The notes under the pieces: model-generated
Database searches by the model: none
Seen by the model: the letters and a program-made list of their open reading frames with translations, nothing else
Told to the model about the DNA's origin: nothing
Program-made: the position numbers and the translations under genes
Source of the DNA: a virus
Reading direction: 5' to 3' (one strand)
Length of the DNA: 64,000 nt
IMG/VR virus record: IMGVR_UViG_3300032288_003533
Coordinates: 12,233 to 76,232 of that record
Part shown: positions 1 through 64,000 of the stretch, one piece after another
Numbering within the stretch: the stretch's first letter is position 1
How the letters are laid out: each line of letters opens with the position of its first letter

Positions 1-206
1 TCTGCAAATTTTTCACTAGCAATAAATCCTAATCCAGCTATTGCCAACCATACTAATCCTTCAAACACATAATCAGTTATTGTATAATTTGAAAATAAAT
101 CAACAATTGATGCAAATATTATTGTTACTGCTGCTGACACCCCAATGGATCTTTTACTTGATATATCACCATTTGCTGTTAATAAAGATTTGAAAAATTT
201 TTTCAT
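1..206 (-). CDS. Small two-TM membrane protein, holin-like (partial, runs off the window)
   Basis: Manual translation MKKFFKSLLTANGDISSKRSIGVSAAVTIIFASIVDLF...VFEGLVWLAIAGLGFIASEKFA shows two hydrophobic segments. Lies directly downstream of the M23 peptidase and glucosaminidase genes. Confidence 0.5.
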   Translation of the reverse strand, partial: MKKFFKSLLTANGDISSKRSIGVSAAVTIIFASIVDLFSNYTITDYVFEGLVWLAIAGLGFIASEKFA

Positions 207-207
207 A

Positions 208-1533
208 TTACAATATTTCTAATATTCTATTAATTTCTGTAATTAATTTTTTTGAGGCTGATTTGCTTTCTAATTTAAATTCAACATATGAATTACTTTT
301 ATTTGTTACTGGTAAATCATATGGTGTAGTATATGACTTACTTTTACTTGTTGTTGGTAATTCATAAGGTTCAGTATATGAGTTGCTTTTATTTGTTGTT
401 GGTAAATCATAAGGTTCAATATATGAGTTACTTTTGTTTGTTGTTGGTAAAGTACTATAACTAGCACCACCACCACTACTACTCCACCTATTATTTTTTT
501 TGGGAGCATTTTTTGCTCCATAAACATCAATCAATTTAACTTTAATAATGTTAGCAACACCACCTAAACTCACATATACTTCAAAATATTCTGAATTCTT
601 AGGTACTTCACCAATTAATTCATCAAAATTTGTGTTCTTTTCATTTAAATTAAACTTATCACAACATACATTAATTATGTATCTTTTACTTTCAAACTCA
701 ACTTCTACTTTTTTACAAATACCATCATCACTATTAAGTACTTTGCATTTTGAGAATTTACAATAAAATTTCCCAGAACTTGGGTGATATGTGTAAGCAT
801 CTTCAAATGTCCCCCCATTTGGTTTAAAAGAACTTCTAATTTTATTACCAATACTTGTTATAGAATCAGAATCATCAGAATCTTCTTCATTAAGTATTAA
901 TGTATATATGTCTTTTAAATTTAATTTTTTACTTTTAAAACTATGTGAAATAACAGATTCATTTTTGTTTAAATCAACTGCATTGAAATCATCCATTTTA
1001 CTTAAATCAACTGCATTGAAATCATCCATTTTATTTAAATCAACTGCATTGAAATCACCCATTTTATTTAAGTAATTTTTATTTTTAATATTAGGGGTTG
1101 GTGGTGTTTCATTACTTAAAACAGTTTCTGGGTCTATAAGTACACCATTTCTTCTAACTTCAAAATGTAAATGTGCGCCAGTAGTATGTCCTTTACCTAA
1201 ATCACTTAAATCACCACCACTTAATGCTATAATTTGACCAGGGACAACATTCTCATTAGGTTTAACAAATAATTTTTTTAAATGGCAATATTTTGTAACA
1301 ATATTATCTGGGTGTTTAATTTCAATTAGGCCACCACAAGTCCCTTGTGTTATTTCACTACGTAAAACAACACCTTTTTCTGGGGCTAAAATTTCAGTAC
1401 CAGAAGGTATTGCAAAATCAGTTCCTTTGTGAACTCTATTTCCTCTAATAGAACTAACATCATAATAATTAGATGAAATTAAATTTGAATTATAATTTTT
1501 AAAAGGTGCATATAATTTATTTTCAATAATCAT
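208..1533 (-). CDS. M23-family peptidase domain protein with repetitive C-terminal region
   Basis: HKGTD (HxxxD), YCHL and HLHFEVR (HxH) motifs; internal tandem repeats. Confidence 0.85.
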   Translation of the reverse strand: MIIENKLYAPFKNYNSNLISSNYYDVSSIRGNRVHKGTDFAIPSGTEILAPEKGVVLRSEITQGTCGGLIEIKHPDNIVTKYCHLKKLFVKPNENVVPGQIIALSGGDLSDLGKGHTTGAHLHFEVRRNGVLIDPETVLSNETPPTPNIKNKNYLNKMGDFNAVDLNKMDDFNAVDLSKMDDFNAVDLNKNESVISHSFKSKKLNLKDIYTLILNEEDSDDSDSITSIGNKIRSSFKPNGGTFEDAYTYHPSSGKFYCKFSKCKVLNSDDGICKKVEVEFESKRYIINVCCDKFNLNEKNTNFDELIGEVPKNSEYFEVYVSLGGVANIIKVKLIDVYGAKNAPKKNNRWSSSGGGASYSTLPTTNKSNSYIEPYDLPTTNKSNSYTEPYELPTTSKSKSYTTPYDLPVTNKSNSYVEFKLESKSASKKLITEINRILEIL

Positions 1534-1568
1534 ATTATATTATTTTATATATAAATACCATAATATAA

Positions 1569-2174
1569 TTAAACTATTCTTTTTGATTTAATTATTTCAC
1601 ATAAATTTTCATTATACTCATATATGTCAATACTTTTTTTGTATTTTTTATATAAATCATAATTTTTATTTATAATGGATTCATTTTCATTTATAATCTT
1701 TTTAACAAAAAAGACATAATTTGAATCTTCTGCATAAATTCTACTTAAAAAACTAAAATACTCCTCTCTGGATTTTTCTTTATTCCTAAATAAAAATTCT
1801 TGAAATAATTTATAATCTTTCACACTATCTGTCCAGCAATCATAAATTGAGAATCCCCTATTTTCCCCAATAGCAGTAGTTTTTCTTCTTTCTGGATATC
1901 TCATACCAAATAAATTTTTATTTTCTGCAAAAATATAACTGGTCATATATCCACTTTCCAATAATGCTTGTGCAAAAACAATGTCAGGGTATTTGATATC
2001 ATTATCCAATATTTCAAAATATAATAATAATAATTTTGAATTATTCTCATTAAAGATTTTTTGTTCATTGATTTTTATATCATTGATTTCATTCTTTTGA
2101 ATTTTAACATTTTCTGTTAAAATAATTAAATTAATTGCAATTAATGCAATTGATGCATATATTAATTTTTTCAT
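1569..2174 (-). CDS. Glucosaminidase-domain (GH73-like) peptidoglycan hydrolase with N-terminal hydrophobic anchor
   Basis: AQALLESG, NLFGM and YAED motifs; hydrophobic N-terminus. Confidence 0.8.
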   Translation of the reverse strand: MKKLIYASIALIAINLIILTENVKIQKNEINDIKINEQKIFNENNSKLLLLYFEILDNDIKYPDIVFAQALLESGYMTSYIFAENKNLFGMRYPERRKTTAIGENRGFSIYDCWTDSVKDYKLFQEFLFRNKEKSREEYFSFLSRIYAEDSNYVFFVKKIINENESIINKNYDLYKKYKKSIDIYEYNENLCEIIKSKRIV

Positions 2175-2208
2175 AAATTTTTATTTTTGTTATGTAAATA
2201 ATTTGGTG

Positions 2209-2216
2209 CAAAGATA
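2209..2216 (-). promoter_or_regulatory. Bacteroidota-type -7 element TATCTTTG
   Basis: Matches TAnnTTTG, about 35 nt upstream of the 2174 start. Confidence 0.5.
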
Positions 2217-2281
2217 ATGCAAACCAATTAGATTATATTAATAAATATCAATAATAATCATCTTTTTGTTTAAAACAAATA

Positions 2282-2310
2282 AAAAGTGCCACAAAATGTG
2301 ACACTTTCTT
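2282..2310 (-). terminator. Hairpin terminator downstream of tmRNA
   Basis: AAAGTG(C)CACA-AAA-TGTG(A)CACTTT inverted repeat followed by a T-run on the minus strand. Confidence 0.65.
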
Positions 2311-2732
2311 TGGTGGAGACGCAGGGAATTGAACCCTGGTCTTGCTCATAATTTAGTAAAAAGACTACATGTTTATTCCATAGATTCTGTATGGACACAT
2401 AAGACAGTTCATATTTTTCCATTTGTACTGCCAACTGTGGGGGGTTCACTTCCACTATTTGCATAGACTTACAGGTAGCACCCCAAACCAAAACCTTTGA
2501 TACAATAAGTAGTATCACACTATAAGGCTTCTGTTCCTAGGTTATATGCCCACCGACCCGGGGTTGTTATGACTACTAAGCCGCAACAACAGCATCTTCA
2601 CGTACTAGACCTAAAGTTGCTAAAGTTTCTAAAGTGTTGCCAGTTAAAGGCTTGAACCAGTTGTTAATGAGGTTAATTCAGCCCCAACATGCCTTCTTAC
2701 CCAATCCACGCCAATCGATACCTTTCGTCCCC
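2311..2732 (-). ncRNA. ssrA: tmRNA (422 nt); tag (A)GNTLETLATLGLVREDAVVAA**
   Basis: 5' GGGGACG pairs with 3' CGTCTCC-ACCA, giving the G3:U alanine identity pair. T-arm CAGGGTTCAATTCCCTG. Tag frame starts after TTTAACT at 2641 and ends in AA plus TAG TAG. Confidence 0.93.
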
Positions 2733-2767
2733 TTGTCTTATAAATATCATCATTTCTGTTGATGACA

Positions 2768-2799
2768 CAAATATAGATTCCTTTTTTTGATTTTCCAAA
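2768..2799 (-). promoter_or_regulatory. Bacteroidota housekeeping-type promoter (-33 TTTG / -7 TATATTTG) for tmRNA
   Basis: TTTG (2799-2796), 20-nt spacer, TATATTTG (2775-2768). Confidence 0.7.
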
Positions 2800-2892
2800 T
2801 GGTTTTTTCATTTTCTTTTAAAATAATTTGATTTGCTGTTTTGTGGATGCAATAATAATATTTAGTTATATTTATATATTAAAATATGAATT

Positions 2893-3459
2893 ATGGAAAA
2901 AGAAACATTAAAAAACATACTTGATTTTCTTAAACATAATGAGAATAGAAATATTCCATTTATGTGGAAATTAAAAAATAATGAACCATTCACAGATGAT
3001 GAATTACACATTAAAGGTGATTTGGTTTTAGAAGAATCAAATATAACATCCTTACCAGAAGGATTAAAAGTAGGGGGTAGTTTGAATTTAGCAAGTTGCA
3101 TAGATTTAAAATCATTACCAGACAATTTGAAAGTTGGTGAGAATTTGTCTTTATCTGAAACACGTTTTAGATTCTTACCAAAAGGCTTGGAAGTTGGGGG
3201 TAATTTGGATTTATATGCTTCACAAATAGACTCCTTACCAAAGGACTTGAAGGTTGGCGGGGATTTGAATATTGAAGGCACTTACATAGAATTATTACCA
3301 AGTGGCTTACAAGTTGGTGGTGATTTATATTTGAATGATAGTGATTTGCATCACAGCATAGATTATGATGATAGTGATGAATTAAGGGATATTGTAAAAA
3401 AAATGGTTGAACCTGGTTTTATTAAAGGTGAGGTAATTTTTGATGAGTATGATGATTGA
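2893..3459 (+). CDS. Capped LRR-like repeat protein A1 (5 repeats)
   Basis: MEKETLK N-cap, xxLPxGLxVGGxLxL repeats, MVEPGFIKG C-cap. Confidence 0.85.
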   Translation: MEKETLKNILDFLKHNENRNIPFMWKLKNNEPFTDDELHIKGDLVLEESNITSLPEGLKVGGSLNLASCIDLKSLPDNLKVGENLSLSETRFRFLPKGLEVGGNLDLYASQIDSLPKDLKVGGDLNIEGTYIELLPSGLQVGGDLYLNDSDLHHSIDYDDSDELRDIVKKMVEPGFIKGEVIFDEYDD

Positions 3460-3476
3460 TTTAAATTAAATATATT

Positions 3477-4022
3477 ATGGAAAAAGAAACAATAAAAAAC
3501 ATATTTGAATTTATTGAAAGAAAAGATAATAGAAAAATTCCATTTATGTGGAAATTAAAAAATAATGAACCAATAACAGAAGATGATTTGATTGTTAATG
3601 GTGATTTGGATTTGAGACCTAGTAGCATAGATTACATAGATATAGAATCATTACCAGAAGGATTAAAAGTTTCTGGTTGTTTAAATCTTATGGGTTCAGA
3701 TATGAAACTTTTACCAAAAGGCTTGGAAGTTGGTGGGTATTTGGATTTAAGTTATTCACTTATAAACTCATTACCAGAAGGTTTAAAAGTTGGTGGGAGT
3801 TTATCTTTATTTGATTGTGCATATATGACTTCACTGCCAGAAGGCTTGAAGGTTGGGGGTAATTTAGATTTAGGGGCTACAAATATAACATCATTACCAA
3901 GAGGGTTAAAAGTTGAGGGTTATATAGAGTTGAATGGTACAAAATTAACAGATTACTCAGATGATGAATTAAGAAAAATGGTCAAACCTGGATATATAAA
4001 AGGAAGAATAATTAAATTTTAA
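3477..4022 (+). CDS. Capped LRR-like repeat protein A2 (5 repeats)
   Basis: Same cap/repeat/cap architecture. Confidence 0.85.
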   Translation: MEKETIKNIFEFIERKDNRKIPFMWKLKNNEPITEDDLIVNGDLDLRPSSIDYIDIESLPEGLKVSGCLNLMGSDMKLLPKGLEVGGYLDLSYSLINSLPEGLKVGGSLSLFDCAYMTSLPEGLKVGGNLDLGATNITSLPRGLKVEGYIELNGTKLTDYSDDELRKMVKPGYIKGRIIKF

Positions 4023-4025
4023 TTA

Positions 4026-4505
4026 ATGGAAAAAGAAACACTAAAAAAGATATTTGATTTTCTTGAAAAGAATGATAATAAAAGAAAACCACTTATGTGG
4101 AAATTAAAAAACAATATACCAATAACAGAAAAAGATGATTTGATTGTTAAAGGTAGTTTGGATTTATCTAGTTCAAACATAACCTCACTACCAAAAGGTT
4201 TGGAAGTTAAAGGTGGTTTAAGTTTATATGAATCAGAAATAATCTCCTTACCAGAAGGCTTGAAGGTTGGGGGTGATTTAGATTTAAGAAATTCATATAT
4301 AGAAAGTTTACCAGAAGGATTGGAAGTTGGGGATGAATTGGATTTAGCATATACATACATAACATCATTACCAAAAGGCTTAAAAGTTGGGGGGCTTTTG
4401 ATTATAATTGAGAGTGATTTATTAAAATATTCTGATGAAGAAATAAGAAAAATGATTGAACCTGGGTATATTAAAAAGAAAATAGTTAGAGAATATTATA
4501 GATAA
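4026..4505 (+). CDS. Capped LRR-like repeat protein A3 (4 repeats)
   Basis: Same cap/repeat/cap architecture. Confidence 0.85.
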   Translation: MEKETLKKIFDFLEKNDNKRKPLMWKLKNNIPITEKDDLIVKGSLDLSSSNITSLPKGLEVKGGLSLYESEIISLPEGLKVGGDLDLRNSYIESLPEGLEVGDELDLAYTYITSLPKGLKVGGLLIIIESDLLKYSDEEIRKMIEPGYIKKKIVREYYR

Positions 4506-4529
4506 TTTACTATATTTGCATAAAAAAAC

Positions 4530-5327
4530 ATGGACAAAGAACTTTTAAAAGAAATATTATCAATCCCCTCCTATTCAGGCAAAGAAACAAAGCTGGTTGA
4601 TTTTATTACCAATTTTTTAAATACTAATGATATCAAATTCACAGTAGATGAGATGAAAAACATTTATTGTGTAAAAGGTGAAGCGGAGTATTATCCTTGT
4701 GTTGTAGCACACACAGATACTGTCCATAACAACACTTTTATAGATGTTAGGACTGAACTTAAACCAAACTCCAAAAGAGCCTTAAAAGAGGCTTATAAGG
4801 GTTATGATGCAAAAGGAAAACCAACAGGAATTGGTGGTGATGACAAGGCTGGAGTATTTGCTTGTCTTACCTTATTAAAGGAATTGCCAGTAATAAAAGC
4901 AGCCTTTTTTGTTTCAGAAGAAATTGGTTGCGTGGGATCACTAAAAGCTGATGCAAATTTTTTCCTAGATGTGGGTTATGCCATTCAATTTGATGCCCCC
5001 TTTGATTGGATGGTAAGTGAAATATCATCTGGGGTTAGATTATTTGATAGAGATAGTAAGTTCTTCACAAAGATAGATAAGGTATTAACAGAAAACACAA
5101 ACCCCCAATATCAATCACACCCATATACCGATATATTTGCCTTAAAGAAATTATTTGATTTTAGTTGTGTTAATATATCAATAGGATATTATGATTATCA
5201 CACAAAGGATGAATATGTTGTTTTAGAGGATGTGGAGAAAGGAATTAAAATGGGCAGAGAAATGATAGAAAGTTTGGGATGTGAAAAATATTACAAAAGA
5301 TACAAACCATTAAGAATATTAGGATAA
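4530..5327 (+). CDS. M28/M42-clan Zn metallopeptidase
   Basis: AHTD, GGDDK, SEEIG and late YHT metal-ligand motifs. TATATTTG element at 4511-4518. Confidence 0.8.
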   Translation: MDKELLKEILSIPSYSGKETKLVDFITNFLNTNDIKFTVDEMKNIYCVKGEAEYYPCVVAHTDTVHNNTFIDVRTELKPNSKRALKEAYKGYDAKGKPTGIGGDDKAGVFACLTLLKELPVIKAAFFVSEEIGCVGSLKADANFFLDVGYAIQFDAPFDWMVSEISSGVRLFDRDSKFFTKIDKVLTENTNPQYQSHPYTDIFALKKLFDFSCVNISIGYYDYHTKDEYVVLEDVEKGIKMGREMIESLGCEKYYKRYKPLRILG

Positions 5328-5329
5328 AA

Positions 5330-5360
5330 AGAAATGGGGGTTATTAGCCCCCATTTTTAT
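5330..5360. terminator. Bidirectional intrinsic terminator
   Basis: AAATGGGGG-TTATTAG-CCCCCATTT between convergent genes. Confidence 0.8.
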
Positions 5361-7361
5361 TTAGTTTAGAATAACATTTTCATCTTTTGCAGTTAATTGG
5401 TATTTGCCCCCTTCTTTTACTGCATCATTTAATACTTCATCAGAAATTAAGTCTTCAATTTTGTCTTGAATTGCTCGTTTAATTGGTCTAGCACCATAAG
5501 TTTCATCAAACCCAATTTTTGATATTAAATCAACAACACTATCATCATAAGTGAAACTGTATTTTGATTCTTTTAATCTATCAATCAATTTATCAAGTTC
5601 AATTCTTGTGATTTTCTTAACATTCTCATCATTTAGTGTATTGAATACAACTGTATCATCAATACGATTTAAGAATTCTGGGGAGAAAAACTTTTTAAGT
5701 TCAGCCATTAGCATAGATTTTTTTGCTTCTTCATTGCCATATTTTGAACTAGTGAAACTAATACCTGTGCCAAAGTCAGAGAATTTCTTGATTCCCAAGT
5801 TTGATGTTAGAATGATTATGGTATTTTTAAAGTTAATTGTTTTTCCCATAGCATCAGTAAGATGACCATCATCCAGAATTTGCAATAATAAATGGAATAC
5901 ATCTTTATGTGCTTTTTCTATTTCATCAAATAAGATAACAGAATATGGGTTGTTTTTAACTTTTTCAGTTAATTGGCCACCTTCATCATGTGATACATAT
6001 CCTGGGGGTGAACCAATCAATCTTGATATGGTGTGTTTTTCTTGGTATTCACTCATATCAACACGAATTAATGCCTTTTCATTACCAAACAATTGTTTTG
6101 CAAGTTGTTTTGCAAGATGTGTTTTTCCAACACCTGTGGATCCCAAACAAATAAAGCTACCAATTGGTCGGTTGGGGTCTTTTATGTTTAATCTATTTCT
6201 CTTAATTGCTTTAACAATTGAATCAACTGCTTGGTCTTGTCCAATAACATTATCTTTAATCTTTTTATCAATATTGATAAGTTTTTGCTTTTCATCAAGA
6301 TTTAACTGTTCAATTGGGATGTTTGTCATAATTGAAACAACAGAATAAACATCTTCTGAATCAATGGTTCTTTTATTTTTAATATTATCGTCTTCAAACT
6401 TTTTTGTTTCAGCCTCAAGTTTGTTCAATAATTTTAATTCCTTATCTCTAATTTCAGCAGCCAATTCATATTCTTGATTAATAACAACCCTTGTTTTTTC
6501 TTTTTTTAATTCTGCAATTTTTTCTTTTAACTTTTTAATTGATTCTGGAATTTTAACTTCAACTTGTTGTCTTGCTCCAACTTCATCAATAACATCAAAT
6601 CCCTTATCTGGGAATGCCCTATCTGTGATATATCTATCAGCCAATCTAACAGATAGTTCAATTATTTCATCACTATATATTGACTTATGAAATGATTCAT
6701 ATTTATCAATAGATTGTTTAATAATTTTTATTGTTTCACTAATTGATGGTTGGTCTAATTTAATTTTTTGAAATCTTCTTGCCAAAGCACCATCTTTTTC
6801 AATTGATTTTTTGTATTCATCAAGAGTTGTTGCACCAATACATTGAATATCTCCTGATGCCAATGCTGGTTTGAATATGTTTGCACCATCCATAGAATTT
6901 GAAGAATTACCAGAACCAATTAATGTGTGAATTTCATCAATAAAAACAATCACATTTGGATTTGATGTTAGTTCATCAATAATAACTTTCATTCTTTCTT
7001 CAAACTGACCCCTATATTTGGTTCCAGCAACAACTGATGTTAAATCCAAATTAACAATTCTTTTGTTCAGTAAATTTTGTGGACCTTCACCCCTTGAAAT
7101 CATTAAAGCAACTCCTTCAATTAAGTTAGTTTTACCACAACCAGGTTCACCTAGTATTAGGGGGTTATTCTTCTTACGCCTTGATAAGATTTGAGCCAAT
7201 CGCTTAACCTCTTTTTCTCTACCAATTGACATATCTAACTTCCCCATCTCAGCCAATTTAGATAAGTCTCTACTGAAATTATCTAAAACAGGTGTTTTTG
7301 AACCAGTAGTATTTTTCTTACCTCTGGTTGTTTTTTCATCATCAAAGAAATCAACGTTCAT
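5361..7361 (-). CDS. clpC: ClpC-like double AAA+ unfoldase lacking the N-terminal domain
   Basis: GEPGCGKT/FIDE and GSTGVGKT/LFDE Walker motifs, KYRG pore loop, UVR-like middle coil (QEYELAAEIRD), YGARP sensor 2. Confidence 0.85.
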   Translation of the reverse strand: MNVDFFDDEKTTRGKKNTTGSKTPVLDNFSRDLSKLAEMGKLDMSIGREKEVKRLAQILSRRKKNNPLILGEPGCGKTNLIEGVALMISRGEGPQNLLNKRIVNLDLTSVVAGTKYRGQFEERMKVIIDELTSNPNVIVFIDEIHTLIGSGNSSNSMDGANIFKPALASGDIQCIGATTLDEYKKSIEKDGALARRFQKIKLDQPSISETIKIIKQSIDKYESFHKSIYSDEIIELSVRLADRYITDRAFPDKGFDVIDEVGARQQVEVKIPESIKKLKEKIAELKKEKTRVVINQEYELAAEIRDKELKLLNKLEAETKKFEDDNIKNKRTIDSEDVYSVVSIMTNIPIEQLNLDEKQKLINIDKKIKDNVIGQDQAVDSIVKAIKRNRLNIKDPNRPIGSFICLGSTGVGKTHLAKQLAKQLFGNEKALIRVDMSEYQEKHTISRLIGSPPGYVSHDEGGQLTEKVKNNPYSVILFDEIEKAHKDVFHLLLQILDDGHLTDAMGKTINFKNTIIILTSNLGIKKFSDFGTGISFTSSKYGNEEAKKSMLMAELKKFFSPEFLNRIDDTVVFNTLNDENVKKITRIELDKLIDRLKESKYSFTYDDSVVDLISKIGFDETYGARPIKRAIQDKIEDLISDEVLNDAVKEGGKYQLTAKDENVILN

Positions 7362-7415
7362 ATCTTATTGTTTTTTTATAAATATGCTACAAATTTTATA
7401 CTAATCAAATAGTTT

Positions 7416-7518
7416 TGACAAATTGTCTTATAATTTCATTGTATTATGACAAATTGTCATATTATTATATAGATAACTGCCATTTTGTCATATAAAAATA
7501 TATTGGCATTAAATTTGA
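7416..7518 (+). promoter_or_regulatory. Three phased TGACAnnnTGTCA-like palindromes plus a sigma54-like -24/-12 element upstream of hsp20
   Basis: TGACAAATTGTCT at 7416, TGACAAATTGTCA at 7447, TGCCATTTTGTCA at 7478 (31-bp period); TTGGCATTAAATTTGA at 7503-7518. Confidence 0.65.
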
Positions 7519-7560
7519 CTTTCTCATAAAAAAAATAAACATTTATAAAAAATCAAAATT

Positions 7561-7953
7561 ATGAGAGAGAGAGATTTAATTAAATTATTCTTTAATGGGT
7601 ATCCATTTATTACATCATCTTCATCAAGTACAGGTGCTTTTGATAATTATTTAGATAATTATTTAGAAACTAACTACACTATTGATGAAACAAAAGATGG
7701 TGCTTATGTGTCCTTTGATGTACCTGGTTTCACCAGAGATAATCTTGAAATATCTATAGAAGATAGAGTGGTCAAAATTAGTGGTGAAAGGGTTGTCAAT
7801 AAGAAAGGTGAAGTTAAGAGAATACTTCATAAATACAAAATTGATAGCAACTTTAATGAATCAAACATTGAAGCAACAGTATCAAATGGTATTTTAACAT
7901 TATTCTTACCAAATTACATTGCTAAACCTAAAAAAACAATAACAATTAACTAA
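7561..7953 (+). CDS. Small heat-shock protein (Hsp20/alpha-crystallin)
   Basis: DVPGF..NLEISIE..VKISGER and [15 protein letters not shown] motifs. Confidence 0.9.
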
Positions 7954-8384
7954 TGACAAAAGTAAAAATTGAAACAGCAAAGGGAGTTATGATTGCTGAG
8001 TTATATGATAATGAAACCCCAATTACAGTTGATAACTTTAAGAAATTAATCAGCAAAGGATTTTATGATGGATTAAATTTCCATAGAGTTATCCCCAACT
8101 TTATGATTCAGGGGGGTTGCCCAAATGGGGTTGGAAATGGTGGTCCGGGGTATACTATTAAATGTGAGGTTACTGCTGATAAGCAATACCATGATAGAGG
8201 TGTATTGAGTATGGCACATGCTGGCAGAGATACTGGTGGATCACAATTCTTCATATGCCATAATAGGCAAGGTGTTGCTCATTTGGATGGAAATCATACA
8301 TGTTTTGGTAAAGTTGTTGATGGCTTGGATGTCATTGATTCAATTAGCCAGGGTGATTTAATAAATAAAATAACAATAATTTAA
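7953..8384 (+). CDS. Cyclophilin-type peptidyl-prolyl isomerase
   Basis: [44 protein letters not shown]. Confidence 0.95.
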
Positions 8385-8388
8385 AAAA

Positions 8389-8850
8389 ATGAAAAATTTT
8401 CTATTATTTTTGGGTTTAATATCCATTTTTTCTTGTGAAAAAGAATTTGCACAAATAAAAGATGTTGTAAATGAAAAGAAAATAAATACAGTTGTATTAA
8501 CAATTGATTCTACAACAAAGTACAAAAGTGATTATGACTGGTTTTCTGTTGCATCAAATAGAGAGTACAATATGTCAACTGAATTTTTCTTTGCTGATTC
8601 TTTGGGGAAGATGGAGAATTTAACATCAATTATAAAAGAAAATCATACTGTAAAATATGAAGTTGATAGTGTTTTGGGATTTAAAATAAATATTTTGGAT
8701 AAAACATCAAATGGTCAACCATTGGGTTTATTAACAAATTTTAAAACATCAAAAGCTAATATGGGTAATTTAAAAATAACCATATTTAATACACAAAGTT
8801 GTACTAATGTATTTGAATACACTTTTCCAACAATTGTGGCAACTCCTTAA
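8389..8850 (+). CDS. Putative lipoprotein
   Basis: Signal MKNFLLFLGLISIFSC followed by EKE, typical of Bacteroidota lipoproteins. Confidence 0.65.
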   Translation: MKNFLLFLGLISIFSCEKEFAQIKDVVNEKKINTVVLTIDSTTKYKSDYDWFSVASNREYNMSTEFFFADSLGKMENLTSIIKENHTVKYEVDSVLGFKINILDKTSNGQPLGLLTNFKTSKANMGNLKITIFNTQSCTNVFEYTFPTIVATP

Positions 8851-8875
8851 TATTATTTAAGTGTATTTTTCCATT

Positions 8876-8912
8876 ACACCCCCTTGCTTAATTGTTTGGG
8901 GGTTTTTTTATT
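8876..8912 (+). terminator. Intrinsic terminator
   Basis: ACCCCC...GGGGGT followed by a T-run. Confidence 0.6.
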
Positions 8913-8942
8913 TTGATATATTTATATATAAAATATCAAATC

Positions 8943-9185
8943 ATGGGAATCACAAAAGAAATCATAAGTGGAACTAAAATCATTAATGAAATTAAATCTA
9001 GTAATATTAAGAAAAGTGAATATGACTTAAACACAAAAAAATTATTGATTACATTCAATAATGATATTATGTATGAGTATGATGATGTTCCGCATAAATT
9101 ATATACTCAATTTAGATTGTCAGAATCGCAGGGTAAATTTTTTAGCGCAAATATTGCTAAAAATTTTAAATATGTTAAAAAATGA
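8943..9185 (+). CDS. KTSC-domain protein (start reassigned to ATG at 8943)
   Basis: SSNI..YD...L.ITF...YEY.DVP......SESQGKFF pattern. The upstream part of the listed ORF overlaps a terminator and promoter. Confidence 0.8.
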   Translation: MGITKEIISGTKIINEIKSSNIKKSEYDLNTKKLLITFNNDIMYEYDDVPHKLYTQFRLSESQGKFFSANIAKNFKYVKK

Positions 9186-9925
9186 AAGATAATATAATTC
9201 AAAGTTTTGTTGTTAAAGATACATTAAATCCAAAAGTCTGGGATAGCCCAAATGATATAAAGAAAGCAAAAATTAAATCTGAAATTAAAAAGGGTTTATT
9301 GGATATTGCAAAAGAATTTATTGAATTTCTGGATGAAGAAGTCTTTATTGAGGACATTATATTAACTGGTTCATTATCAAATTATAATTGGTCAGAATAT
9401 TCTGATTTTGATTTGCATATTGTTATTGATTTGGATCAATTTGATGATGAGGGTGAAATATATTTAAAATTATTTTCAGCAAAGAAATTAATATTTAATG
9501 AAAAGCATAATTTAACCATAAAAGGTTATGATGTTGAAGTTTATCCACAAGATTCAAAAGATATACATTCAGGTGAAGGTCAATATTCATTAATGAATAG
9601 TGAATGGGTTGTTATCCCCAAAAAAGAAAAACCACCAGTTAATAAAGCAAAATTAAAGTTAAAAATTGACCATTGGGTTGAGGTTGTTAAAAAAACCTTA
9701 ATAGATGCAGATAAGTCTTCATTAAAAGTTGCAAAAAGTAATATAAAAAAATTAACAGATAAGTTAAGGAAGTTTAGGAAAGGTGGATTGGAAAAGGGAG
9801 GTGAATTTTCAAATGAAAATTTGGTATATAAGTATTTAAGAAGATCAGGATTGTTGGATAAAATATTTAATTATCAATACAAGAAGAGAACCAAAGAATT
9901 ATCTATTGAGAATGAAATTTATTAA
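9182..9925 (+). CDS. Pol-beta superfamily nucleotidyltransferase
   Basis: LTGSLSNYNWSEYSDFDLH (GS...DxD) plus VEVY third acidic residue. Confidence 0.75.
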   Translation: MKDNIIQSFVVKDTLNPKVWDSPNDIKKAKIKSEIKKGLLDIAKEFIEFLDEEVFIEDIILTGSLSNYNWSEYSDFDLHIVIDLDQFDDEGEIYLKLFSAKKLIFNEKHNLTIKGYDVEVYPQDSKDIHSGEGQYSLMNSEWVVIPKKEKPPVNKAKLKLKIDHWVEVVKKTLIDADKSSLKVAKSNIKKLTDKLRKFRKGGLEKGGEFSNENLVYKYLRRSGLLDKIFNYQYKKRTKELSIENEIY

Positions 9926-9989
9926 ATTTTATTTTTACTATACTAATATTTAATATATTTGATATATTTATATATAAAAATAAAATAAA

Positions 9990-10184
9990 ATGGCTATAAT
10001 AAGTGCTAATACTTTTTATGAATATACCAAGGGTATGTTGGGGTTTTTTAGTGGTGACCCTATAACTGGTACAACCCAAGCACCACACCCACAAACAACT
10101 ATTGTTAATACAACTGGTGGTACTGATACTGTTATTGAATTATCTGCCATAAAACTAGGTGGAATTAATGGTTTAAATAATTAA
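9990..10184 (+). CDS. Small hypothetical protein
   Basis: ORF with ATATTTATA motif upstream. Confidence 0.6.
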   Translation: MAIISANTFYEYTKGMLGFFSGDPITGTTQAPHPQTTIVNTTGGTDTVIELSAIKLGGINGLNN

Positions 10185-10197
10185 AAAATATAAAAAA

Positions 10198-11490
10198 ATG
10201 AGTAAATTAAAACCAATTGGTAGTGAAAAACTACAAGGAAGTGCAAAACTAAATAGAATGTTAGAAATTGCTATGTATAAAGAAGTTGATAAACAAAATA
10301 TCAATGAAAGTAGCACAAAAGAGTATGATATACTATTACCAGATGGTAATAAATATGCAATTGTAAAAGAAAAGGTTGGGTATATAATAAAAAGAGGTTT
10401 AAATGAATCATCATTGGATTATATTGAGCCAATGAAAAATAGAACATATTACAGATCATATTCTCAAGCATTAAAAAAATTGAATTTAATTACCAAAGAA
10501 TTAAATGAAATTTATGACAACCCAAATGGTGTTTCATTATTTGGTGAACAAACAAAATATACATTAAAAACCCCAAAGCCTAAACCGGCTGCTGATGATA
10601 TGGGTGACACACCACCACCACCTCCAGCAGAACCCCCAGCAGTTCCAGACCCACAATTACCACCATCCCCATTGGAAGGTGGAGGTGATATGGGTATGCC
10701 ACCACCAGAAGGGGGTGAAATGCCTGATATGGGTGGTGAAGATATGGGTGAAACGCCTAATATGGGTGATGATATGGGTGATGATATGGGTGATGATATG
10801 GGTGATGATATGGGAGGTAAAGGTAAAAATGATGCTGAGCAAATTACATTTAAAACAATACAAAAATTAACAGGTAGATTAACACAAAAAATAAGAACTC
10901 TTGAAAATGAAGAAGGTTTAACATCTGAAGAAATTAAGTATGTTCTTAATATGGTTATTTCTTCCTTAAACATTGAGACTCTTGATGAGGAGGATCTTGA
11001 CAATGTTATGTCAAAATTTGAAGGGGGTGAAGATATGGATAATATGGGTGCTGATGATATGGGTGAAATGCCACCTATGGATGATGAAATGCCTCCTATG
11101 GATGATATGGGTGAAATGCCTCCTATGGGTGATGAGATGCCAGATATGGGTGAAATGCCACCACCAGTAGAAGGTGGGGATGAAAGTTATGCACCAAAAA
11201 AGAGATATTCAGAATCCAAAGTGGATAATATTTTATCAAAATATTTTGAATTAAGTCCAGAAGAAAAAATATTAGCAGAACAAAAAAAGAACCAAAATGC
11301 AAAATTCTTAAAAGAGAATTTAAAATCAATAAATGTTTTATCTGAAACCAAAAATCAATATTTGGCTGCTGAAAGTTTTTTAAATAAATATAAAAGATTT
11401 AAAGTTATGGGCAAAACCAATTTGGGGAATATTATATTGAAATTAAATGAAAGAACAGTTAAAATAAATAAAAGAGGAGATATCATATAA
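10198..11490 (+). CDS. Hypothetical protein with Pro/Met/Asp/Gly low-complexity tracts, possibly head-associated
   Basis: GDDM and MPPMDD repeats; in the operon leading to terminase. Confidence 0.6.
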   Translation: MSKLKPIGSEKLQGSAKLNRMLEIAMYKEVDKQNINESSTKEYDILLPDGNKYAIVKEKVGYIIKRGLNESSLDYIEPMKNRTYYRSYSQALKKLNLITKELNEIYDNPNGVSLFGEQTKYTLKTPKPKPAADDMGDTPPPPPAEPPAVPDPQLPPSPLEGGGDMGMPPPEGGEMPDMGGEDMGETPNMGDDMGDDMGDDMGDDMGGKGKNDAEQITFKTIQKLTGRLTQKIRTLENEEGLTSEEIKYVLNMVISSLNIETLDEEDLDNVMSKFEGGEDMDNMGADDMGEMPPMDDEMPPMDDMGEMPPMGDEMPDMGEMPPPVEGGDESYAPKKRYSESKVDNILSKYFELSPEEKILAEQKKNQNAKFLKENLKSINVLSETKNQYLAAESFLNKYKRFKVMGKTNLGNIILKLNERTVKINKRGDII

Positions 11491-11882
11491 TGAATAGATT
11501 AGTTTTCATAAACTCATTAGGTGTTAATTATAAAGGTGATTTTATATATGAATTTATATTTTCATCTTCTGATTCAGTTTGGGGTGAAAATTGGGAAGCC
11601 AAACCATCAAATGGATATCCAAAACCACCAGAATTAAAATATATTACAAAAGTTGGACAATTAACAACAGAAGATGTGTCATTATATTTAATACAAAATT
11701 CAGATTATTTTTCAATGATTGATTCTGTTGATGGCGTTATTGCACTAGGTTGGGAAATAAATGAAGATGTTAAAAATAGATTGGTTTTCAAGTTTGGTGA
11801 AACTGAACAAGAAATAAAAAATAAACTATATGAAAGAGATTTAGTATTAGAATTTGAAAAAACAATGGTATATGAAAATTAA
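11490..11882 (+). CDS. Hypothetical protein
   Basis: TAATG-coupled ORF. Confidence 0.6.
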   Translation: MNRLVFINSLGVNYKGDFIYEFIFSSSDSVWGENWEAKPSNGYPKPPELKYITKVGQLTTEDVSLYLIQNSDYFSMIDSVDGVIALGWEINEDVKNRLVFKFGETEQEIKNKLYERDLVLEFEKTMVYEN

Positions 11883-12651
11883 TGAAAAAGTTATATCCCT
11901 TTTAGAGGGGGGGTTTTCAATGCAGACATTAAGAAATATGTCTGACAGTAATATAAATTATTTATATTCAAAATTAGTGAAAGAACAAACTACACCAATG
12001 AAGGGTAGTTTTATAACTAAAAATGAACTAAAGGCAAAGCAATTAGTTGGTCAAGGTTATAATGTTAGACTTGAGAAAAAAGAAATGGGGGAGGCAAAGA
12101 AGAAGTCACAACCAAAAAATCCTTGGGCAATTTGTACAGCACAATTAAAAAAAGAATTTGGCACATCTGAAAGAAGTGAGTGGACAAAACCACAACTTAA
12201 AAAATATGAAAGATGTGTTATGGATGTTAAAAAAGGTGTTAAAGAGGGGTTAAATCCAATTGATGTTTTTATTGAAAATGAAATGGATAGAATGATTGAA
12301 TCTTATGTTCAACCTAAAATAACAAAGAGTGAATTATTATTACATTTAAGAGAACAAGATGCACCAACAACAAAACCAGTTGTGAAGCCAGCAAAACCAA
12401 CTACAAAACCAACAAGAAGGGATAATCCATTTATTAACCCAAATCCAAAAGTTAATCCAGCACCAAAAGCAAATACTGAAACAAAACCAGTTGTGAAGCC
12501 AGCAAAACCAACTACAAAACCAACAAGAAGGGATAATCCATTTATTAACCCAAATCCAAAAGTTAATCCAACACCAAAAGCAATCTCACCTGAAAAAGCA
12601 AAAAATGCTATCATAGATAATATTATGGACTTAATAAATTTTGAAAAATAA
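11872..12651 (+). CDS. Hypothetical protein with duplicated 37-aa Pro/Lys/Thr repeat
   Basis: ATG at 11872; 111-nt near-perfect duplication (12370 and 12481); KNPWAIC...YERCV motif. Confidence 0.6.
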   Translation: MKINEKVISLLEGGFSMQTLRNMSDSNINYLYSKLVKEQTTPMKGSFITKNELKAKQLVGQGYNVRLEKKEMGEAKKKSQPKNPWAICTAQLKKEFGTSERSEWTKPQLKKYERCVMDVKKGVKEGLNPIDVFIENEMDRMIESYVQPKITKSELLLHLREQDAPTTKPVVKPAKPTTKPTRRDNPFINPNPKVNPAPKANTETKPVVKPAKPTTKPTRRDNPFINPNPKVNPTPKAISPEKAKNAIIDNIMDLINFEK

Positions 12652-14000
12652 TGAAGGATATAGACAAATTAATAAAAAGAAAATTAAAGGAGCAATTAAA
12701 TTATAGTGGCTCTGAAAGGATGGATCCAAGACTTGAAAAGAAGTTGGCAGACCCTAATAGTATGTTTGCTAGAAATCCTGCTTTTAAGAGGGGTGCTGCT
12801 GATGTTCAAAAATTATATAGTGATTCATTTAATGATTTGGTTGAAAAGGTTAGAAATATGACTGGCAAGGATGATTTAACCCCAAATGAATTAGCTAGTG
12901 TAATATCAAGCACTATGATGCGAAATGTTCAAGCAATTCAACAGATTGAGCAATCAAATAGTAGTGAATTGGTAGAAATAGCAGTAGAAGAAACATTAAA
13001 TGAGATGGAAGTTTCAGATGAAACATTTACTATTAATGCAACATTAGGTATGCCAGGTAGTGATGTAGTGGGTAAAATGAAAAAAGATAAAGAGGAAATA
13101 GAAGATGAATTAACTTTTGAAGAACAAGAGGTTTTAGATGATGAAGTTTTTAAAAGAGATATTATCAACGCTTTAATTGGTGGGGTTGCAAAAAAAGTAC
13201 AATACATTTATGAAAAACCAGAAGTTAAAGCAAGATTGGATGAAATTAATCCAAGATTATTTCAATTATATAAATCAACATTACCATTAATTGACCTTTA
13301 TTTTTATTATTTAAATGAAAGTTTTATGGATGCTGCTAGTAGTGGTGGTGGAGTTGCTGGTGCTGTTGAAGTTGAAGATGAAGAAGATGAAGAAACAAAT
13401 GAATTAAAAACTGTTATAAATGCTGCTGGGTTTATATTTCCAGTTCTATGTCATGAGATAGGTAAGGGCATTCAAGAAGCATTAGCAAGACAAGGTTACC
13501 CATCTGACACCAATATGGCTAATATGACATTAGGTCAAGCAGATACATTAAAAGCAGAAACAGAGGGTTTAAGAATTGGCCCAGCCATCTTAAAGAAGAT
13601 AAGGAATATTTTACCAATGGATGTTTTAGATAAATCAGATATTGGGTTAATAAATTTCTTTTTTGTTGAATTATATAAAATACCAGCAAAAGAATTTCTT
13701 GATTTAATGAAATATGTTATATCAAATGATTCTAGTGATAATTCATATGCTAAAAATGAATTTAAAAACTTAGTTGCTGCTGCAAGAGAAAGTAAGCAAA
13801 GATATATTGATTATTTAATGAGTCAATATGAAGAAGAATTTGATGATGGTGGATTAGGTGACCAAGATGATGATACAAACACCCCAGATAATACATATTC
13901 TGGTGGTAAACAAGTTAAGAATTTTGACCCAAATGATTATGTTGATGTTAGTTTATCACAATTATTGAAAAATCTGAAAGATGCAAATATGTTAAATTAA
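12651..14000 (+). CDS. Hypothetical protein upstream of terminase
   Basis: 449-aa ORF; LCHEIGKGIQE could be a degenerate metal-binding motif. Confidence 0.6.
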   Translation: MKDIDKLIKRKLKEQLNYSGSERMDPRLEKKLADPNSMFARNPAFKRGAADVQKLYSDSFNDLVEKVRNMTGKDDLTPNELASVISSTMMRNVQAIQQIEQSNSSELVEIAVEETLNEMEVSDETFTINATLGMPGSDVVGKMKKDKEEIEDELTFEEQEVLDDEVFKRDIINALIGGVAKKVQYIYEKPEVKARLDEINPRLFQLYKSTLPLIDLYFYYLNESFMDAASSGGGVAGAVEVEDEEDEETNELKTVINAAGFIFPVLCHEIGKGIQEALARQGYPSDTNMANMTLGQADTLKAETEGLRIGPAILKKIRNILPMDVLDKSDIGLINFFFVELYKIPAKEFLDLMKYVISNDSSDNSYAKNEFKNLVAAARESKQRYIDYLMSQYEEEFDDGGLGDQDDDTNTPDNTYSGGKQVKNFDPNDYVDVSLSQLLKNLKDANMLN

Positions 14001-14020
14001 TTTTTATTTTTCATAGAATT

Positions 14021-14058
14021 AACCCCCATTCTTAATTAGTTTGGGGGTTTTTTTATTT
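14021..14058 (+). terminator. Intrinsic terminator
   Basis: AACCCCCA...TGGGGGTT followed by a T-run. Confidence 0.7.
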
Positions 14059-14085
14059 TGTATGTATTTATAGAAAAAACAAAAT

Positions 14086-15837
14086 ATGACAAGAGATCAA
14101 GTATTGATTGAATCAGCCAAATGTATAAAAAGTACACCATATTGTTTAAAGACATACTTGCAAACTTATGACAATACAGCAAAAAGATATGTACCATTAG
14201 ATTTATTTCCAGACCAAGTAAAATTGATTGAAGATTTTGATTTATATAATGAAAATATTGCATTAAAGTATAGACAAGCAGGAGTATCAACAGTTACAGC
14301 AGCTTGGATATCAAAAAGATTGGCATTTGCAAATAGGAATAAACCTGAAAAAATATTAATTATTGCCAACAAGTTGGATACTGCTGTTGAGATGGCTAAT
14401 AAGGTTAGGCATTTTACAGAACAATGGCCTAATTGGGTTGGTATTGGATTTTCATCTGAAAAAAATTCAGCAAGGCATTTTAAATTAAATAATGATTGTG
14501 AGGTTAAAGCAGTAGCAACATCAAAAGATGCATTAAGGGGTTATACTCCAACCACATTAATATTTGATGAGGCTGCTTATATTGATGCTGACCCTGACTT
14601 CTGGGCAGCTTCTATGGCTTCACTTTCAACTGGTGGTAAGGTTGTGGTAATATCAACCCCAAATGGTTATGATCCAATATATTATGAGATATATGACCAA
14701 GCATTGCGTAATATGAATGAGTTCAAGATTACTGAAATGGTTTGGTATAGAGATCCAAGATATACAAAAGATTTATTTATGGTTAAGACAAAAGATATGA
14801 TTCATTATCTTTTGAATAAAGAAGAATATACCAAAGATGATATAATAGATTTATCCCATGAAAATTCATATGAAAGAGACCATCAAAAAGTAATTGAATA
14901 TATTGAAGAAGGCTATAAGCCATGTTCATCTTGGTATGAGGGGATGGTAAAGAAATTGAAATATGATAAAAGAAAAGTTTCACAAGAGATTGAAAGTAAT
15001 TTCTTGGGTTCTGGTGATAATGTATTTGATTCAGAATTATTGACAAATATTTTAAAAAATCAATTGGCTAATCCTATATCAAAATTAATGGGTAATAGTT
15101 TATGGATGTTTAAAGAACCAGAAAATGGACATAGGTATGTTGCAGGTGTTGATGTATCTAGGGGGGATTCAGAAGATTTTTCAACAATACAGATTATTGA
15201 TTTTGATTCACAAGAACAAGTATTAGAATATGTTGGTAAAATACCCCCAGATATATTAGCAGAAGTTGTTTATAAATGGTGTACATTGTATAAGGCATTT
15301 GTTGTTGTTGATTTGACTGGTGGTATGGGAGTTGCAACATCAAGAAAATTACAAGAAATGAATTATCCTAATTTATATTATGATAATATTGATACAAATA
15401 ATAAATGGAAATATGATCCAAAAATGAATGAAAGGATTCCAGGTATTAATTTCAATAGTAAAAGGGTTCAAATGATTGCATCTTATGAAGAAGCATTAAG
15501 ACATGGATTTAAAATTTATTCAAATAGACTATACAATGAGATGAATACATTTATATATATAAATGGGAGACCTGATCATCAAAAGGGTCATCATGATGAT
15601 TGTATTATGGCAATATCAATGGCAACTTATGTTGCTGAGAAGTCTTTCCAAAATTTAGAAAAAATAACTAACCACACAAAGGCAATGATTAGTTCTTGGA
15701 GTTCATTTACAAATCCATACAAAGAGCAAGCTATGTTTTTTAATCCTATGTTACCAAGTAATGGGGTTGATAAAATGATAAATGCACCAAATTTAAATGA
15801 TTATCAAAAATATAATTGGTTATTTGGTGTTAAATAA
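14086..15837 (+). CDS. terL: Terminase large subunit (T4 gp17-like)
   Basis: KYRQAGVST Walker A variant, LIFDEAA Walker B, ISTPNG motif, GVDVSRG nuclease motif, HDDCIMA. Confidence 0.93.
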   Translation: MTRDQVLIESAKCIKSTPYCLKTYLQTYDNTAKRYVPLDLFPDQVKLIEDFDLYNENIALKYRQAGVSTVTAAWISKRLAFANRNKPEKILIIANKLDTAVEMANKVRHFTEQWPNWVGIGFSSEKNSARHFKLNNDCEVKAVATSKDALRGYTPTTLIFDEAAYIDADPDFWAASMASLSTGGKVVVISTPNGYDPIYYEIYDQALRNMNEFKITEMVWYRDPRYTKDLFMVKTKDMIHYLLNKEEYTKDDIIDLSHENSYERDHQKVIEYIEEGYKPCSSWYEGMVKKLKYDKRKVSQEIESNFLGSGDNVFDSELLTNILKNQLANPISKLMGNSLWMFKEPENGHRYVAGVDVSRGDSEDFSTIQIIDFDSQEQVLEYVGKIPPDILAEVVYKWCTLYKAFVVVDLTGGMGVATSRKLQEMNYPNLYYDNIDTNNKWKYDPKMNERIPGINFNSKRVQMIASYEEALRHGFKIYSNRLYNEMNTFIYINGRPDHQKGHHDDCIMAISMATYVAEKSFQNLEKITNHTKAMISSWSSFTNPYKEQAMFFNPMLPSNGVDKMINAPNLNDYQKYNWLFGVK

Positions 15838-15849
15838 ATTATAAATTTT

Positions 15850-17706
15850 ATGAATAATAATAATCAAAATTTAACAATTTGGCAAAGGTTATCTGCAACT
15901 TTTGGACCAAATTCATTATTAAATCAAGACATCCCAACTTATAAGTTTGATAAAAAAGAACTTTTAAGAACTCAAAACAAACTTGATTATGAAAGGGAAA
16001 AATTACAAGCACAACAATCATTTTATTTATCAAATCAATGGGCAAAGATTGATAATCATTTATATACGCAAGCCACATATTATGAGCCAACAAGATTAGC
16101 ATCAATATATGATTTTGAAAGTATGGAATATACCCCAGAGATTGGTGCAGCATTAGATATATATGCTGAAGAATCCACAACAACTGATGAGGATGGGCAT
16201 ATGTTACAAATATATTCTGAATCAAAAAGAATAAAATCAGTATTAACTGATTTGTTCAATAATGTTTTGGACATAAATACATCATTACCAATGTGGACTA
16301 GAAATACTTGTAAGTTTGGAGATAATTTTATTTATTTAAAATTAGATCCAGAAAAAGGAATTGTTGGGGCAAACCAATTGCCAAATATTGAAATAGAAAG
16401 ATTAGAACCAGGTAGTTCTGAAAAATCACCAAATTATGGGGAAATGTCATCTGAAAACAATTCTTTAAAATTTAAATGGAAAAACAAACAAATGGAATTT
16501 CAACCTTGGGAAATTGCACATTTTAGAATATTGGGGGATGATAGAAAATTACCATATGGAACATCATTGTTAGAAAAAGCAAGACGTATTTGGAAACAAC
16601 TTTTATTATCAGAAGATGCTATGTTGATATATAGAACATCAAGAGCGCCAGAACGTAGAGTATTTAAAGTTTTTGTTGGTAATATGGATGATAATGATGT
16701 TGAGGCATATGTACAACGTGTTGCAAATAAATTCAAACGTGAGCAAATTGTTGATAGTAAAACAGGTAATGTTGATATGAGGTTTAATCAAATGGCTGTG
16801 GATCAAGATTATTTCATACCAGTAAGAGACCCTGGTCAAGTTAGTCCTATTGAAACTTTACCTGGTGGAACAAATCTTGGTGAAGTTGCAGATATTGAGT
16901 ATATCCAAAAAAAATTGGTTACAGCATTGAGAATACCAAAAACATTCTTGGGTTTTGAAGATGTTGCTGGTGAAGGAAAAACTTTAGCATTACAAGATAT
17001 TAGATTTGCAAGAACAATAAATAGAATTCAAAAATGTATGTTAGCTGAATTAAACAAAATAGCAATTGTGCATTTGTTTATATTAGGTTTTGAGGATGAA
17101 TTATCTAATTTCACACTAGGGTTAACAAATCCATCAACTCAATCAGATTTATTGAAAATAGATTTATGGGAGTCAAAAATTAGATTATATAAAGAAGCAA
17201 CAGCTGATACTGGTTCAGGTATTGCGCCAACTTCAATTACTTGGGCTAAAAAACATATATTTGGTTGGTCTGATGAAGATATTAGGTTAGATTTACAACA
17301 ACAAAGGGTTGAAAGGGCAGCAGCTGAAGAATTAAAACAAACAGCACTTGTTATCAAGAAAACAGGTTTATTTGATAATATTGATAAATTATATGGTTCA
17401 GTATCTGGTGCAACACCAAGTAATCAACCAACCCCACCACCAACAGATGGAATGGATATGGGTGGACTAGATATGGGTGGACTAGATATGGGAACCCCAC
17501 CACCTGCACCAGCAGGAGAACCCCCAATTGAAGGAGGTGAAACACCCCCACCAGGAAGTGAGGTAACACCAGAATCAAGAATAAAAAATTTAAACATATT
17601 ACTTGAAAGTAATAAATTTAATGGTGTTAATTATGTTCCTTTAGGTAAGGGTCAAAAATCTTTGAGTGATTTGGAAAAAGAACTAAAAAAGTTATTAGGT
17701 TCATAA
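15850..17706 (+). CDS. Portal protein (T4 gp20-like)
   Basis: EDAMLIYRTSRAPERRVF, DYFIP..IETLPGG.NLGE..DIEY; follows terL. Confidence 0.93.
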   Translation: MNNNNQNLTIWQRLSATFGPNSLLNQDIPTYKFDKKELLRTQNKLDYEREKLQAQQSFYLSNQWAKIDNHLYTQATYYEPTRLASIYDFESMEYTPEIGAALDIYAEESTTTDEDGHMLQIYSESKRIKSVLTDLFNNVLDINTSLPMWTRNTCKFGDNFIYLKLDPEKGIVGANQLPNIEIERLEPGSSEKSPNYGEMSSENNSLKFKWKNKQMEFQPWEIAHFRILGDDRKLPYGTSLLEKARRIWKQLLLSEDAMLIYRTSRAPERRVFKVFVGNMDDNDVEAYVQRVANKFKREQIVDSKTGNVDMRFNQMAVDQDYFIPVRDPGQVSPIETLPGGTNLGEVADIEYIQKKLVTALRIPKTFLGFEDVAGEGKTLALQDIRFARTINRIQKCMLAELNKIAIVHLFILGFEDELSNFTLGLTNPSTQSDLLKIDLWESKIRLYKEATADTGSGIAPTSITWAKKHIFGWSDEDIRLDLQQQRVERAAAEELKQTALVIKKTGLFDNIDKLYGSVSGATPSNQPTPPPTDGMDMGGLDMGGLDMGTPPPAPAGEPPIEGGETPPPGSEVTPESRIKNLNILLESNKFNGVNYVPLGKGQKSLSDLEKELKKLLGS

Positions 17707-17729
17707 TATTTATAAAAAAAAAGAAAAAT

Positions 17730-18434
17730 ATGAAATTTGGTAAAGTAAAAACAATTATTGAAAATAATCTTTCAGAATCTGTAAAAGATAAAAAGATTTT
17801 TAAAGAAAACATAAAAAATTTTAAAAAGCATATATTAAGTGATAAAAATTTATCCAAATTATATGTGTTGTATGGTGATTTATCAAAACCAAGGGGGTTA
17901 AGTGAAAGTGCTGCTAAAACTTATCTGGATGAGGGAATTGATTGGGCTAAAAAATTAATTAATAAATCTAAAATACCTGTTATCTTAAATAAACTGGATA
18001 ATAATGAGTATGAAAATATTGATAAATTGGTTTATGAATCAACTAAAAGTATTGAAGAATTAATTGAAATCAAAAAAAATATTTTAAATACATTGACACA
18101 ACCAATTAAAATTAATGAAAATAAAATTAACTTGCCAATAAGTTCAATGGTTAAAGTTGTTAATACAAAAGTTAATGAATATATTAATTCATTAAATGAG
18201 GAAACAAAAAAGGAAATTTTAGCATTATTAAAAGAAGATAAGAATAAATTAAATGATGATTTTAAATCATTAAAATCTGATACAGAAAAAAAACTGGTTG
18301 AACTATCTTTGAATGAAACAAATATTGAAGTTAAAACAAAAATATTAAAAGCTATTGATAAAGTTAAAAGTGATAAGTTTGATATATTGAATTATTATGA
18401 GATAAAAAATTTAAATAAATCATTAAATGGTTAA
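17730..18434 (+). CDS. Hypothetical head-module protein
   Basis: ORF between portal and protease. Confidence 0.6.
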   Translation: MKFGKVKTIIENNLSESVKDKKIFKENIKNFKKHILSDKNLSKLYVLYGDLSKPRGLSESAAKTYLDEGIDWAKKLINKSKIPVILNKLDNNEYENIDKLVYESTKSIEELIEIKKNILNTLTQPIKINENKINLPISSMVKVVNTKVNEYINSLNEETKKEILALLKEDKNKLNDDFKSLKSDTEKKLVELSLNETNIEVKTKILKAIDKVKSDKFDILNYYEIKNLNKSLNG

Positions 18435-18490
18435 TTTTATTTGATAATTATATTGTTTTTGTTTATTTTTAAATAAACAATTAACAATCA

Positions 18491-18931
18491 ATGAAGAATG
18501 GGAAAAAAATAAGACTTAGGTTATTTAATGATTTAAAAGTATTTTATGGCACTATTGATTATATTGAATTAAAATCAATTTACATAAATATCCAATCTTG
18601 GGTTCAACCCAAAGATGATTATACTAACTGGAAAAAAATTGTTTGCACCCAGTCTAGGGATATTAAGCATACAATATTAGATGTCAATGATTTAAAGTTA
18701 TTTCATAAATCAACAATTGTTGATTTGGATATTAGACATAGTGGGATTTCATTGGATAAAAAATCTTTTATGAATCTTGAAATAACTTTATTTGTTAAAG
18801 TTGGGGTTGATTTTAAATCAATTGAACTAAAAGACTCTGTTAGAAAAATAATAAAAGAAATATATAATAAAAATATTTCAAAAAACAAATATTTTGATTT
18901 TTTCATAACAAAAAGAGATTTAATTCAATAA
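18491..18931 (+). CDS. Hypothetical protein
   Basis: 146-aa ORF. Confidence 0.6.
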   Translation: MKNGKKIRLRLFNDLKVFYGTIDYIELKSIYINIQSWVQPKDDYTNWKKIVCTQSRDIKHTILDVNDLKLFHKSTIVDLDIRHSGISLDKKSFMNLEITLFVKVGVDFKSIELKDSVRKIIKEIYNKNISKNKYFDFFITKRDLIQ

Positions 18932-18969
18932 AACAAAACATTTTATATATTTATTATATAAAATATAAT

Positions 18970-19671
18970 ATGAATAGTTTAAGAATACTAGAAGCAAATG
19001 AAATTGGTCATGGAATATTAATTGAGGCAGATGCTGGGTGGATTAATCCCAAAGACCAATTAAATATTAATTTAATACAAGAAAACAAGAAGTTAGATTA
19101 TAAGAACCCTTTTGAATTTTATGCTGTATTGCAAAAGCATGATGTACCAAATAGAAATGGTAGAACATACCCTGAAAAAATATTAAAAAGGGAGGCTGAA
19201 AGATACAAAAAAATTATTGAAAAGGGTTTATCTACTTCTGAATTAAATCACCCCGAATCATCCTTAATTGACTTAGATAGAGTTGCTCACTTAATAACAG
19301 ATATTTGGTGGGATAATAATATACTAATGGGCAAATTATTGTTATTAACTTCTCCTGGCTTCCATGAGAGGGGTATTGTATCAACCAAGGGTGATGTTGC
19401 CGCAAATCTAATGAGGCAAGGAGTAAGCCTAGGAATCAGTTCTAGGGGGGTTGGATCACTTAAAAAAGTTGGGGAGAAAAATGAGGTTCAAGATGATTTT
19501 GAATTGATTTGTTTTGATTTGGTTTCATCGCCATCAACGCCTGGGGCATACCTATTCTCAAATAAGGAAGATAGGCATAAGTATGATGAGAAATTGGAAG
19601 AAGAAAAGAAAATTGACCCATCAAATAATATATTAAAATTAATGAATAAACTTGATAGTTATTTAAAATGA
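18970..19671 (+). CDS. Prohead core protease (T4 gp21-like)
   Basis: NRNGRTY, ELNHP, LGISSRGVGS, FDLVSSPSTPGA. Confidence 0.93.
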   Translation: MNSLRILEANEIGHGILIEADAGWINPKDQLNINLIQENKKLDYKNPFEFYAVLQKHDVPNRNGRTYPEKILKREAERYKKIIEKGLSTSELNHPESSLIDLDRVAHLITDIWWDNNILMGKLLLLTSPGFHERGIVSTKGDVAANLMRQGVSLGISSRGVGSLKKVGEKNEVQDDFELICFDLVSSPSTPGAYLFSNKEDRHKYDEKLEEEKKIDPSNNILKLMNKLDSYLK

Positions 19672-20978
19672 AAAAAGAAACAATAAGAAAAATAATTGAT
19701 TTTATTGAAAATCAAGAAAAAAAAGCACCAACAATTAAAGGTTCTTTCTTATGGAAACTTGTGGTTCAGGAACCATTAACAAAAGAAGAGTTAAATCATA
19801 AAGGTAATTTGGATTTGACACATTCAACAATAACACAATTACCAAAAGGATTGAAAGTTGGGGGATATTTAAATTTAGGAGCAACAGAAATAGAATTTTT
19901 ACCAGAAGGATTGGAAGTTGGAGGTGGTTTATCTTTAGCATTTTCAAATATAAAATCCTTACCAAAAGGCTTGAAAGTTAGGGGGGATTTGAATTTAGAT
20001 AATACAAAAATAACTTCATTACCAGAAGGATTGAAAGTTGGGGGTGTTATATATGCAACAGATTCTAATCTACTTAATTTATTAGAAATACCAAAAAACA
20101 TAGAAACTGAAGGAATTATAACTAACACCAAATTATTACTTAATCCAAATTTAAAAATAAATAGGGGTTTGAATTTATCAAATTCAAAAATAACATCCTT
20201 ACCAAAAGGATTAAAAGTTAATGGTAATTTGATATTGAGTATTTCAAAAATAACAGAATTACCAAAAGGTTTGGAAGTTGGAGGTGATTTGGACTTAAAT
20301 AATTCAAAAATAACCTCATTACCAGAAGGATTGAAAGTTGGAGGTATGATTTATGCAAATATGTTTAATTTAGTAGAAATACCAAAAAATATAGAAACTA
20401 TAGGAATTATAACTAACACCAATGTACTACTTTCAAGTTTAACAATAAAAAATAACTTGTATTTAGCAGGTTCAAAAATAACCTCATTACCAAAAGGCTT
20501 GAAAGTTTATGGGAATATGAGTTTAGGGCAGAGTAAAATAAAAACATTACCAGAAGGGTTAGAAGTTGGTGGTTGGCTAAATATTTCTGATACTATGATA
20601 AGAACATTACCAAAAGGATTAAAAGTTGGTGGTTCTCTGGTTATATCTTATACAAGGATAGGAAAACTACCAAAAGGATTAAAAGTTGGGGGTATTATCT
20701 ATGCAGATAAAACTTATCTATCTAATATAGATGAAATACCAAAAGATGTAATAACTAGTGGAATTTTAACTCACAACAAATTAATAATTAATCCAAATTT
20801 ACCAATAAATAATGACTTAGATTTATCTAAGTCAACAATAAATTCATTACCAAAAGGATTAAAAGTTAATGGTAATTTAAATATTAAGAAATCAAGATTG
20901 GCAGTACATTCAGACAATGGTTTATTAGAAATGATTGGGGATGATGGCTATATAAAAGGTTCAATAATTAGATATTAA
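19668..20978 (+). CDS. Capped LRR-like repeat protein B1 (about 12 canonical repeats plus 3 variant modules)
   Basis: ATGA overlap with the protease stop; caps and repeats as in the family. Confidence 0.85.
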   Translation: MKKETIRKIIDFIENQEKKAPTIKGSFLWKLVVQEPLTKEELNHKGNLDLTHSTITQLPKGLKVGGYLNLGATEIEFLPEGLEVGGGLSLAFSNIKSLPKGLKVRGDLNLDNTKITSLPEGLKVGGVIYATDSNLLNLLEIPKNIETEGIITNTKLLLNPNLKINRGLNLSNSKITSLPKGLKVNGNLILSISKITELPKGLEVGGDLDLNNSKITSLPEGLKVGGMIYANMFNLVEIPKNIETIGIITNTNVLLSSLTIKNNLYLAGSKITSLPKGLKVYGNMSLGQSKIKTLPEGLEVGGWLNISDTMIRTLPKGLKVGGSLVISYTRIGKLPKGLKVGGIIYADKTYLSNIDEIPKDVITSGILTHNKLIINPNLPINNDLDLSKSTINSLPKGLKVNGNLNIKKSRLAVHSDNGLLEMIGDDGYIKGSIIRY

Positions 20979-21379
20979 TGGAAATAGCAACATTAAAAAA
21001 CATATTTAATTTCCTTGAAGGAAGTGAAAAAAAGTTCTCCATAAAATGGAAAATGATGAATAAAATCCCCTTTACTAAAGAACAATTACACGTCAAAGGT
21101 GATTTGGATTTACAAGGGGAAGACATACAACAATTGCCAGATGGGCTATATGTTAAACGTAATTTATTGTTAAATGCCACACCAATAAAAAAATTGCCAA
21201 AAGGTTTAAGAGTTGGTGGCAATTTGGAATTACAAGATTGTGAAAATTTAAAATCCCTACCAAAAGATTTAAAAGTTCGTGGGGGTATATGGCTTGCTGG
21301 TACACCATTAGGAAGAATGTCAGATGAGAAAATATTAAACATAGTAAAACCAGATGGTTATATAGGTAAAATATATTAA
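20978..21379 (+). CDS. Capped LRR-like repeat protein B2 (3 repeats)
   Basis: Family architecture. Confidence 0.85.
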   Translation: MEIATLKNIFNFLEGSEKKFSIKWKMMNKIPFTKEQLHVKGDLDLQGEDIQQLPDGLYVKRNLLLNATPIKKLPKGLRVGGNLELQDCENLKSLPKDLKVRGGIWLAGTPLGRMSDEKILNIVKPDGYIGKIY

Positions 21380-21380
21380 A

Positions 21381-21971
21381 ATGAAAGAAGAAACATTAGG
21401 AAAGATATTTGAATTTATCAAAGAAAACAGCAAACAAAATTTACCATTATTTTGGAAAATGAAAAATAATATACCATTAACAGAAGAAGATTTGACTGTT
21501 AAAGGTGATTTAAATTTACATAATTCAAAAATAACATCCTTACCAGATGGATTAAAAGTTGAGGGTGAATTGGATTTATCATATTCAAATATAAAATCAT
21601 TACCAAAAGGTTTAATAGTTAATAGCCACTTAATATTAGAAGAATCAGAAATACGTTCTTTACCAGAAGGTTTAAAAGTTGGGGGCAATTTAATGTTAGC
21701 AAGTTGTGAATATATTTTTTCATTACCAAAAGGATTAAAAGTTGGACATATTTTAGATTTAACAAAATCAAATATAAAAACATTACCAGAAGGATTGGAG
21801 GTTGGACATAGTTTATGGCTATTTGGATGTTGGGGTTTAACCTCATTACCAAAAGGCTTGAAAGTTGGGGGTGACTTAAATATTTATAAAACAAAATTAG
21901 AAGAATATTCAGATGATGAATTAAGAGAAATGATTAAACCAGGATTTATAAAAGGTTCAATAAATAGATAA
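21381..21971 (+). CDS. Capped LRR-like repeat protein B3 (6 repeats)
   Basis: Family architecture. Confidence 0.85.
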   Translation: MKEETLGKIFEFIKENSKQNLPLFWKMKNNIPLTEEDLTVKGDLNLHNSKITSLPDGLKVEGELDLSYSNIKSLPKGLIVNSHLILEESEIRSLPEGLKVGGNLMLASCEYIFSLPKGLKVGHILDLTKSNIKTLPEGLEVGHSLWLFGCWGLTSLPKGLKVGGDLNIYKTKLEEYSDDELREMIKPGFIKGSINR

Positions 21972-21973
21972 TA

Positions 21974-22564
21974 ATGGAAAAAGAAACATTAAAAAGAATA
22001 TTTGATTTTATTGAAGGGAATGAAGGGCATAAAAAACCATTATTTTGGAAATTGAAAAATAATATACCATTAACAGAAGAAGATTTAACTGTTAAAGGTG
22101 ATTTAAATTTAGAAAATTCAAAAATAACATCCTTACCAGATGGTTTGAAAGTTGAGGGTGATTTGATGTTAACCTTTTCAAAAATAACCTCATTACCAGA
22201 TAATTTACAAGTTGGGGGTCATTTAAACATAGTTGGTTGTGATGCCATAAACTCATTACCAAAAGGATTAAAAGTTGGCGACAGTATTCAATTATCCCCA
22301 AAACGAATAGTTTCCATTGGGGAAGGATTGTTTGTTGGTGGGGATTTAAATTTATTTAATAGCCAAATAAAATCATTACCCCAAGGAGTTAAAATTGGGG
22401 GGGAGTTAGGTTTATCCTTTACAAAACTAGAAACATTACCAAAAGGTTTGATAGTTAAAGGTGGTTTGGAGATTGCTGGAACACCATTAGAAAACTATTC
22501 AAATAAAGAATTAAGAGATATGGTTAAACCTGGTGTTATAAAAGGTCCAATAATTAGAGATTAG
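21974..22564 (+). CDS. Capped LRR-like repeat protein B4 (6 repeats)
   Basis: Family architecture. Confidence 0.85.
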   Translation: MEKETLKRIFDFIEGNEGHKKPLFWKLKNNIPLTEEDLTVKGDLNLENSKITSLPDGLKVEGDLMLTFSKITSLPDNLQVGGHLNIVGCDAINSLPKGLKVGDSIQLSPKRIVSIGEGLFVGGDLNLFNSQIKSLPQGVKIGGELGLSFTKLETLPKGLIVKGGLEIAGTPLENYSNKELRDMVKPGVIKGPIIRD

Positions 22565-22566
22565 AA

Positions 22567-23790
22567 ATGAAAATAGAAACATTAAAAAGAATATTTGATT
22601 TTATTGAAAATAAAGAAAACAAAAAACATAAAGCCAAAGCAACTTTAAAGTGGAAGTTGTTTTTTAATGAACCATTAACAAAAGATGATTTGATTGTTAA
22701 TGGAAATTTGGATTTGGCAAATTCAAAAATAACATCTTTACCTGAAGGATTGGAAATTAAGGGTACTTTGGATTTAAGAAATTGCACAAGTTTAACATCA
22801 TTACCACAAGGATTGAAAGTTGGGGGTAATTTATATTTAATTAGTTCAAAAATAACATCTTTGCCTGAAGGATTGGAAATTAAGGGTACTTTGGATTTAA
22901 GAAATTGCACAAGTTTAACATCATTACCAGAAGGATTAGAAGTTGGTGGTGATTTAAATTTATCTAATTGCACAAGTTTAACATCATTACCACAAGGATT
23001 GAAAGTTAAAGGAGATTTAGATTTATATGGTTGTAAAAACTTAAAATACTTACCAATAGGATTGATAGTTGTTGGTGATATAAATTTACAATACTCAACA
23101 ATAACAACCTTACCAGAAGGCTTAAAAGTTGGTGGTGATTTGAATTTATATAATTGCAAAAGTTTAAAATCCCTACCAAAAGTATTGAAAGTTGGTGGTT
23201 TTTTAAATTTAAACAAATGCACAAGTTTAACATCATTACCAGAAGGATTAGAAGTTGGGGGTACATTATATTTAAAGAATTGTTCCAAATTAAAATCATT
23301 ACCAATAGGGTTGAAAATTGGGGAGGCTTTGCAATTGAATGATACAAATATAACTACTCTCCCAAAAGATTTGAAATTTGTTACTGATTTGGATTTATCA
23401 GGTTCTAAAATAATGTCATTACCAGATAATTTACATGTTAGGGGTAGGTTAGATTTGGCTTTTTGCGAAAATTTAACTTCATTACCAACTGGATTAAAAG
23501 TTGATGGTGATTTAATATTAACCTTTGCAAAAATAACCTCATTACCAGATAATTTACAAGTTGGCAAATATTTGGATTTGGGTAATACAAAAATAACTTC
23601 ACTACCTAAAGGGTTAAAAGTTGGTAGTAGATTGAATATAAGTGGTACACAAATAACCTCATTACCAAAAGGACTAAAAGTTGGAGAAAATTTACTTATA
23701 GTGAACACAAATTTAAAAAAATATACTGATGAGGAATTAAGAGAAATGGTTAAGCCTGGATTTATAAAAGGTGAAATATATAGAGGATAA
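22567..23790 (+). CDS. Capped LRR-like repeat protein B5 (16 repeats)
   Basis: Family architecture; internal duplication with a 123-nt period. Confidence 0.85.
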   Translation: MKIETLKRIFDFIENKENKKHKAKATLKWKLFFNEPLTKDDLIVNGNLDLANSKITSLPEGLEIKGTLDLRNCTSLTSLPQGLKVGGNLYLISSKITSLPEGLEIKGTLDLRNCTSLTSLPEGLEVGGDLNLSNCTSLTSLPQGLKVKGDLDLYGCKNLKYLPIGLIVVGDINLQYSTITTLPEGLKVGGDLNLYNCKSLKSLPKVLKVGGFLNLNKCTSLTSLPEGLEVGGTLYLKNCSKLKSLPIGLKIGEALQLNDTNITTLPKDLKFVTDLDLSGSKIMSLPDNLHVRGRLDLAFCENLTSLPTGLKVDGDLILTFAKITSLPDNLQVGKYLDLGNTKITSLPKGLKVGSRLNISGTQITSLPKGLKVGENLLIVNTNLKKYTDEELREMVKPGFIKGEIYRG

Positions 23791-23865
23791 AAAAATTTAA
23801 TTATTTTTAATTATTTTTACAAAAAAAATAACTATATTTATACAAACAAATAAAAAACAATACCT

Positions 23866-24075
23866 ATGGATGAAAAATTCTTTGTTGCCAAATTAACTTT
23901 TTCTCTACCTGATGAGAATACTGGTAAAATGAAAAAAGTAAGAGAAGAGAAACTAGTGAAGGGTTATTCTGTAACAGATGTTGAAGCAAAAGTTACTGAA
24001 AAATATCAAAATTTCACACAAGATTGGAGGATAACTTCTGTATCAGAATCAAAAATTGATGAAGTTTTTCAATAA
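23866..24075 (+). CDS. Small protein resembling DUF4494-type domain
   Basis: GKMKKVREEKLV..SVTDVEAKV...ITSVSESKIDEVF pattern; recalled similarity only. Confidence 0.5.
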   Translation: MDEKFFVAKLTFSLPDENTGKMKKVREEKLVKGYSVTDVEAKVTEKYQNFTQDWRITSVSESKIDEVFQ

Positions 24076-24095
24076 AAACTAATTGTTTTTCTCTT

Positions 24096-24134
24096 AAACC
24101 CCTAGCATAAAAAATGTTAGGGGTTTTTTATTTT
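24096..24134 (+). terminator. Intrinsic terminator
   Basis: AAACCCCTAGCAT...ATGTTAGGGGTTT followed by a T-run. Confidence 0.75.
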
Positions 24135-24203
24135 AAAAAAAATAATGATAATCAGTAACTTTTTTACTTTTTGATATATTTATTATAAAAATAAATAAAA
24201 ATT

Positions 24204-25889
24204 ATGCAACCAGAAAAAAATTTAGTAGAAGAAGCACTAATTCAAATGAAACAAATTGAAGATGTGCTTGCAGAAAACGCAAAAGGAATACTTTCTTCAA
24301 CAATGAAGGAAGAAATCGAAGAGTTGGTTAAAGAATCTTTAAATGAACAAGAAGATATTGAAGATGATGAGACTGATTTAGATATGGATGATAATGAATC
24401 TGAGTTAGATATGGAAGATGATATGGATATGGAAGATGATATGGAAGATGAGGATGAAATGGATATGGAAGATGACATAGAAGATGAGGATGAAATGGAT
24501 ATGGATGATGATGTGATTGATATGAGGGGTGCATCACAAAGTGAACTTTTAAAAGTGTTTAAAGCAATGGATGATGAAGATGGTATAATTATATCAAAAG
24601 ATGGTAATGATATTTCATTAACTGATGAAGATTCTGATTCTGAATATTTAATAAAACTAGGTGAACAAATAGAAGATTTTGGTTCTGGTATGGATGATGA
24701 TATGGAATATGATGCTCAAGAACATGGTATGAGATATTTTAATGATGACGATGAAGAAGGTGATTTTGAACCTTTTGATGACGAAAATGAAGATGTTGAT
24801 ATGGACTATGCTATGAGCAAAAGACTTGGTTTGAAATATTTTAATGACAACGAAGATGATGATGATATGGAATTTGATGATCAAGATTATCAACCAATAG
24901 AAGAGGAAGATTATGATACTCAATCAACAATTGATAAAATTTTTGAAAAAACAAATAAAAATAACAATATTATTTATGAAATAGAAATGGAAGACGAAGA
25001 AGAGTTTGATATGGAAGATGAAGAAGAGTTTGATATGGAAGATGAAGAAGAGTTTGATATGGATATGGAAGATGATGAAGATTTTGATTGTTCTAATTTT
25101 AGCACTTCAGATTATTTAGCCAAAAACCCAAAAGCAACAATTTCAGATGTATATGATTATTTAAAAGAAAAAGGTTGTTTAAGTGGTAGTGCTGATAGTA
25201 TTGGGGAAGATTATAATTATTTAGGTGAAGCTAAAAAGGCTTCCAAATTTAAGTACAAGATGCCAAAAAATGGGTTTAATGAAAAAATGAAAGAGGGTCC
25301 TAAAAAAATGGGAACAGGTAAAGCCAAGTTTGATTATGACAAATCTGGTGCAAATGTTGGTGGTAAAATGAAAAAAGTATCAACTAGCAAAAAACAAGAA
25401 ACAAAAGAAGCATCAAGAACTTATGGTATGGGAAGTAAAGCTGGTAGAGGTCTAAAGAAAGGCATAACACCAAATAGAAATTTACATTTAGAAGCTCTGG
25501 AAAACCAAGTTTTAGAATTAAAACAAAAGAATAATGATTATAAAAAATCATTAAATATTTTCAGAGAGAAACTAAACGATGTTGCAATTTTCAATGCTAA
25601 TTTGGCATATGCAACAAGATTGTTCACAGAACACTCAACTACTAAAAAAGAAAAAATAAACATTTTAAGGAGATTTGATAATGTACAAACATTACAAGAA
25701 TCAAAAAACTTATATTCAACTATAAATAATGAGTTGTCAAAAGATTCAAAATCACCTTTAAGTGAATCTGTTAATCGTAAAATATCAAATGTTGCATCAA
25801 CAGGTTCATCTGCTAACTTGATTGAATCAAAAACTTATGAAAATCCTCAATTTTTGAGGATGAAGGATTTGATGGGTAAATTAGGTTAA
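24204..25889 (+). CDS. Prohead scaffold/core protein (gp22-like), highly acidic
   Basis: Immediately precedes the capsid gene; D/E/M-rich tracts; C-terminal coiled coil. Confidence 0.7.
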   Translation: MQPEKNLVEEALIQMKQIEDVLAENAKGILSSTMKEEIEELVKESLNEQEDIEDDETDLDMDDNESELDMEDDMDMEDDMEDEDEMDMEDDIEDEDEMDMDDDVIDMRGASQSELLKVFKAMDDEDGIIISKDGNDISLTDEDSDSEYLIKLGEQIEDFGSGMDDDMEYDAQEHGMRYFNDDDEEGDFEPFDDENEDVDMDYAMSKRLGLKYFNDNEDDDDMEFDDQDYQPIEEEDYDTQSTIDKIFEKTNKNNNIIYEIEMEDEEEFDMEDEEEFDMEDEEEFDMDMEDDEDFDCSNFSTSDYLAKNPKATISDVYDYLKEKGCLSGSADSIGEDYNYLGEAKKASKFKYKMPKNGFNEKMKEGPKKMGTGKAKFDYDKSGANVGGKMKKVSTSKKQETKEASRTYGMGSKAGRGLKKGITPNRNLHLEALENQVLELKQKNNDYKKSLNIFREKLNDVAIFNANLAYATRLFTEHSTTKKEKINILRRFDNVQTLQESKNLYSTINNELSKDSKSPLSESVNRKISNVASTGSSANLIESKTYENPQFLRMKDLMGKLG

Positions 25890-25915
25890 TAAAAATAAAT
25901 AAAAAAAAATAAAAA

Positions 25916-27697
25916 ATGGGAGCATTATTAGAATCAGGTCTTGTTGGTAATATTGGGTTGAAACACCTTAAAGTTATCAAAGAGGACACAATTAACAAAT
26001 GGAATAAATTAGGATTCCTTGAAGGCTTAAAAGGTCATTTAAAAGAGAATGTTGCACAGTTGTATGAAAACCAAGCATCATATCTTATTAATGAAGCAGC
26101 TAGTACATCTGATACTGGTGCATTTGAAACAGTTGTTTTCCCAATTGTTAGGAGAGTATTCTCTAAATTATTGGCAAATGATATTGTTTCAGTACAAGCA
26201 ATGAATTTACCTATTGGTAAATTATTCTTCTTTGTACCTCAAATTCAAGAAAGAACTAATACTACTGAACATTGGGCACCTTATGGTTCACCTAATGCAG
26301 CAACTGGTCAAACACCATCTTCTGGTTATGATTCAAACACATATAAAAATCTATATGATAGATTTTATGAAGGTAGCGAGCCTGGTTTAAATCCAGAAGG
26401 TCTTTATGACTATTCAAAAGGGCAATATTCTGCTATAACATCAAATTTAACTACTGTTGCTTGGTCTAATGGTGAATTAATTGCTTCTGCTTATTCACAG
26501 ACTGACTATAGAAAAGTATTAGTTGTTATGTCTGGATTCACAGGTGATGGTGCAGGTAAATTAATTGGCCCAGATGGTCATCCAATGGATAATGAAAGTT
26601 TCTTAGCTGGTTTAGTAGTTTTAGGAGTATCAACAAATTCAACAACTTCAGGTAGTACAAATACTCCATATTTATTTAGAGTTGTTACTCAAAAATATGG
26701 AAAAGGTATTGTGCAATATGGATCACAAACATCACATACATTTGGTAGTTATACTGATGGTGGTGGTACTTATAATAATATTTGTGATGCTGAAGGTAAA
26801 ATATATTTAGAGATTGATTTACAAACTCCAGCAACTGTGGGTGCAAATTCTTTAGATGGTTATACTGGATCAACATTTACATCTTCAACAGCAGCAGGTA
26901 ATGCGCTAAAATGTGTTTATAGAGTTTATAAAAATCTTGAATTTGAAGATAAAATTGGTGAGGTTTCTTTTGATTTACAATCTGTAACTGTTTCAGTAAC
27001 TGAACGTAAATTAAGAGCACAATGGTCACCAGAAATGGCACAAGATGTTGCTGCATTCCATAACATTGATGCTGAAGCAGAATTAACTGCTTTATTATCA
27101 GAGCAAATTGCAGCTGAAATTGATAGAGAAATTTTAAGAGACCTTAGAAAAGGTGCTGCTTGGAACTTACGTTGGGATTACAATGGTTGGAAGAGATTGG
27201 GTACAAATGCTATCCCTTACACACAGAAAGACTGGAATCAAACATTAATCACAACTATTAACCAAGTATCAGCACAAATCCACAAATCAACATTGAGAGG
27301 TGGAGCAAACTGGATTGTGGTTTCTTCTGAAGTTAGTGCAGTTTTTGATGATTTAGAATACTTCCATGTATCAAATGCATCTCCTGAACAAGACCAATAT
27401 AATATGGGTATTGAAAGAGTTGGTACATTAGCTGGACGTTACCAAGTTTATAGAGATCCTTATTTCCCAGCAAATACAATTTTGTTAGGACACAAAGGAA
27501 CATCTTTACTTGATACTGGATATATTTATGCACCATATGTACCTCTGCAATTAACACCAACTATGTATAATCCATTTAACTTTACACCAATCAAAGGTAT
27601 TATGACACGTTATGCTAAGAAAATGGTTAATAATCGTTTCTATGGTAGAATTACTGTTGATGGTGTTAGAACATTTGACTTACAAGAGTTGAGATAA
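25916..27697 (+). CDS. Major capsid protein (T4 gp23-like)
   Basis: PIVRRVF..DIVSVQAM, RKLRAQWSPEMAQD..AFHNIDAEAEL, YAPYVPL, GIMTRY. Confidence 0.96.
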   Translation: MGALLESGLVGNIGLKHLKVIKEDTINKWNKLGFLEGLKGHLKENVAQLYENQASYLINEAASTSDTGAFETVVFPIVRRVFSKLLANDIVSVQAMNLPIGKLFFFVPQIQERTNTTEHWAPYGSPNAATGQTPSSGYDSNTYKNLYDRFYEGSEPGLNPEGLYDYSKGQYSAITSNLTTVAWSNGELIASAYSQTDYRKVLVVMSGFTGDGAGKLIGPDGHPMDNESFLAGLVVLGVSTNSTTSGSTNTPYLFRVVTQKYGKGIVQYGSQTSHTFGSYTDGGGTYNNICDAEGKIYLEIDLQTPATVGANSLDGYTGSTFTSSTAAGNALKCVYRVYKNLEFEDKIGEVSFDLQSVTVSVTERKLRAQWSPEMAQDVAAFHNIDAEAELTALLSEQIAAEIDREILRDLRKGAAWNLRWDYNGWKRLGTNAIPYTQKDWNQTLITTINQVSAQIHKSTLRGGANWIVVSSEVSAVFDDLEYFHVSNASPEQDQYNMGIERVGTLAGRYQVYRDPYFPANTILLGHKGTSLLDTGYIYAPYVPLQLTPTMYNPFNFTPIKGIMTRYAKKMVNNRFYGRITVDGVRTFDLQELR

Positions 27698-27718
27698 TCA
27701 ATTTTATATTGAAATAAT

Positions 27719-27755
27719 AAGAAGGGTTGCATTTTTTTGCAGCCCTTTTTTTATT
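27719..27755 (+). terminator. Intrinsic terminator after the capsid gene
   Basis: AAGGGTTGCA...TGCAGCCCTT followed by a T-run. Confidence 0.8.
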
Positions 27756-27781
27756 TGTAGATATTTATAAATAAAAATATT

Positions 27782-28141
27782 ATGAAAAATAATCCATCAT
27801 TTTTGAATGAAGATTTACGGGTTTGGTTTGGTGATAAAAAAAAACCAAAAGGTAGCAGCCAACCAAAAGGACCTTGGGTTAATATATGCAGAAAAGATTC
27901 AAATGGTAAGCATCCCCCTTGTGGTAGAGAATCTGATAGTAAGGGTGCTTATCCTAAATGTAGAGCAGCAGGTGTTGCTGGTAAGATGAGTGATGCTGAA
28001 AAGAAGTCAGCTTGTGCAAAGAAAAGAAAGGCTGAAAAACAAAATCCAAAATCTGGAACTGGTAATAAGCCAACAATGGTCACAAATGAGATAATAAGAA
28101 GAGTTATTAAGGAATTTATAAATGATAATCAGAAGCATTAA
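27782..28141 (+). CDS. Basic Cys-containing hypothetical phage protein
   Basis: GPWVNIC..PCGR..YPKC pattern; ATATTTATA upstream. Confidence 0.6.
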   Translation: MKNNPSFLNEDLRVWFGDKKKPKGSSQPKGPWVNICRKDSNGKHPPCGRESDSKGAYPKCRAAGVAGKMSDAEKKSACAKKRKAEKQNPKSGTGNKPTMVTNEIIRRVIKEFINDNQKH

Positions 28142-29303
28142 CTTCACCAACAAATTTAACATAATCTTTATTAATAAATGAACAATTTGAAACGCCATCA
28201 GTTCTTCTTGATATTATAAATAAAACTTTGTTATTTTGTACAAATAAAATATATAAGTAACCTTGTTCATCTAAATATAATTCAACTTTAACATTGCCAG
28301 TTATTTCATCAAAAGAAACATATTTATATTGTATTTTATTGCCATCTTTTATTATCAAATTTCTCTTTGGTTTTATATTAAATGCCTCCCATGCAAAACC
28401 TAATTCAACCATTCTAAAAATTGAAATGAATTGATTTGCATTTATTTCACATATTTCTTTTCTTTTATTAAATTCAATACTAATAATATCTTTGGCTTTT
28501 TCTGCAATTTTTCTATTATTTTGTATTTTTTTTTCTATATTTGAGTAATATTTTTTTCTATTTACTTCAGCATATTTTTTATTTTTTTCTAATTCTTCTT
28601 TATTTTTTGCTGATTTTTCTTTAATTTTTTCTAATTCTTCTTTGTATAATTTTACTTTTTCATTATATTCTATATCTTCTATATTTAATTTAGAATAATC
28701 ATTATCAAGTTCTTTTTTTCTTAATTTAATTTCTTTAACCTCATTTTTAATTTTATTAGTTTGTGATTTAATTTTATCATATTCTTTTTTAATTTGACTA
28801 GCTTCATTTTTAATTATATTGGTTACCCTTTCAAGTTCTTTGGTACTTTCATCCTTATTATCTTCTGGGAATAAAAAATTATAAATAGGATTATTACAAG
28901 TTTTTAAAAGATAAAAAACTGGGTATTTAATATTTGAATCACTTCCTTTTATAAAATTATTAATTGTTGTTTCAGATAAATTAGGAAATTTAAAACTATC
29001 ATTAGGATTACTATAATTTTTTGCATCAAATACTTCGCTTACACCATCAATATCAATTAAATAATCACCCTTTAATGATGCACTAGCATTCATTCTATGA
29101 AATTTACCCATTTTTTGTTTAAATTGAGTTGTAGCAGTTCTTCTTTTTGTTTTATATTCAGATGTTCTTGAATCAATATTTATAAATATATTTTTACCAT
29201 TAGGTTTGTTGGTTAATTTTTCAAACAAATCTGTATTGATTAATTTATCAAAAACAATAGCTTCAAATTTTTTACCTTCTTTTGAGGCTGATGTATTATT
29301 CAT
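28116..29303 (-). CDS. Possible PD-(D/E)xK-type nuclease with central coiled coil
   Basis: GKKFE...GDYLI...VFDAKN arrangement resembles restriction-like endonucleases. Confidence 0.4.
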   Translation of the reverse strand: MNNTSASKEGKKFEAIVFDKLINTDLFEKLTNKPNGKNIFINIDSRTSEYKTKRRTATTQFKQKMGKFHRMNASASLKGDYLIDIDGVSEVFDAKNYSNPNDSFKFPNLSETTINNFIKGSDSNIKYPVFYLLKTCNNPIYNFLFPEDNKDESTKELERVTNIIKNEASQIKKEYDKIKSQTNKIKNEVKEIKLRKKELDNDYSKLNIEDIEYNEKVKLYKEELEKIKEKSAKNKEELEKNKKYAEVNRKKYYSNIEKKIQNNRKIAEKAKDIISIEFNKRKEICEINANQFISIFRMVELGFAWEAFNIKPKRNLIIKDGNKIQYKYVSFDEITGNVKVELYLDEQGYLYILFVQNNKVLFIISRRTDGVSNCSFINKDYVKFVGEVNASDYHL

Positions 29304-29363
29304 TTAATTTAAAATTTTGGTTGATTAATTTATAGTTATAATAACTAATATTTTTTAAATAAG

Positions 29364-29410
29364 TGATAATTCAAATTATCATACAAATAGATGATAATTC
29401 AAATTATCAT
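29364..29410. promoter_or_regulatory. Tandem palindromic operator TGATAATT-CA-AATTATCA (x2)
   Basis: Two identical 8-2-8 palindromes at 29364 and 29392. Confidence 0.65.
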
Positions 29411-29421
29411 ATTTTAATACT

Positions 29422-29835
29422 CTAAAAGGATTCGACCTTAATTAAAAAGTTTTCCTTTAGGTAATTTGATAACTCATAAAAGGTATCAAATTTTGATTGC
29501 ATTTTATCATCAAATTTACTGACAATATCAACATGTGTTTGATGATGATTAATAAAAAACTTGAAAACTTCATATTCAAAAATCATATGAATTTCTCTAT
29601 CATATATATTGATAAAGATATTTTCATCTTCAAGATAAATTAATCTTTCTGGTGATTTTGCTGAATATGCAAGTTTAACATCTGGATTGTCCAGCATTTT
29701 AAAGATAATATTTTTACATCTAATTTCATCCTCTGTTGGATTAGTTAGTGCCAAGATATTTTCTTTAAATGAATTAACTAGGGGGGTTAACCAATTACCT
29801 TCTTTAAGATAGTTGTCCCAAGATTTAATGTTCAT
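29422..29835 (-). CDS. Hypothetical protein (start reassigned to ATG at 29835)
   Basis: TTTG-N20-TATATTTG promoter at 29881-29850 lies within the longer listed ORF. Confidence 0.6.
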   Translation of the reverse strand: MNIKSWDNYLKEGNWLTPLVNSFKENILALTNPTEDEIRCKNIIFKMLDNPDVKLAYSAKSPERLIYLEDENIFINIYDREIHMIFEYEVFKFFINHHQTHVDIVSKFDDKMQSKFDTFYELSNYLKENFLIKVESF

Positions 29836-29849
29836 AGTTTTTTTTATTA

Positions 29850-29881
29850 CAAATATACTACAAGTTGTTTTAAAAATCAAA
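29850..29881 (-). promoter_or_regulatory. Bacteroidota housekeeping-type promoter
   Basis: TTTG (29881-29878), 20-nt spacer, TATATTTG (29857-29850). Confidence 0.7.
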
Positions 29882-29887
29882 TTACAT

Positions 29888-30436
29888 TCATTCCCATTCA
29901 GGATCCTCATCTAGTATATCGCCTTTAATATATCCAGGCTTAACCATTTTTTTTAATTGTTCTTCAGTGTATTTAGTTAACTTTGTGTAAGTTATATTTA
30001 ATCCATCATCAACTTTCAATCCTTTTGGTAATGAGTTTAATTTGTAACAATGATTTAAATATAATGTACCATTAACTTTTAACCCATCTGGTAATGATTC
30101 AAGTTGTTCGCAACCATATAAATCCAAATCACCACTAACTTTCAATCCTTTTGGTAATGATGTTATATTTGAATATTGTAAAGTTAAATCACCCCCAACT
30201 TCCAATCCTTCTGGTAATGAAGTTATTTTTGAATAGTCTAAATTCAAATTGCCACTAACTTTCAATCCTTCTGGTAATGAAGTTATTTTAAAATTTGATA
30301 AATCCAAATCATCATCAATGTTTAATTCATCTTTTGTTAATGGTGAACCATTTGTTATTTTCCATAAAAATGGAATTTTTGCACCATCTAACTTTTCAAG
30401 AAAATTAAATATATTCTTTAGTGTTTCTTTTTCCAT
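29888..30436 (-). CDS. Capped LRR-like repeat protein C3 (5 repeats)
   Basis: Family architecture. Confidence 0.85.
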   Translation of the reverse strand: MEKETLKNIFNFLEKLDGAKIPFLWKITNGSPLTKDELNIDDDLDLSNFKITSLPEGLKVSGNLNLDYSKITSLPEGLEVGGDLTLQYSNITSLPKGLKVSGDLDLYGCEQLESLPDGLKVNGTLYLNHCYKLNSLPKGLKVDDGLNITYTKLTKYTEEQLKKMVKPGYIKGDILDEDPEWE

Positions 30437-30966
30437 TATCTAATTATATTATTTATATATCCAGGATTAACCATTTGCCTTAATTCCTCAGTTGAATATT
30501 TTGTTAATGGTGTATTTTTAATAAACAAACGACCCCCAACTTTCAACCCTTTTGGTAATGATGTTATATTTGAATGTTTCAAATCCAAAAATCTCCCAAC
30601 TTTTAATCCTTCTGGTAGTGAAGTTATATTTGCACAATCAAATAAAGATAAACTCCCACCAACTTTCAACCCTTTTGGTAATGATGTTATATTTGAATAT
30701 CCCAAATCCAAAAACCCCCCAACTTCTAATCCTTCTGGTAATGATTGTATATTTTTACAACCATATAAACTTAAATTAGCCTCAACTTTCAATCCATCTG
30801 GTAATGATTCAATATCTGTTTTTGTTAAATCCAAATCCCCTTTAACAATCAAATCATCTTTTTCTGTTATTGGTATATTGTTTTGTAATTTCCACATAAG
30901 TGGTGCATTATGCTCACCATTTTCTTCAAGAAAATCAAATATCTTTTTTAGTGTTTCTTTTTCCAT
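30436..30966 (-). CDS. Capped LRR-like repeat protein C2 (5 repeats)
   Basis: Family architecture; mosaic of segments found in A2, A3 and D2. Confidence 0.85.
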   Translation of the reverse strand: MEKETLKKIFDFLEENGEHNAPLMWKLQNNIPITEKDDLIVKGDLDLTKTDIESLPDGLKVEANLSLYGCKNIQSLPEGLEVGGFLDLGYSNITSLPKGLKVGGSLSLFDCANITSLPEGLKVGRFLDLKHSNITSLPKGLKVGGRLFIKNTPLTKYSTEELRQMVNPGYINNIIR

Positions 30967-31613
30967 TATCTTTCTATTTTTCCAAGTATAAATCCTGGTT
31001 TAACCATATCTCTTAATTCCTTATCTGAAAATTTTGCTAACCCAGACTCGTCAATGGCTAAATTACCATAAACCTCCAACCCTTTTGGTAATGAAGTTAA
31101 ATTTTTGCAACGCATTAAATTTAACAATCTATTAACTTTTAATTCTTTTGGTAAAAATTCTATCTCTGAATCCTCCAAAGATAATATACCAACTTCCATT
31201 CCTTCTGGTAATGATTCCAAATATGGGGTAGTATTTAAATTTAATTCACCTTCAATTTTCAATCCTTCTGGTAATGATTGTATTTGTGTATATGATAAAT
31301 CCAAATCTAATTTAACTTTTAATCTTTTTGGTAATTTTCTTATTTCTGTATAATTTAAAACTAAATGTCCCCCAACTTCCAATCCTTCTGGCAATGATTT
31401 AATATCTGAATTTTGTAAAAACAAATCACCTTCAACTTTCAATCCTTCTGGCAATTCTTCTATCTCTAAATCTGATAAATTCAAATCACCTTTAACATGT
31501 AAATCATCTTCTGTTAATGGAAAACCATTTGACCATTTCCACCTAAGTGGCGTATTCCTATTATCCTTCTTTTCAAGGAAATTAAATATCTTTTTTAGTG
31601 TTTCTTTTTCCAT
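30966..31613 (-). CDS. Capped LRR-like repeat protein C1 (7 repeats)
   Basis: Family architecture. Confidence 0.85.
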   Translation of the reverse strand: MEKETLKKIFNFLEKKDNRNTPLRWKWSNGFPLTEDDLHVKGDLNLSDLEIEELPEGLKVEGDLFLQNSDIKSLPEGLEVGGHLVLNYTEIRKLPKRLKVKLDLDLSYTQIQSLPEGLKIEGELNLNTTPYLESLPEGMEVGILSLEDSEIEFLPKELKVNRLLNLMRCKNLTSLPKGLEVYGNLAIDESGLAKFSDKELRDMVKPGFILGKIER

Positions 31614-31616
31614 TAT

Positions 31617-32039
31617 CTATCCTTTCTTCCATTTGCCCCCCAATTTCTTATAACGTTTTGCTGCTGCACCATTACAATATGCGCTTGGGCATACTTTATA
31701 CCTTGACCTTGCCCAACTCAAACATTGACTCCATAACTTGGGATTTGTTGGTTTATTCTTTTTTTCTTTTGCTTCTGTTATGTTTTGGTTATCTCTGTTT
31801 TCAAATTCATTCATCATAAAATCAAAAACTTGATCCAAGTTTTCTTTTGCAACTGTCACATGGTCATCAGCCCAATCATGTCCATTATTCAATAATTCAT
31901 TAATTTCATCAGGTTGAAGTTCAAGCAATAATTCACATTGTCTTTTAATTTGTTTTAAGTTTCCAAAAAACATATAATTTTCTGTTGCTTGCTCATTTAT
32001 TGCATTCTTAACAATTTTTTTAATTACTGGATGTATCAT
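31617..32039 (-). CDS. Hypothetical phage protein with basic C-terminal PTNPKLW...PSAY...YKKLGGKW domain
   Basis: ORF with late-type motif upstream; C-terminal motif recalled from other large phages. Confidence 0.6.
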   Translation of the reverse strand: MIHPVIKKIVKNAINEQATENYMFFGNLKQIKRQCELLLELQPDEINELLNNGHDWADDHVTVAKENLDQVFDFMMNEFENRDNQNITEAKEKKNKPTNPKLWSQCLSWARSRYKVCPSAYCNGAAAKRYKKLGGKWKKG

Positions 32040-32177
32040 ATCTTATTTTTTATATAAATATCATTATTCTTTATTTTGATTATGGCTCTCATATTTTGAT
32101 TTTAAGAGGCTTTTTGTTTTAACCTATTACTATGTCATCTTTATTAAAATATGCTGTTGTGGTTAAATTGTGTGTGG

Positions 32178-32717
32178 TTATATCCTAATTATTCCTTGTA
32201 TATAACCAGGCTTAACCATTTCTCTTAATTCTTCATTAGTAAATTTGGCTAAATTATGTTTATTATCTATATTTAAATATCCTTTAACTATTAGTCCTTT
32301 TGGTAATCTATTTATTGGTGTGTTCATTATTATTAACCAAGTATTAATCACTAACCCTTCTGGTAGTGAAGTTACTTTTGAATTTTGTAAATATAAAGAA
32401 GTACCAATTTTAATATCATCTGGTATTTTTTTTATATTAGAGTATGATAAATCCAAAATAACACCAACTTTCAATCCTTTTGGTAATTCTTCTAATTTTG
32501 AAAATCTAGTAATCATATTGCCTTTAACTTCCAAATTATCTGGCAATGATTTTAAATTTGAATCTGATAAATCCAAATCACCATTAACAACTAAATCTTC
32601 TTTTGTTAGGGGTTCACCAAAATTTAATTTCCAAATAAAGTTATCTCTATTTTTATGTTTTTTGTTTTCATTCTTCTGAAGAAAATCAAATATTTTTTTT
32701 ATTGTTTCTTTTTCCAT
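32178..32717 (-). CDS. Capped LRR-like repeat protein D6 (5 repeats)
   Basis: Family architecture. Confidence 0.85.
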   Translation of the reverse strand: MEKETIKKIFDFLQKNENKKHKNRDNFIWKLNFGEPLTKEDLVVNGDLDLSDSNLKSLPDNLEVKGNMITRFSKLEELPKGLKVGVILDLSYSNIKKIPDDIKIGTSLYLQNSKVTSLPEGLVINTWLIIMNTPINRLPKGLIVKGYLNIDNKHNLAKFTNEELREMVKPGYIQGIIRI

Positions 32718-33325
32718 TATCTAATTATTTGCTCCTTTATAAATCCAGGTTTAACCATATTTCTTAATTCTTCATCAGAAAATTTTACTAATGGTGATCC
32801 ACTTATAATTAAATTCCCCCTAACTTTCAACCCTTTTGGTAATGATGTTAAACTTGTGCAATTTTCTAAATACAAATCACGACCAACTTCCAATCCTTCT
32901 GGCAAAGATGTTAAACTTGTGCAATTTTCTAAATCTAAATTATGCGCAACTTTCAATCCTTTTGGTAAAGATATTAAATTTGTTGAATTTTCTAAATATA
33001 AAGATGCTCCAAGTTCTAATCCTCTTGGCAGTGAAATTAAATCTTCACAACCTTCTAAATCTAAACGACCCCCAACTTTTAAGTTATCAGGTAATGATTT
33101 AATAGATGAATAATTTAAAATCAAATAACCACCAACTTTCAACCCATCTGGTAATGAGGTTATTTTTGAATATGATAAATCCAAATTACCTTTTACATTT
33201 AACTCTTCTTCTGTTATTGGTTCATCAAATTTTAATTTCCAAATAATGCTATCCCTATCTTTATGTTTTTTATTTTCTTCCTTTTCAAGAAAATCAAGTA
33301 TATTTTTTATTGTTTCTTTTTCCAT
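32717..33325 (-). CDS. Capped LRR-like repeat protein D5 (6 repeats)
   Basis: Family architecture. Confidence 0.85.
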   Translation of the reverse strand: MEKETIKNILDFLEKEENKKHKDRDSIIWKLKFDEPITEEELNVKGNLDLSYSKITSLPDGLKVGGYLILNYSSIKSLPDNLKVGGRLDLEGCEDLISLPRGLELGASLYLENSTNLISLPKGLKVAHNLDLENCTSLTSLPEGLEVGRDLYLENCTSLTSLPKGLKVRGNLIISGSPLVKFSDEELRNMVKPGFIKEQIIR

Positions 33326-33804
33326 TATCTTTCTATATTTCCTTTTATATAACCATCTGGTTTGACCATTTCTCTTATTTTTTCATCTGAAAGTTTTGCT
33401 AATGGAGTGTTTACAATATTTAAATCACATTTAACTTTTAAACCTTTTGGTAATGTTTCTATATCTGAATATGATAAATCCAGATTACGACCAACATATA
33501 AATCACCTGGCAAGGATTTAAAACGGGTCCATTCAAAATTCAAATCACCCTCAACAAATAATTTTTCTGGGAATGTTTTTAAACTTGAGAACCGAAAATC
33601 AGCATCTCCTATAACTTTTAACCCTTTTGGTAAATGTTGTATATTTAAGCCAGATATATCCAAATCACCTCTAACAATTAAATCTTCTTTTATTGATGGG
33701 TCATTAAACATAAATTTCCACCTTAAAGTTCCTTTGTCTTTATGTTTTTTATTATCTTCTTTTTCAATAAATTCAAGTATATTTTTTAGTGTTTCTATTT
33801 CCAT
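33325..33804 (-). CDS. Capped LRR-like repeat protein D4 (4 repeats)
   Basis: Family architecture. Confidence 0.85.
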   Translation of the reverse strand: MEIETLKNILEFIEKEDNKKHKDKGTLRWKFMFNDPSIKEDLIVRGDLDISGLNIQHLPKGLKVIGDADFRFSSLKTFPEKLFVEGDLNFEWTRFKSLPGDLYVGRNLDLSYSDIETLPKGLKVKCDLNIVNTPLAKLSDEKIREMVKPDGYIKGNIER

Positions 33805-34274
33805 TATCTAATTATATTTCCTTTAAATGAACCATTATTTAAATTTTTATTTCTTCTTATTTCATCATCTGTATATTTTTTGGCAAGGAAGGATTCTCCT
33901 ATATATAAATTACCACCAACATATAAATTTTTTGGAATTTCTTCAATATCTGAATGTCTGAAAAATAAATCACCCCCAACATATAAATTGTCTGGTAATG
34001 ATTCTATATTTGTATGTGATAAGTTAAAACTATCCTTAACATATAACCCTTCTGGTAATGATTCTATTAGTGAACCCAATAGCCACAATTTACCTTCAAC
34101 TCTCATCCCATCAGGTAATGAGGTTACAGTTGTAAATTCCAAATTCAAATTGCCTTTTATATTTAAATCCTCTTTTGTTAGTTCATTATTTACCCATTTC
34201 CATAAAAATGGTGTTTTGATATCATCATTTTCTTCAAGGAATTCAAATATTTTTTTTATTGTTTCTTTTTCCAT
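33804..34274 (-). CDS. Capped LRR-like repeat protein D3 (4 repeats, divergent C-cap)
   Basis: Family architecture. Confidence 0.85.
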   Translation of the reverse strand: MEKETIKKIFEFLEENDDIKTPFLWKWVNNELTKEDLNIKGNLNLEFTTVTSLPDGMRVEGKLWLLGSLIESLPEGLYVKDSFNLSHTNIESLPDNLYVGGDLFFRHSDIEEIPKNLYVGGNLYIGESFLAKKYTDDEIRRNKNLNNGSFKGNIIR

Positions 34275-34981
34275 TATCTAACTATTTTTCCTTTTATAAA
34301 TCCAGGTTGAATCATCTTTCTTAATCTATAATTACTAATTTCATCTAAATGGGAAAGATTCAACATTATAGATCCATAAACTTTCAACCCTTTTGGTAAT
34401 GAGGTTAAATCTGTTAGTCTTAAATCCAAATCTCCCCCAACTTTCAATCCTTCAGGTAATGATTGTATATTTTTACAACCAAATAACACCAAATCTTTCC
34501 TAACTTCAAGTCCTTCTGGTAATGAAGTTATTTTTGTATTATTTAAAACTAAATGCCCTCCAACTTTCAATCCTTCTGGTAATGAAGTTATTTTTGTATC
34601 ATTTAAATACAAATCCCTACCAACTTTCAATCCTTTTGGTAGGAAGGTTATATCTGTATTAGATGACAACAAATTACCACCAACTTCCAATCCTTCTGGT
34701 AATGAAGTTATTTTTGTTGACCCTAAATTTAAATCACCACCAACTTTCAAACCTTCTGGCAATGAGGTTATTTTTGATTTTCTTACATCAAAATTACCAC
34801 CAACTTTTAATCCTTCTGGTAATGAGGTTATTGTTGCTCCATAAAACCACAAATTACCTATAACATCTAAATCTTCTTTGGTTATTGGCTTATTATTTAA
34901 TATTTTCCATTTAAATGGTGCTCTATGTTCTCCTTTCTCTTCAAGGAATTCAAATATTCTTTTTAATGTTTCTTTTTCCAT
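34274..34981 (-). CDS. Capped LRR-like repeat protein D2 (8 repeats)
   Basis: Family architecture; clear 60-nt DNA periodicity. Confidence 0.85.
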   Translation of the reverse strand: MEKETLKRIFEFLEEKGEHRAPFKWKILNNKPITKEDLDVIGNLWFYGATITSLPEGLKVGGNFDVRKSKITSLPEGLKVGGDLNLGSTKITSLPEGLEVGGNLLSSNTDITFLPKGLKVGRDLYLNDTKITSLPEGLKVGGHLVLNNTKITSLPEGLEVRKDLVLFGCKNIQSLPEGLKVGGDLDLRLTDLTSLPKGLKVYGSIMLNLSHLDEISNYRLRKMIQPGFIKGKIVR

Positions 34982-35466
34982 TATCTAACTATTTTTCCTT
35001 TTATATAACCATCTGAACCAATCATCTTTAATAAAACAGAATCTGAAAGTTTTGCCAATGGTGTTTTTATAAGATATAAATTTTCTTCAACTTTCAACCC
35101 TTCTGGTAATGATGTTAAACTTGTGCAATTTTCTAAATATAAATAATCCCCAACTTCCAATCCTTCTGGCAATGATGTTAAACTTGTGCAATTTTCTAAA
35201 GATAACTTCCCCCCAACTTTTAACCCTTTTGGTAAGGATGTTAAATTTGTGCAATTATATAAATTTAAATAATCTTTAATTTCCAATCCTTCTGGTAATG
35301 ATGTTATTTTTAAATTTGCCAAATTTAAATTATCTACAATCAAATCATCTTTTGTTAATGGTTCATTGAAAAATAATTTCCATCTTAAAGTTCCCTTGTT
35401 TTTATTTTTTTTGTTTTCTTTATCTTCAAGAAAATCAAATATTTTTTTTAATGTTTTATTTTCCAT
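34981..35466 (-). CDS. Capped LRR-like repeat protein D1 (4 repeats)
   Basis: Family architecture. Confidence 0.85.
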   Translation of the reverse strand: MENKTLKKIFDFLEDKENKKNKNKGTLRWKLFFNEPLTKDDLIVDNLNLANLKITSLPEGLEIKDYLNLYNCTNLTSLPKGLKVGGKLSLENCTSLTSLPEGLEVGDYLYLENCTSLTSLPEGLKVEENLYLIKTPLAKLSDSVLLKMIGSDGYIKGKIVR

Positions 35467-36968
35467 TATTTTTTATTTACGATAAAAAAGTGCAATTGTT
35501 TTTTGTATGTGGTAATCTCCCCAGCAATTTGAACCTTTAAATCAACAAAGTATTTATTTGGTATTTTATCTCTTGTGTCAAAATTAAAATAATATTCATT
35601 TGGTGTTCTGTTAAATTCTGTCCAATCTTGAACTTGAACTTGGGTTTCCCCCTCCTTAACATAAACACGATAAAATCCTTTAATGTTTGTTAATAATTCA
35701 CTTGTGCTATATGCTTTTTTAATTATGACCCCAATCTTTCTAACATCAGTATTGAGTATTTTTTCCCCTTGCATAATGTTATAGAAATCAAAATTATATG
35801 TTTCACTTTCTGTTGTTTTTGTTCCAGTTTTAATTCTGTTATTCATACCATATAGTATAAATTCATTTTCAACATTAGGTAATGTAATTCCATTTAAGGT
35901 CATCCCACTCCAAACATCAGTAAACACCATAGGTGTTGTATATCCACTAAATGAATTTGGTACAGATACTTCATAAACTCCCTTGGTTATTAATCTTGTT
36001 GGTAAGTTTGCACAACCAACAACAACATCCCCATCATTGTCAAATATATTAACAATTGGATTATTATCCAAATTTGAGTATGAATCTTCATCTGTTACAT
36101 AAAGATATAATTTATTTATCCTATTCTTAACAAAATTATTTCTATCATCCTTAATCAAATCATCATAAGTTGTTAATAAATAAGGTTCATAAAATGTCTG
36201 GGTATGCCTTGAAAAGAAGCCAACAGAATAGCTTTCTGTTAAGCCTGTTGCGTTTTCATAAGATGGGGGATATGCAATACCCCAACCAGAATAAGATGTG
36301 GTAGAGCCACTTAAAATGTCATTTATTTCATTTGTCATATCAAATGAAATATCTTCATTACCAAATTCAAAATGTTGGGTATCAATAATGGTTAATCCAG
36401 AATAATTAACATTTCCATTATTTTTATTGTTATAAATCCCAGATTCTGTCCAACCACTTATTGTTTTACCACTAAACCAATTGGAGGGAGTATCAGCAAA
36501 TGAATTATCATCTTTAATAACCAAAGGGTATTTTGCCCCGGATCCAGAATTAAGATTTTTTGAATAATTTGTATAATCATATCCAACACCTTCATCCCAA
36601 TACTGAACATAACCAGTATTACCACTGCTCAATGGTATTCTAAATAAAACCAAATCAAAAGAAGATGCCCTACGTTTTTGGCTTGGCATTTTTCCATTTA
36701 ATAAAGATTCATCAAAAGATGCTGTATTTTTTAATACTAATGTGTGTGTAACACTTGATAATGAACCACTAAATATGATATCATCATTGACTTTATCAAT
36801 TAGGGGTTGTAAATTTAAATCAAATATTAGCCTTGTTGGACCATATGCTGGAATTAAATAATCTGTTGCACCATAAGTTAACTCAATAACAGGGTTTCTA
36901 CCTGTATTTGTTTTTGAATTTGCAATTAAAGTGTTATTTCTATTAAAATAAGATAGATGAATTGACAT
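35466..36968 (-). CDS. Probable virion structural protein
   Basis: 500 aa, S/G/T/N/aromatic-rich; next to the baseplate-like gene; late-type motif upstream. Confidence 0.5.
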   Translation of the reverse strand: MSIHLSYFNRNNTLIANSKTNTGRNPVIELTYGATDYLIPAYGPTRLIFDLNLQPLIDKVNDDIIFSGSLSSVTHTLVLKNTASFDESLLNGKMPSQKRRASSFDLVLFRIPLSSGNTGYVQYWDEGVGYDYTNYSKNLNSGSGAKYPLVIKDDNSFADTPSNWFSGKTISGWTESGIYNNKNNGNVNYSGLTIIDTQHFEFGNEDISFDMTNEINDILSGSTTSYSGWGIAYPPSYENATGLTESYSVGFFSRHTQTFYEPYLLTTYDDLIKDDRNNFVKNRINKLYLYVTDEDSYSNLDNNPIVNIFDNDGDVVVGCANLPTRLITKGVYEVSVPNSFSGYTTPMVFTDVWSGMTLNGITLPNVENEFILYGMNNRIKTGTKTTESETYNFDFYNIMQGEKILNTDVRKIGVIIKKAYSTSELLTNIKGFYRVYVKEGETQVQVQDWTEFNRTPNEYYFNFDTRDKIPNKYFVDLKVQIAGEITTYKKQLHFFIVNKK

Positions 36969-36986
36969 TTTTTTATTTAATAAATA

Positions 36987-38489
36987 TCAATTAATTCTAA
37001 TTTTTTTGCTTAATATTTTTCTTGTGGCCAATGATAATTCCTTTAATAAATTATCTATTGTTGATCCATCTTCTGTAACAGAAACTGGAGGTAACCCCGG
37101 AAATGGATGTGCATGAGTTATTAAAAATCTAACAATTAAATTTAACAATTCTAACAATTCTTCACCTCTAACAGATGAAGATGTATTTGGGTATATACTA
37201 TCAATTATTTTCTCTTGGGTAATTCCATACATAGTATCATTCAAATCTATTTTAGTTTTATTTGGTGCTGGTTCTGAATTGTGAGATAATAAATAAATAT
37301 CATCAGCCCCAATTAGAGTTGATGTATTTACTTCATTAAGTATTTTAGTTTCAACTATTTTGGATAATTCATTTAATGTTGGTATCTTGGTGTTACCTTT
37401 TGAATATATAAATCCATATCCACCTATTTTAGAAAATTTATCAAATTTTATTTGATTGTTAATATCAATTAAATTTTGAGAAGGTAATTTTCCATAAGTA
37501 TTATTTAATCTTAATTGTGTTGCAAATCCAGGTCTAAAAAATATGGGGTATTTAATTTCATTTTCCAAAAATAATTGTGTCCCATCATCTAATTTTAGAA
37601 TATTATCACAATCAAAAATAAATTTATTTATAAATGCTATTGCATCTGATTTTGGTAAACCATTAAAAGATGCTCTAGCTCTAATTGATTTTAAATCATC
37701 AATAGAACTATTTACATTAATTTTATCTATGTTTACTTTTTCATTTTGTTTTAATGAATATAAATTTATCACTCCATTAAAATTTTCTGTTGCATCTGGA
37801 TTTTGAATAATCCATTCAATTAGAAATTTTGTAGATAAAACTTTATTTCTTTCAAATTCAAAATCAACATTTGGTAAAACAACTTTGCGTGTATCATATT
37901 TGGAAACTTGAATAAAGGATCTATTTTCATTTGGTGTTGGAAATTCTTTGGGGTTTAATTCTCCCTTATATTTACCCGAACGTATTATAACATCATTATC
38001 TTTAACAACAACATCAGATGTTCCTCTACCTACAATTCCAGCATCTTGGGGTTCAATAAATAAACCCTTTGTTTTTAATTTTCTATAAGACCCATCTAAA
38101 TTTTTTAAACTTAAATTTTTTATATATCTTCTTCCTGAACCTTTATTAATTTTTCCTTCAGTTGAACTATTCAAAGATGCTCTCATTGGGGAAGTAAAAT
38201 CTGATTGTATATAATATTGGTCATCAAATCTGTAATCTTTATTTGAGAAGATAACTAAAACTAGTTCTCCAACAACTAAAGGTGAACTAAGATAATAAGG
38301 TAACAAAGGTTTAAATATAAAAGGATCTCTAGGTCCCCATATATCTTTTTTAATATCAAAAGGTGGATTTGTAATTGAATTTAATATTGCCTCATTTCTA
38401 TCAGATTCAATTGTTGCTCTAATGCGTCCAACCATATCTGGATCATCAATATGTGTAATTATTGCTGGAAATAATATTCTATTATCCAT
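36987..38489 (-). CDS. Baseplate hub/spike-like protein (gp5/gpV-type)
   Basis: N-terminal IITHIDDPDMVGRIRA OB-fold signature; C-terminal HAH (HxH) tip motif. Confidence 0.6.
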   Translation of the reverse strand: MDNRILFPAIITHIDDPDMVGRIRATIESDRNEAILNSITNPPFDIKKDIWGPRDPFIFKPLLPYYLSSPLVVGELVLVIFSNKDYRFDDQYYIQSDFTSPMRASLNSSTEGKINKGSGRRYIKNLSLKNLDGSYRKLKTKGLFIEPQDAGIVGRGTSDVVVKDNDVIIRSGKYKGELNPKEFPTPNENRSFIQVSKYDTRKVVLPNVDFEFERNKVLSTKFLIEWIIQNPDATENFNGVINLYSLKQNEKVNIDKINVNSSIDDLKSIRARASFNGLPKSDAIAFINKFIFDCDNILKLDDGTQLFLENEIKYPIFFRPGFATQLRLNNTYGKLPSQNLIDINNQIKFDKFSKIGGYGFIYSKGNTKIPTLNELSKIVETKILNEVNTSTLIGADDIYLLSHNSEPAPNKTKIDLNDTMYGITQEKIIDSIYPNTSSSVRGEELLELLNLIVRFLITHAHPFPGLPPVSVTEDGSTIDNLLKELSLATRKILSKKIRIN

Positions 38490-38712
38490 TTTGTCTACTA
38501 TTATATTCTTTTAGTATTATAGTATACAACTCTTCTATTTTATCTAATTTATGTGTTAAGTTTATAACTATATCTTTAGTGAAATTAAATTCATTATTTA
38601 AATAATCAAGAGTATTTGTAATTTCAACATTACTCTTTTCTTTTAACTTTTTTGAAAATTCAATAACATTATCAATACTATTTTCCATATTACCCATGTC
38701 TTTTTTTGGCAA
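38482..38712 (-). CDS. Small hypothetical protein
   Basis: Coupled ORF; start uncertain. Confidence 0.5.
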   Translation of the reverse strand: MPKKDMGNMENSIDNVIEFSKKLKEKSNVEITNTLDYLNNEFNFTKDIVINLTHKLDKIEELYTIILKEYNSRQNG

Positions 38713-40735
38713 AAACTCTACCAGTTAATAATGGATCAATAAATCCATCAACAGCACCATTTGCAATTTCTTCATTATCCATACCATTTATTATAGATTC
38801 AGCAAATAATAAAACTCTATTTGGTGTCCCATCTAATAAGGGTTCGGTAGGTAAACCCAAATTCTGCATTTCAGAAATAACATTTATTTTTGCTCTTTCA
38901 TTTGAAAACCCAGGTAAAAATTGTGCCCCAATCAATAGGGGTGGAGGTATAGGTATTATTGTAGATTTTGTTAAAATATTTATTGAATTTAATATTTTAT
39001 TGATGTTGTCAACAACACTTTTACATTTTTTAAAATCAGTTATTGTTGATATAATACCAATTAAACTAGAACTCAATGCCAATATTATTTGTTTTTGTTT
39101 TTTTGTATAATTTTTAAAAACACCCCCAATAACTCTTGATACTATTTTTTTTAATTTACCTTTTAAAATATTAAAAAGTTCTTTTATAAAAAGTTCAAGA
39201 ATTCTTTTTGTTACATTTTGTAAATATGTTTTATATTTTTTTGCAAAAAATTCAGCACTTTCAACAGTTTCTTTTGTGAAATTATTTATTGATTTTTCAT
39301 TTTGTTTTATAAATTTTGTTGCTTGATTTTTTAAATCATTATATTTTTTATTAGTTGTTTTTTCAATAACTTGACCCAACACCATAATAGGAAATAATAC
39401 TTTGGGGGAAATTATAGATTCTAATAGTGCATTAACAAATGAAAATAATGTTGAGTTATTGTTAGTTAAATTATTATTATTTAATACATTTAATACAGAA
39501 TTTGTTAATTCATCACTTTTTGAGTTTGGCGTTAGTTTATCAAACCCATCAACAATTTCTTTTGCATAATCAACTATTATGTCATAATCAATTGGTTGAT
39601 TAACAACTCCACAATCATCAAAATTTAAAATTTTATTTACATAGTTGTTAATTTTATCATCAATATCCCTTAACTCTATCTCTGAAAATGTGAAAAAATC
39701 ATCACTCTCATCATCTAATTCTGGGATTTTGGCAATACCACTAATATCAATACTGTCACTATTGTCAAAACATTTTCCACAAATTCTTTCAATAAGAATT
39801 TTAAATTTAGATTTGTCACTAATTTCTTTGGGGGAACTACTTTGTGTTATATCTGTACCATCTAGTATGTAGTTGAATATATTTTTTATTAAATTGTTGA
39901 AATCAAAAATATTTATACTTTCATAATAATCAGATATAAATTTACTATAAAAATTAAATTCATCATTACCACTTAATAGTGTTACAGCAATAAAGTCCCC
40001 ACTTTCATTTAAATCATTTTTTTTTGTATATTTAAAATCAAATAATGGTAAACCTGATTTACCATTATATGTTTTATTATACTTCTTATAGAAACTTTCT
40101 TCTGGGTTAAGAATCCTGTTATATATTTCATAGTTTAATGGGAAGTCCAAACTCCCACCATAATTTTTATACAAATTGTTATTAATAGAATTTTGTATAG
40201 ATGTTGGACTTGTTTTTTCATAGAAAAAAATTCCACTTGTTGAGTCTGGGTCTTTTTTTAAGTTATTCCATAAATCTAAATTTTTTATAGGAACATAAAT
40301 TTGACTTTCAATAGGTATTTTTATGTTAAAATTAGATTTAAAATCAACTATATTTAGTGTTGGAAAAGTTTGATCATCCCTACAACCTATTAATTTTATG
40401 GCCTCTTCTTTTAATATGTTTTTTATTTCTGGAATATTTTTTATAACAATATTAGAGAATGACTTTAATAATTTATTGTTTGTATCAGCACCTTCACCAT
40501 CTATTTTTTTTATAAAAGAGATTAGTTGATTAAATAAAGTGGGTGTTTTATTTTTTTTTAAATTATTAGGTGAGTTAGAAATCCCAATACTATTATTTAT
40601 ATTAGATACTTTTTTATCAAAAAATATTTGAGCCTGTGCTCTGGCATCTTCAGATGCTTTAGTGCTACTTAAATAAGTTGTAAATGCATCAATTTGACTA
40701 CTAATTTTTTTGTACTCATTTAATAGGCTTGGCAT
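38690..40735 (-). CDS. Large hypothetical protein
   Basis: 681-aa ORF. Confidence 0.6.
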   Translation of the reverse strand: MPSLLNEYKKISSQIDAFTTYLSSTKASEDARAQAQIFFDKKVSNINNSIGISNSPNNLKKNKTPTLFNQLISFIKKIDGEGADTNNKLLKSFSNIVIKNIPEIKNILKEEAIKLIGCRDDQTFPTLNIVDFKSNFNIKIPIESQIYVPIKNLDLWNNLKKDPDSTSGIFFYEKTSPTSIQNSINNNLYKNYGGSLDFPLNYEIYNRILNPEESFYKKYNKTYNGKSGLPLFDFKYTKKNDLNESGDFIAVTLLSGNDEFNFYSKFISDYYESINIFDFNNLIKNIFNYILDGTDITQSSSPKEISDKSKFKILIERICGKCFDNSDSIDISGIAKIPELDDESDDFFTFSEIELRDIDDKINNYVNKILNFDDCGVVNQPIDYDIIVDYAKEIVDGFDKLTPNSKSDELTNSVLNVLNNNNLTNNNSTLFSFVNALLESIISPKVLFPIMVLGQVIEKTTNKKYNDLKNQATKFIKQNEKSINNFTKETVESAEFFAKKYKTYLQNVTKRILELFIKELFNILKGKLKKIVSRVIGGVFKNYTKKQKQIILALSSSLIGIISTITDFKKCKSVVDNINKILNSINILTKSTIIPIPPPLLIGAQFLPGFSNERAKINVISEMQNLGLPTEPLLDGTPNRVLLFAESIINGMDNEEIANGAVDGFIDPLLTGRVFAKKRHG

Positions 40736-40739
40736 AATA

Positions 40740-41105
40740 TTATTTTAATGTGTAATTATTGACTTCATTGTCAATATCTTTATCTAATAAATTTTGTAAT
40801 AATGATTCATCTAAATCAGCAAATGAATATGATGTTTCATCTTTACTCATTTTCTCCCAAATGCTTGATTGTAATTTAGATAGACTTAATTTTTTTTCAA
40901 CACATTCATTTATAATTTTTTGTTGTTTTTCAATAACAGGTCCAATCATAGTCATATCTTCTGGGTCTTTCAGCATAGCTAACATTTTATTTTGAATGCG
41001 TATTGCTGTGGTTCTTTGTTCAACAAGTTCATTATAAATTTCTTGCATTAAATTTAAAATAGAGTCTTTATTAAATGCAATTTCTTTTTTAAGTGGTCTA
41101 GGCAT
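40740..41105 (-). CDS. Hypothetical helical protein
   Basis: 121-aa ORF. Confidence 0.6.
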   Translation of the reverse strand: MPRPLKKEIAFNKDSILNLMQEIYNELVEQRTTAIRIQNKMLAMLKDPEDMTMIGPVIEKQQKIINECVEKKLSLSKLQSSIWEKMSKDETSYSFADLDESLLQNLLDKDIDNEVNNYTLK

Positions 41106-41108
41106 ATA

Positions 41109-41843
41109 CTATATAATTTTATTTACAATAAAAATATAAAGAGATTTGAATTTCTTTAAAGAAACTCTAATCTCTTTTGTTGTTAAATTTGTCATCTCCC
41201 TTAATGACAATAATATTAGATTTTTATTAAATTTTGAATTATCTGTTGATGTAAATATTGTTTCATATTTTTCAAACACATCAATTAAAGCTAATCCTAA
41301 TTTTCTTTCATTATCATTTAAATTTTGAGTATCAACAAAGTCTTTTAATTTTATTGTATATTCTATAATTATAGTATCTAAATCTATAACATCATCATCA
41401 ATACTGTAAACCATATCAGATCTCTCTTCTATTGATGAAGATATGTCTTCATATGATACTTTTCTATTTATTTCTTTTTGGTCTTTAAGAATTTGACCCA
41501 TCAGATAATTTTTGCATATTGTACCAAAGTAAGAATATGCTTTTTTATTTTTAGATGGTTTAAATTTATCTACTTTGGTCATAAGAAAAGAATGGACATC
41601 TGTATGAATATCATTGAAGTCCATATCTTTTCTGTATAATCTATATCGTCTAATTATTGACGATATCATCTTATCTAATGGCTTTCTAAGAAATTGATTA
41701 TATATGTTATTTTTTTCTTGTGTAGTTTCAGCAGTTAGAAAATCAATAACAGCATTTTCTTCTCTGGTGTCAAAGTAGTTTTCTTTTGGTTTCTTTTTTA
41801 TTTTCTTAGATTCATTTTCTATAACATCAACTTGACTTATCAT
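41109..41843 (-). CDS. Phage late sigma factor (T4 gp55-like)
   Basis: ENYFD and KFKPSKNKKAYSYFGTICKNYL resemble sigma region 2 of gp55-type factors. Confidence 0.7.
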   Translation of the reverse strand: MISQVDVIENESKKIKKKPKENYFDTREENAVIDFLTAETTQEKNNIYNQFLRKPLDKMISSIIRRYRLYRKDMDFNDIHTDVHSFLMTKVDKFKPSKNKKAYSYFGTICKNYLMGQILKDQKEINRKVSYEDISSSIEERSDMVYSIDDDVIDLDTIIIEYTIKLKDFVDTQNLNDNERKLGLALIDVFEKYETIFTSTDNSKFNKNLILLSLREMTNLTTKEIRVSLKKFKSLYIFIVNKII

Positions 41844-42649
41844 TAAGATTTTTCAATTTCATATTTTATTTCTCTATCTGTTGTGAAAAAATATTCTTTT
41901 TTTGCAGTCTGAAGCCAAAATTTAACCTCATCCTCATTTATTTTATCTTTATCAAATTTATAATTCCAAAAAATAGATCCTTCTCTCAAATTTGTATGTT
42001 TATACCCTATTCTAGGTATAGTCATAATTGATGCTTCATTATATGTTAACCTTAATAAAAATTCATACCCAAAAGTTAATTTCATAGAAGGTTTAAATCC
42101 CCCAATATTAATAAATATATCTTTCTTCATAATAATTCCAGATGTTTGAAAATTTTGGTAATCATGAAGAATATCATTTGTTAAAATACCCATTTCTTGT
42201 GTGAAATTTGCTGCAAAAGTTGCCTCATTTGTGAATCCTGCAAATGATTCTTTTGAATCAACATCAACAACAATTGGTAAAAATGTTTTATAATCAGGGT
42301 AAACTTCTGCATACTTTTTAAAATTCTTAAACCAAATATTTGAATATTCATCATCAAATTCAAAAAAACTAACCCATTCAGATGTTGAATTTTCAACCCC
42401 ATAATTAACTTGGGCACAATAATTTGGGTCTTTATCCCATACTATTTTCTTAACATTTAAATTTCTAAAATCAAAATTATTTAAAAATTCAACAAGAGTA
42501 TCTTCATTTGTGTGTACAATAACTAATTCATCAAAATATTCATATTGATTATCCAAAGATTTAATTGCTTTTTCAAAAAAAGTATTGAAATCTTTTGCTT
42601 TTGATGATTTAATAGGTAGTATAACTGATAGTGATAAGTTTGTACTCAT
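41843..42649 (-). CDS. GT-A/GT2-like glycosyltransferase
   Basis: LSVILP, VNYGVE..SEWVSFFEFDD, IGGF. Confidence 0.75.
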   Translation of the reverse strand: MSTNLSLSVILPIKSSKAKDFNTFFEKAIKSLDNQYEYFDELVIVHTNEDTLVEFLNNFDFRNLNVKKIVWDKDPNYCAQVNYGVENSTSEWVSFFEFDDEYSNIWFKNFKKYAEVYPDYKTFLPIVVDVDSKESFAGFTNEATFAANFTQEMGILTNDILHDYQNFQTSGIIMKKDIFINIGGFKPSMKLTFGYEFLLRLTYNEASIMTIPRIGYKHTNLREGSIFWNYKFDKDKINEDEVKFWLQTAKKEYFFTTDREIKYEIEKS

Positions 42650-42650
42650 T

Positions 42651-43697
42651 TTATATTTTATTTAATTGTTCTTGAAAAGCATTTATTCTATTTTCAAAAT
42701 AGTTATTAAAACAATCCAATGTTGCTTTTGTAAATTTATCTTTATTTTGGTATTCTTTTGCTGTTGTTTCTAATTCATTATATAAGTCTATAGTAATAGA
42801 ATCTTCAAGCCAATTTTGTATAAATTCAGCAATATAATCAACTAATTTTAGTTTATCTTGAACCCATATACCATTTTTATCAGTCATCCATTCTGGAATT
42901 AAATCTGGTATTTTACCAATAACTGGAATTCCACAAGACATAGATTCTAATGGGAAAGTACCAAAACCACTTATGTCATCTATCCAAACACTTAAAAAAC
43001 AATTTTTTAATGAATTTGAAAATTCTACATTTGATAACCCTCTCATATCCCTAAATGTGAACCATCTAAATTGGGGGTATTTTAAATAAAATTGTTTAAC
43101 TATATTAATGGTATCACTTTGGTCTCTTGTATGCATAGCAATAATTGGCATTGGGGGTAATTTTGGCTTGTCAAAATTATCAGAAATAAATGGTGTAATT
43201 ACATCATATGAAATTTTCTTCATATATGAATCAATTTCATTTTTTTGTTTTTCACTTGTTGTTATACATTTTAAAAAGCCAAAAGAAGTCCATGCTTGTC
43301 CAGGTTGCAATGTTTCCAGAATATATGAATAAGATTGTGCTAAAACAATTTTACCACATGGTAAATCTTTTATCTGCTCCATAATGAATCCATATATTTC
43401 AGGTAGAACAATAAAGTCTTCTGGACTTATTTCTAAATTTTCCCCATCAATAGATTTGTGAGGTAATTTTGTCATATAACTTTCATCAAGCCAAGAACTA
43501 ACACCAGTATAGTCTTTTTTTTCATGTAAAATAATAGAATTAAATCCATTATCTTTTAATGCAATAGCCATATCATAAATATATTTTATAGATGCCCTAG
43601 CATTACCTTTTGTATCTTGGGCAACAAAATAAATTCTTGATTGTCTATTTTTTAAAATATTTAAAGAATTTTCAATTTTTGGTTTTATATCATTCAT
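42651..43697 (-). CDS. GT-B/GT4-like glycosyltransferase
   Basis: GFGTFPLESMSCGIPVIG. Confidence 0.7.
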   Translation of the reverse strand: MNDIKPKIENSLNILKNRQSRIYFVAQDTKGNARASIKYIYDMAIALKDNGFNSIILHEKKDYTGVSSWLDESYMTKLPHKSIDGENLEISPEDFIVLPEIYGFIMEQIKDLPCGKIVLAQSYSYILETLQPGQAWTSFGFLKCITTSEKQKNEIDSYMKKISYDVITPFISDNFDKPKLPPMPIIAMHTRDQSDTINIVKQFYLKYPQFRWFTFRDMRGLSNVEFSNSLKNCFLSVWIDDISGFGTFPLESMSCGIPVIGKIPDLIPEWMTDKNGIWVQDKLKLVDYIAEFIQNWLEDSITIDLYNELETTAKEYQNKDKFTKATLDCFNNYFENRINAFQEQLNKI

Positions 43698-43698
43698 A

Positions 43699-43980
43699 TT
43701 AATAGTGGTTTATTATTTTTTTGTTTAATAAAGTGTTGAATGCCATTTTAAATGGTATTGTTAAATCTTTAGCAGAATTTATTCCTAATTTATCATCAAT
43801 ATCATCTGCTTCAGATAATACAACATCTAACATTAATTTTACAAGTTCATATTTAATTATATTTATTTTTGTTTCAGTTTCACCTGATGTTGATGTTGAT
43901 GTTTCAACTGAACTCATATCAACATATTTCTCAATAACATCTAAATCAACATAATAATGTTCTCCAAATATTTTTAACAT
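43699..43980 (-). CDS. Hypothetical protein
   Basis: Coupled ORF. Confidence 0.55.
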   Translation of the reverse strand: MLKIFGEHYYVDLDVIEKYVDMSSVETSTSTSGETETKINIIKYELVKLMLDVVLSEADDIDDKLGINSAKDLTIPFKMAFNTLLNKKIINHY

Positions 43981-44561
43981 ATTTCCAATATTTTTTCTTT
44001 TAATTGGTTTATTTTTTGTATAACAAATTTTGTTTTAATATTTTTATTATACTCTTGCTCATACTTTATAAAAATTTTATTATTAGGTATTTCTAATAAT
44101 AAACTAGGATTTGCTGTAAGTAAAACATCTATTGAATTTATCATATCATTTTTTGTCTGTTCACTATAAAATTTTATATTTTCTACTAAACAAGAAAATT
44201 TTGACAAAAAAAACAATGTTGCTGGTTTGGATTTTCCAATTTCATCTGACACAATAATAATTTCATGATTATTCCTCATATCCAAATAAAAATCATTTAA
44301 ATCATTCATTCCAGTATATTCAATAGATGCAGCATGCCCAAATATTTCCATTGGATGCTCAATATATAAAAAATTATATAAATCATCATCCAGTGGAAAT
44401 TTAAAATGATTTAAAAGATTTAAGGAATCAATTGGGTAATTTATTTCATATTTAAATTCTGAATCATTATCTTCATTTGAAACATAAAACTTATCATAAA
44501 CTTGTTCTATCTTCCCAAGAGTATCCCTTAATACTCCATTTAAATCAATTGCTATCTTCAT
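43974..44561 (-). CDS. HAD-fold 5'(3')-nucleotidase-like protein
   Basis: MKIAIDLNGVLRD (motif I variant). Confidence 0.6.
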   Translation of the reverse strand: MKIAIDLNGVLRDTLGKIEQVYDKFYVSNEDNDSEFKYEINYPIDSLNLLNHFKFPLDDDLYNFLYIEHPMEIFGHAASIEYTGMNDLNDFYLDMRNNHEIIIVSDEIGKSKPATLFFLSKFSCLVENIKFYSEQTKNDMINSIDVLLTANPSLLLEIPNNKIFIKYEQEYNKNIKTKFVIQKINQLKEKILEIC

Positions 44562-45276
44562 ATTTTTTCAATATTTTACTAATTATTGGGTTTCTAACAA
44601 TATCCTCTTGTCCAAATTCATGCCTTGCAATATCATCAATATCATTTAATTTTTGCATTGCATCATATAAACCAGTCCCCCTCTTGTCTTTATATCTATC
44701 AGTTTGTTCCAAATCACCAGATATAAAAAATTTAGTATTAAAACCTATTCTTGTCAATAGTAATTTCATTTGGTTTGGTGTAGTGTTTTGGGCTTCCTCC
44801 AATACCAATATAGTGTTATCAATGTTTATACCCCTCATATAAGCAAGTGCCATAACCTCAATAACCTCCATATCCATTAATTTTTCACGGATATTTTTTC
44901 CAATTATTTTATTCAACAAGTAAAATGATGGATAAATATATGGATCCATTTTCTCATTGACTGTTCCTGGTAGGGCACCAAGTTTCTCTTCTGCTTCAAC
45001 TGCTGGTTTAACAATCACCAATTTATCATATGTATTGTTAGGGTCTGCAAGTAAATCAACTGCTGCCTTCATTGACATATAACTCTTGCCAGTTCCTGCT
45101 GGACCAACACATATTGTGATTTGGTGATTTAACAATTTATCATAATAAATTGCTTGATTGTCATTTAGGAATTTCTCTTTTGTTTTCTTTTTTAGCAAAC
45201 TACAAATTTGGCTTTTTCTTGATTGGGGAGCTAACTCAACCTCATCTTCTTTTTTCACAAATCTTCTTCTCGTCAT
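44545..45276 (-). CDS. phoH: PhoH-family ATPase
   Basis: GPAGTGKS, LGALPG, AYMRG, EEAQN, GDLEQTD, DIVRNP. Confidence 0.93.
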   Translation of the reverse strand: MTRRRFVKKEDEVELAPQSRKSQICSLLKKKTKEKFLNDNQAIYYDKLLNHQITICVGPAGTGKSYMSMKAAVDLLADPNNTYDKLVIVKPAVEAEEKLGALPGTVNEKMDPYIYPSFYLLNKIIGKNIREKLMDMEVIEVMALAYMRGINIDNTILVLEEAQNTTPNQMKLLLTRIGFNTKFFISGDLEQTDRYKDKRGTGLYDAMQKLNDIDDIARHEFGQEDIVRNPIISKILKKYEDSN

Positions 45277-45346
45277 TAAATTGTTTTTATTTAATAAATA
45301 ACAAGTGATATTATTTATATATCCATTTTTAATTATTAAATTAATA

Positions 45347-46699
45347 TTAAGTTTTATTTTTTAAAAATAAATCCAAATCTTCTGGTGTACCTAGTCCCCA
45401 CATTTTTGTTGCTTTAAATGTTATTATTTTTTTACCACCATTAATTGCTTCATTAAAAACAGGGCAAACATAAAATTCATTATTAACTCTAATATTATTA
45501 GCAATCATTTGTTCAGCATATTTTACAAAATCTGAACCATTTTTCCAAAAATAATACCCCACAGTTGCTATATTTGATATAGGATTTTTTTCTTCAACCC
45601 TTTTCACAAAGTTATTATTGTCTAATTCAACAAATGACCATTTAGGATGGGTTGATTCAAATGTAACTATACCTCCATCAAAATTAGTTTCTTGCATTTT
45701 ATACATAAAGTCACTTGAACTCCATTCAACAAACTGATCAGAGTTGGCAAAAAATAATGGATTATCATTATCTATATATTCTTTTGCTAACAAAGCAGTA
45801 CAAGCGGCACCTTCTGTAATTCCATCAACATCAATTATCTTACAATTGGGGGTTATTAGGTTTAATAATGTGTCTAAATTATATTTTTTTCTATGACTTT
45901 TTTGGACAACATAAATAAAATTAGCATCTAAGTTTAGATTATCCACAACAACTTGTATCATAGGCTTACCATTAATATCAATTAATGGTTTTGGGAAAGT
46001 ATATCCAGCTTTCTCAAATCTACTTCCAGCACCTGCCATTGGTATTAAAACATTTAGTTTTTCATTTTTCCATTTTGGATTATTTTCCATTTTTAAAGTA
46101 TTAATATGTTTATTTATATTAAAATATGTCACATCATTTGGGGATATAACTCTCATAACATTTGAATTGGATCTATTTGCTGCCAATAAACCAAAAGGTG
46201 AATCTTCAACAATTAATGTTTCTTTGGGTAAGAATCCAAAATATGAAATTGTTTTCCAATACATTTCTGGGTGGGGTTTTGAATTATTCACATCCTCATT
46301 GGATACAATATAATCAAAATATTCAATTATATCTAATTTAGATAAAACAGTTAGAATAGTTTTTCTAATACTATTAGAGCAAACTGCTATTTTGTAATTT
46401 TCTTTTGCTAATTCTTTTATAGTATTTTTTAATATGCTATTTGGTTTTATTTTCTTTAATTCTTCAATAGTTAATTTTTGTTTTTTTAACCATATATCAT
46501 TATATAATGATGGGGGTAAACCTTTACTTGTTGTTAATAATGTTAGTTTTTCATTTGTCTTTAACCCATCATATTTATTTAAATGTTCCTCCCAGGATAT
46601 CTCATATTTATTACCTAATGCTTCATTTAAAGTCTTATAATGAATGTTTTTTGCATCAACCAATACACCATCTAAGTCAAAAATTATTAATTTAATCAT
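45347..46699 (-). CDS. HAD phosphatase fused to NTP-transferase/GT-A domain
   Basis: FDLDGVL, KPHPE and EDS motifs, then IPMAGAGSRF..PKPLI, NSDQ, LGTPEDL. Confidence 0.85.
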   Translation of the reverse strand: MIKLIIFDLDGVLVDAKNIHYKTLNEALGNKYEISWEEHLNKYDGLKTNEKLTLLTTSKGLPPSLYNDIWLKKQKLTIEELKKIKPNSILKNTIKELAKENYKIAVCSNSIRKTILTVLSKLDIIEYFDYIVSNEDVNNSKPHPEMYWKTISYFGFLPKETLIVEDSPFGLLAANRSNSNVMRVISPNDVTYFNINKHINTLKMENNPKWKNEKLNVLIPMAGAGSRFEKAGYTFPKPLIDINGKPMIQVVVDNLNLDANFIYVVQKSHRKKYNLDTLLNLITPNCKIIDVDGITEGAACTALLAKEYIDNDNPLFFANSDQFVEWSSSDFMYKMQETNFDGGIVTFESTHPKWSFVELDNNNFVKRVEEKNPISNIATVGYYFWKNGSDFVKYAEQMIANNIRVNNEFYVCPVFNEAINGGKKIITFKATKMWGLGTPEDLDLFLKNKT

Positions 46700-46712
46700 T
46701 TTTTATTATGTT

Positions 46713-47360
46713 TTATCTAACAAAAGAAAATATTGTATGCCCCATATATGAATCTATCAAATTATCAATATAATTTATATCACCACCAAATTTTAATATT
46801 TTATGATTTATTTCATGAGTCATCTTATTCTCTATTAATAATTCATTTATTGATTTTTGAAAAATATCTAAATACTTTCTAGGGAAAATCCATAAATTAT
46901 CATCACAATTACCAGAAGGATGTTCAACAGTTATATTAAATTTATTTAAATCTATATTAAATATATCATATTTTTTATGAAAAAAAATATCAAAACGTGT
47001 GAAAATAAAATAGTCATAATTTTTATTTCTTAATTTTTCTTCTTCAATAATCATAGAAATTAATATATTTAAATGATTTAATTGTGCCACCCAAGTATTT
47101 GATGAGATATTAGTTTGGCTAGTAAATGTGTATTTTTTAGATTTATAATCTCTTACTAGTATACTATTTAACTTATCATTTATATTATATGATGACATAA
47201 ATGTATCTATTTTATTATCATATAATAATAACTCATCATAAATCATTTCATTATGATTTTTTATTGTTTCATCTAATTTATTTAACAAATATTTATCAAC
47301 ACCATATTGCCTAATATAATTAATATTAAAGACACCTTTGTAACATATTCCAATATCCAT
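46713..47360 (-). CDS. Glycan-island hypothetical protein (GT-like)
   Basis: YDYFIFTRFD motif; genomic context. Confidence 0.5.
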   Translation of the reverse strand: MDIGICYKGVFNINYIRQYGVDKYLLNKLDETIKNHNEMIYDELLLYDNKIDTFMSSYNINDKLNSILVRDYKSKKYTFTSQTNISSNTWVAQLNHLNILISMIIEEEKLRNKNYDYFIFTRFDIFFHKKYDIFNIDLNKFNITVEHPSGNCDDNLWIFPRKYLDIFQKSINELLIENKMTHEINHKILKFGGDINYIDNLIDSYMGHTIFSFVR

Positions 47361-47369
47361 TTTTTTAAA

Positions 47370-48065
47370 TTAAAAAATACCACGTTTATTTTTATCAATA
47401 TTATATTCAGTTAGAATAATATCTAATTCATTTTTATACTCCAAGTAATTCCATTTACCTCTAACTATTGCTGTTGCAATATATGGGAAAACTAAACTAT
47501 CATAGTGACAACTCCCCCTCTTTGACTCCCCACCTATTTTACACATAAAATCTTTATTATTATTTATAATTGCATTTTCTAATTCATATATATTTAAAGA
47601 TGGTAGTTCATTTAATTTTTCATATAATGTGTCTTTTAATATAAGTGTTGGTTGTATAGAAAATTTAGAATATCCATTTAAAATTAATGTTGAATCAATA
47701 TGTGGGGTAGAATTATTTACATCATCTACATAAATCAATTTTATGCTACTAGCACTCTTGTCTTTAATATACCCAATATATCTTTCAATAATTTTATTAT
47801 TTGGTTTATCATACAAAAACATATCTTCATGTATAAATAAAAAATAATCACACAATAATTTATCTAAACTATCTTTAATTCTATCAGAATATTTTTTTTT
47901 ATCATCATATAAAATAATATTACATTTAACTGGAATATTAGAATCATAATCATTAACTAAAACATATAATTTTGAATCTGGCAAAAATTTATTTATTTGT
48001 CCAAAGAAAGGTGCCCAAGCATCTTTATAGTCAGTATGAGTATATACTAATATATTTAACTCCAT
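47370..48065 (-). CDS. GT-A-like protein
   Basis: FLFIHED motif; ATAIVRGKW; genomic context. Confidence 0.5.
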   Translation of the reverse strand: MELNILVYTHTDYKDAWAPFFGQINKFLPDSKLYVLVNDYDSNIPVKCNIILYDDKKKYSDRIKDSLDKLLCDYFLFIHEDMFLYDKPNNKIIERYIGYIKDKSASSIKLIYVDDVNNSTPHIDSTLILNGYSKFSIQPTLILKDTLYEKLNELPSLNIYELENAIINNNKDFMCKIGGESKRGSCHYDSLVFPYIATAIVRGKWNYLEYKNELDIILTEYNIDKNKRGIF

Positions 48066-48781
48066 ATTGTGTTTAATGTTATTTTATTATCCCATAAACC
48101 ATTTTCTAACATCCACCATTTATAAAATGCAATTGAGTTAGACAAATCCCCTATATTACCTTCTATATTTTTTGCAAATTTGTGAAAATTGGAATCTAAA
48201 TACATATTTTTTTCCAAACAATCATATAATTTAGTAAAATTATGCATAATTTCATATGAACCATAAAACCACATATCAGGTGGACCCATATGAAAATGAT
48301 TCCAATTAGCCATATAGATTTTATTTTTTTTTATATTTTTTATAAAATTTATGCATTGAACTGGGTATGGGTTATGCCTCCCAGGTCCAGAAGTATTTCT
48401 ATTTATTCTCCCTAAATCAAACCTTGATTTTACAACTATATCATATTTTTTATTATCTTCATATAACAATTTAAAAACTTCACTAATACTATAAAAATGT
48501 GACAAAACATTCTGTGGGGGTCTAGGTGGTGCTATTAAATTATTTAATCCTCTTTCATTAATTAACTTTGAAAAATCTTTTTGGTAGTCAAATTTAAAAT
48601 TTATAGGATTATATAGACTTATTATTTGATTTTTTTTATCCACATCCCAGCTATGTATATATACATCAACATCATTTTTATTTATTATGTTTTCATTTAT
48701 ATATTTATAACCATCCACACCATTTGATGATGAATCTTCAATTGAGTTGAAAAGCCCATGTAAGCAAAGTGCAATTCTCAT
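48056..48781 (-). CDS. Glycan-island hypothetical protein (GT-like)
   Basis: MRIALCLHG, DVYIHSW, YDIVVKSRFD. Confidence 0.55.
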   Translation of the reverse strand: MRIALCLHGLFNSIEDSSSNGVDGYKYINENIINKNDVDVYIHSWDVDKKNQIISLYNPINFKFDYQKDFSKLINERGLNNLIAPPRPPQNVLSHFYSISEVFKLLYEDNKKYDIVVKSRFDLGRINRNTSGPGRHNPYPVQCINFIKNIKKNKIYMANWNHFHMGPPDMWFYGSYEIMHNFTKLYDCLEKNMYLDSNFHKFAKNIEGNIGDLSNSIAFYKWWMLENGLWDNKITLNTIWS

Positions 48782-48783
48782 TA

Positions 48784-49422
48784 TTATATTACTTTATTAT
48801 TTTTAAATATAGTGAAATTTGTTAAATCTCTATACCCATTGTGTTCATCTAAATCATCATTATGCATTGGCATATTTTGCATAAGAGCAAGACCATGTGA
48901 TGCTTGTTGTGGAGTTATGTACATATTCCATCCAAGCATTTCAATATCATCCTCATGATATAGTTTTTCGCTTCTACCTTCATATCTGGCTTTTTTAAAC
49001 CAATTAAATGCATCTTCATTATCTGTAAGAATCATACCACCTTTACCTATTTTTAAGTGTTTTTTTATATGAAATGACAAACACATAAATGTATTTGGTA
49101 TATACATATTAGATGTGAATCTTTTTGCTGAGTCATATATTGGGTATGGTTTTAATTGGTAAATACCTTTCCAATTATTAGTTTCTTCTGTTGTGTCAAA
49201 GACAACTTCTCCTCCAGCATGTATAATTGATTGAGGTACAGATAAATAAGTTTTTGAAGGTATTGTAATTTCACCAACATTTAAATATTTGCATACTAAA
49301 AATATAGCATTAGTACAATTATCAACAGATATTGCATATGGAGCATTAGTATAATTAGCAATTTCTTCTTCAAAATTTTTAACAATTGAAAAAGGATTAT
49401 TATTTGGTTTTTTATATTTCAT
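48784..49422 (-). CDS. Short DegT/DnrJ/EryC1/StrS-family sugar aminotransferase
   Basis: FEEEIA.Y..A.YAISVDNCTNA, DSA, LSFHIKKHL..GGMILT. Confidence 0.8.
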   Translation of the reverse strand: MKYKKPNNNPFSIVKNFEEEIANYTNAPYAISVDNCTNAIFLVCKYLNVGEITIPSKTYLSVPQSIIHAGGEVVFDTTEETNNWKGIYQLKPYPIYDSAKRFTSNMYIPNTFMCLSFHIKKHLKIGKGGMILTDNEDAFNWFKKARYEGRSEKLYHEDDIEMLGWNMYITPQQASHGLALMQNMPMHNDDLDEHNGYRDLTNFTIFKNNKVI

Positions 49423-49825
49423 ATTTTAAATAAAATAAATTGTTATCACTTTTTATAATTTTAAATTTATTTTTTATAAACAAATTTAAACTAGATTTAT
49501 TTGATTTTAACACTTTAACATCAATATTTGGATTATTTTCAATAATTTTAGACAGCATAAATTTTGCAACTCCTTGTTTTTTAAAATTCCAATGAGTACA
49601 TATTCTTAAATCATTATCAACAACACCAACATAACCAGTAGGTGTATCTCCACTTAAACATATGAAGTAACAATTATGATATTTTTGCATATACAAAATT
49701 TGGTCTTCTTTAGTTATTTTTGACTTATTTATAAATCCATTTTCATTTTTAGGATGAGTTCTGAGGGTTCTAATAAATTCATAGTACTTTTCATCACAAG
49801 CAACTAATTTCAATTCCATAAACAT
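49412..49825 (-). CDS. GNAT acetyltransferase
   Basis: FKKQGVAKFML and N.SSLNLF motifs. Confidence 0.7.
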   Translation of the reverse strand: MFMELKLVACDEKYYEFIRTLRTHPKNENGFINKSKITKEDQILYMQKYHNCYFICLSGDTPTGYVGVVDNDLRICTHWNFKKQGVAKFMLSKIIENNPNIDVKVLKSNKSSLNLFIKNKFKIIKSDNNLFYLKYEI

Positions 49826-50598
49826 TCCATATTTAGATGATTTTTTCCTTTATTTAACCAATATTCTTGTAAGTATAATCTACTATATTTCCAACTATCT
49901 AGTGATAGTAATGGATTTAATGTACTCCCAATTTCTAAATAAGTGTTATTATTTGAAGTTTTATGCAATTCATGTATTAGTAAATTACTAAAACTAGCAG
50001 CAGATACTAAAAATAATTTATTTGTTATATTATAATCTATAATATATTTTTTAATAATATCAATTAAATAATAATCATTAATAAATGAATTTTTACCTAC
50101 TCTAAAATCCTTTTCTACTAAAAAAGGTAAATTTTTAAAATCAGCATTTTCATTAACAACAAAAATAATTTCTTTTTTTTCAAAAATTGGCACTATTTCT
50201 TTCATATATCTTTCATAATTGCCATTTATTAGTAGATTTGCCCAAGTTAAAGTTTCTGAATCTCCCCCAGCCAAATCAATCATCCATTTAAACACACTAT
50301 AATCAACATCAGGTCTAGTACAAATTCCCCTATAAAAGTTAGGTAAATTACAAGCCAATGATTCTTCTAGTTTTTTTCTAAAAAATTCATGTTTTCCTGG
50401 AATAAATTGTTTGTGTTCTTCATTAGTGTAAATACCATAACCTTTTTCTTTGTCAATTATATAGTGATTATCATTTAATTCTAAATGTTTATTTTGTAAT
50501 ACAAATAATTCACCATCAGAAAATCTGGTAAATGAAAAATTAATATTATTTTCCAAATTAAATTTTAATTTATCAAAGTCACCACTAAATGTTTTCAT
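49810..50598 (-). CDS. GT-D-fold-like (DUF1792-like) glycosyltransferase
   Basis: FSFTRFSDGEL and LEIGS motifs. Confidence 0.6.
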   Translation of the reverse strand: MKTFSGDFDKLKFNLENNINFSFTRFSDGELFVLQNKHLELNDNHYIIDKEKGYGIYTNEEHKQFIPGKHEFFRKKLEESLACNLPNFYRGICTRPDVDYSVFKWMIDLAGGDSETLTWANLLINGNYERYMKEIVPIFEKKEIIFVVNENADFKNLPFLVEKDFRVGKNSFINDYYLIDIIKKYIIDYNITNKLFLVSAASFSNLLIHELHKTSNNNTYLEIGSTLNPLLSLDSWKYSRLYLQEYWLNKGKNHLNMECLWN

Positions 50599-51341
50599 AA
50601 TACTTTTTTTCTTTTAACTATAAAACTTTTATACTCTTCAATATGCTTTTCTTCACTATACAAATAATACATCCCAAGATTGTGTTTTTTATTAAATTCA
50701 CTAAGTCTTTCTTTTCTAATTTTTTGTTTATATAAAAAATCATTTAGACCTAAATATTTATAATGTAGCATTTTTAAGTTATTATCAACACAATATTTAA
50801 CATCCCCAATTGGATTTGCAATATGGCAACCAAAACTATAATTTATATCAGATATTTTATTTGGGTTAAACATCATTAGTTTGTCATTGCTACTTCCAAT
50901 TATGCCATATTGAACTTTTTCTATTAGATTATCATTATCATCCAAGATTAAATCTTCATCACCTATCATATGATAACCTTCTGGTTTGAATATAGTATAA
51001 CCTTTTTCTTTTGAATCATTAAGAAACTCATACATATTTGGGTGGTATAAAAATTCATCTGCATCCCCAATTATAACAAAATCACATTTGCCAATACTAT
51101 CCCTCCACAAATTGTTTTTCATCCTAAGGTATAAATCATCTCTAACTTCATTTTTAGAATCCCAACTAACAATTGATGTATTGGGAAATGAATTAATTAT
51201 TTCAATGCTTCTATCATTTGATTTATTATCCAAAAATATAATTTTATCACAAAATTTTGAATAGTACTTTATCAAATGTGGTAATATGTATTCTTCATTA
51301 TAACATAAAAAATACGCATGTACTATTGGTTTATTTTCCAT
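50595..51341 (-). CDS. GT2-like glycosyltransferase
   Basis: YNEE, DNKSNDRS, DADEF, LHYKY. Confidence 0.8.
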   Translation of the reverse strand: MENKPIVHAYFLCYNEEYILPHLIKYYSKFCDKIIFLDNKSNDRSIEIINSFPNTSIVSWDSKNEVRDDLYLRMKNNLWRDSIGKCDFVIIGDADEFLYHPNMYEFLNDSKEKGYTIFKPEGYHMIGDEDLILDDNDNLIEKVQYGIIGSSNDKLMMFNPNKISDINYSFGCHIANPIGDVKYCVDNNLKMLHYKYLGLNDFLYKQKIRKERLSEFNKKHNLGMYYLYSEEKHIEEYKSFIVKRKKVL

Positions 51342-52059
51342 TTTTTAATAATTTGAATCCTTTATCCAAATAACCCATAAAAGCATTATTCATTGTTGAC
51401 ATATTTTGCATATTTTTTGATATTGCAACCCCATCTGATCCTATTGTCCAAGCAGAATCTGGTTTGCTGCCCCACATTTCCCTATCATCCATCGGGTGAG
51501 GTGGAACGTATGTTTTTTTATTTGTGTATTTTTGTAGAGTATATGAAAAATGCATATCTTCACCAACCAAAACACTATGATTAATATCTGGTAACTCTCT
51601 CCAAAAAGTTGCCAAATCTTCTCTTTTAAAGAACCAAGAATGCCCAACAATATCAACAACTTCTGTTTTTTCATTTGGTCTATCCCACCCAACTCTTACA
51701 TTCTGAACATAGTTTTTTTCATTCAAAAATTTAACACCAATTGTGCCTAATAATCCATCATATTCTTGTATTGTATTATAACAATTTTCAAGCCATTTTG
51801 AACCTGGTATTGTATCATCATCAAATACACAAACATATTCAGTACGAGCATTTAATGCATAAGCAAACCTTGCCCAAACACCAAAATTTTTATTACAATT
51901 TGCATGAGTTGTTTGTTTAACCAATTCATCATCAAACTCCTCTCCTTTATTTTGCCAAAATAATATTTCTTTTGGTCTTAATGTTTGACCTTTAATAGCC
52001 TTTAGTTGTTCTGCAAAGTGTTTAGATCTTTTATACCCATTAAGAATTACTGTCACCAT
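51331..52059 (-). CDS. GT2-like glycosyltransferase
   Basis: VCVFDDD, GEDMHFS. Confidence 0.75.
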   Translation of the reverse strand: MVTVILNGYKRSKHFAEQLKAIKGQTLRPKEILFWQNKGEEFDDELVKQTTHANCNKNFGVWARFAYALNARTEYVCVFDDDTIPGSKWLENCYNTIQEYDGLLGTIGVKFLNEKNYVQNVRVGWDRPNEKTEVVDIVGHSWFFKREDLATFWRELPDINHSVLVGEDMHFSYTLQKYTNKKTYVPPHPMDDREMWGSKPDSAWTIGSDGVAISKNMQNMSTMNNAFMGYLDKGFKLLKNGK

Positions 52060-53047
52060 CTCTCAATATTTTTATTATCTTTTCTGATGATTTACCATCA
52101 CCATATGGGCATTTATTTGTTATAACAAAATTGTTATCTGCTATGTTATCCACATAATAACTTAATTTATCTGGATTATTACATAAATGCAAATGCCCTG
52201 TCTTTATACCTTCAGGTCTTTCTGTGGTCTTTCTACACACAATACTAATTTTATTTAAGAATGTTGCTTCCTCTTGAATACCCCCACTATCAGTTATAAC
52301 AAATCTACAATTAACTAATACATTTATTAAATCATTATGAGACAATGGATTGGCCACCTCAATATTATCTGATAAAATATCCCTATATTTTAAAACATTT
52401 GGATTTGGATGAATAGGTAATATAAATTTTAAATTAGGGTGTTTTTCTGCAACAATATTTATATTCTTGAACCATAAATCCATAATACTATGATTCTCCC
52501 TTCTATGTAATGTTACCAATACTTTATTTCCATATATCACATCTTTCTTATAGTTAAGAAGATTATCCAATACTGTATTTCCAACAATATATGATTTCCC
52601 AAAAACATTTTCAGATATTAAATTATTATAAGATAACTCTGTTGGGCAAAAATTAATATCAGCAATTCTTGATATCATTTGCCTATATGATTCTTCTGGA
52701 TAAGGATTATCATTATCATATGTTCTTAACCCAGCTTCCAAATGTATGATTTTAATTTTATTATGAAAAGAGGATAAAGCACAACCAAATGCTGATGCTG
52801 TATCCCCTTGTACCAAAACATAATCATAATCTAACTTTGGCATTGATAATAAGCAAGAACTAACAACATTACTTAACCTATTACCATTTCCTAAAATATT
52901 AATTTTATGATGAAAATCAATTTCAGATAATAAATCAATGTGTTGCCCTGTAAATAATAAATCAAATTCACTCTTATCTAATAAATTAATTATAGGCTTT
53001 ATTTTCAACCATTCAGGTCTAGTTCCAACACATATCAATATCTTCAT
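52040..53047 (-). CDS. wecB: UDP-N-acetylglucosamine 2-epimerase
   Basis: GTRPE, TGQH, VQGDT, HLEAGLRT, TLHRREN, TDSGGIQEEA, PYGDG. Confidence 0.93.
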   Translation of the reverse strand: MKILICVGTRPEWLKIKPIINLLDKSEFDLLFTGQHIDLLSEIDFHHKINILGNGNRLSNVVSSCLLSMPKLDYDYVLVQGDTASAFGCALSSFHNKIKIIHLEAGLRTYDNDNPYPEESYRQMISRIADINFCPTELSYNNLISENVFGKSYIVGNTVLDNLLNYKKDVIYGNKVLVTLHRRENHSIMDLWFKNINIVAEKHPNLKFILPIHPNPNVLKYRDILSDNIEVANPLSHNDLINVLVNCRFVITDSGGIQEEATFLNKISIVCRKTTERPEGIKTGHLHLCNNPDKLSYYVDNIADNNFVITNKCPYGDGKSSEKIIKILRDGDSNS

Positions 53048-54681
53048 TATATTATTTTAACATATTCATCTTTTATTTTTTTTGCAACAGTTGAACCAAA
53101 AAATTTATTCTCTAATTCACTTTGGCTTGGGGGTAAATGAAACTCTTTACTCAATATATCTCCACTATCATTAACCTCATAAATCCAACCACCTTTTCCA
53201 CACATCCAACCTTCAATTGTTGTCCGACCTAACATTATACCAGCTGTTTCAACACATTTTTTTGTATATTTTTCAATATTCCAAGTTGAGTTAAAGTGTT
53301 TAACATGAGATTCATTTAATAGTTCAGATAAATAATTTGATGAAATATCCCCAACCAACCAAAGTTCAAGATTTTTTTCTTTGGTATATAAAACTAAATC
53401 TCTTATTGTTTTCTCCCTTAAATAATCAATTGTGCCAACAAATAAAACATAATTTTCATTTAATGTTTTAATTGTATTAAATCTATTTTCATCAATTGGA
53501 TTATTGATAATTGATACTTCTTCTTTTGGTATATCAATAGTTTTATTTATATACTCTGCAATACTTTCTCTAATGGCAATATATTTTTTTATGGATGGAT
53601 GTAATATTGGTTCTTCTAAAGAAATAACTTCTGAGTGTACAGTATATAGTTTTGGTATATCAGGATATAACTGACATATTCTTTCAGCAATTGGTTTATG
53701 CTGGATATGGATTACATCATAATTAACTGGTGCAACAGCATATAATTTATTCTCTTCACTAACCTTAAATCCTTCTTGGGTGTTAAACCCCCAAACACCA
53801 TCCCCAATTTTAAAGCCTGGGGGCTCATTTATATGAAAAACTTTAACTCCAAGATTTGCAGCCATTTTAGCTAATGGTCCATTTATATCTGCAACAACAG
53901 TAACATTACAGTTTTGATTTAATAAGTTTCTTGCTAATTCATATACATATAATTCTGATCCTGTAAAATTTTTAAAATATAAACAAGATATTAAAACATT
54001 TAATTTTCTTTTACCATTATGAGGTAATTTAACTGGTAAATTATCTGCATATTTTTTAGCAAATTTAATTTTATTTTCTTCCCATTTATCATTAGTTTGA
54101 CCTATTGATAAGTGAGTTATCTTTATATTATAAATAACACCAATCTCAACTCCTTTAATATAATTTTCAAAACAAAAAGATATATCATAGAAATGGAAAC
54201 CATCAAACTCTTCAATAAAATTGCTTTTAATTCTATCTTTATGAATTGCAATAAATAAACCATCAACAATTACAACCTTTTCTGCCTCATTACCTAATGA
54301 AGTTGAATATTTAGATTCCCATTTTTTACCCTCATGTTTATGGTTAACAATACCAAGCATTTTATTTCTTTCTTCCCACCACATACCAGATGATGGCATA
54401 CTAGTTGTGCCAGCAACACCTAATATACCAAAATTAGTTTTATCAAAATGCTTTATTAATTTATTACCCCAACCTTTGTCATCAAATAGGATGTCATCAT
54501 GGCAAAGAACAACAATGTCATTCTTTGCTTGGTTCAATATCTCATTATAAACTTTGGTCAATGATTTCTCCCCATCATTGACAACTTGAATAATTTCAAC
54601 ATTTTTTGGACCTACTGTTTTTCTAATTTGGTCAATAAATGTTGGATTGCTATTTCTTGTTGAAAAACCAACTGTTATCAT
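53047..54681 (-). CDS. GT-A plus GT-B double glycosyltransferase fusion
   Basis: LCHDD and FHFYD in the N-half; TGSELY and GRTTIEG in the C-half. Confidence 0.75.
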   Translation of the reverse strand: MITVGFSTRNSNPTFIDQIRKTVGPKNVEIIQVVNDGEKSLTKVYNEILNQAKNDIVVLCHDDILFDDKGWGNKLIKHFDKTNFGILGVAGTTSMPSSGMWWEERNKMLGIVNHKHEGKKWESKYSTSLGNEAEKVVIVDGLFIAIHKDRIKSNFIEEFDGFHFYDISFCFENYIKGVEIGVIYNIKITHLSIGQTNDKWEENKIKFAKKYADNLPVKLPHNGKRKLNVLISCLYFKNFTGSELYVYELARNLLNQNCNVTVVADINGPLAKMAANLGVKVFHINEPPGFKIGDGVWGFNTQEGFKVSEENKLYAVAPVNYDVIHIQHKPIAERICQLYPDIPKLYTVHSEVISLEEPILHPSIKKYIAIRESIAEYINKTIDIPKEEVSIINNPIDENRFNTIKTLNENYVLFVGTIDYLREKTIRDLVLYTKEKNLELWLVGDISSNYLSELLNESHVKHFNSTWNIEKYTKKCVETAGIMLGRTTIEGWMCGKGGWIYEVNDSGDILSKEFHLPPSQSELENKFFGSTVAKKIKDEYVKII

Positions 54682-55286
54682 AACTGTATCCCTGTTGACC
54701 CAAAACCATTATCCCCCCTATCAGTTTGGGGTAATTCATCAATATTTTCAATATTCACATATTTACCTTGTATTACTGGACATAAAACTGCTTGTGCAAT
54801 TTTTGTACCCTTCTTAATATTGAATTCTTCTCTTGATGTATTAAATAGTATTACCTTAACTTCTCCAACATACCCCCCATCAATAGTGGATGGTGTATTT
54901 AGTACAGTAATGCCATAATTGATTGCTAATCCACTTTTTGGTCTAATCTGTATTTCATGTCCATCTGGTATATTAAAAGCAAGTCCTGTGCTTACCATTA
55001 GCCTAGATAGGGGTTTTAATACAACTTCCTCTACTGAACATAAATCAAATCCAGAATCCTTTTCATAATTATAGAATGGTTCAATTGCATCTGGATGGAC
55101 TTTTTTAAATCCAAGTGTTTTTGTCTTCATTGCATCTTCAAATAATGTACCATATTCTTCTGGGGAAATACCAAACATTTCCAAAAGCCCACTAATATCA
55201 TCATCATCACCTTGTTCATTCATAAGATTTCCCAATCTTTCAATTTCCTCTTCTGATAAACCATCTAAATTGTTTCCTAAACTCAT
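54678..55286 (-). CDS. dut: dUTPase with acidic N-terminal extension
   Basis: SGFDL, RPKSGLA, TIDGGYVGE, IAQ, RGDNGFGSTG. Confidence 0.93.
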   Translation of the reverse strand: MSLGNNLDGLSEEEIERLGNLMNEQGDDDDISGLLEMFGISPEEYGTLFEDAMKTKTLGFKKVHPDAIEPFYNYEKDSGFDLCSVEEVVLKPLSRLMVSTGLAFNIPDGHEIQIRPKSGLAINYGITVLNTPSTIDGGYVGEVKVILFNTSREEFNIKKGTKIAQAVLCPVIQGKYVNIENIDELPQTDRGDNGFGSTGIQL

Positions 55287-55289
55287 TTT

Positions 55290-55679
55290 TTAATTTTTTT
55301 TATTATTTAATATTTTAGTTGTACTAATATTAGGTGTTTTTTCAAAGAAAACAACTTTTTTAACAAATTCTTGACCAATTATTTCTTTGTCTTTATAATC
55401 ATCACCAATAATCATTATATCGGGTTGATAGTATGCCAAAATTGATTTTAATTCAGCATCAGAATCAAAAGAAGTTACTTCATCAACATATTTTAAAGAG
55501 GACATTATTTTAAATCTTGTGTCCAAAGAATTAAAGGGTCTATCATTACCCTTTAATTCTTTAACTCTCATATCACTATCAAGTCCAACAAATACATATC
55601 CAAAACTTTTTGCATATTCTAATAAATGAATATGACCAATATGTAGAATATCAAAGCAACCATTTACCCAGACTTTCAT
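55290..55679 (-). CDS. RfaE/HldE-like cytidylyl/adenylyltransferase
   Basis: NGCFDILHIGH, GLDSD..KG.DRP, STT. Confidence 0.88.
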   Translation of the reverse strand: MKVWVNGCFDILHIGHIHLLEYAKSFGYVFVGLDSDMRVKELKGNDRPFNSLDTRFKIMSSLKYVDEVTSFDSDAELKSILAYYQPDIMIIGDDYKDKEIIGQEFVKKVVFFEKTPNISTTKILNNKKN

Positions 55680-55682
55680 AAT

Positions 55683-56384
55683 TTATTTTAATGTTAAGAG
55701 TTTTTTAATTACATCAATTAGCACTTCAACATCTCTCTCACAATATTTTGTAATACCTTCAATATTATTATCATTCCAATAGGCATCATGTACCTTATTC
55801 CCAGTAACATCCATATTTTTTGATGATTCAATACCAAGACTAACACACATTAATTCTAATGATGCAATTGAACCAAATTGACCATATTGCCAAATATCTT
55901 TTGTATCAATTGCTTTAATCTCCCAAGGTTTTGTGTCATAACTTGGTAAAATCTTTGGTGGCATTAAACCATTAATCATCATTCTCTTTGCTAATACTGG
56001 AATATCAAATCCCTTAACATTATGTCCACAAAGAAAATAATTAAGAGAACCAACTTTCTGTAAAACCTTTTGAGTTTTTTGAAGTATATCCAACTCATCA
56101 GTTCCAGAAAATGATTGCATTTTAATTGTCCCATCTTCATTAACAAATGCTAATGAAACACAAGCAATTTTTAAGAATTCAGCAACAAGTGCTGAACGAT
56201 TATGGAACATTGAATCAAACCCATCAGCACCATCTTCTGGAAATCTTTTTTCAAACCAATCAAAATAGTTTTCAAATTGAAATGCCAATTCAGGTTTGTT
56301 GTTTTTTAAATCATTGAAATTGGCTTCACAACCAACAGTTTCAATATCAAGAAATAAAATTTTGTTTAAAGGTACATTTATCAT
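55683..56384 (-). CDS. DnaQ-fold 3'-5' exonuclease (PolB exo-like)
   Basis: LDIET, HNVKGFDIP, YCERDV. Confidence 0.85.
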   Translation of the reverse strand: MINVPLNKILFLDIETVGCEANFNDLKNNKPELAFQFENYFDWFEKRFPEDGADGFDSMFHNRSALVAEFLKIACVSLAFVNEDGTIKMQSFSGTDELDILQKTQKVLQKVGSLNYFLCGHNVKGFDIPVLAKRMMINGLMPPKILPSYDTKPWEIKAIDTKDIWQYGQFGSIASLELMCVSLGIESSKNMDVTGNKVHDAYWNDNNIEGITKYCERDVEVLIDVIKKLLTLK

Positions 56385-56391
56385 GTTGTAG

Positions 56392-57612
56392 TTATTTAAT
56401 TATTGACTTATAAAATTCTGCTCTATTCTTTGTTACTGTTTTTAATGAATAGGTGTCCTTAACTGTTTCATATAAATTCTCCCCAAGGTCTTTTGCTAAG
56501 TTAGGATTCTTCATTAACTTTTCAATATATTTTGCCCAATCAACCCCATTCCTATCCACATCAACAAGTAAAGCATTTCCCCCATTCACAAAATTACCTT
56601 TGTTTAAAGCATGTTTTAAATCAATGGTATATGGACCAAAGTTTGACGCTATTAATGCTTTTTTATAAAAACCAGCCTCAATTACTTTTAATTGTGACTT
56701 CATCTCATTGAAAATATGATTCTTTATTGGTGCCAAAGATATGTCAAATTTTGCATAATTTTTTGCATAACTTGTAACAGGTTTTGTCCAAACCCTTAAA
56801 TAAGGCTCATTATTTTCATTATCATAAGGTTCTTGTACAAATTTAAGCAAATATTTTTTATAATCCTCACTTATTGTAGAATATTTTTGTGTAAAAATTT
56901 CTTCATAACGTGCCCAAACAGTTTCTTCAGGTCTTATATTTCTTTTCTTATGTTCTTTTGTTTCAGAATTAATTTCAGTAACAGAACCTCTAGTATCAAA
57001 TCCACACAACACAAATTGTAATTTATTTGAATATTTCATTAATGAATTAAATGATTTATCTAATAACATTAAATCATAGAGATGTGAACTACCCCCAAGC
57101 CAACCAACCCTAACTCTATCAGATTCAATTGTTGGCTCTTTGAATTGTGGTGTGTCTGGGTTAATTGCATTTGGGAAAACAAAAACATTTTTATTATATT
57201 TCCTAATTAAATCAGCATATAATTTTGTTGTTGTTGTAACATATTTTGCAACTTTTAAATTTTCAATTATTTTTTCATTTATTTTATGTATTTTTATCAT
57301 CTCATGTATTGGATGTTCCTTTGTTGGTAGCCAATAATCATCAATATCACATATAGTTATGATACCCATATCATTCAATTTTTGAACTAACTTATGTGCT
57401 CTATCAAAATCTGGTCCAATACTTCTATGGTATGCAACAATTTGATAATCCTTCCAAAAGTTCATATCATCCATTGGGGGAGTATAATTTATGTCAACAT
57501 AAAAATCATTAGGAAATTCATTCTGTAAGAAAATGTGAGGATCAACTGACCTAAAAAGTCCAACTCCAGACTTGTCTGAAGGGATTACTAAAACTTTTAT
57601 TTGTTTACTCAT
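56392..57612 (-). CDS. GT-B/GT4-like glycosyltransferase
   Basis: DIDDYW, VGWLGGSSH, DISLAP..FNEMKSQLKVIEAG. Confidence 0.8.
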   Translation of the reverse strand: MSKQIKVLVIPSDKSGVGLFRSVDPHIFLQNEFPNDFYVDINYTPPMDDMNFWKDYQIVAYHRSIGPDFDRAHKLVQKLNDMGIITICDIDDYWLPTKEHPIHEMIKIHKINEKIIENLKVAKYVTTTTKLYADLIRKYNKNVFVFPNAINPDTPQFKEPTIESDRVRVGWLGGSSHLYDLMLLDKSFNSLMKYSNKLQFVLCGFDTRGSVTEINSETKEHKKRNIRPEETVWARYEEIFTQKYSTISEDYKKYLLKFVQEPYDNENNEPYLRVWTKPVTSYAKNYAKFDISLAPIKNHIFNEMKSQLKVIEAGFYKKALIASNFGPYTIDLKHALNKGNFVNGGNALLVDVDRNGVDWAKYIEKLMKNPNLAKDLGENLYETVKDTYSLKTVTKNRAEFYKSIIK

Positions 57613-57653
57613 TTTTATATTTTATACTCAATTATAATATATAAAAGTAAAAA

Positions 57654-57688
57654 AAAAAGCAATATACATAAATTGCATATTGCTTTTT
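57654..57688. terminator. Hairpin terminator
   Basis: AAAAAGCAATAT...ATATTGCTTTTT. Confidence 0.65.
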
Positions 57689-57709
57689 ACAAACAAAATA
57701 ATTTGGTAA

Positions 57710-58282
57710 TTAACCTTTAACTTTTTTAATCTTTTGTATTTTACCCTCAAAAATATGAGATCCAACTCTAAATTGAAAGAATTCATCTGACTTTTCAGTA
57801 CTCTCTGTTAATAATCCCATTTCTTTAATGGTTGATTTAACTGTTTCTTTTACAATTTTTTTAATATATTCAGCATCTATTGGTGTGTTTGATACTTGTT
57901 TTTGTTCTATTATATTTTGTTTTGGTTTATTCCCCATTAATTTTGATGCTTTTTCAACCATTTCATTTGTTAAAATACTTCTACCAATAGGCTGTTGAAC
58001 TTGTGCAATTGGATGTTCTAACATAATTTTTTTAATCTCATCTGGCAATCTTGATTTCTTTATTGCATCTTCAGATGGTGTTTCAATATTTTTTATTGGC
58101 ATAATAGGTGCTGTCATTTCATTTTCAGATAGAATATCATCACCTATATTATATATTGCATTTGGTACTGAAAAATCAACACTATCATCCATTGGCATTG
58201 AGTTGCCACTTCTTGGTAGTTTGTTGTGAACATCCATTATTGCTTTGGATTTCACCAATTTTTGCATTAAATCATTATCCAT
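57710..58282 (-). CDS. Hypothetical protein
   Basis: 190-aa ORF. Confidence 0.6.
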   Translation of the reverse strand: MDNDLMQKLVKSKAIMDVHNKLPRSGNSMPMDDSVDFSVPNAIYNIGDDILSENEMTAPIMPIKNIETPSEDAIKKSRLPDEIKKIMLEHPIAQVQQPIGRSILTNEMVEKASKLMGNKPKQNIIEQKQVSNTPIDAEYIKKIVKETVKSTIKEMGLLTESTEKSDEFFQFRVGSHIFEGKIQKIKKVKG

Positions 58283-58315
58283 ATTGTCTTACTATTTTTC
58301 TTTTTATATTTTAAA

Positions 58316-58711
58316 TTATTCTTCATCAAACTGAGCCTTAACAATACATAACCCATTTTGAAATGTTTTATCACCATTAAAATTAAACCCTTCTCTTGGT
58401 GTTGTAAATACATCCCCACTTGGATTTAATGACATTATTTTATCCAATCTAAATATCCTCCAACCAGGTAGTATTTGTGTCCCCAAATAACCTGTATGTG
58501 AAGATCCTTCAATATCATATGCTCTAACTGCTTTATTTCCAGCTTTAGTTGTACCAAGACAAACTGGTTCAATTAGTCTTAATCCTTTACCCCCAGGCTC
58601 ATCACCATCATAGTAAATTACACAGACTTGTTTTCCCCTTATTGCAGAGGCAATTGATTCAATTGAAGCAATTTCTGTTAATAATGATTTTAATGTATTT
58701 GTTAATTTCAT
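58316..58711 (-). CDS. WYL-like domain protein
   Basis: RLIEPVCLG..VRAY..WRIFRLDKI. Confidence 0.65.
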   Translation of the reverse strand: MKLTNTLKSLLTEIASIESIASAIRGKQVCVIYYDGDEPGGKGLRLIEPVCLGTTKAGNKAVRAYDIEGSSHTGYLGTQILPGWRIFRLDKIMSLNPSGDVFTTPREGFNFNGDKTFQNGLCIVKAQFDEE

Positions 58712-59010
58712 TTGTTAAGAAAATCTGGATACTTATTTGTGGATTTCCATTTGTTTATTTTTATTTCATTTTTTCTTTCAAAAACATCTTCTTTTGTTCC
58801 AATTGTTGGGGTATAAGTATCAAGAAAAACTCCATTCCCTCTACCTTTGGAATCCCCATCACCAATTGCATTTGGGTTTGTTTGTGAGTATTCAAATGAA
58901 TCATTTTTATATTCATTTTTTGGCAATAGTTTTGCTCTTTGTTCTTCAGCAATTTTGCTTAGAGCATTTTCAATATTTTGACTTAAATCAATTGCAGTTT
59001 CTAATCCCAT
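58708..59010 (-). CDS. Hypothetical protein
   Basis: Coupled ORF. Confidence 0.55.
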   Translation of the reverse strand: MGLETAIDLSQNIENALSKIAEEQRAKLLPKNEYKNDSFEYSQTNPNAIGDGDSKGRGNGVFLDTYTPTIGTKEDVFERKNEIKINKWKSTNKYPDFLNK

Positions 59011-59014
59011 ATTT

Positions 59015-59485
59015 TTAATAATTTATTAATTTTTTTATTTTATTTATTTCTTCTGTTATTCTTGGTATTGATGAAGCATGCCTTTCTAATCTTTTTTTGT
59101 GAGTTTGTGATGGTCTAACATTGCTATCATCTTTATCATGGGTGGTAATAAACTGATTTGATTCCCCAGCATCAGCTCTATGTTTTTGTGGCATTTTAAT
59201 ATTTAACCTCATTTGGTTTAGTGTTTGTTCAATCCAATATTTCATTTTAAATCCACCATTTAAAATAAATTCAGCATCTTCATTGTTACCTCTATAACTA
59301 TCAAAATAATTTTTTATTCTTTTTAATTGTGAATATGATATTGTGTTTTTTTCTTGTAAATCTTTATTTCTTTTATACCCCTCACTATCTTTTGGTATAT
59401 CACCAATAGAATTCAAACACATTGCCAAATGTTGTTTCATTTCATAAGGAAATGGTATTTTTTGACTATATAATTTACTATTCAC
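59015..59485 (-). CDS. Hypothetical protein
   Basis: Coupled ORF. Confidence 0.6.
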   Translation of the reverse strand: MNSKLYSQKIPFPYEMKQHLAMCLNSIGDIPKDSEGYKRNKDLQEKNTISYSQLKRIKNYFDSYRGNNEDAEFILNGGFKMKYWIEQTLNQMRLNIKMPQKHRADAGESNQFITTHDKDDSNVRPSQTHKKRLERHASSIPRITEEINKIKKLINY

Positions 59486-60263
59486 TTTTTAGCATTTTTA
59501 TTAAATCATTTATACTTAAACCATTTTTTTCTGCTTGTGTTTTTAACAATTTTATATTTTTTTTGATTATTGGATTTGTTTCAGTATTTGATGATTGTAT
59601 ATCAGAATTTTCTTTTCTTTTTGAAATAACCAAATCTTCAACCATTTTATTAAATTCAGATAAAGTCATTTTATCAATGGATCCTTTCTTTTTATTTTTT
59701 ATACTTTTACCAGATGGGTCTTTTCCAAATTCTTTTGTCCTTTGTTTTGCCTCATCAGGTTCAACATCAAGTTTATCAACCAAATACTTATATGTTTTTT
59801 TTCCATCCATATTTTTTGTTTCCTCATAACCAAAAGCATTTGACATATCAATTTCTGCAATATCATCTTCAATGCTTTCACCATAATAAGTTCTATATCC
59901 CCTAGTTATTGGGTCATTTGTTTGCCTTGTTAGTGGGACAATTTGATCCAATGTTCTATGTGTGTGTTTAGGGTTATCTAATATGGGTATTTTAGATGTT
60001 AGCATTGACCCATCATCTGCAACCAATTCTTCAAGTTCTTTTTTTAATTTTTTTGTTTGTGGTTTTCTTTTACTTTTAACTAGTTTGTTTAAAAAGTTTT
60101 TAACTTTTTTAATATTTTTCTTATCAAAATTAATTACTTCATCATTATCTCTGGCTTCAGATAATGTGTTTTTTATTGAAAAATAAAGTGAATATTTATC
60201 CATTTTATCTTTAATAAAAAAATAATAAGGGGAGTTAAAATATTCTTCGTTAATATTTATCAT
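59478..60263 (-). CDS. Hypothetical protein (start reassigned to ATG at 60263)
   Basis: ATATTTATA motif at 60283-60275 sits just upstream. The longer listed ORF would overlap the divergent gene. Confidence 0.55.
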   Translation of the reverse strand: MININEEYFNSPYYFFIKDKMDKYSLYFSIKNTLSEARDNDEVINFDKKNIKKVKNFLNKLVKSKRKPQTKKLKKELEELVADDGSMLTSKIPILDNPKHTHRTLDQIVPLTRQTNDPITRGYRTYYGESIEDDIAEIDMSNAFGYEETKNMDGKKTYKYLVDKLDVEPDEAKQRTKEFGKDPSGKSIKNKKKGSIDKMTLSEFNKMVEDLVISKRKENSDIQSSNTETNPIIKKNIKLLKTQAEKNGLSINDLIKMLKSE

Positions 60264-60317
60264 TTTATTTTTAGTATAAATATTCATTAAATAGTATTTA
60301 TTATAATATAAATATAA

Positions 60318-62936
60318 ATGAGTTATCAAAATATCAATCAATATAATTTTAAAAAAATTGGTTTTAGACCAGTAAATGAAATTATTGATATAAGTCTGGC
60401 ATCTGATGAGTTGAATTTTGATGAAGAAACTATTTTTTCCACAAAATTAATTGCTGAAGAGGATGGTAATAGATTACCATTTAATTTTGATTTTGCATAT
60501 TCTGCAAATTCAATTTGCATTAATTGTGGGGATTTTTCAAAAGATGTAATTGTTTCAAAAAATTATTATAATCCAGAAAATTATAATTTAACAGCAAATA
60601 CATACCAAAATAAAATTTCAATATGTGATGTTGGGTTAACAGGGATTGACAATGGTTTAACCAATGTTATTACAGGTCAAACCATTGAAACAAATTATGG
60701 TTTATATACAAATACAAATGATATATATAATAGATATAAGTTTGATAGGAGATTTAAATTACATCCAATAACAGGATTTACCACAACAACAAATAGAATA
60801 CTTGATGATAATAGTTACACATATAATATATCATCTGGTTCAACTGATACTATTAACAGATATGTTAGATTAAATGGGGGATTTTATCAAGGATTTTATA
60901 AATTATTTGGATATGATTATGAAATATTTCCAGAAAGACCCAAATTGGGTTGGACAGCAGAATTTATTTTAAAATATAGATGGACAGGGGATACCCAAGT
61001 TGGCTTAAATGCTAGATATCCAGAAAATACTGGAACATTTTTTTATTTTGGAACTCGTGCTGAAAATAAATTTTATCATTATGCTGATGGTGAATCATCG
61101 TATTCTGGTTATACCAGGGTAACATCTGAATTGGATTGTTTAAAAAGTTGCACATGTGATGAATTATACTCTGGTTCAACATATTCAGCATCAACTTGCA
61201 ATAATGTTTATCCAATAACTGGAATAACAAACCCATCAGAAGATATTGTATTTCCTGAAAAAAATGTTTTTTATGATGGTGTATCAAATTCATTATCTAT
61301 ACAATTAACTGGTAGTAGTGGAAATCCAAGAATTTGTGTTAAAACATATACAATAAGTGGTTCTTGTGAATCAACTGGTGCAACCATAAATCAATGGTGT
61401 TCAACAAAAGGTATTTTTAATGAATTTAAAGACACAAATTATATAAATGAAGAACATTGGGTACAAATTGATGTTGTTTTTGTTAGGGATAGATTAATTG
61501 ATAGTTGTGATTTAAAAGATTTGGGTGGATTAGGGTTAATTATATCAAAAGAATACACTGCATCAACTGCAAATAGAAGCATTGAATTGATTCAACCACC
61601 AAAAACACATGATGATATTATACCAACAAGTATTGAAGTTGTTAATTTTGATAGCAGATGGTTTGAAACCAAAAAATATAGAGAAGGTAATTTAAGGATT
61701 TATATAAATGGTAAACCATTTTTCATTATTGATAATTTTGAAGAAATAATACCAAGGCAATTAAATACTGAAAAAGAAAAACAAATTGGTGTTCCTTTTA
61801 ATATTTCATTAGGTGGTGGAACACAATCCTTAAAAGATTCATTGACTTTATCTTCTTGCACTAGTAATAATTTAATACAAGACCCAGAATTATTACCAAC
61901 AAGTATATTAAATAATACAATTTATTCTGGATTAACAACAAATATTATTCTTGAAAAATTATTTGGAGGTAATTTTATTGGTGACTTGGGGGCATTTAGA
62001 ATGTATATTGAACCTTTAAATGCTGGGCAAATAAGGCATAATTTTAAAATATTAAAGAATATATATGGACTAATTGATCCATTTAACCCTAATGAAATAC
62101 CTCTTATTATTGTAACTCCAACCCCAACACCATCAATTACACCATCAATTACACCATCAATAACAATAACACCAACAATAACAATAACACCATCTGTAAC
62201 ACCAACAATTATAACATCAATAACACCAACACCAACATTAACAATAACACCATCAATTACACCATCAATAACCCCAACATTAACAATTACACCAACCCCA
62301 TCAATAACAACATCAATTACACCAAGTCCAACAAATACACCATATTCAGCATATGTATTTGCTGAACCTCAAACATTTGAAGATGGTGCCAATTTGGAGA
62401 ATTATATGGTAATTGATAATGGTAAAAACTGGGGTGGTTATCAATTCTATGGTGTTCCATCATCAATTGATTATTCATCAACATTGGATGTTTATGCACA
62501 TTATTCTGGATGGACAAGCAATAGTGGAAATTACATAACACCACCAACATCATTGAAATCTGCAATAAAACAAACAATTGGTGGATCCACAGATTCATTT
62601 GGATGTCCACAAAATCAATACACATTTGGAACAATAGAAATAAAAACAACAGATGTTAATCCAAACATCAAATACTTCTATTCAATATGGTTACCATTTG
62701 ATGGATTAGGTGGTTCATTTACAAATATGACACTTGATGCTGGAACATCCCCTTGCTCAAATGATTATGTAAATGATGCAATACCAGATTCAGTTGCTTC
62801 ACAAAATGTTACAATAAGTAGTGGGGCTGCAATACCAGCAGGTCAATATAGAGTGTTATGGTTATCAAACTTAACTTTACCAATAAGTCAAACACTCATA
62901 AATAATGTATACATAAAAGGAGAAAATAAATATTAA
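60318..62936 (+). CDS. Probable virion structural protein with Thr/Pro/Ser/Ile linker
   Basis: 872 aa; (TP[S/T]I)n tract at about 62110-62340; beta-rich flanking regions. Confidence 0.6.
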   Translation: MSYQNINQYNFKKIGFRPVNEIIDISLASDELNFDEETIFSTKLIAEEDGNRLPFNFDFAYSANSICINCGDFSKDVIVSKNYYNPENYNLTANTYQNKISICDVGLTGIDNGLTNVITGQTIETNYGLYTNTNDIYNRYKFDRRFKLHPITGFTTTTNRILDDNSYTYNISSGSTDTINRYVRLNGGFYQGFYKLFGYDYEIFPERPKLGWTAEFILKYRWTGDTQVGLNARYPENTGTFFYFGTRAENKFYHYADGESSYSGYTRVTSELDCLKSCTCDELYSGSTYSASTCNNVYPITGITNPSEDIVFPEKNVFYDGVSNSLSIQLTGSSGNPRICVKTYTISGSCESTGATINQWCSTKGIFNEFKDTNYINEEHWVQIDVVFVRDRLIDSCDLKDLGGLGLIISKEYTASTANRSIELIQPPKTHDDIIPTSIEVVNFDSRWFETKKYREGNLRIYINGKPFFIIDNFEEIIPRQLNTEKEKQIGVPFNISLGGGTQSLKDSLTLSSCTSNNLIQDPELLPTSILNNTIYSGLTTNIILEKLFGGNFIGDLGAFRMYIEPLNAGQIRHNFKILKNIYGLIDPFNPNEIPLIIVTPTPTPSITPSITPSITITPTITITPSVTPTIITSITPTPTLTITPSITPSITPTLTITPTPSITTSITPSPTNTPYSAYVFAEPQTFEDGANLENYMVIDNGKNWGGYQFYGVPSSIDYSSTLDVYAHYSGWTSNSGNYITPPTSLKSAIKQTIGGSTDSFGCPQNQYTFGTIEIKTTDVNPNIKYFYSIWLPFDGLGGSFTNMTLDAGTSPCSNDYVNDAIPDSVASQNVTISSGAAIPAGQYRVLWLSNLTLPISQTLINNVYIKGENKY

Positions 62937-62938
62937 AT

Positions 62939-64000
62939 ATGTCATTCTCGTATAAAAATCCATTGTCAAGTGTCCAACTAACAGGGCCTGAAACAGTATC
63001 AAGAACATCTGTATTTGGTGCAAGTTTTTCTGTTAGCAATGTTGGGGGTTATATGGAAGTATATAACTTATCAGATTTAAATTATTCAACATATGGAGGT
63101 GTTGGTCTAATATCATCATCAGCAAATACCATACCAATAAATTATACTATTGGTAATTTATCAAATTCAATAACATTAAATTCTGATAACATATCATCTG
63201 GTCGTAGAAGATTAGGTATGCTTGTTTATGTACAAGAAACAAATAGTGTTTATCAATACACCATACCAAATTATACTGACTTATGGTTTGCACTAAGTGG
63301 ATTAACTGGTATATCAGCAATAACTCAAACAGATTATTCAACAATTGTAAATACAAGGTCACAAGCAGGTAAAGATTTTATTGCTGCTTGGACAGGATCT
63401 ACCATTGAAGGAGTTAGTGGTACAACAAGAGAAAATGCTAGATGGAGATTATTTTATGGTACAGACACATTTATAACTGGAGGAACATATTATTCAGCAG
63501 CAACAAGATTAGATTTATTTAAAAATAATGGTGAAACAATATCAATATCAGGATTTAACCAATCAATTACTGGTGGTACATATAATAACACAAATGAAAC
63601 ACTAACCCTTGTTAGTAATTTAGGAGAATTAATAACAATAAGTGGATTTTCTAGTTCAATAACTGTTAGTGATCAAACAACATCCATAAATTTAGTAAAT
63701 GAAATAAATTTTAGCGGAGCAACAATTGAAGATGGGGGTGATGGTAAAGTAAATGTTATACTATACTCTAATACATCTGGAACAAGTGGAACATCTGGCT
63801 CTGCTGGAAGTTCTGGAACAAGTGGTAATGCTGGAACAAGTGGAACATCTGGCTCTGCTGGTACAAGTGGAACATCTGGTTCTGCTGGAAGTTCTGGAAC
63901 AAGTGGTAATGCTGGTTCATCTGGAACAAGTGGAACAAGTGGCAATGCTGGTTCATCTGGAAGTTCTGGAACAAGTGGTGGTACTGGTTCATCTGGAACA
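62939..64000 (+). CDS. Fibre-like protein with collagen-like (G-T/S-S/A)n repeat (partial)
   Basis: ATG at 62939 (MSFSYKNPLSS...RRLGMLVYV...), open to the window end. Absent from the ORF track because it has no stop. Confidence 0.7.
   Translation, partial: MSFSYKNPLSSVQLTGPETVSRTSVFGASFSVSNVGGYMEVYNLSDLNYSTYGGVGLISSSANTIPINYTIGNLSNSITLNSDNISSGRRRLGMLVYVQETNSVYQYTIPNYTDLWFALSGLTGISAITQTDYSTIVNTRSQAGKDFIAAWTGSTIEGVSGTTRENARWRLFYGTDTFITGGTYYSAATRLDLFKNNGETISISGFNQSITGGTYNNTNETLTLVSNLGELITISGFSSSITVSDQTTSINLVNEINFSGATIEDGGDGKVNVILYSNTSGTSGTSGSAGSSGTSGNAGTSGTSGSAGTSGTSGSAGSSGTSGNAGSSGTSGTSGNAGSSGSSGTSGGTGSSGT
63775..64000 (+). repeat. 9-nt-period GGAACAAGT/GGAACATCT/GGTTCATCT triplet repeat
   Basis: Encodes GTS-GTS-GSA-GSS-GNA units. 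Confidence 0.9.

Follow-up and report, generated by a model that had tools for sequence, protein, structure and literature searches.

The closest solved relative of the phage-encoded LRR proteins described here is FlrP of Vibrio alginolyticus (PDB 8z5u, 8z5w and 8z60), a structural spacer on the flagellar rod that carries a Sec signal peptide (M1-A19), is periplasmic and single-copy, and has its own N-terminal head and C-terminal tail (bioRxiv 10.64898/2025.12.04.692373). FlrP and the phage proteins share a 20-residue unit (LPxGLxVxGxLxL...), a small size (~180 residues in FlrP) and a β-solenoid, solved by experiment for FlrP (phmmer E 5e-30; Foldseek TM 0.83, rmsd 2.3 Å, 32% identity). However, the alignment covers the repeats only, the caps and leader of the phage proteins are without a FlrP counterpart and, unlike FlrP, the phage proteins lack a signal peptide, bear a leader helix on a tether and number in the dozens. 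After FlrP, phmmer and Foldseek rank the LRR domains of SspH1, IpaH and SlrP. These NEL effectors (SlrP, SspH1/2, IpaH) likewise use short bacterial-type LRR modules of similar fold for target recognition, and NCBIfam matches to them reach 2e-16, over the LRR parts only and all far below the curated cut-offs; in contrast to them, the phage proteins terminate in a short C-cap in place of a NEL E3-ligase domain and are not secretion substrates.

Described viral systems offer further parallels. In T4, N-terminal targeting peptides of 10-20 residues load diverse proteins into the prohead, and SPN3US paralogues have identical N-termini (PMC5694885). Like T4 internal proteins, the phage LRR proteins place a short conserved N-terminal helix on divergent small proteins, occur in polymorphic clusters and are apparently made with head proteins, in a phage that has a gp21-type prohead protease (E 3.7e-23). 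They differ in that their payloads share one fold and in pI, which spans 4.4-9.5 whereas T4 internal proteins are uniformly basic; their leader has the length of the T4 peptides but does not match the apparent (L/I)xE(Q/A) cleavage sites of this phage. The expanded repeat-protein families of large eukaryotic viruses, and recombining LRR gene clusters (‘genomic accordion’, PMC13359090), also comprise dozens of tandem paralogues that undergo duplication, loss and recombination and are lineage-specific in content, whereas the present family belongs to a bacteriophage, consists of proteins of 133-436 aa with no F-box-like adaptor domain, and appears co-regulated with virion genes. The DUF7941 ‘fibre cloud’ proteins of Goslar combine a virion-docking module with varied LRR or β-helix binding domains and have been proposed to function in host recognition (PMC13742148). 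That module is globular and chimallivirus-specific, whereas the putative docking element of the phage LRR proteins is a 14-residue helix with no homology to it.

The original prediction likened the family to lamprey VLRs. Lamprey and hagfish VLRs are indeed LRR solenoids whose ends are constant and whose concave face varies, and they match the phage proteins weakly in fold, but they have Cys-knot LRRNT/LRRCT caps and are assembled somatically, whereas the phage genes are all germline-complete and apparently expressed together. Lacking Cys-knot caps and any assembly or hypermutation machinery, the phage family resembles VLRs by analogy only. Giant eukaryotic viruses and host immune gene clusters are characterised by large expansions of paralogous repeat-protein binders; no comparable expansion in a bacteriophage was described in the literature searched.

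Seventeen intact LRR genes occupy four arrays

The window, a 64,000-nt stretch of DNA from a T4-like phage, contains 17 intact LRR paralogues in four arrays (A, three genes; B, five; C, three; D, six), exactly where the original prediction had placed them (Table 1). They amount to 10,734 nt or 16.8% of the window, against a predicted ~11 kb. A profile built from the 17 paralogues and run against all six-frame ORFs of the 76-kb contig returned the same 17 and no fragments or pseudogenes of the family. The contig represents about one quarter of a roughly 300-kb, T4-like, uncultured giant phage, and a 270-kb relative (~90% complete) encodes 41 LRR genes in nine arrays, 8% of its genome, in line with the notion of a large phage-borne family. 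Also as predicted, searches of the 17 proteins found no signal peptide or catalytic domain, nor any transmembrane segment; their N-termini are hydrophilic (MEKETLKK...).

Table 1. Position, strand and characteristics of the LRR genes and associated features in the window
Feature	Coordinates	Strand	Remarks
Promoter-like motif (ATATTTAT/TATTTATA)	2869..2876	+	24 nt upstream of array A
LRR gene A1	2893..3459	+	188 aa, 5 repeats, pI 4.5
LRR gene A2	3477..4022	+	181 aa; 36-nt exact tract in common with C2
LRR gene A3	4026..4505	+	159 aa; 42- and 46-nt exact tracts in common with C2
Promoter-like motif of prohead protease/array B operon	18947..18954	+	
Prohead protease	18970..19671	+	Peptidase_S77, T4 gp21 type, E 3.7e-23
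LRR gene B1	19668..20978	+	436 aa, 15 units; AF2 continuous solenoid, pLDDT 87.8
LRR gene B2	20978..21379	+	133 aa, 3 repeats
LRR gene B3	21381..21971	+	196 aa
LRR gene B4	21974..22564	+	196 aa; orthologue in 270-kb relative
LRR gene B5	22567..23790	+	407 aa, 16 repeats, 8 Cys; SlrP LRR region match 2e-16
LRR gene C3	29888..30436	-	182 aa
LRR gene C2	30436..30966	-	176 aa; mosaic with A2, A3, D2
LRR gene C1	30966..31613	-	215 aa
140-aa gene	31617..32039	-	(L/I)xEQ-type leader; first in array C operon
Promoter-like motif of array C operon	32054..32061	-	
LRR gene D6	32178..32717	-	179 aa; orthologue in 270-kb relative
LRR gene D5	32717..33325	-	202 aa
LRR gene D4	33325..33804	-	159 aa
LRR gene D3	33804..34274	-	156 aa; divergent C-cap
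LRR gene D2	34274..34981	-	235 aa, 8 repeats; AF2 pLDDT 93.6, pTM 0.85; FlrP E 5e-30
LRR gene D1	34981..35466	-	161 aa; start overlaps stop of upstream 500-aa gene
Conserved 500-aa gene	35466..36968	-	First in array D operon
Promoter-like motif of array D operon	36980..36987	-	

A near-invariant solenoid scaffold with variable surface positions

Over the 17 genes we counted 108 ‘LPxGL’ anchors (3 to 16 per gene), close to the ~105 repeats predicted. The internal units are 57 of 20 residues and 28 of 21 residues, and 26 of the latter carry a Cys at position 16, as had been anticipated for the longer type. Entropy is at most 1.3 bits at the scaffold positions L1, P2, G4, L5, V7, L11, L13, S/T/C16 and I/L18, whereas positions 10, 12, 14, 15 and 17 reach 3.0-3.5 bits in 20-residue and 2.5-3.1 bits in 21-residue units. 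Differences between paralogues thus cluster on the xLxLxxSx strand and the ascending loop, which bears out the proposed pattern of a near-invariant scaffold with a variable xLxLxxx segment.

Tandem units with near-invariant L11, L13, S/T/C16 and I/L18 place these proteins within the LRR superfamily, although in Pfam B5 alone scored above cut-off (LRR_EndoS, 28.7 bits vs 27.9) and the others gave sub-threshold matches or none. AF2 models of D2 and B1 have regular strands every 20 residues, as expected for the predicted solenoid, and the top Foldseek matches are all LRR proteins, led by FlrP. In B1 the units include three insert blocks of 23+37 residues. On the strength of these models we are confident in assigning the family to short bacterial-type LRR solenoids. 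The caps are helical and cysteine-free. The predicted conserved C-cap, ~25 residues long, was recovered by pattern search in 15 of the 17 proteins, while g1 and g15 have variant forms.

A leader helix precedes the N-terminal cap

The N-terminal motif is present in 17/17 proteins, as predicted, but what had been taken for a single N-cap consists of two parts: a conserved amphipathic helix (residues ~3-15), followed by a structural cap that begins at the WK motif. The linker between them is rich in Lys, Asn and Glu and variable in length. AF2 assigned the leader helix a pLDDT of 52-76 and the linker of B1 a value below 50, compared with more than 90 for the remaining protein; in the models, then, the leader helix is flexibly tethered to the solenoid.

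The leader ends in F-(L/I)-E in 14 of the 17 proteins and in 57 of 72 leader-bearing family members; the Glu is missing in the other 3/17, and the residue that follows is E, K, N, G, D or R. The likely sites of the phage protease instead conform to (L/I)-x-E-(Q/A), as in the MCP (INE↓A), the scaffold (LNEQ) and at least eight other leaders. Because the leader end is unlike these sites, cleavage of the kind seen in T4 internal proteins is doubtful. Within ~1 Mb of related loci, this leader was found on no non-LRR ORF.

The arrays share an upstream motif with head genes

The ATATTTAT motif occurs 18-33 nt upstream of 21 of 94 genes, and its 8-mer upstream of 17 genes where 1.9 would be expected. 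Motif-bearing genes include TerL, the prohead protease, which leads array B, and the scaffold; the motif also precedes the first gene of array A and the genes that head arrays C and D, and the pattern is repeated in the 270-kb relative. The LRR arrays are apparently co-regulated with head genes and, since they lie under the same promoter-like element, the whole mixture would be made alongside virion parts. The motif is also found before non-structural genes (ClpC-like ATPase, peptidases) and hence is no proof of late or structural expression. The protease stop codon overlaps the B1 start (ATGA) and the junctions within arrays C and D read AGATAATGG; because stops and starts overlap, array members are expected to be translated together.

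An array flanked by the prohead protease and the scaffold is found throughout the lineage, with the B1 subfamily conserved as the first gene directly after the protease. In at least 13 diverse contigs, and also in the 270-kb genome, leader-bearing LRR genes are neighbours of protease, portal or MCP genes. Leaderless homologues are single or few (1-4 per locus) and stand in other contexts. Several arrays of the 270-kb relative are located among genes with no recognisable structural role.

Array contents turn over faster than the core genome

The sites of the arrays are conserved between relatives but their contents are not. As predicted, content differs from relative to relative, with 2-10 genes per array and array C absent from the 270-kb relative. 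Orthologues are kept for 12 of the 17 genes at a core dS of ~0.35 and for 2 of the 17 at a core dS of ~1.0. Only B4 (80% aa identity, dS 0.16, ω 0.66) and D6 (78%, dS 0.17, ω 0.72) have orthologues in the 270-kb relative, and where the other 15 have been lost the core structural genes are all retained at 72-93% identity. Surviving LRR pairs show a dS of 0.11 vs 0.35 for core genes and an ω of ~0.55 vs ~0.13. Exact tracts of 36-46 nt are common to different arrays and show recombination between them.

The expected concentration of change on the predicted binding face holds for the comparison of paralogues. It does not hold for orthologues, in which ω of that face (0.64) is not set apart from that of the caps (0.57-0.98), replacements are spread over all exposed positions with no bias to the face, and ω nowhere exceeds 1.

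Possible functions of the LRR family

The best explanation of these data is a lineage-specific, germline-encoded family of small, cytosolically made LRR proteins that are candidate binders in a T4-like phage. Our main reading, to which we give a probability of roughly 0.4, is that they form a germline binder repertoire that is made late and carried by the virion. According to this model, the arrays would be transcribed from the promoter-like element of the terminase, prohead-protease and scaffold genes, probably late in infection. Each solenoid, closed by the shared WK-helix N-cap and the C-cap, would present its own set of surface residues at positions 10, 12, 14, 15 and 17, while the common tethered helix would attach all paralogues to a single partner, for which a head-assembly component is the most plausible candidate. 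A mixture of binders would in this way travel with each virion, whether exposed on its surface or enclosed in the head and delivered together with the DNA, and the variable faces may engage different host molecules. Renewal of the repertoire proceeds by duplication, loss, change in repeat number, gene conversion and cassette exchange between phages, with no programmed mutator. In favour of this reading are the tethered leader, the upstream motif in common with head genes, the coupling of B1 to the protease, the association of leader-bearing genes with head genes across the lineage, the turnover and the T4 precedent of targeting peptides. Counted against carriage by the virion are the presence of the motif before non-structural genes, the F-(L/I)-E end of the leader, the spread in pI and the restriction of the leader to LRR payloads, as well as the arrays amid genes of no known function in the 270-kb relative and the ω below 1 with no face bias. 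In its strongest form, in which every particle carries dozens of different LRR binders via one docking helix as an injected polyvalent anti-defence arsenal or a polyvalent adhesive capsid coat, the proposal is unlikely; were it true, it would constitute a heritable, recombining ‘binder repertoire’ in a bacterial virus, renewed by cassette exchange among co-circulating phages. Carriage by the virion in general would provide a new kind of device for delivery or adhesion to multiple targets, as well as a natural library of stable binding scaffolds of very small size (130-240 aa). The lineage devotes 8% of a near-complete genome, and 17% of the window, to one family whose turnover far outpaces that of the core. 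Whether or not the virion carries it, this family is a marker of a widespread group of uncultured jumbo phages and makes accordion-type evolution tractable to study in phages. The apparent co-regulation with head genes, the lineage-wide site beside the prohead protease and the rapid turnover with cassette exchange are context that is new relative to the original prediction.

Stereotyped, cassette-like gene junctions and exact tracts between arrays could also suggest programmed diversification, through VLR-like somatic cassette assembly or DGR-type targeted hypermutation. This is very improbable and largely refuted: a search for reverse transcriptase (RVT_1) gave no match in the contig, the 113-kb relative or the 270-kb relative while positive controls matched, the 17 genes each have their own start, stop and caps with no partial donor cassettes among them, and ordinary homologous recombination between repeats explains the tracts. 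An ordinary structural or assembly role, as a spacer, ruler or chaperone of head or tail whose paralogues differ by neutral drift at exposed positions, would agree with the function of FlrP, with the conserved place of B1 after the protease and with the even spread of orthologue replacements at ω <1. Variation between 2 and 10 genes per array, the absence of an entire array and the loss of 15 of 17 orthologues would, however, be unexpected for essential parts, and the range in repeat number (3-16) and pI, the caps unlike those of FlrP and the lack of a signal peptide further make this role improbable.

It is possible, if somewhat less so than carriage by the virion, that the proteins stay outside the particle and work as effectors in the cytoplasm, where they would bind host proteins during infection as counter-defence inhibitors, host-takeover factors or substrate adaptors that pass host proteins to a phage ClpC/ClpP-type protease; adaptors would use the conserved helix for docking. 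An intracellular family would probably amount to a large and so far unexploited source of inhibitors or adaptors against host proteins. Such a role does not readily account for the lineage-wide placement of one array inside the head operon, in translational coupling with the prohead protease, nor for the upstream motif of morphogenesis genes common to all arrays. Phages usually need counter-defence as soon as infection begins, a demand that late synthesis would serve only if the product were packaged; moreover, the LRR proteins gave no PADLOC or anti-defence family match. Consistent with a cytoplasmic role, they have neither signal peptide nor transmembrane segment, several arrays of the relative lie away from recognisable structural genes, and genes for host interaction typically show high ω, gain and loss, and exchange of cassettes. 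Array A adjoins genes for a ClpC-like AAA+ ATPase, an M20 peptidase and tmRNA, a layout kept in the 270-kb relative, although the link to ClpC is one of gene adjacency alone. The sole homologue in a deposited phage, gene 0047 of Edwardsiella phage Edno5, likewise favours cytoplasmic action, as it is flanked by the CI repressor and exo/recT genes in an early accessory region.

Architecture and fold of the LRR family

All 17 leucine-rich repeat (LRR) genes of the original prediction were found in place and intact, and a profile built from them recovered those 17 alone from all six-frame ORFs of the contig. Together they occupy 10,734 nt, or 16.8% of the window, in agreement with the roughly 11 kb proposed. 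Anchoring on the LPxGL motif bore out 3-16 repeats per protein of 20 or 21 residues and gave 108 repeats, close to the earlier estimate of about 105; the internal units comprise 57 with 20 residues and 28 with 21 residues, and the expected association of the longer type with cysteine was evident at position 16 (26 of 28 units). The scaffold proved near-invariant as described (L1, P2, G4, L5, V7, L11, L13, S/T/C16 and I/L18 have an entropy of at most 1.3 bits), and the variable positions 10, 12, 14, 15 and 17 reach 3.0-3.5 bits in 20-residue and 2.5-3.1 bits in 21-residue units. The terminal motifs were also as described, except that the 'N-cap' is not one unit but two parts.

AlphaFold2 models of D2, an eight-repeat member of array D (pLDDT 93.6, pTM 0.85), and of B1, the first gene of array B (pLDDT 87.8), show a regular solenoid with a short strand every 20 residues. 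The B1 subfamily carries an insert unit of 23+37 residues (IPKN..EGI.TN...), which is modelled within one continuous solenoid. Three such blocks are present here and in the relative L061, and one in five of six relatives (L061, L039, L053, L057, L058 and L062); among the relatives compared, the B1 type is kept as the first gene 3′ of the protease. Pfam returned weak LRR matches, and NCBIfam matched the LRR regions of SlrP (2e-16), XopAC, XopL and SspH2, all far below cut-offs. The best match by both structure and sequence was FlrP of Vibrio alginolyticus (PDB 8z5u chain 0; TM 0.83, rmsd 2.3 Å, 32% identity, phmmer E 5e-30). FlrP is exported through Sec to the periplasm, where this LRR protein acts as a spacer on the flagellar rod. 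It and the phage proteins have the repeat unit in common but differ at their ends.

Genomic context and a promoter-like motif common to arrays and morphogenesis genes

The 76-kb viral contig (24% complete according to CheckV) encodes a T4-type large terminase, a portal, a gp21-type prohead protease (Peptidase_S77, 3.7e-23) and a gp23-type capsid protein (MCP). Array B is located between the protease and a putative scaffold, with the B1 start overlapping the protease stop; a one-base overlap of this kind links array D with a conserved 500-aa gene, and a 140-aa gene precedes array C. Among 94 genes, 21 are preceded by the 8-mer ATATTTAT at a distance of 18-33 nt (17 observed vs 1.9 expected). 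These are, among others, the terminase, the protease, the scaffold and the gene that directly follows the portal, together with the opening LRR gene of array A and the genes at the head of arrays C and D. The element ATATTTAT(A/T), which in reverse complement gives the T4 late-promoter octamer TATAAATA, is likewise found before the corresponding genes of a 270-kb relative. From the motif positions and gene junctions, all four arrays seem to share their transcription with morphogenesis genes and to be translated in a coupled fashion. The motif does not prove a structural function, since a ClpC-like ATPase and peptidases have it upstream as well.

Features located in the window or in the adjoining part of the contig
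Feature	Position in window	Strand	Remarks
tmRNA	2311-2732	-	Rfam RF00023, 87.1 bits, full length
Promoter-like element ATATTTAT(A/T)	~2868-2875, 18947-18954		
Promoter-like element ATATTTAT(A/T)	32054-32061, 36980-36987	-	
ClpC-like ATPase with two AAA+ domains, and M20/M42-type peptidase	4530-7361		beside array A; ATPase phrog_4871, E 4e-228
Genes with (L/I)-x-E-Q leaders	starts at 12651, 24204, 31617, 40740		five more in the upstream 12 kb of the contig
B1 subfamily gene	19668-20978	+	
Putative scaffold/core protein	24204-25889	+	561 aa
Two adjacent 500-aa genes	35466-38489	-	65-93% conserved in relatives

The putative scaffold, for which no family match was found, has an invariant 49-residue helix at its N-terminus and a conserved helical C-terminus. 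Between the two lie approximately 280 residues of extreme Asp/Glu/Met low-complexity repeats, followed by a basic stretch. The 500-aa genes, which gave no PHROG, Pfam or PDB match, sit between array D and a 681-aa gene that is weakly tape-measure-like, and they probably encode tail or baseplate parts. The tmRNA was detected with Rfam; ARAGORN reported no tmRNA or tRNA in the whole window.

A conserved N-terminal helix, predicted to sit on a flexible tether

The LRR proteins begin with a conserved leader. In both AlphaFold2 models residues 3-15 are helical but of lower confidence (pLDDT 52-76), followed by a Lys/Asn/Glu-rich linker of variable length (pLDDT <50 in B1), and the well-defined cap begins only at the WK helix. 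In these models the leader thus appears to be a helix held on a tether and not rigidly built into the solenoid.

In T4, N-terminal propeptides of 10-20 residues are cut off after Glu by gp21 (PMC5694885). Here, the MCP contains a plausible protease site (INE|A at residue 60), and at least nine otherwise unrelated proteins, the putative scaffold among them, have helical leaders ending (L/I)xEQ, for example LKEQ at residue 14, INEQ at residue 16 and, in the putative scaffold, LNEQ at residue 48. These leaders and the MCP site look like the genuine propeptides for the phage's prohead protease, and such leaders may mark packaged or core proteins. In 14 of the 17 proteins the LRR leader instead ends F-(L/I)-E, with E, K, N, G, D or R as the next residue, and the F-(L/I)-E end is seen in 57 of 72 leader-bearing family members. 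A cleavable T4-type leader was set aside because this ending differs from the probable protease sites of the phage itself. Moreover, the leader was found on no non-LRR payload in approximately 1 Mb of related loci, and when residues 1-45 were searched against a language-model atlas, only sub-threshold viral hypotheticals came back. Given the mismatch, the lack of another payload and the spread of pI among the LRR proteins (4.4 to 9.5), prohead-protease cleavage of their leaders appears doubtful. Since the leader end does not fit the protease sites, only the idea of a docking helix was kept, and a common docking role would be the simplest reason for a conserved helix on a flexible tether.

Turnover of the repertoire

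The same arrays are present in related IMG/VR contigs. The 270-kb relative (~90% complete) contains 41 LRR genes at nine loci (21.9 kb, 8.1% of the genome), and three of its arrays occupy the same sites as here: the one by the protease (3 genes, compared with 5 here), the one by the M20 peptidase (2, compared with 3) and the one that follows the 500-aa gene (6 in both); array C is absent. Between relatives, the arrays differ in both content and size. In a closer relative, with a core median dS of 0.35, 12 of the 17 genes have orthologues of at least 70% identity, whereas in the 270-kb relative (core dS ~1.0) only two do. For the other 15 genes, the best match in the latter shares about 20% of residues on the predicted binding face; unrelated paralogues within the window have 19% of face residues in common.

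Surviving orthologues show a median dN/dS ratio (ω) of 0.55, compared with 0.13 in core genes, and a dS of 0.11-0.17, compared with 0.35-1.0. This combination of low dS and high ω points to recent cassette exchange between phages, together with relaxed or diversifying selection. Pooled Nei-Gojobori counts from 12 orthologue pairs, which are small and may be biased by recombination, gave an ω of 0.17 for the buried scaffold, 0.64 for the face, 0.40 for other repeat positions and 0.57-0.98 for leader and caps. Variation spares the buried sites; an even spread over buried and exposed sites would, according to the original prediction, have told against it. The counts give no sign of positive selection specific to the face: its ω does not stand out from that of the caps, and no class exceeds 1.

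Genes in arrays on opposite strands have exact tracts of 36-46 nt in common, some of which span variable positions. No reverse transcriptase was found in this contig, in a 113-kb relative or in the 270-kb relative. The tracts between arrays and the lack of this enzyme argue for ordinary recombination, together with duplication and loss, as the way in which the family is renewed.

Distribution and interpretation

The short capped, leader-bearing form is abundant in metagenomes (2,044 matches), and at least 13 short, diverse contigs have its genes next to protease, portal or MCP genes. Cellular genomes (~185,000 species) yielded five matches, none with a leader or C-cap. UniProt contains a few members, automatically named 'Leucine-rich repeat [uncultured Caudovirales phage]', and the sole homologue among deposited phages, in Edwardsiella phage Edno5, is without the leader. 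Other phages and bacteria have homologues that lack the leader, either alone or a few together (1-4 per locus).

Our preferred reading, to which we assign a probability of about 0.4, is that the phage has a germline-encoded set of small LRR binders, which would be produced together with virion parts, would dock through one helix common to all paralogues and would be carried, most plausibly, in or on the head. The main rival, only somewhat less probable, is that the proteins are cytoplasmic effectors that are never packaged: the Edno5 homologue is located in an early accessory region and array A adjoins the ClpC-like ATPase, while a PADLOC search for known defence and anti-defence families gave no match. 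A purely structural role is unlikely, as it fits poorly with the turnover of the repertoire. Programmed diversification is essentially excluded, and for a DGR no reverse transcriptase was found in this contig or in the two relatives searched.

The fold and repeat type of these proteins are already known. The comparison with lamprey VLRs in the original prediction holds as a design analogy and nothing beyond it. No description of a phage in which a single binder family has grown to dozens of members, linked to head genes and turning over through cassette exchange, turned up in the literature that could be searched. An exhaustive profile search (E ≤ 0.001) recovered 10,469 cluster representatives with this repeat type, the top matches being mostly long multidomain proteins matched in the repeat region only. 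Their fusion partners (PcfJ-like, DnaJ and several unknown regions) have no common theme. Among these long proteins, which are without the phage leader and caps, the metagenomic P0062, P0064, P0136 and P0138 carry the repeat type fused to PcfJ-like (PF14284) and DnaJ domains.

What the first reader, a model, noticed from the sequence alone, without database searches (positions are those of the whole stretch)
30436..30966. DNA-level mosaicism: gene C2 is a patchwork of segments found in distant, oppositely oriented paralogues
Seen: the first 42 nt of C2 are identical to A3 (4026). Reverse-complemented 30903-30839 matches A3 4089-4153 at 64/65 nt. 30666-30631 is identical over 36 nt to A2 3786-3821, including the variable SLSLFDCA residues. 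Its GCKNIQSLP module matches D2 (about 34455-34481). Other cases: D1 and D5 share LENCTSLTSLPEGLEVG, B5 and D1 share WKLFFNEPLTKDDLIV and ITSLPEGLEIK, B4 and B5 share LTFxKITSLPDNLQVG, and B1 and D1 share the MIGxDGYIKG cap. Inference: recent module shuffling or gene conversion, with the conserved TTACCAGAAGG..AAAGTTGG scaffold as crossover homology. This would be an RT-independent way to generate diversity.
Basis: partly seen in the sequence, partly recalled or inferred. Interest (0 to 1): 0.85.

Follow-up and report, generated by a model that had tools for sequence, protein, structure and literature searches.

The report
Recombinant LRR gene in jumbo phage
One of 17 small leucine-rich-repeat genes on an uncultured T4-like jumbo phage fragment is a true recombinant assembled from pieces that sit in different gene arrays in related phages; the mechanism is ordinary homologous recombination at conserved sequence, not a new diversity-generating system.

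Summary
The sequence matches are real. C2 (30436-30966, minus strand) shares 42/42 and 64/65 nt with A3, 36/36 nt with A2, and a 27-nt exact run with D2.

The decisive evidence comes from related phage contigs.
- C2 nt 1-359 is 96.9% identical to an A-array gene of relatives ("A2b"); the remainder is only 69%.
- C2 nt 390-531 is 141/142 identical to the gene in the C2 slot of relatives ("C2s"), whose N-cap is only 68% identical.
- Informative sites switch sharply at nt 124-126 (Fisher p 1.7e-15).
- The same chimera occurs in independent assemblies, so it is not an assembly artefact.

One junction lies in the conserved repeat scaffold (CCAGAAGG), one at the N-cap/first-repeat boundary, and a two-repeat length difference fits unequal crossover.

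Weaker points:
- The D2 match is not exceptional (rank 39 of 325).
- N-cap versus C-cap tree incongruence is not significant against a simulated null.
- The direction of transfer is unresolved, and so is whether exchange happened within one genome or between phages.
- No reverse transcriptase was found.

Nothing suggests programmed, high-frequency shuffling. Earlier follow-ups in this scan reached the same conclusion on related phage DNA. I class it as a new member of a known kind.

The parts
30436..30966 (-). Gene C2, 176 aa. It has a helical N-cap, five LRR units (R0-R4, of 19-21 aa) and a C-cap.
   Evidence: ORF. Segmentation. AlphaFold2 model with mean pLDDT 92.7 shows an LRR solenoid with helical caps.
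30608..30966 (-). 5' block (C2 nt 1-359), shared with the A-array gene 'A2b' of related phages (L003/L004:6001-6534).
   Evidence: 345/356 identical (96.9%, plus one 3-nt gap), against 119/172 (69.2%) for nt 360-531.
30841..30966 (-). N-cap coding region (nt 1-126). It is the A3 type, 114/126 identical to A3. Its relatives are all in A arrays.
   Evidence: The N-caps of C-array neighbours are different.
30925..30966 (-). 42 nt identical to the start of A3 (4026-4067).
   Evidence: The orthologue in L001 differs here at 4 positions, whereas A3 orthologues do not.
30904..30924 (-). 21-nt central N-cap patch (ENGEHNA). It is only 10/21 identical to A3, but the same patch recurs in three different gene contexts in relatives.
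30839..30903 (-). 65 nt matching A3 4089-4153 at 64/65.
30841..30843 (-). Breakpoint 1 (C2 nt 124-126), at the N-cap/first-repeat boundary. Upstream of it C2 resembles A2b; downstream it resembles C2s.
   Evidence: Informative sites are 26 A-type vs 1 S-type before the breakpoint and 5 vs 51 after it (Fisher p 1.7e-15).
30578..30607 (-). Breakpoint zone 2 (nt 360-389), starting inside the conserved ...CCAGAAGG/ATTAAAAGTTGG repeat scaffold. Identity to A2b ends at nt 359, and identity to C2s is complete from nt 390.
30436..30577 (-). 3' block (nt 390-531: end of R4, C-cap and stop), shared with the C-slot gene 'C2s' of relatives (L009:6001-6405, L001:2317-2721).
   Evidence: 141/142 identical (99.3%), against 62/91 (68.1%) for nt 31-124.
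30661..30720 (-). Repeat R2. It is 55/60 identical to R4 (30538-30597). This pair is the substrate for the 123-nt (two-repeat) length difference from C2s.
   Evidence: C2s nt 264-303 aligns to both R2 and R4.
30631..30666 (-). 36 nt identical to A2 3786-3821, running from the end of R2 into R3 and including the variable SLSLFDCA residues.
   Evidence: The whole R3 unit is 57/63 identical to A2 R3, rank 3 of 325.
30737..30763 (-). 27-nt exact run shared with D2 34455-34481 (GCKNIQSLP module). It is real but at background level.
   Evidence: The unit-level identity of 49/63 ranks 39 of 325.
4026..4505 (+). Gene A3, a paralogue on the opposite strand that shares the N-cap type with C2.
3477..4022 (+). 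Gene A2. It is collinear with C2 over the whole length (75% nt identity). Its 3' part is 95% identical to the 3' part of A2b in relatives.
21443..21568 (+). B3 nt 63-188. This tract is 120/126 identical to B4 (22036-22161), while the rest of the pair is about 64% identical. It is a second mosaic pair, and both partners are inside the window.

Best explanation
C2 belongs to a phage multigene family of small capped leucine-rich-repeat proteins. The window holds 17 copies in four head-to-tail arrays.

Family members share stretches of nearly identical DNA: the start of the gene and the N-cap, the repeat scaffold (...TCATTACCAGAAGGATTAAAAGTTGG...) and the C-cap. Ordinary homologous recombination uses these stretches. 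It produces three kinds of change:
- non-reciprocal exchange (gene conversion) between genes, including genes in arrays on opposite strands;
- unequal crossover that changes the number of repeats;
- gain and loss of whole genes.

C2 is one product of this process. It combines an A-array-type N-cap, a body shared with the A-array gene A2b, and a C-array-type 3' end and C-cap.

Shown: the breakpoints, where they fall, that they are reproduced in independent assemblies, and that repeat number and gene number vary among relatives.

Inferred: that the exchange was non-reciprocal, that the N-cap moved from the A array to the C array, and that the variation serves binding diversity. The most variable residues are the x positions of xLxLxx, which in LRR proteins form the concave face.

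These are events on an evolutionary, population-level timescale, not a programmed switch.
For: Breakpoints in C2:
- Against A2b, identity is 96.9% for nt 1-359 and 69.2% for nt 360-531.
- Against C2s, identity is 68.1% for nt 31-124 and 99.3% for nt 390-531.
- The breakpoint test gives Fisher p 1.7e-15.

Reproducibility:
- The full-length chimera is present in other assemblies: L001 at 510/531 nt and L002, and a 95%-identical protein on 3 contigs.

Within-window tests:
- The permutation test gives A3-C2 a global p <= 0.001 and A1-A2 a global p of 0.016.
- B3/B4 share a 126-nt tract at 95%, against about 64% elsewhere.

Family-wide pattern:
- Among 85 distinct family genes, 17 pairs are mosaic, defined as a segment of at least 100 nt at 95% or more with the rest below 80%.
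- The A array has 3 genes in the window and 6 in L003.
- The C2 slot holds C2s alone, C2s plus C2, or C2 alone in different contigs.

Non-reciprocal exchange:
- Array order and orientation are the same in the 113-kb relative G001. This argues against a simple reciprocal crossover between inverted arrays.

Variable positions:
- Per-position entropy peaks at repeat positions 3, 5, 7, 8 and 10.
Against: - Direction is unresolved. A2b is itself a patchwork of C2-like and A2-like tracts, and C2s could be a deletion derivative of a C2-like gene.
- The window contains no A2b, so for most of C2 the partner is not in the same genome. Exchange between co-infecting phages fits as well as exchange within one genome.
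- Strong codon bias explains part of the identity: P(same codon | same residue) is 0.82 in N-caps and 0.67-0.70 in repeats.
- The PHI test on the caps is not significant (p 0.15).
- N-cap versus C-cap tree incongruence is not significant against 300 simulations (p 0.41, 0.06 and 0.21).
- Small clusters of changes at variable codons have no donor among the sequences in hand.
Confidence: 0.85

Rival explanations
1. The exchange happened mainly between related phage genomes during co-infection, with pairing at non-allelic family members, rather than by gene conversion within one genome.
For: - The best partners of C2 (A2b and C2s) occur only in other contigs.
- C-array genes are 93-97% identical between the window and L001, while the nearby capsid-gene region is only about 83% identical. 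The genomes are therefore mosaics at a larger scale too.
- The 3' block is 99.3% identical to C2s, which is closer than typical orthologue pairs at 93-97%.
Against: - The window itself holds mosaic pairs whose two partners are in the same genome: A3/C2 N-cap, B3/B4 and A1/A2.
- The window's C2 matches A3 at nt 31-36, where its own orthologue in L001 differs.
- The two routes do not exclude each other. An A-array module ending up in a C-array gene needs a non-allelic event either way.
Confidence: 0.35
2. No recombination took place. The genes arose by whole-gene duplication and diverged, and the identical stretches reflect purifying selection combined with strong AT-biased codon usage.
For: - Codon bias is strong (0.82 and 0.67-0.70).
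- N-cap flanks are nearly invariant across genomes.
- The D2 module match is at background level.
- Cap-tree incongruence is not significant.
Against: - This cannot explain a step from 97% to 69% and from 68% to 99% identity within one gene pair at sharp boundaries (p 1.7e-15).
- It cannot explain 10/21 identity in a patch flanked by 106/107.
- It cannot explain the same N-cap patch appearing in three different gene bodies.
Confidence: 0.04
3. The mosaic is an assembly artefact: a metagenome assembler switched between paralogues at identical 30-46-nt stretches.
For: - The contig is a metagenome assembly.
- The paralogues share exact runs of up to 46 nt.
- Several chimeric protein variants are seen only on contigs of 0.7-2.3 kb (P0004, P0006, P0007, P0008, P0023). 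Exact-pattern scans did not find two of them (P0023-like and P0007-like) in viral contigs.
Against: - The whole C2 arrangement recurs, with its own point differences, in independent samples (L001, L002).
- The exact protein is on 4 contigs.
- C2 is flanked on both sides by C-array-specific genes, so an artefact would need two compensating switches.
Confidence: 0.02
4. This is a programmed, high-frequency cassette-shuffling system, in the manner of lamprey VLR assembly or bacterial antigenic variation, that diversifies the LRR binders within a phage population.
For: - The layout has conserved junctions, conserved scaffolds and many cassettes.
- Variable residues are concentrated on the predicted binding face.
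- Different haplotypes of the C2 slot occur in contigs whose sample numbers are adjacent (L001 and L014).
Against: - All 17 genes are complete ORFs; none is a silent partial cassette.
- The same chimera is stable across samples, at 96% nt identity with ordinary point differences.
- No dedicated enzyme was identified.
- No reverse transcriptase was found in four partial records.
- Differences between copies involve all four bases, not adenines only.
Confidence: 0.06

Closest known systems
Tandem LRR multigene families that evolve by unequal crossing-over and gene conversion, such as plant NLR/R-gene clusters (RPP8, PMC6771003)
   Same: - Arrays of paralogues with a conserved repeat scaffold.
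- Variable residues at the xLxLxx positions.
- Chimeric genes with sharp breakpoints.
- Variation in repeat number and gene number among haplotypes.
- Exchange between non-adjacent members.
   Different: - The genes are carried by a bacteriophage.
- They are very small (130-440 aa) and consist of an LRR domain with caps only.
- They are packed head to tail with overlapping stop and start codons.
- What they bind is unknown.
Shuffling of phage gene cassettes at short conserved sequences, as in T-even tail-fibre adhesin segments and the polymorphic internal-protein loci of T4-like phages (from my own knowledge, not checked in a paper here)
   Same: Short conserved DNA at gene starts and module boundaries serves as homology for recombination, which reassorts variable cassettes among related phages.
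   Different: Here the cassettes are LRR repeats and caps of a single large paralogous family. Whether the N-cap acts as a capsid-targeting leader was not tested.
Vibrio alginolyticus FlrP, a small periplasmic LRR protein bound to the rod of the polar flagellar motor (PDB 8z5u; bioRxiv 10.64898/2025.12.04.692373)
   Same: - It has the same 20-residue LRR subtype (LP.GL.V.G.L.L).
- A profile of the C2 subfamily matches it at E 2.1e-28.
- The model aligns to it at Z 17.0, rmsd 2.9 A, over 158 residues.
- It is of similar size, about 180-200 aa.
   Different: - FlrP is a single bacterial gene with a Sec signal peptide.
- The phage proteins start with a charged helical cap and show no hydrophobic leader.
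- The phage proteins come in dozens of recombining copies.
Lamprey variable lymphocyte receptors
   Same: Capped LRR binders are built from shuffled LRR modules by a gene-conversion-like process. VLR structures are among the fold matches.
   Different: VLR assembly is somatic and programmed, working from an incomplete germline gene and silent cassettes. Here all genes are complete, and the chimeras are inherited and stable.

Membership tests
Leucine-rich repeat proteins (bacterial 20-21-residue type, FlrP-like) | Tandem repeats with the LxxLxL...LP..L pattern | tested here: met
   The window's genes contain 57 units of 20 aa and 26 units of 21 aa. Their consensus sequences are GGxLxLxxSxIxSLPxGLKV and GGxLxLxxCxxLTSLPxGLKV.
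Leucine-rich repeat proteins (bacterial 20-21-residue type, FlrP-like) | Solenoid fold with one short beta-strand per repeat | tested here: met
   AlphaFold2 model with mean pLDDT 92.7 and pTM 0.84. All fold matches are LRR proteins, the top one being 8z5u_0 at Z 17.0. This is a prediction, not a solved structure.
Leucine-rich repeat proteins (bacterial 20-21-residue type, FlrP-like) | Sequence homology to a solved member | tested here: met
   Profile against PDB sequences: FlrP (8z5u_0) at E 2.1e-28, then SlrP, SspH1 and VLR. Pfam LRR models score only below their cut-offs for C2.
FlrP (flagellar rod-associated LRR protein) | Sec signal peptide and periplasmic location | tested here: not met
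   FlrP has a signal peptide, M1-A19. C2 begins MEKETLKKIFDFLEENGEH, which is charged and modelled as helix 3-15. This is read directly from the sequence; no signal-peptide predictor was run.
Gene conversion / ectopic homologous recombination in a multigene family | Discrete tracts of near identity bounded by divergent sequence in the same gene pair | tested here: met
   Identity steps from 96.9% to 69.2% (A2b) and from 68.1% to 99.3% (C2s); Fisher p 1.7e-15. B3/B4 show 95% against about 64%.
Gene conversion / ectopic homologous recombination in a multigene family | Breakpoints fall in stretches of shared homology | tested here: met
   The junction at nt 359/360 lies in the CCAGAAGG scaffold. 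The junction at nt 124-126 lies next to the conserved GATTTGGATTTA start of R0. The deletion end-points lie in the shared 3' halves of R2 and R4.
Gene conversion / ectopic homologous recombination in a multigene family | Non-reciprocal: donor retained and no rearrangement of the DNA between the partners | tested here: inconclusive
   Array order and orientation are conserved in G001. A3 is retained in the window. No A2b is present in the window's A array, so the donor of the main block cannot be placed in the same genome.
Diversity-generating retroelement | Reverse transcriptase near the variable genes | tested here: inconclusive
   PF00078 gave no match in G000-G003, while the controls matched. 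All four records are fragments, 8-36% complete.
Diversity-generating retroelement | Template/variable repeat pair differing only at adenines of the template | tested here: not met
   Differences between near-identical tracts involve all four bases, for example AGATT versus GAGGA and TT versus CA.
Programmed cassette assembly (VLR-like or antigenic-variation-like) | One incomplete or expression-site gene plus silent partial cassettes | tested here: not met
   All 17 family members are complete ORFs with a start codon, both caps and a stop codon.
Programmed cassette assembly (VLR-like or antigenic-variation-like) | High-frequency variants within one population | not testable with these tools

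The most novel reading that the evidence does not exclude
The conserved junctions, caps and repeat scaffold are maintained because they promote frequent exchange. On this reading the arrays work as a reverse-transcriptase-independent, recombination-driven generator of LRR binders within phage populations. It would be a phage counterpart of VLR or antigenic-variation systems, with new chimeras arising at measurable rates during infection.
Probability: 0.06. Interest if true: 0.85.

Novelty: new member of a known kind. Interest (0 to 1): 0.45.

Why it matters
It shows cleanly that a large, undescribed phage family of small LRR proteins evolves by exchange of modules and caps between arrays.
- About 2,300 protein clusters in metagenomes match C2, and every one of the 120 closest listed that carries a name is called hypothetical.
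- Among 50,697 GenBank phage records, only one phage, Edwardsiella phage Edno5 (held under two accessions), carries a homologue.

This pattern is what one expects of proteins under pressure to bind changing partners, such as host defences or surfaces. It also gives a natural map of which parts are interchangeable.

The recombination mechanism itself is familiar. The open and more interesting question is what the proteins bind.

Tried and rejected
- **Cap-tree incongruence.** A naive AU test rejected the swapped N-cap and C-cap trees (p 1.5e-8 and 1.4e-4). However, 300 simulations on a single shared tree gave equally large likelihood differences (p 0.41, 0.06 and 0.21 for the sum). This test is uninformative for caps this short and this saturated.
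- **PHI test on the caps.** Not significant (p 0.15).
- **Maximum run within the N-cap alone.** Borderline for A3/C2 (p 0.058). The clustering of mismatches was the informative statistic.
- **Four-gamete argument from metagenome proteins.** All combinations of N-cap and C-cap types appear among the 120 closest clusters. The critical rare combinations (P0004, P0006, P0007, P0008, P0023) sit on contigs of 0.7-2.3 kb. Exact-pattern scans did not find two of them (P0023-like and P0007-like) in viral contigs, although the control scan worked. I therefore do not rely on them.
- **Donors for small clusters of changed variable codons.** None was found among the sequences in hand.
- **T4 late-promoter motif TATAAATA.** It is enriched in the window (38 matches against 23 expected) but is not placed convincingly in front of the arrays.
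- **DNA search of the GenBank phage collection with the neighbouring structural genes.** No match.
- **PHROGs.** No family matched C2.

Full report
**Setting**

The window is 64 kb of a 76-kb IMG/VR viral contig that CheckV rates 24% complete, which implies a genome of roughly 300 kb. GC content is 27.6%. Terminase, portal and a T4-type major capsid protein are present. The nearest capsid proteins, at 42-46% identity, belong to an uncultured 484-kb phage, a Microcystis phage and Flavobacterium phages.

The window carries 17 complete paralogous genes in four arrays:
- A1-A3, 2893-4505, plus strand
- B1-B5, 19668-23790, plus strand
- C1-C3, 29888-31613, minus strand
- D1-D6, 32178-35466, minus strand

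Each gene encodes three parts:
- 3-16 LRR units of 20 aa (consensus GGxLxLxxSxIxSLPxGLKV) or 21 aa (with a Cys);
- a C-cap of about 34 residues.

Per-position entropy is highest at repeat positions 3, 5, 7, 8 and 10, the x positions of xLxLxx. An AlphaFold2 model of C2 (pLDDT 92.7) is an LRR solenoid with helical caps.

The closest solved relative is Vibrio FlrP, a periplasmic LRR protein on the rod of the polar flagellar motor. The profile match is E 2.1e-28 and the structural match is Z 17.0. Unlike FlrP, the phage proteins have no signal peptide.

The family is large but unnamed. About 2,306 protein clusters match C2 at E <= 1e-5, and every one of the 120 closest listed that carries a name is called hypothetical. 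Only one phage in GenBank, Edwardsiella phage Edno5 (held under two accessions), carries a homologue.

**The observation**

The two longest exact matches between any two of the 17 genes are both A3-C2, at 46 and 42 nt.

Several tests on the window alone put the A3/C2 match above chance:
- C2's N-cap is 114/126 identical to A3. Outside a 21-nt central patch it is 106/107; inside the patch it is 10/21.
- A GENECONV-style permutation gives A3-C2 a global p <= 0.001, A1-A2 0.016, B3-B4 0.05 and B5-D1 0.12.
- The A3/C2 mismatches are significantly clustered (p 5e-5).

Codon bias matters here. Residues that are the same use the same codon 82% of the time in N-caps and 67-70% of the time in repeats. 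The 32/32 identical codons between A3 and C2 are therefore significant only at p 1.6e-3.

At the level of single repeats:
- A2 R3/C2 R3 at 57/63 ranks 3 of 325.
- B4 R1/B5 R13 at 56/60 is the top of 1596.
- D1 R3/D5 R4 at 57/63 ranks 2 of 325.
- The D2 R6/C2 R1 unit at 49/63 ranks only 39 of 325, so that part of the claim is at background level.

**Decisive evidence from relatives**

A scan of IMG/VR returned 20 loci from related phages. Their non-array flanking genes match the window at about 80-92% nt identity, and the arrays differ in gene content. Three genes in these loci are informative:

1. *'A2b'*, an A-array gene (L003/L004:6001-6534).
   - It matches C2 at 345/356 (96.9%) over nt 1-359 and at 119/172 (69.2%) over nt 360-531.
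   - Its own 3' part is 95% identical to the window's A2.
2. *'C2s'*, the 134-aa gene that occupies the C2 slot in most relatives (L009:6001-6405; also L001:2317-2721).
   - Its identity to C2 is 30/30 over nt 1-30, 62/91 (68.1%) over nt 31-124, about 96% through R0-R2, and 141/142 (99.3%) over nt 390-531.
   - It lacks 123 nt, which is two repeats.
3. *The orthologue of C2* in L001 (2721-3251), which is 510/531 identical over the full length.

In the three-way comparison of C2, A2b and C2s, informative sites read A-type 26:1 before nt 124 and S-type 51:5 after it (Fisher p 1.7e-15).

The junctions fall as follows:
- One junction is at the N-cap/first-repeat boundary.
- The two-repeat difference fits unequal crossover between R2 and R4, which are 55/60 identical. 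C2s nt 264-303 aligns to both.

Three haplotypes of the slot exist: C2s alone (L009-L017), C2s plus C2 (L001), and C2 alone (the window).

**Not an artefact**

The chimera recurs in independent samples with its own point differences. It is in L001 and L002, the exact protein is on 4 contigs, and a 95%-identical protein is on 3 contigs. It is flanked on both sides by C-array genes.

**Breadth**

The pattern extends beyond C2:
- Among 85 distinct family genes from the window and relatives, 17 pairs have a segment of at least 100 nt at 95% or more identity while the rest is below 80%.
- Inside the window, B3 and B4 share nt 63-188 at 120/126, with about 64% identity elsewhere.
- A1's 3' half is 96.5% identical to that of a gene with a different 5' half.
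- The 27 nt that span C2's central patch (C2 nt 40-66) occur in three different gene bodies.
- A2b is itself a patchwork of C2-like and A2-like tracts.
- The A array has 3 genes in the window and 6 in L003.
- G001 carries a further array.

**Direction and place of exchange**

C2's N-cap type is otherwise found only in A-array genes, and its C-cap only in C-array genes. The simplest reading is therefore a C-array gene that acquired an A-type N-cap.

The window's C2 matches A3 at nt 31-36, where its L001 orthologue, A2b (L003) and C2s all differ. This hints at a small conversion specific to the window's lineage, but it rests on only 3-4 sites.

A and C arrays are inverted relative to each other, yet order and orientation are the same in G001. 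This favours non-reciprocal exchange.

The window lacks A2b, however. The C-array genes are also closer between the window and L001 (93-97%) than the capsid region is (about 83%). Exchange between co-infecting phages is therefore at least as plausible as exchange within one genome.

'Recent' cannot be inferred from the N-cap, because its flanks differ by only 0-1 of 107 nt between A3 orthologues in different genomes.

**Tests that did not help**

It is not significant against 300 simulations on one shared tree (p 0.41, 0.06 and 0.21 for the sum).
- PHI on the caps is not significant.
- Rare cap combinations that would complete a four-gamete argument exist only on very short contigs. Two of them (P0023-like and P0007-like) were sought by exact pattern in viral contigs and not found.
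- No reverse transcriptase was found in four partial records. Differences between copies are not adenine-specific.

**Verdict**

The mechanism is ordinary homologous recombination, meaning gene conversion and unequal crossover at conserved caps and repeat scaffold. It acts over evolutionary time in a population of related jumbo phages. There is no evidence for a programmed diversity generator.

Earlier follow-ups in this scan reached the same conclusion for related phage genomes (e1-5991907 and e1-5991916; e1-6004047 for the family and FlrP). This report adds a clean case with mapped breakpoints.

Noticed in passing
window 2311-2732 (-): Rfam finds a full-length tmRNA (RF00023, 87.1 bits, E 5e-34) just upstream of array A. 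ARAGORN reported no tRNA or tmRNA anywhere in the window.
   Followed up: partly
window 21443-21568 and 22036-22161 (+): The adjacent paralogues B3 and B4 share a 126-nt tract at 120/126, while the rest of the pair is about 64% identical. In relative G001 the B4 orthologue (L021:4158) carries the B3-type sequence over nt 1-188.
   Followed up: partly
L003 5393-8413 vs window 2893-4505: The A array holds 6 family genes in L003, including a 116-aa member with only two repeats, but 3 in the window. Gene number varies between close relatives.
   Followed up: partly
G001 (113-kb relative) 95.7-101.2 kb: This relative has a further array of the same family far from arrays A-D. A complete genome probably carries well over 17 members.
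   Followed up: no
protein P0006 (135 aa, contig 1406 nt): This protein is identical to the window's C2 except that two repeats are missing. It is either a very recent unequal crossover or a repeat collapse in a short assembly.
   Followed up: no
window 2862-3281, 32245-32679, 32655-33113, 33362-33811, 33880-34281: Long open frames (133-152 aa) run antisense to the LRR genes and carry a repeating ...PTFNPFGN... motif. They are probably a by-product of the repeat and codon composition rather than genes.
   Followed up: no
Edwardsiella phage Edno5 MH898687.1 27170-27652: This is the only phage in the GenBank collection with a homologue of the family. It is a single hypothetical protein, 49% identical over the repeats.
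   Followed up: no
window, whole: The T4 late-promoter-like octamer TATAAATA occurs 38 times against 23 expected, and no shuffle reached 38. Its placement relative to the arrays was not convincing.
   Followed up: no
window 19668-23790 (+): Array B lies inside the head-gene block, between the portal gene (15850-17706) and the major capsid gene (25916-27697). This would fit virion-associated or internal head proteins, but that was not tested.
   Followed up: no
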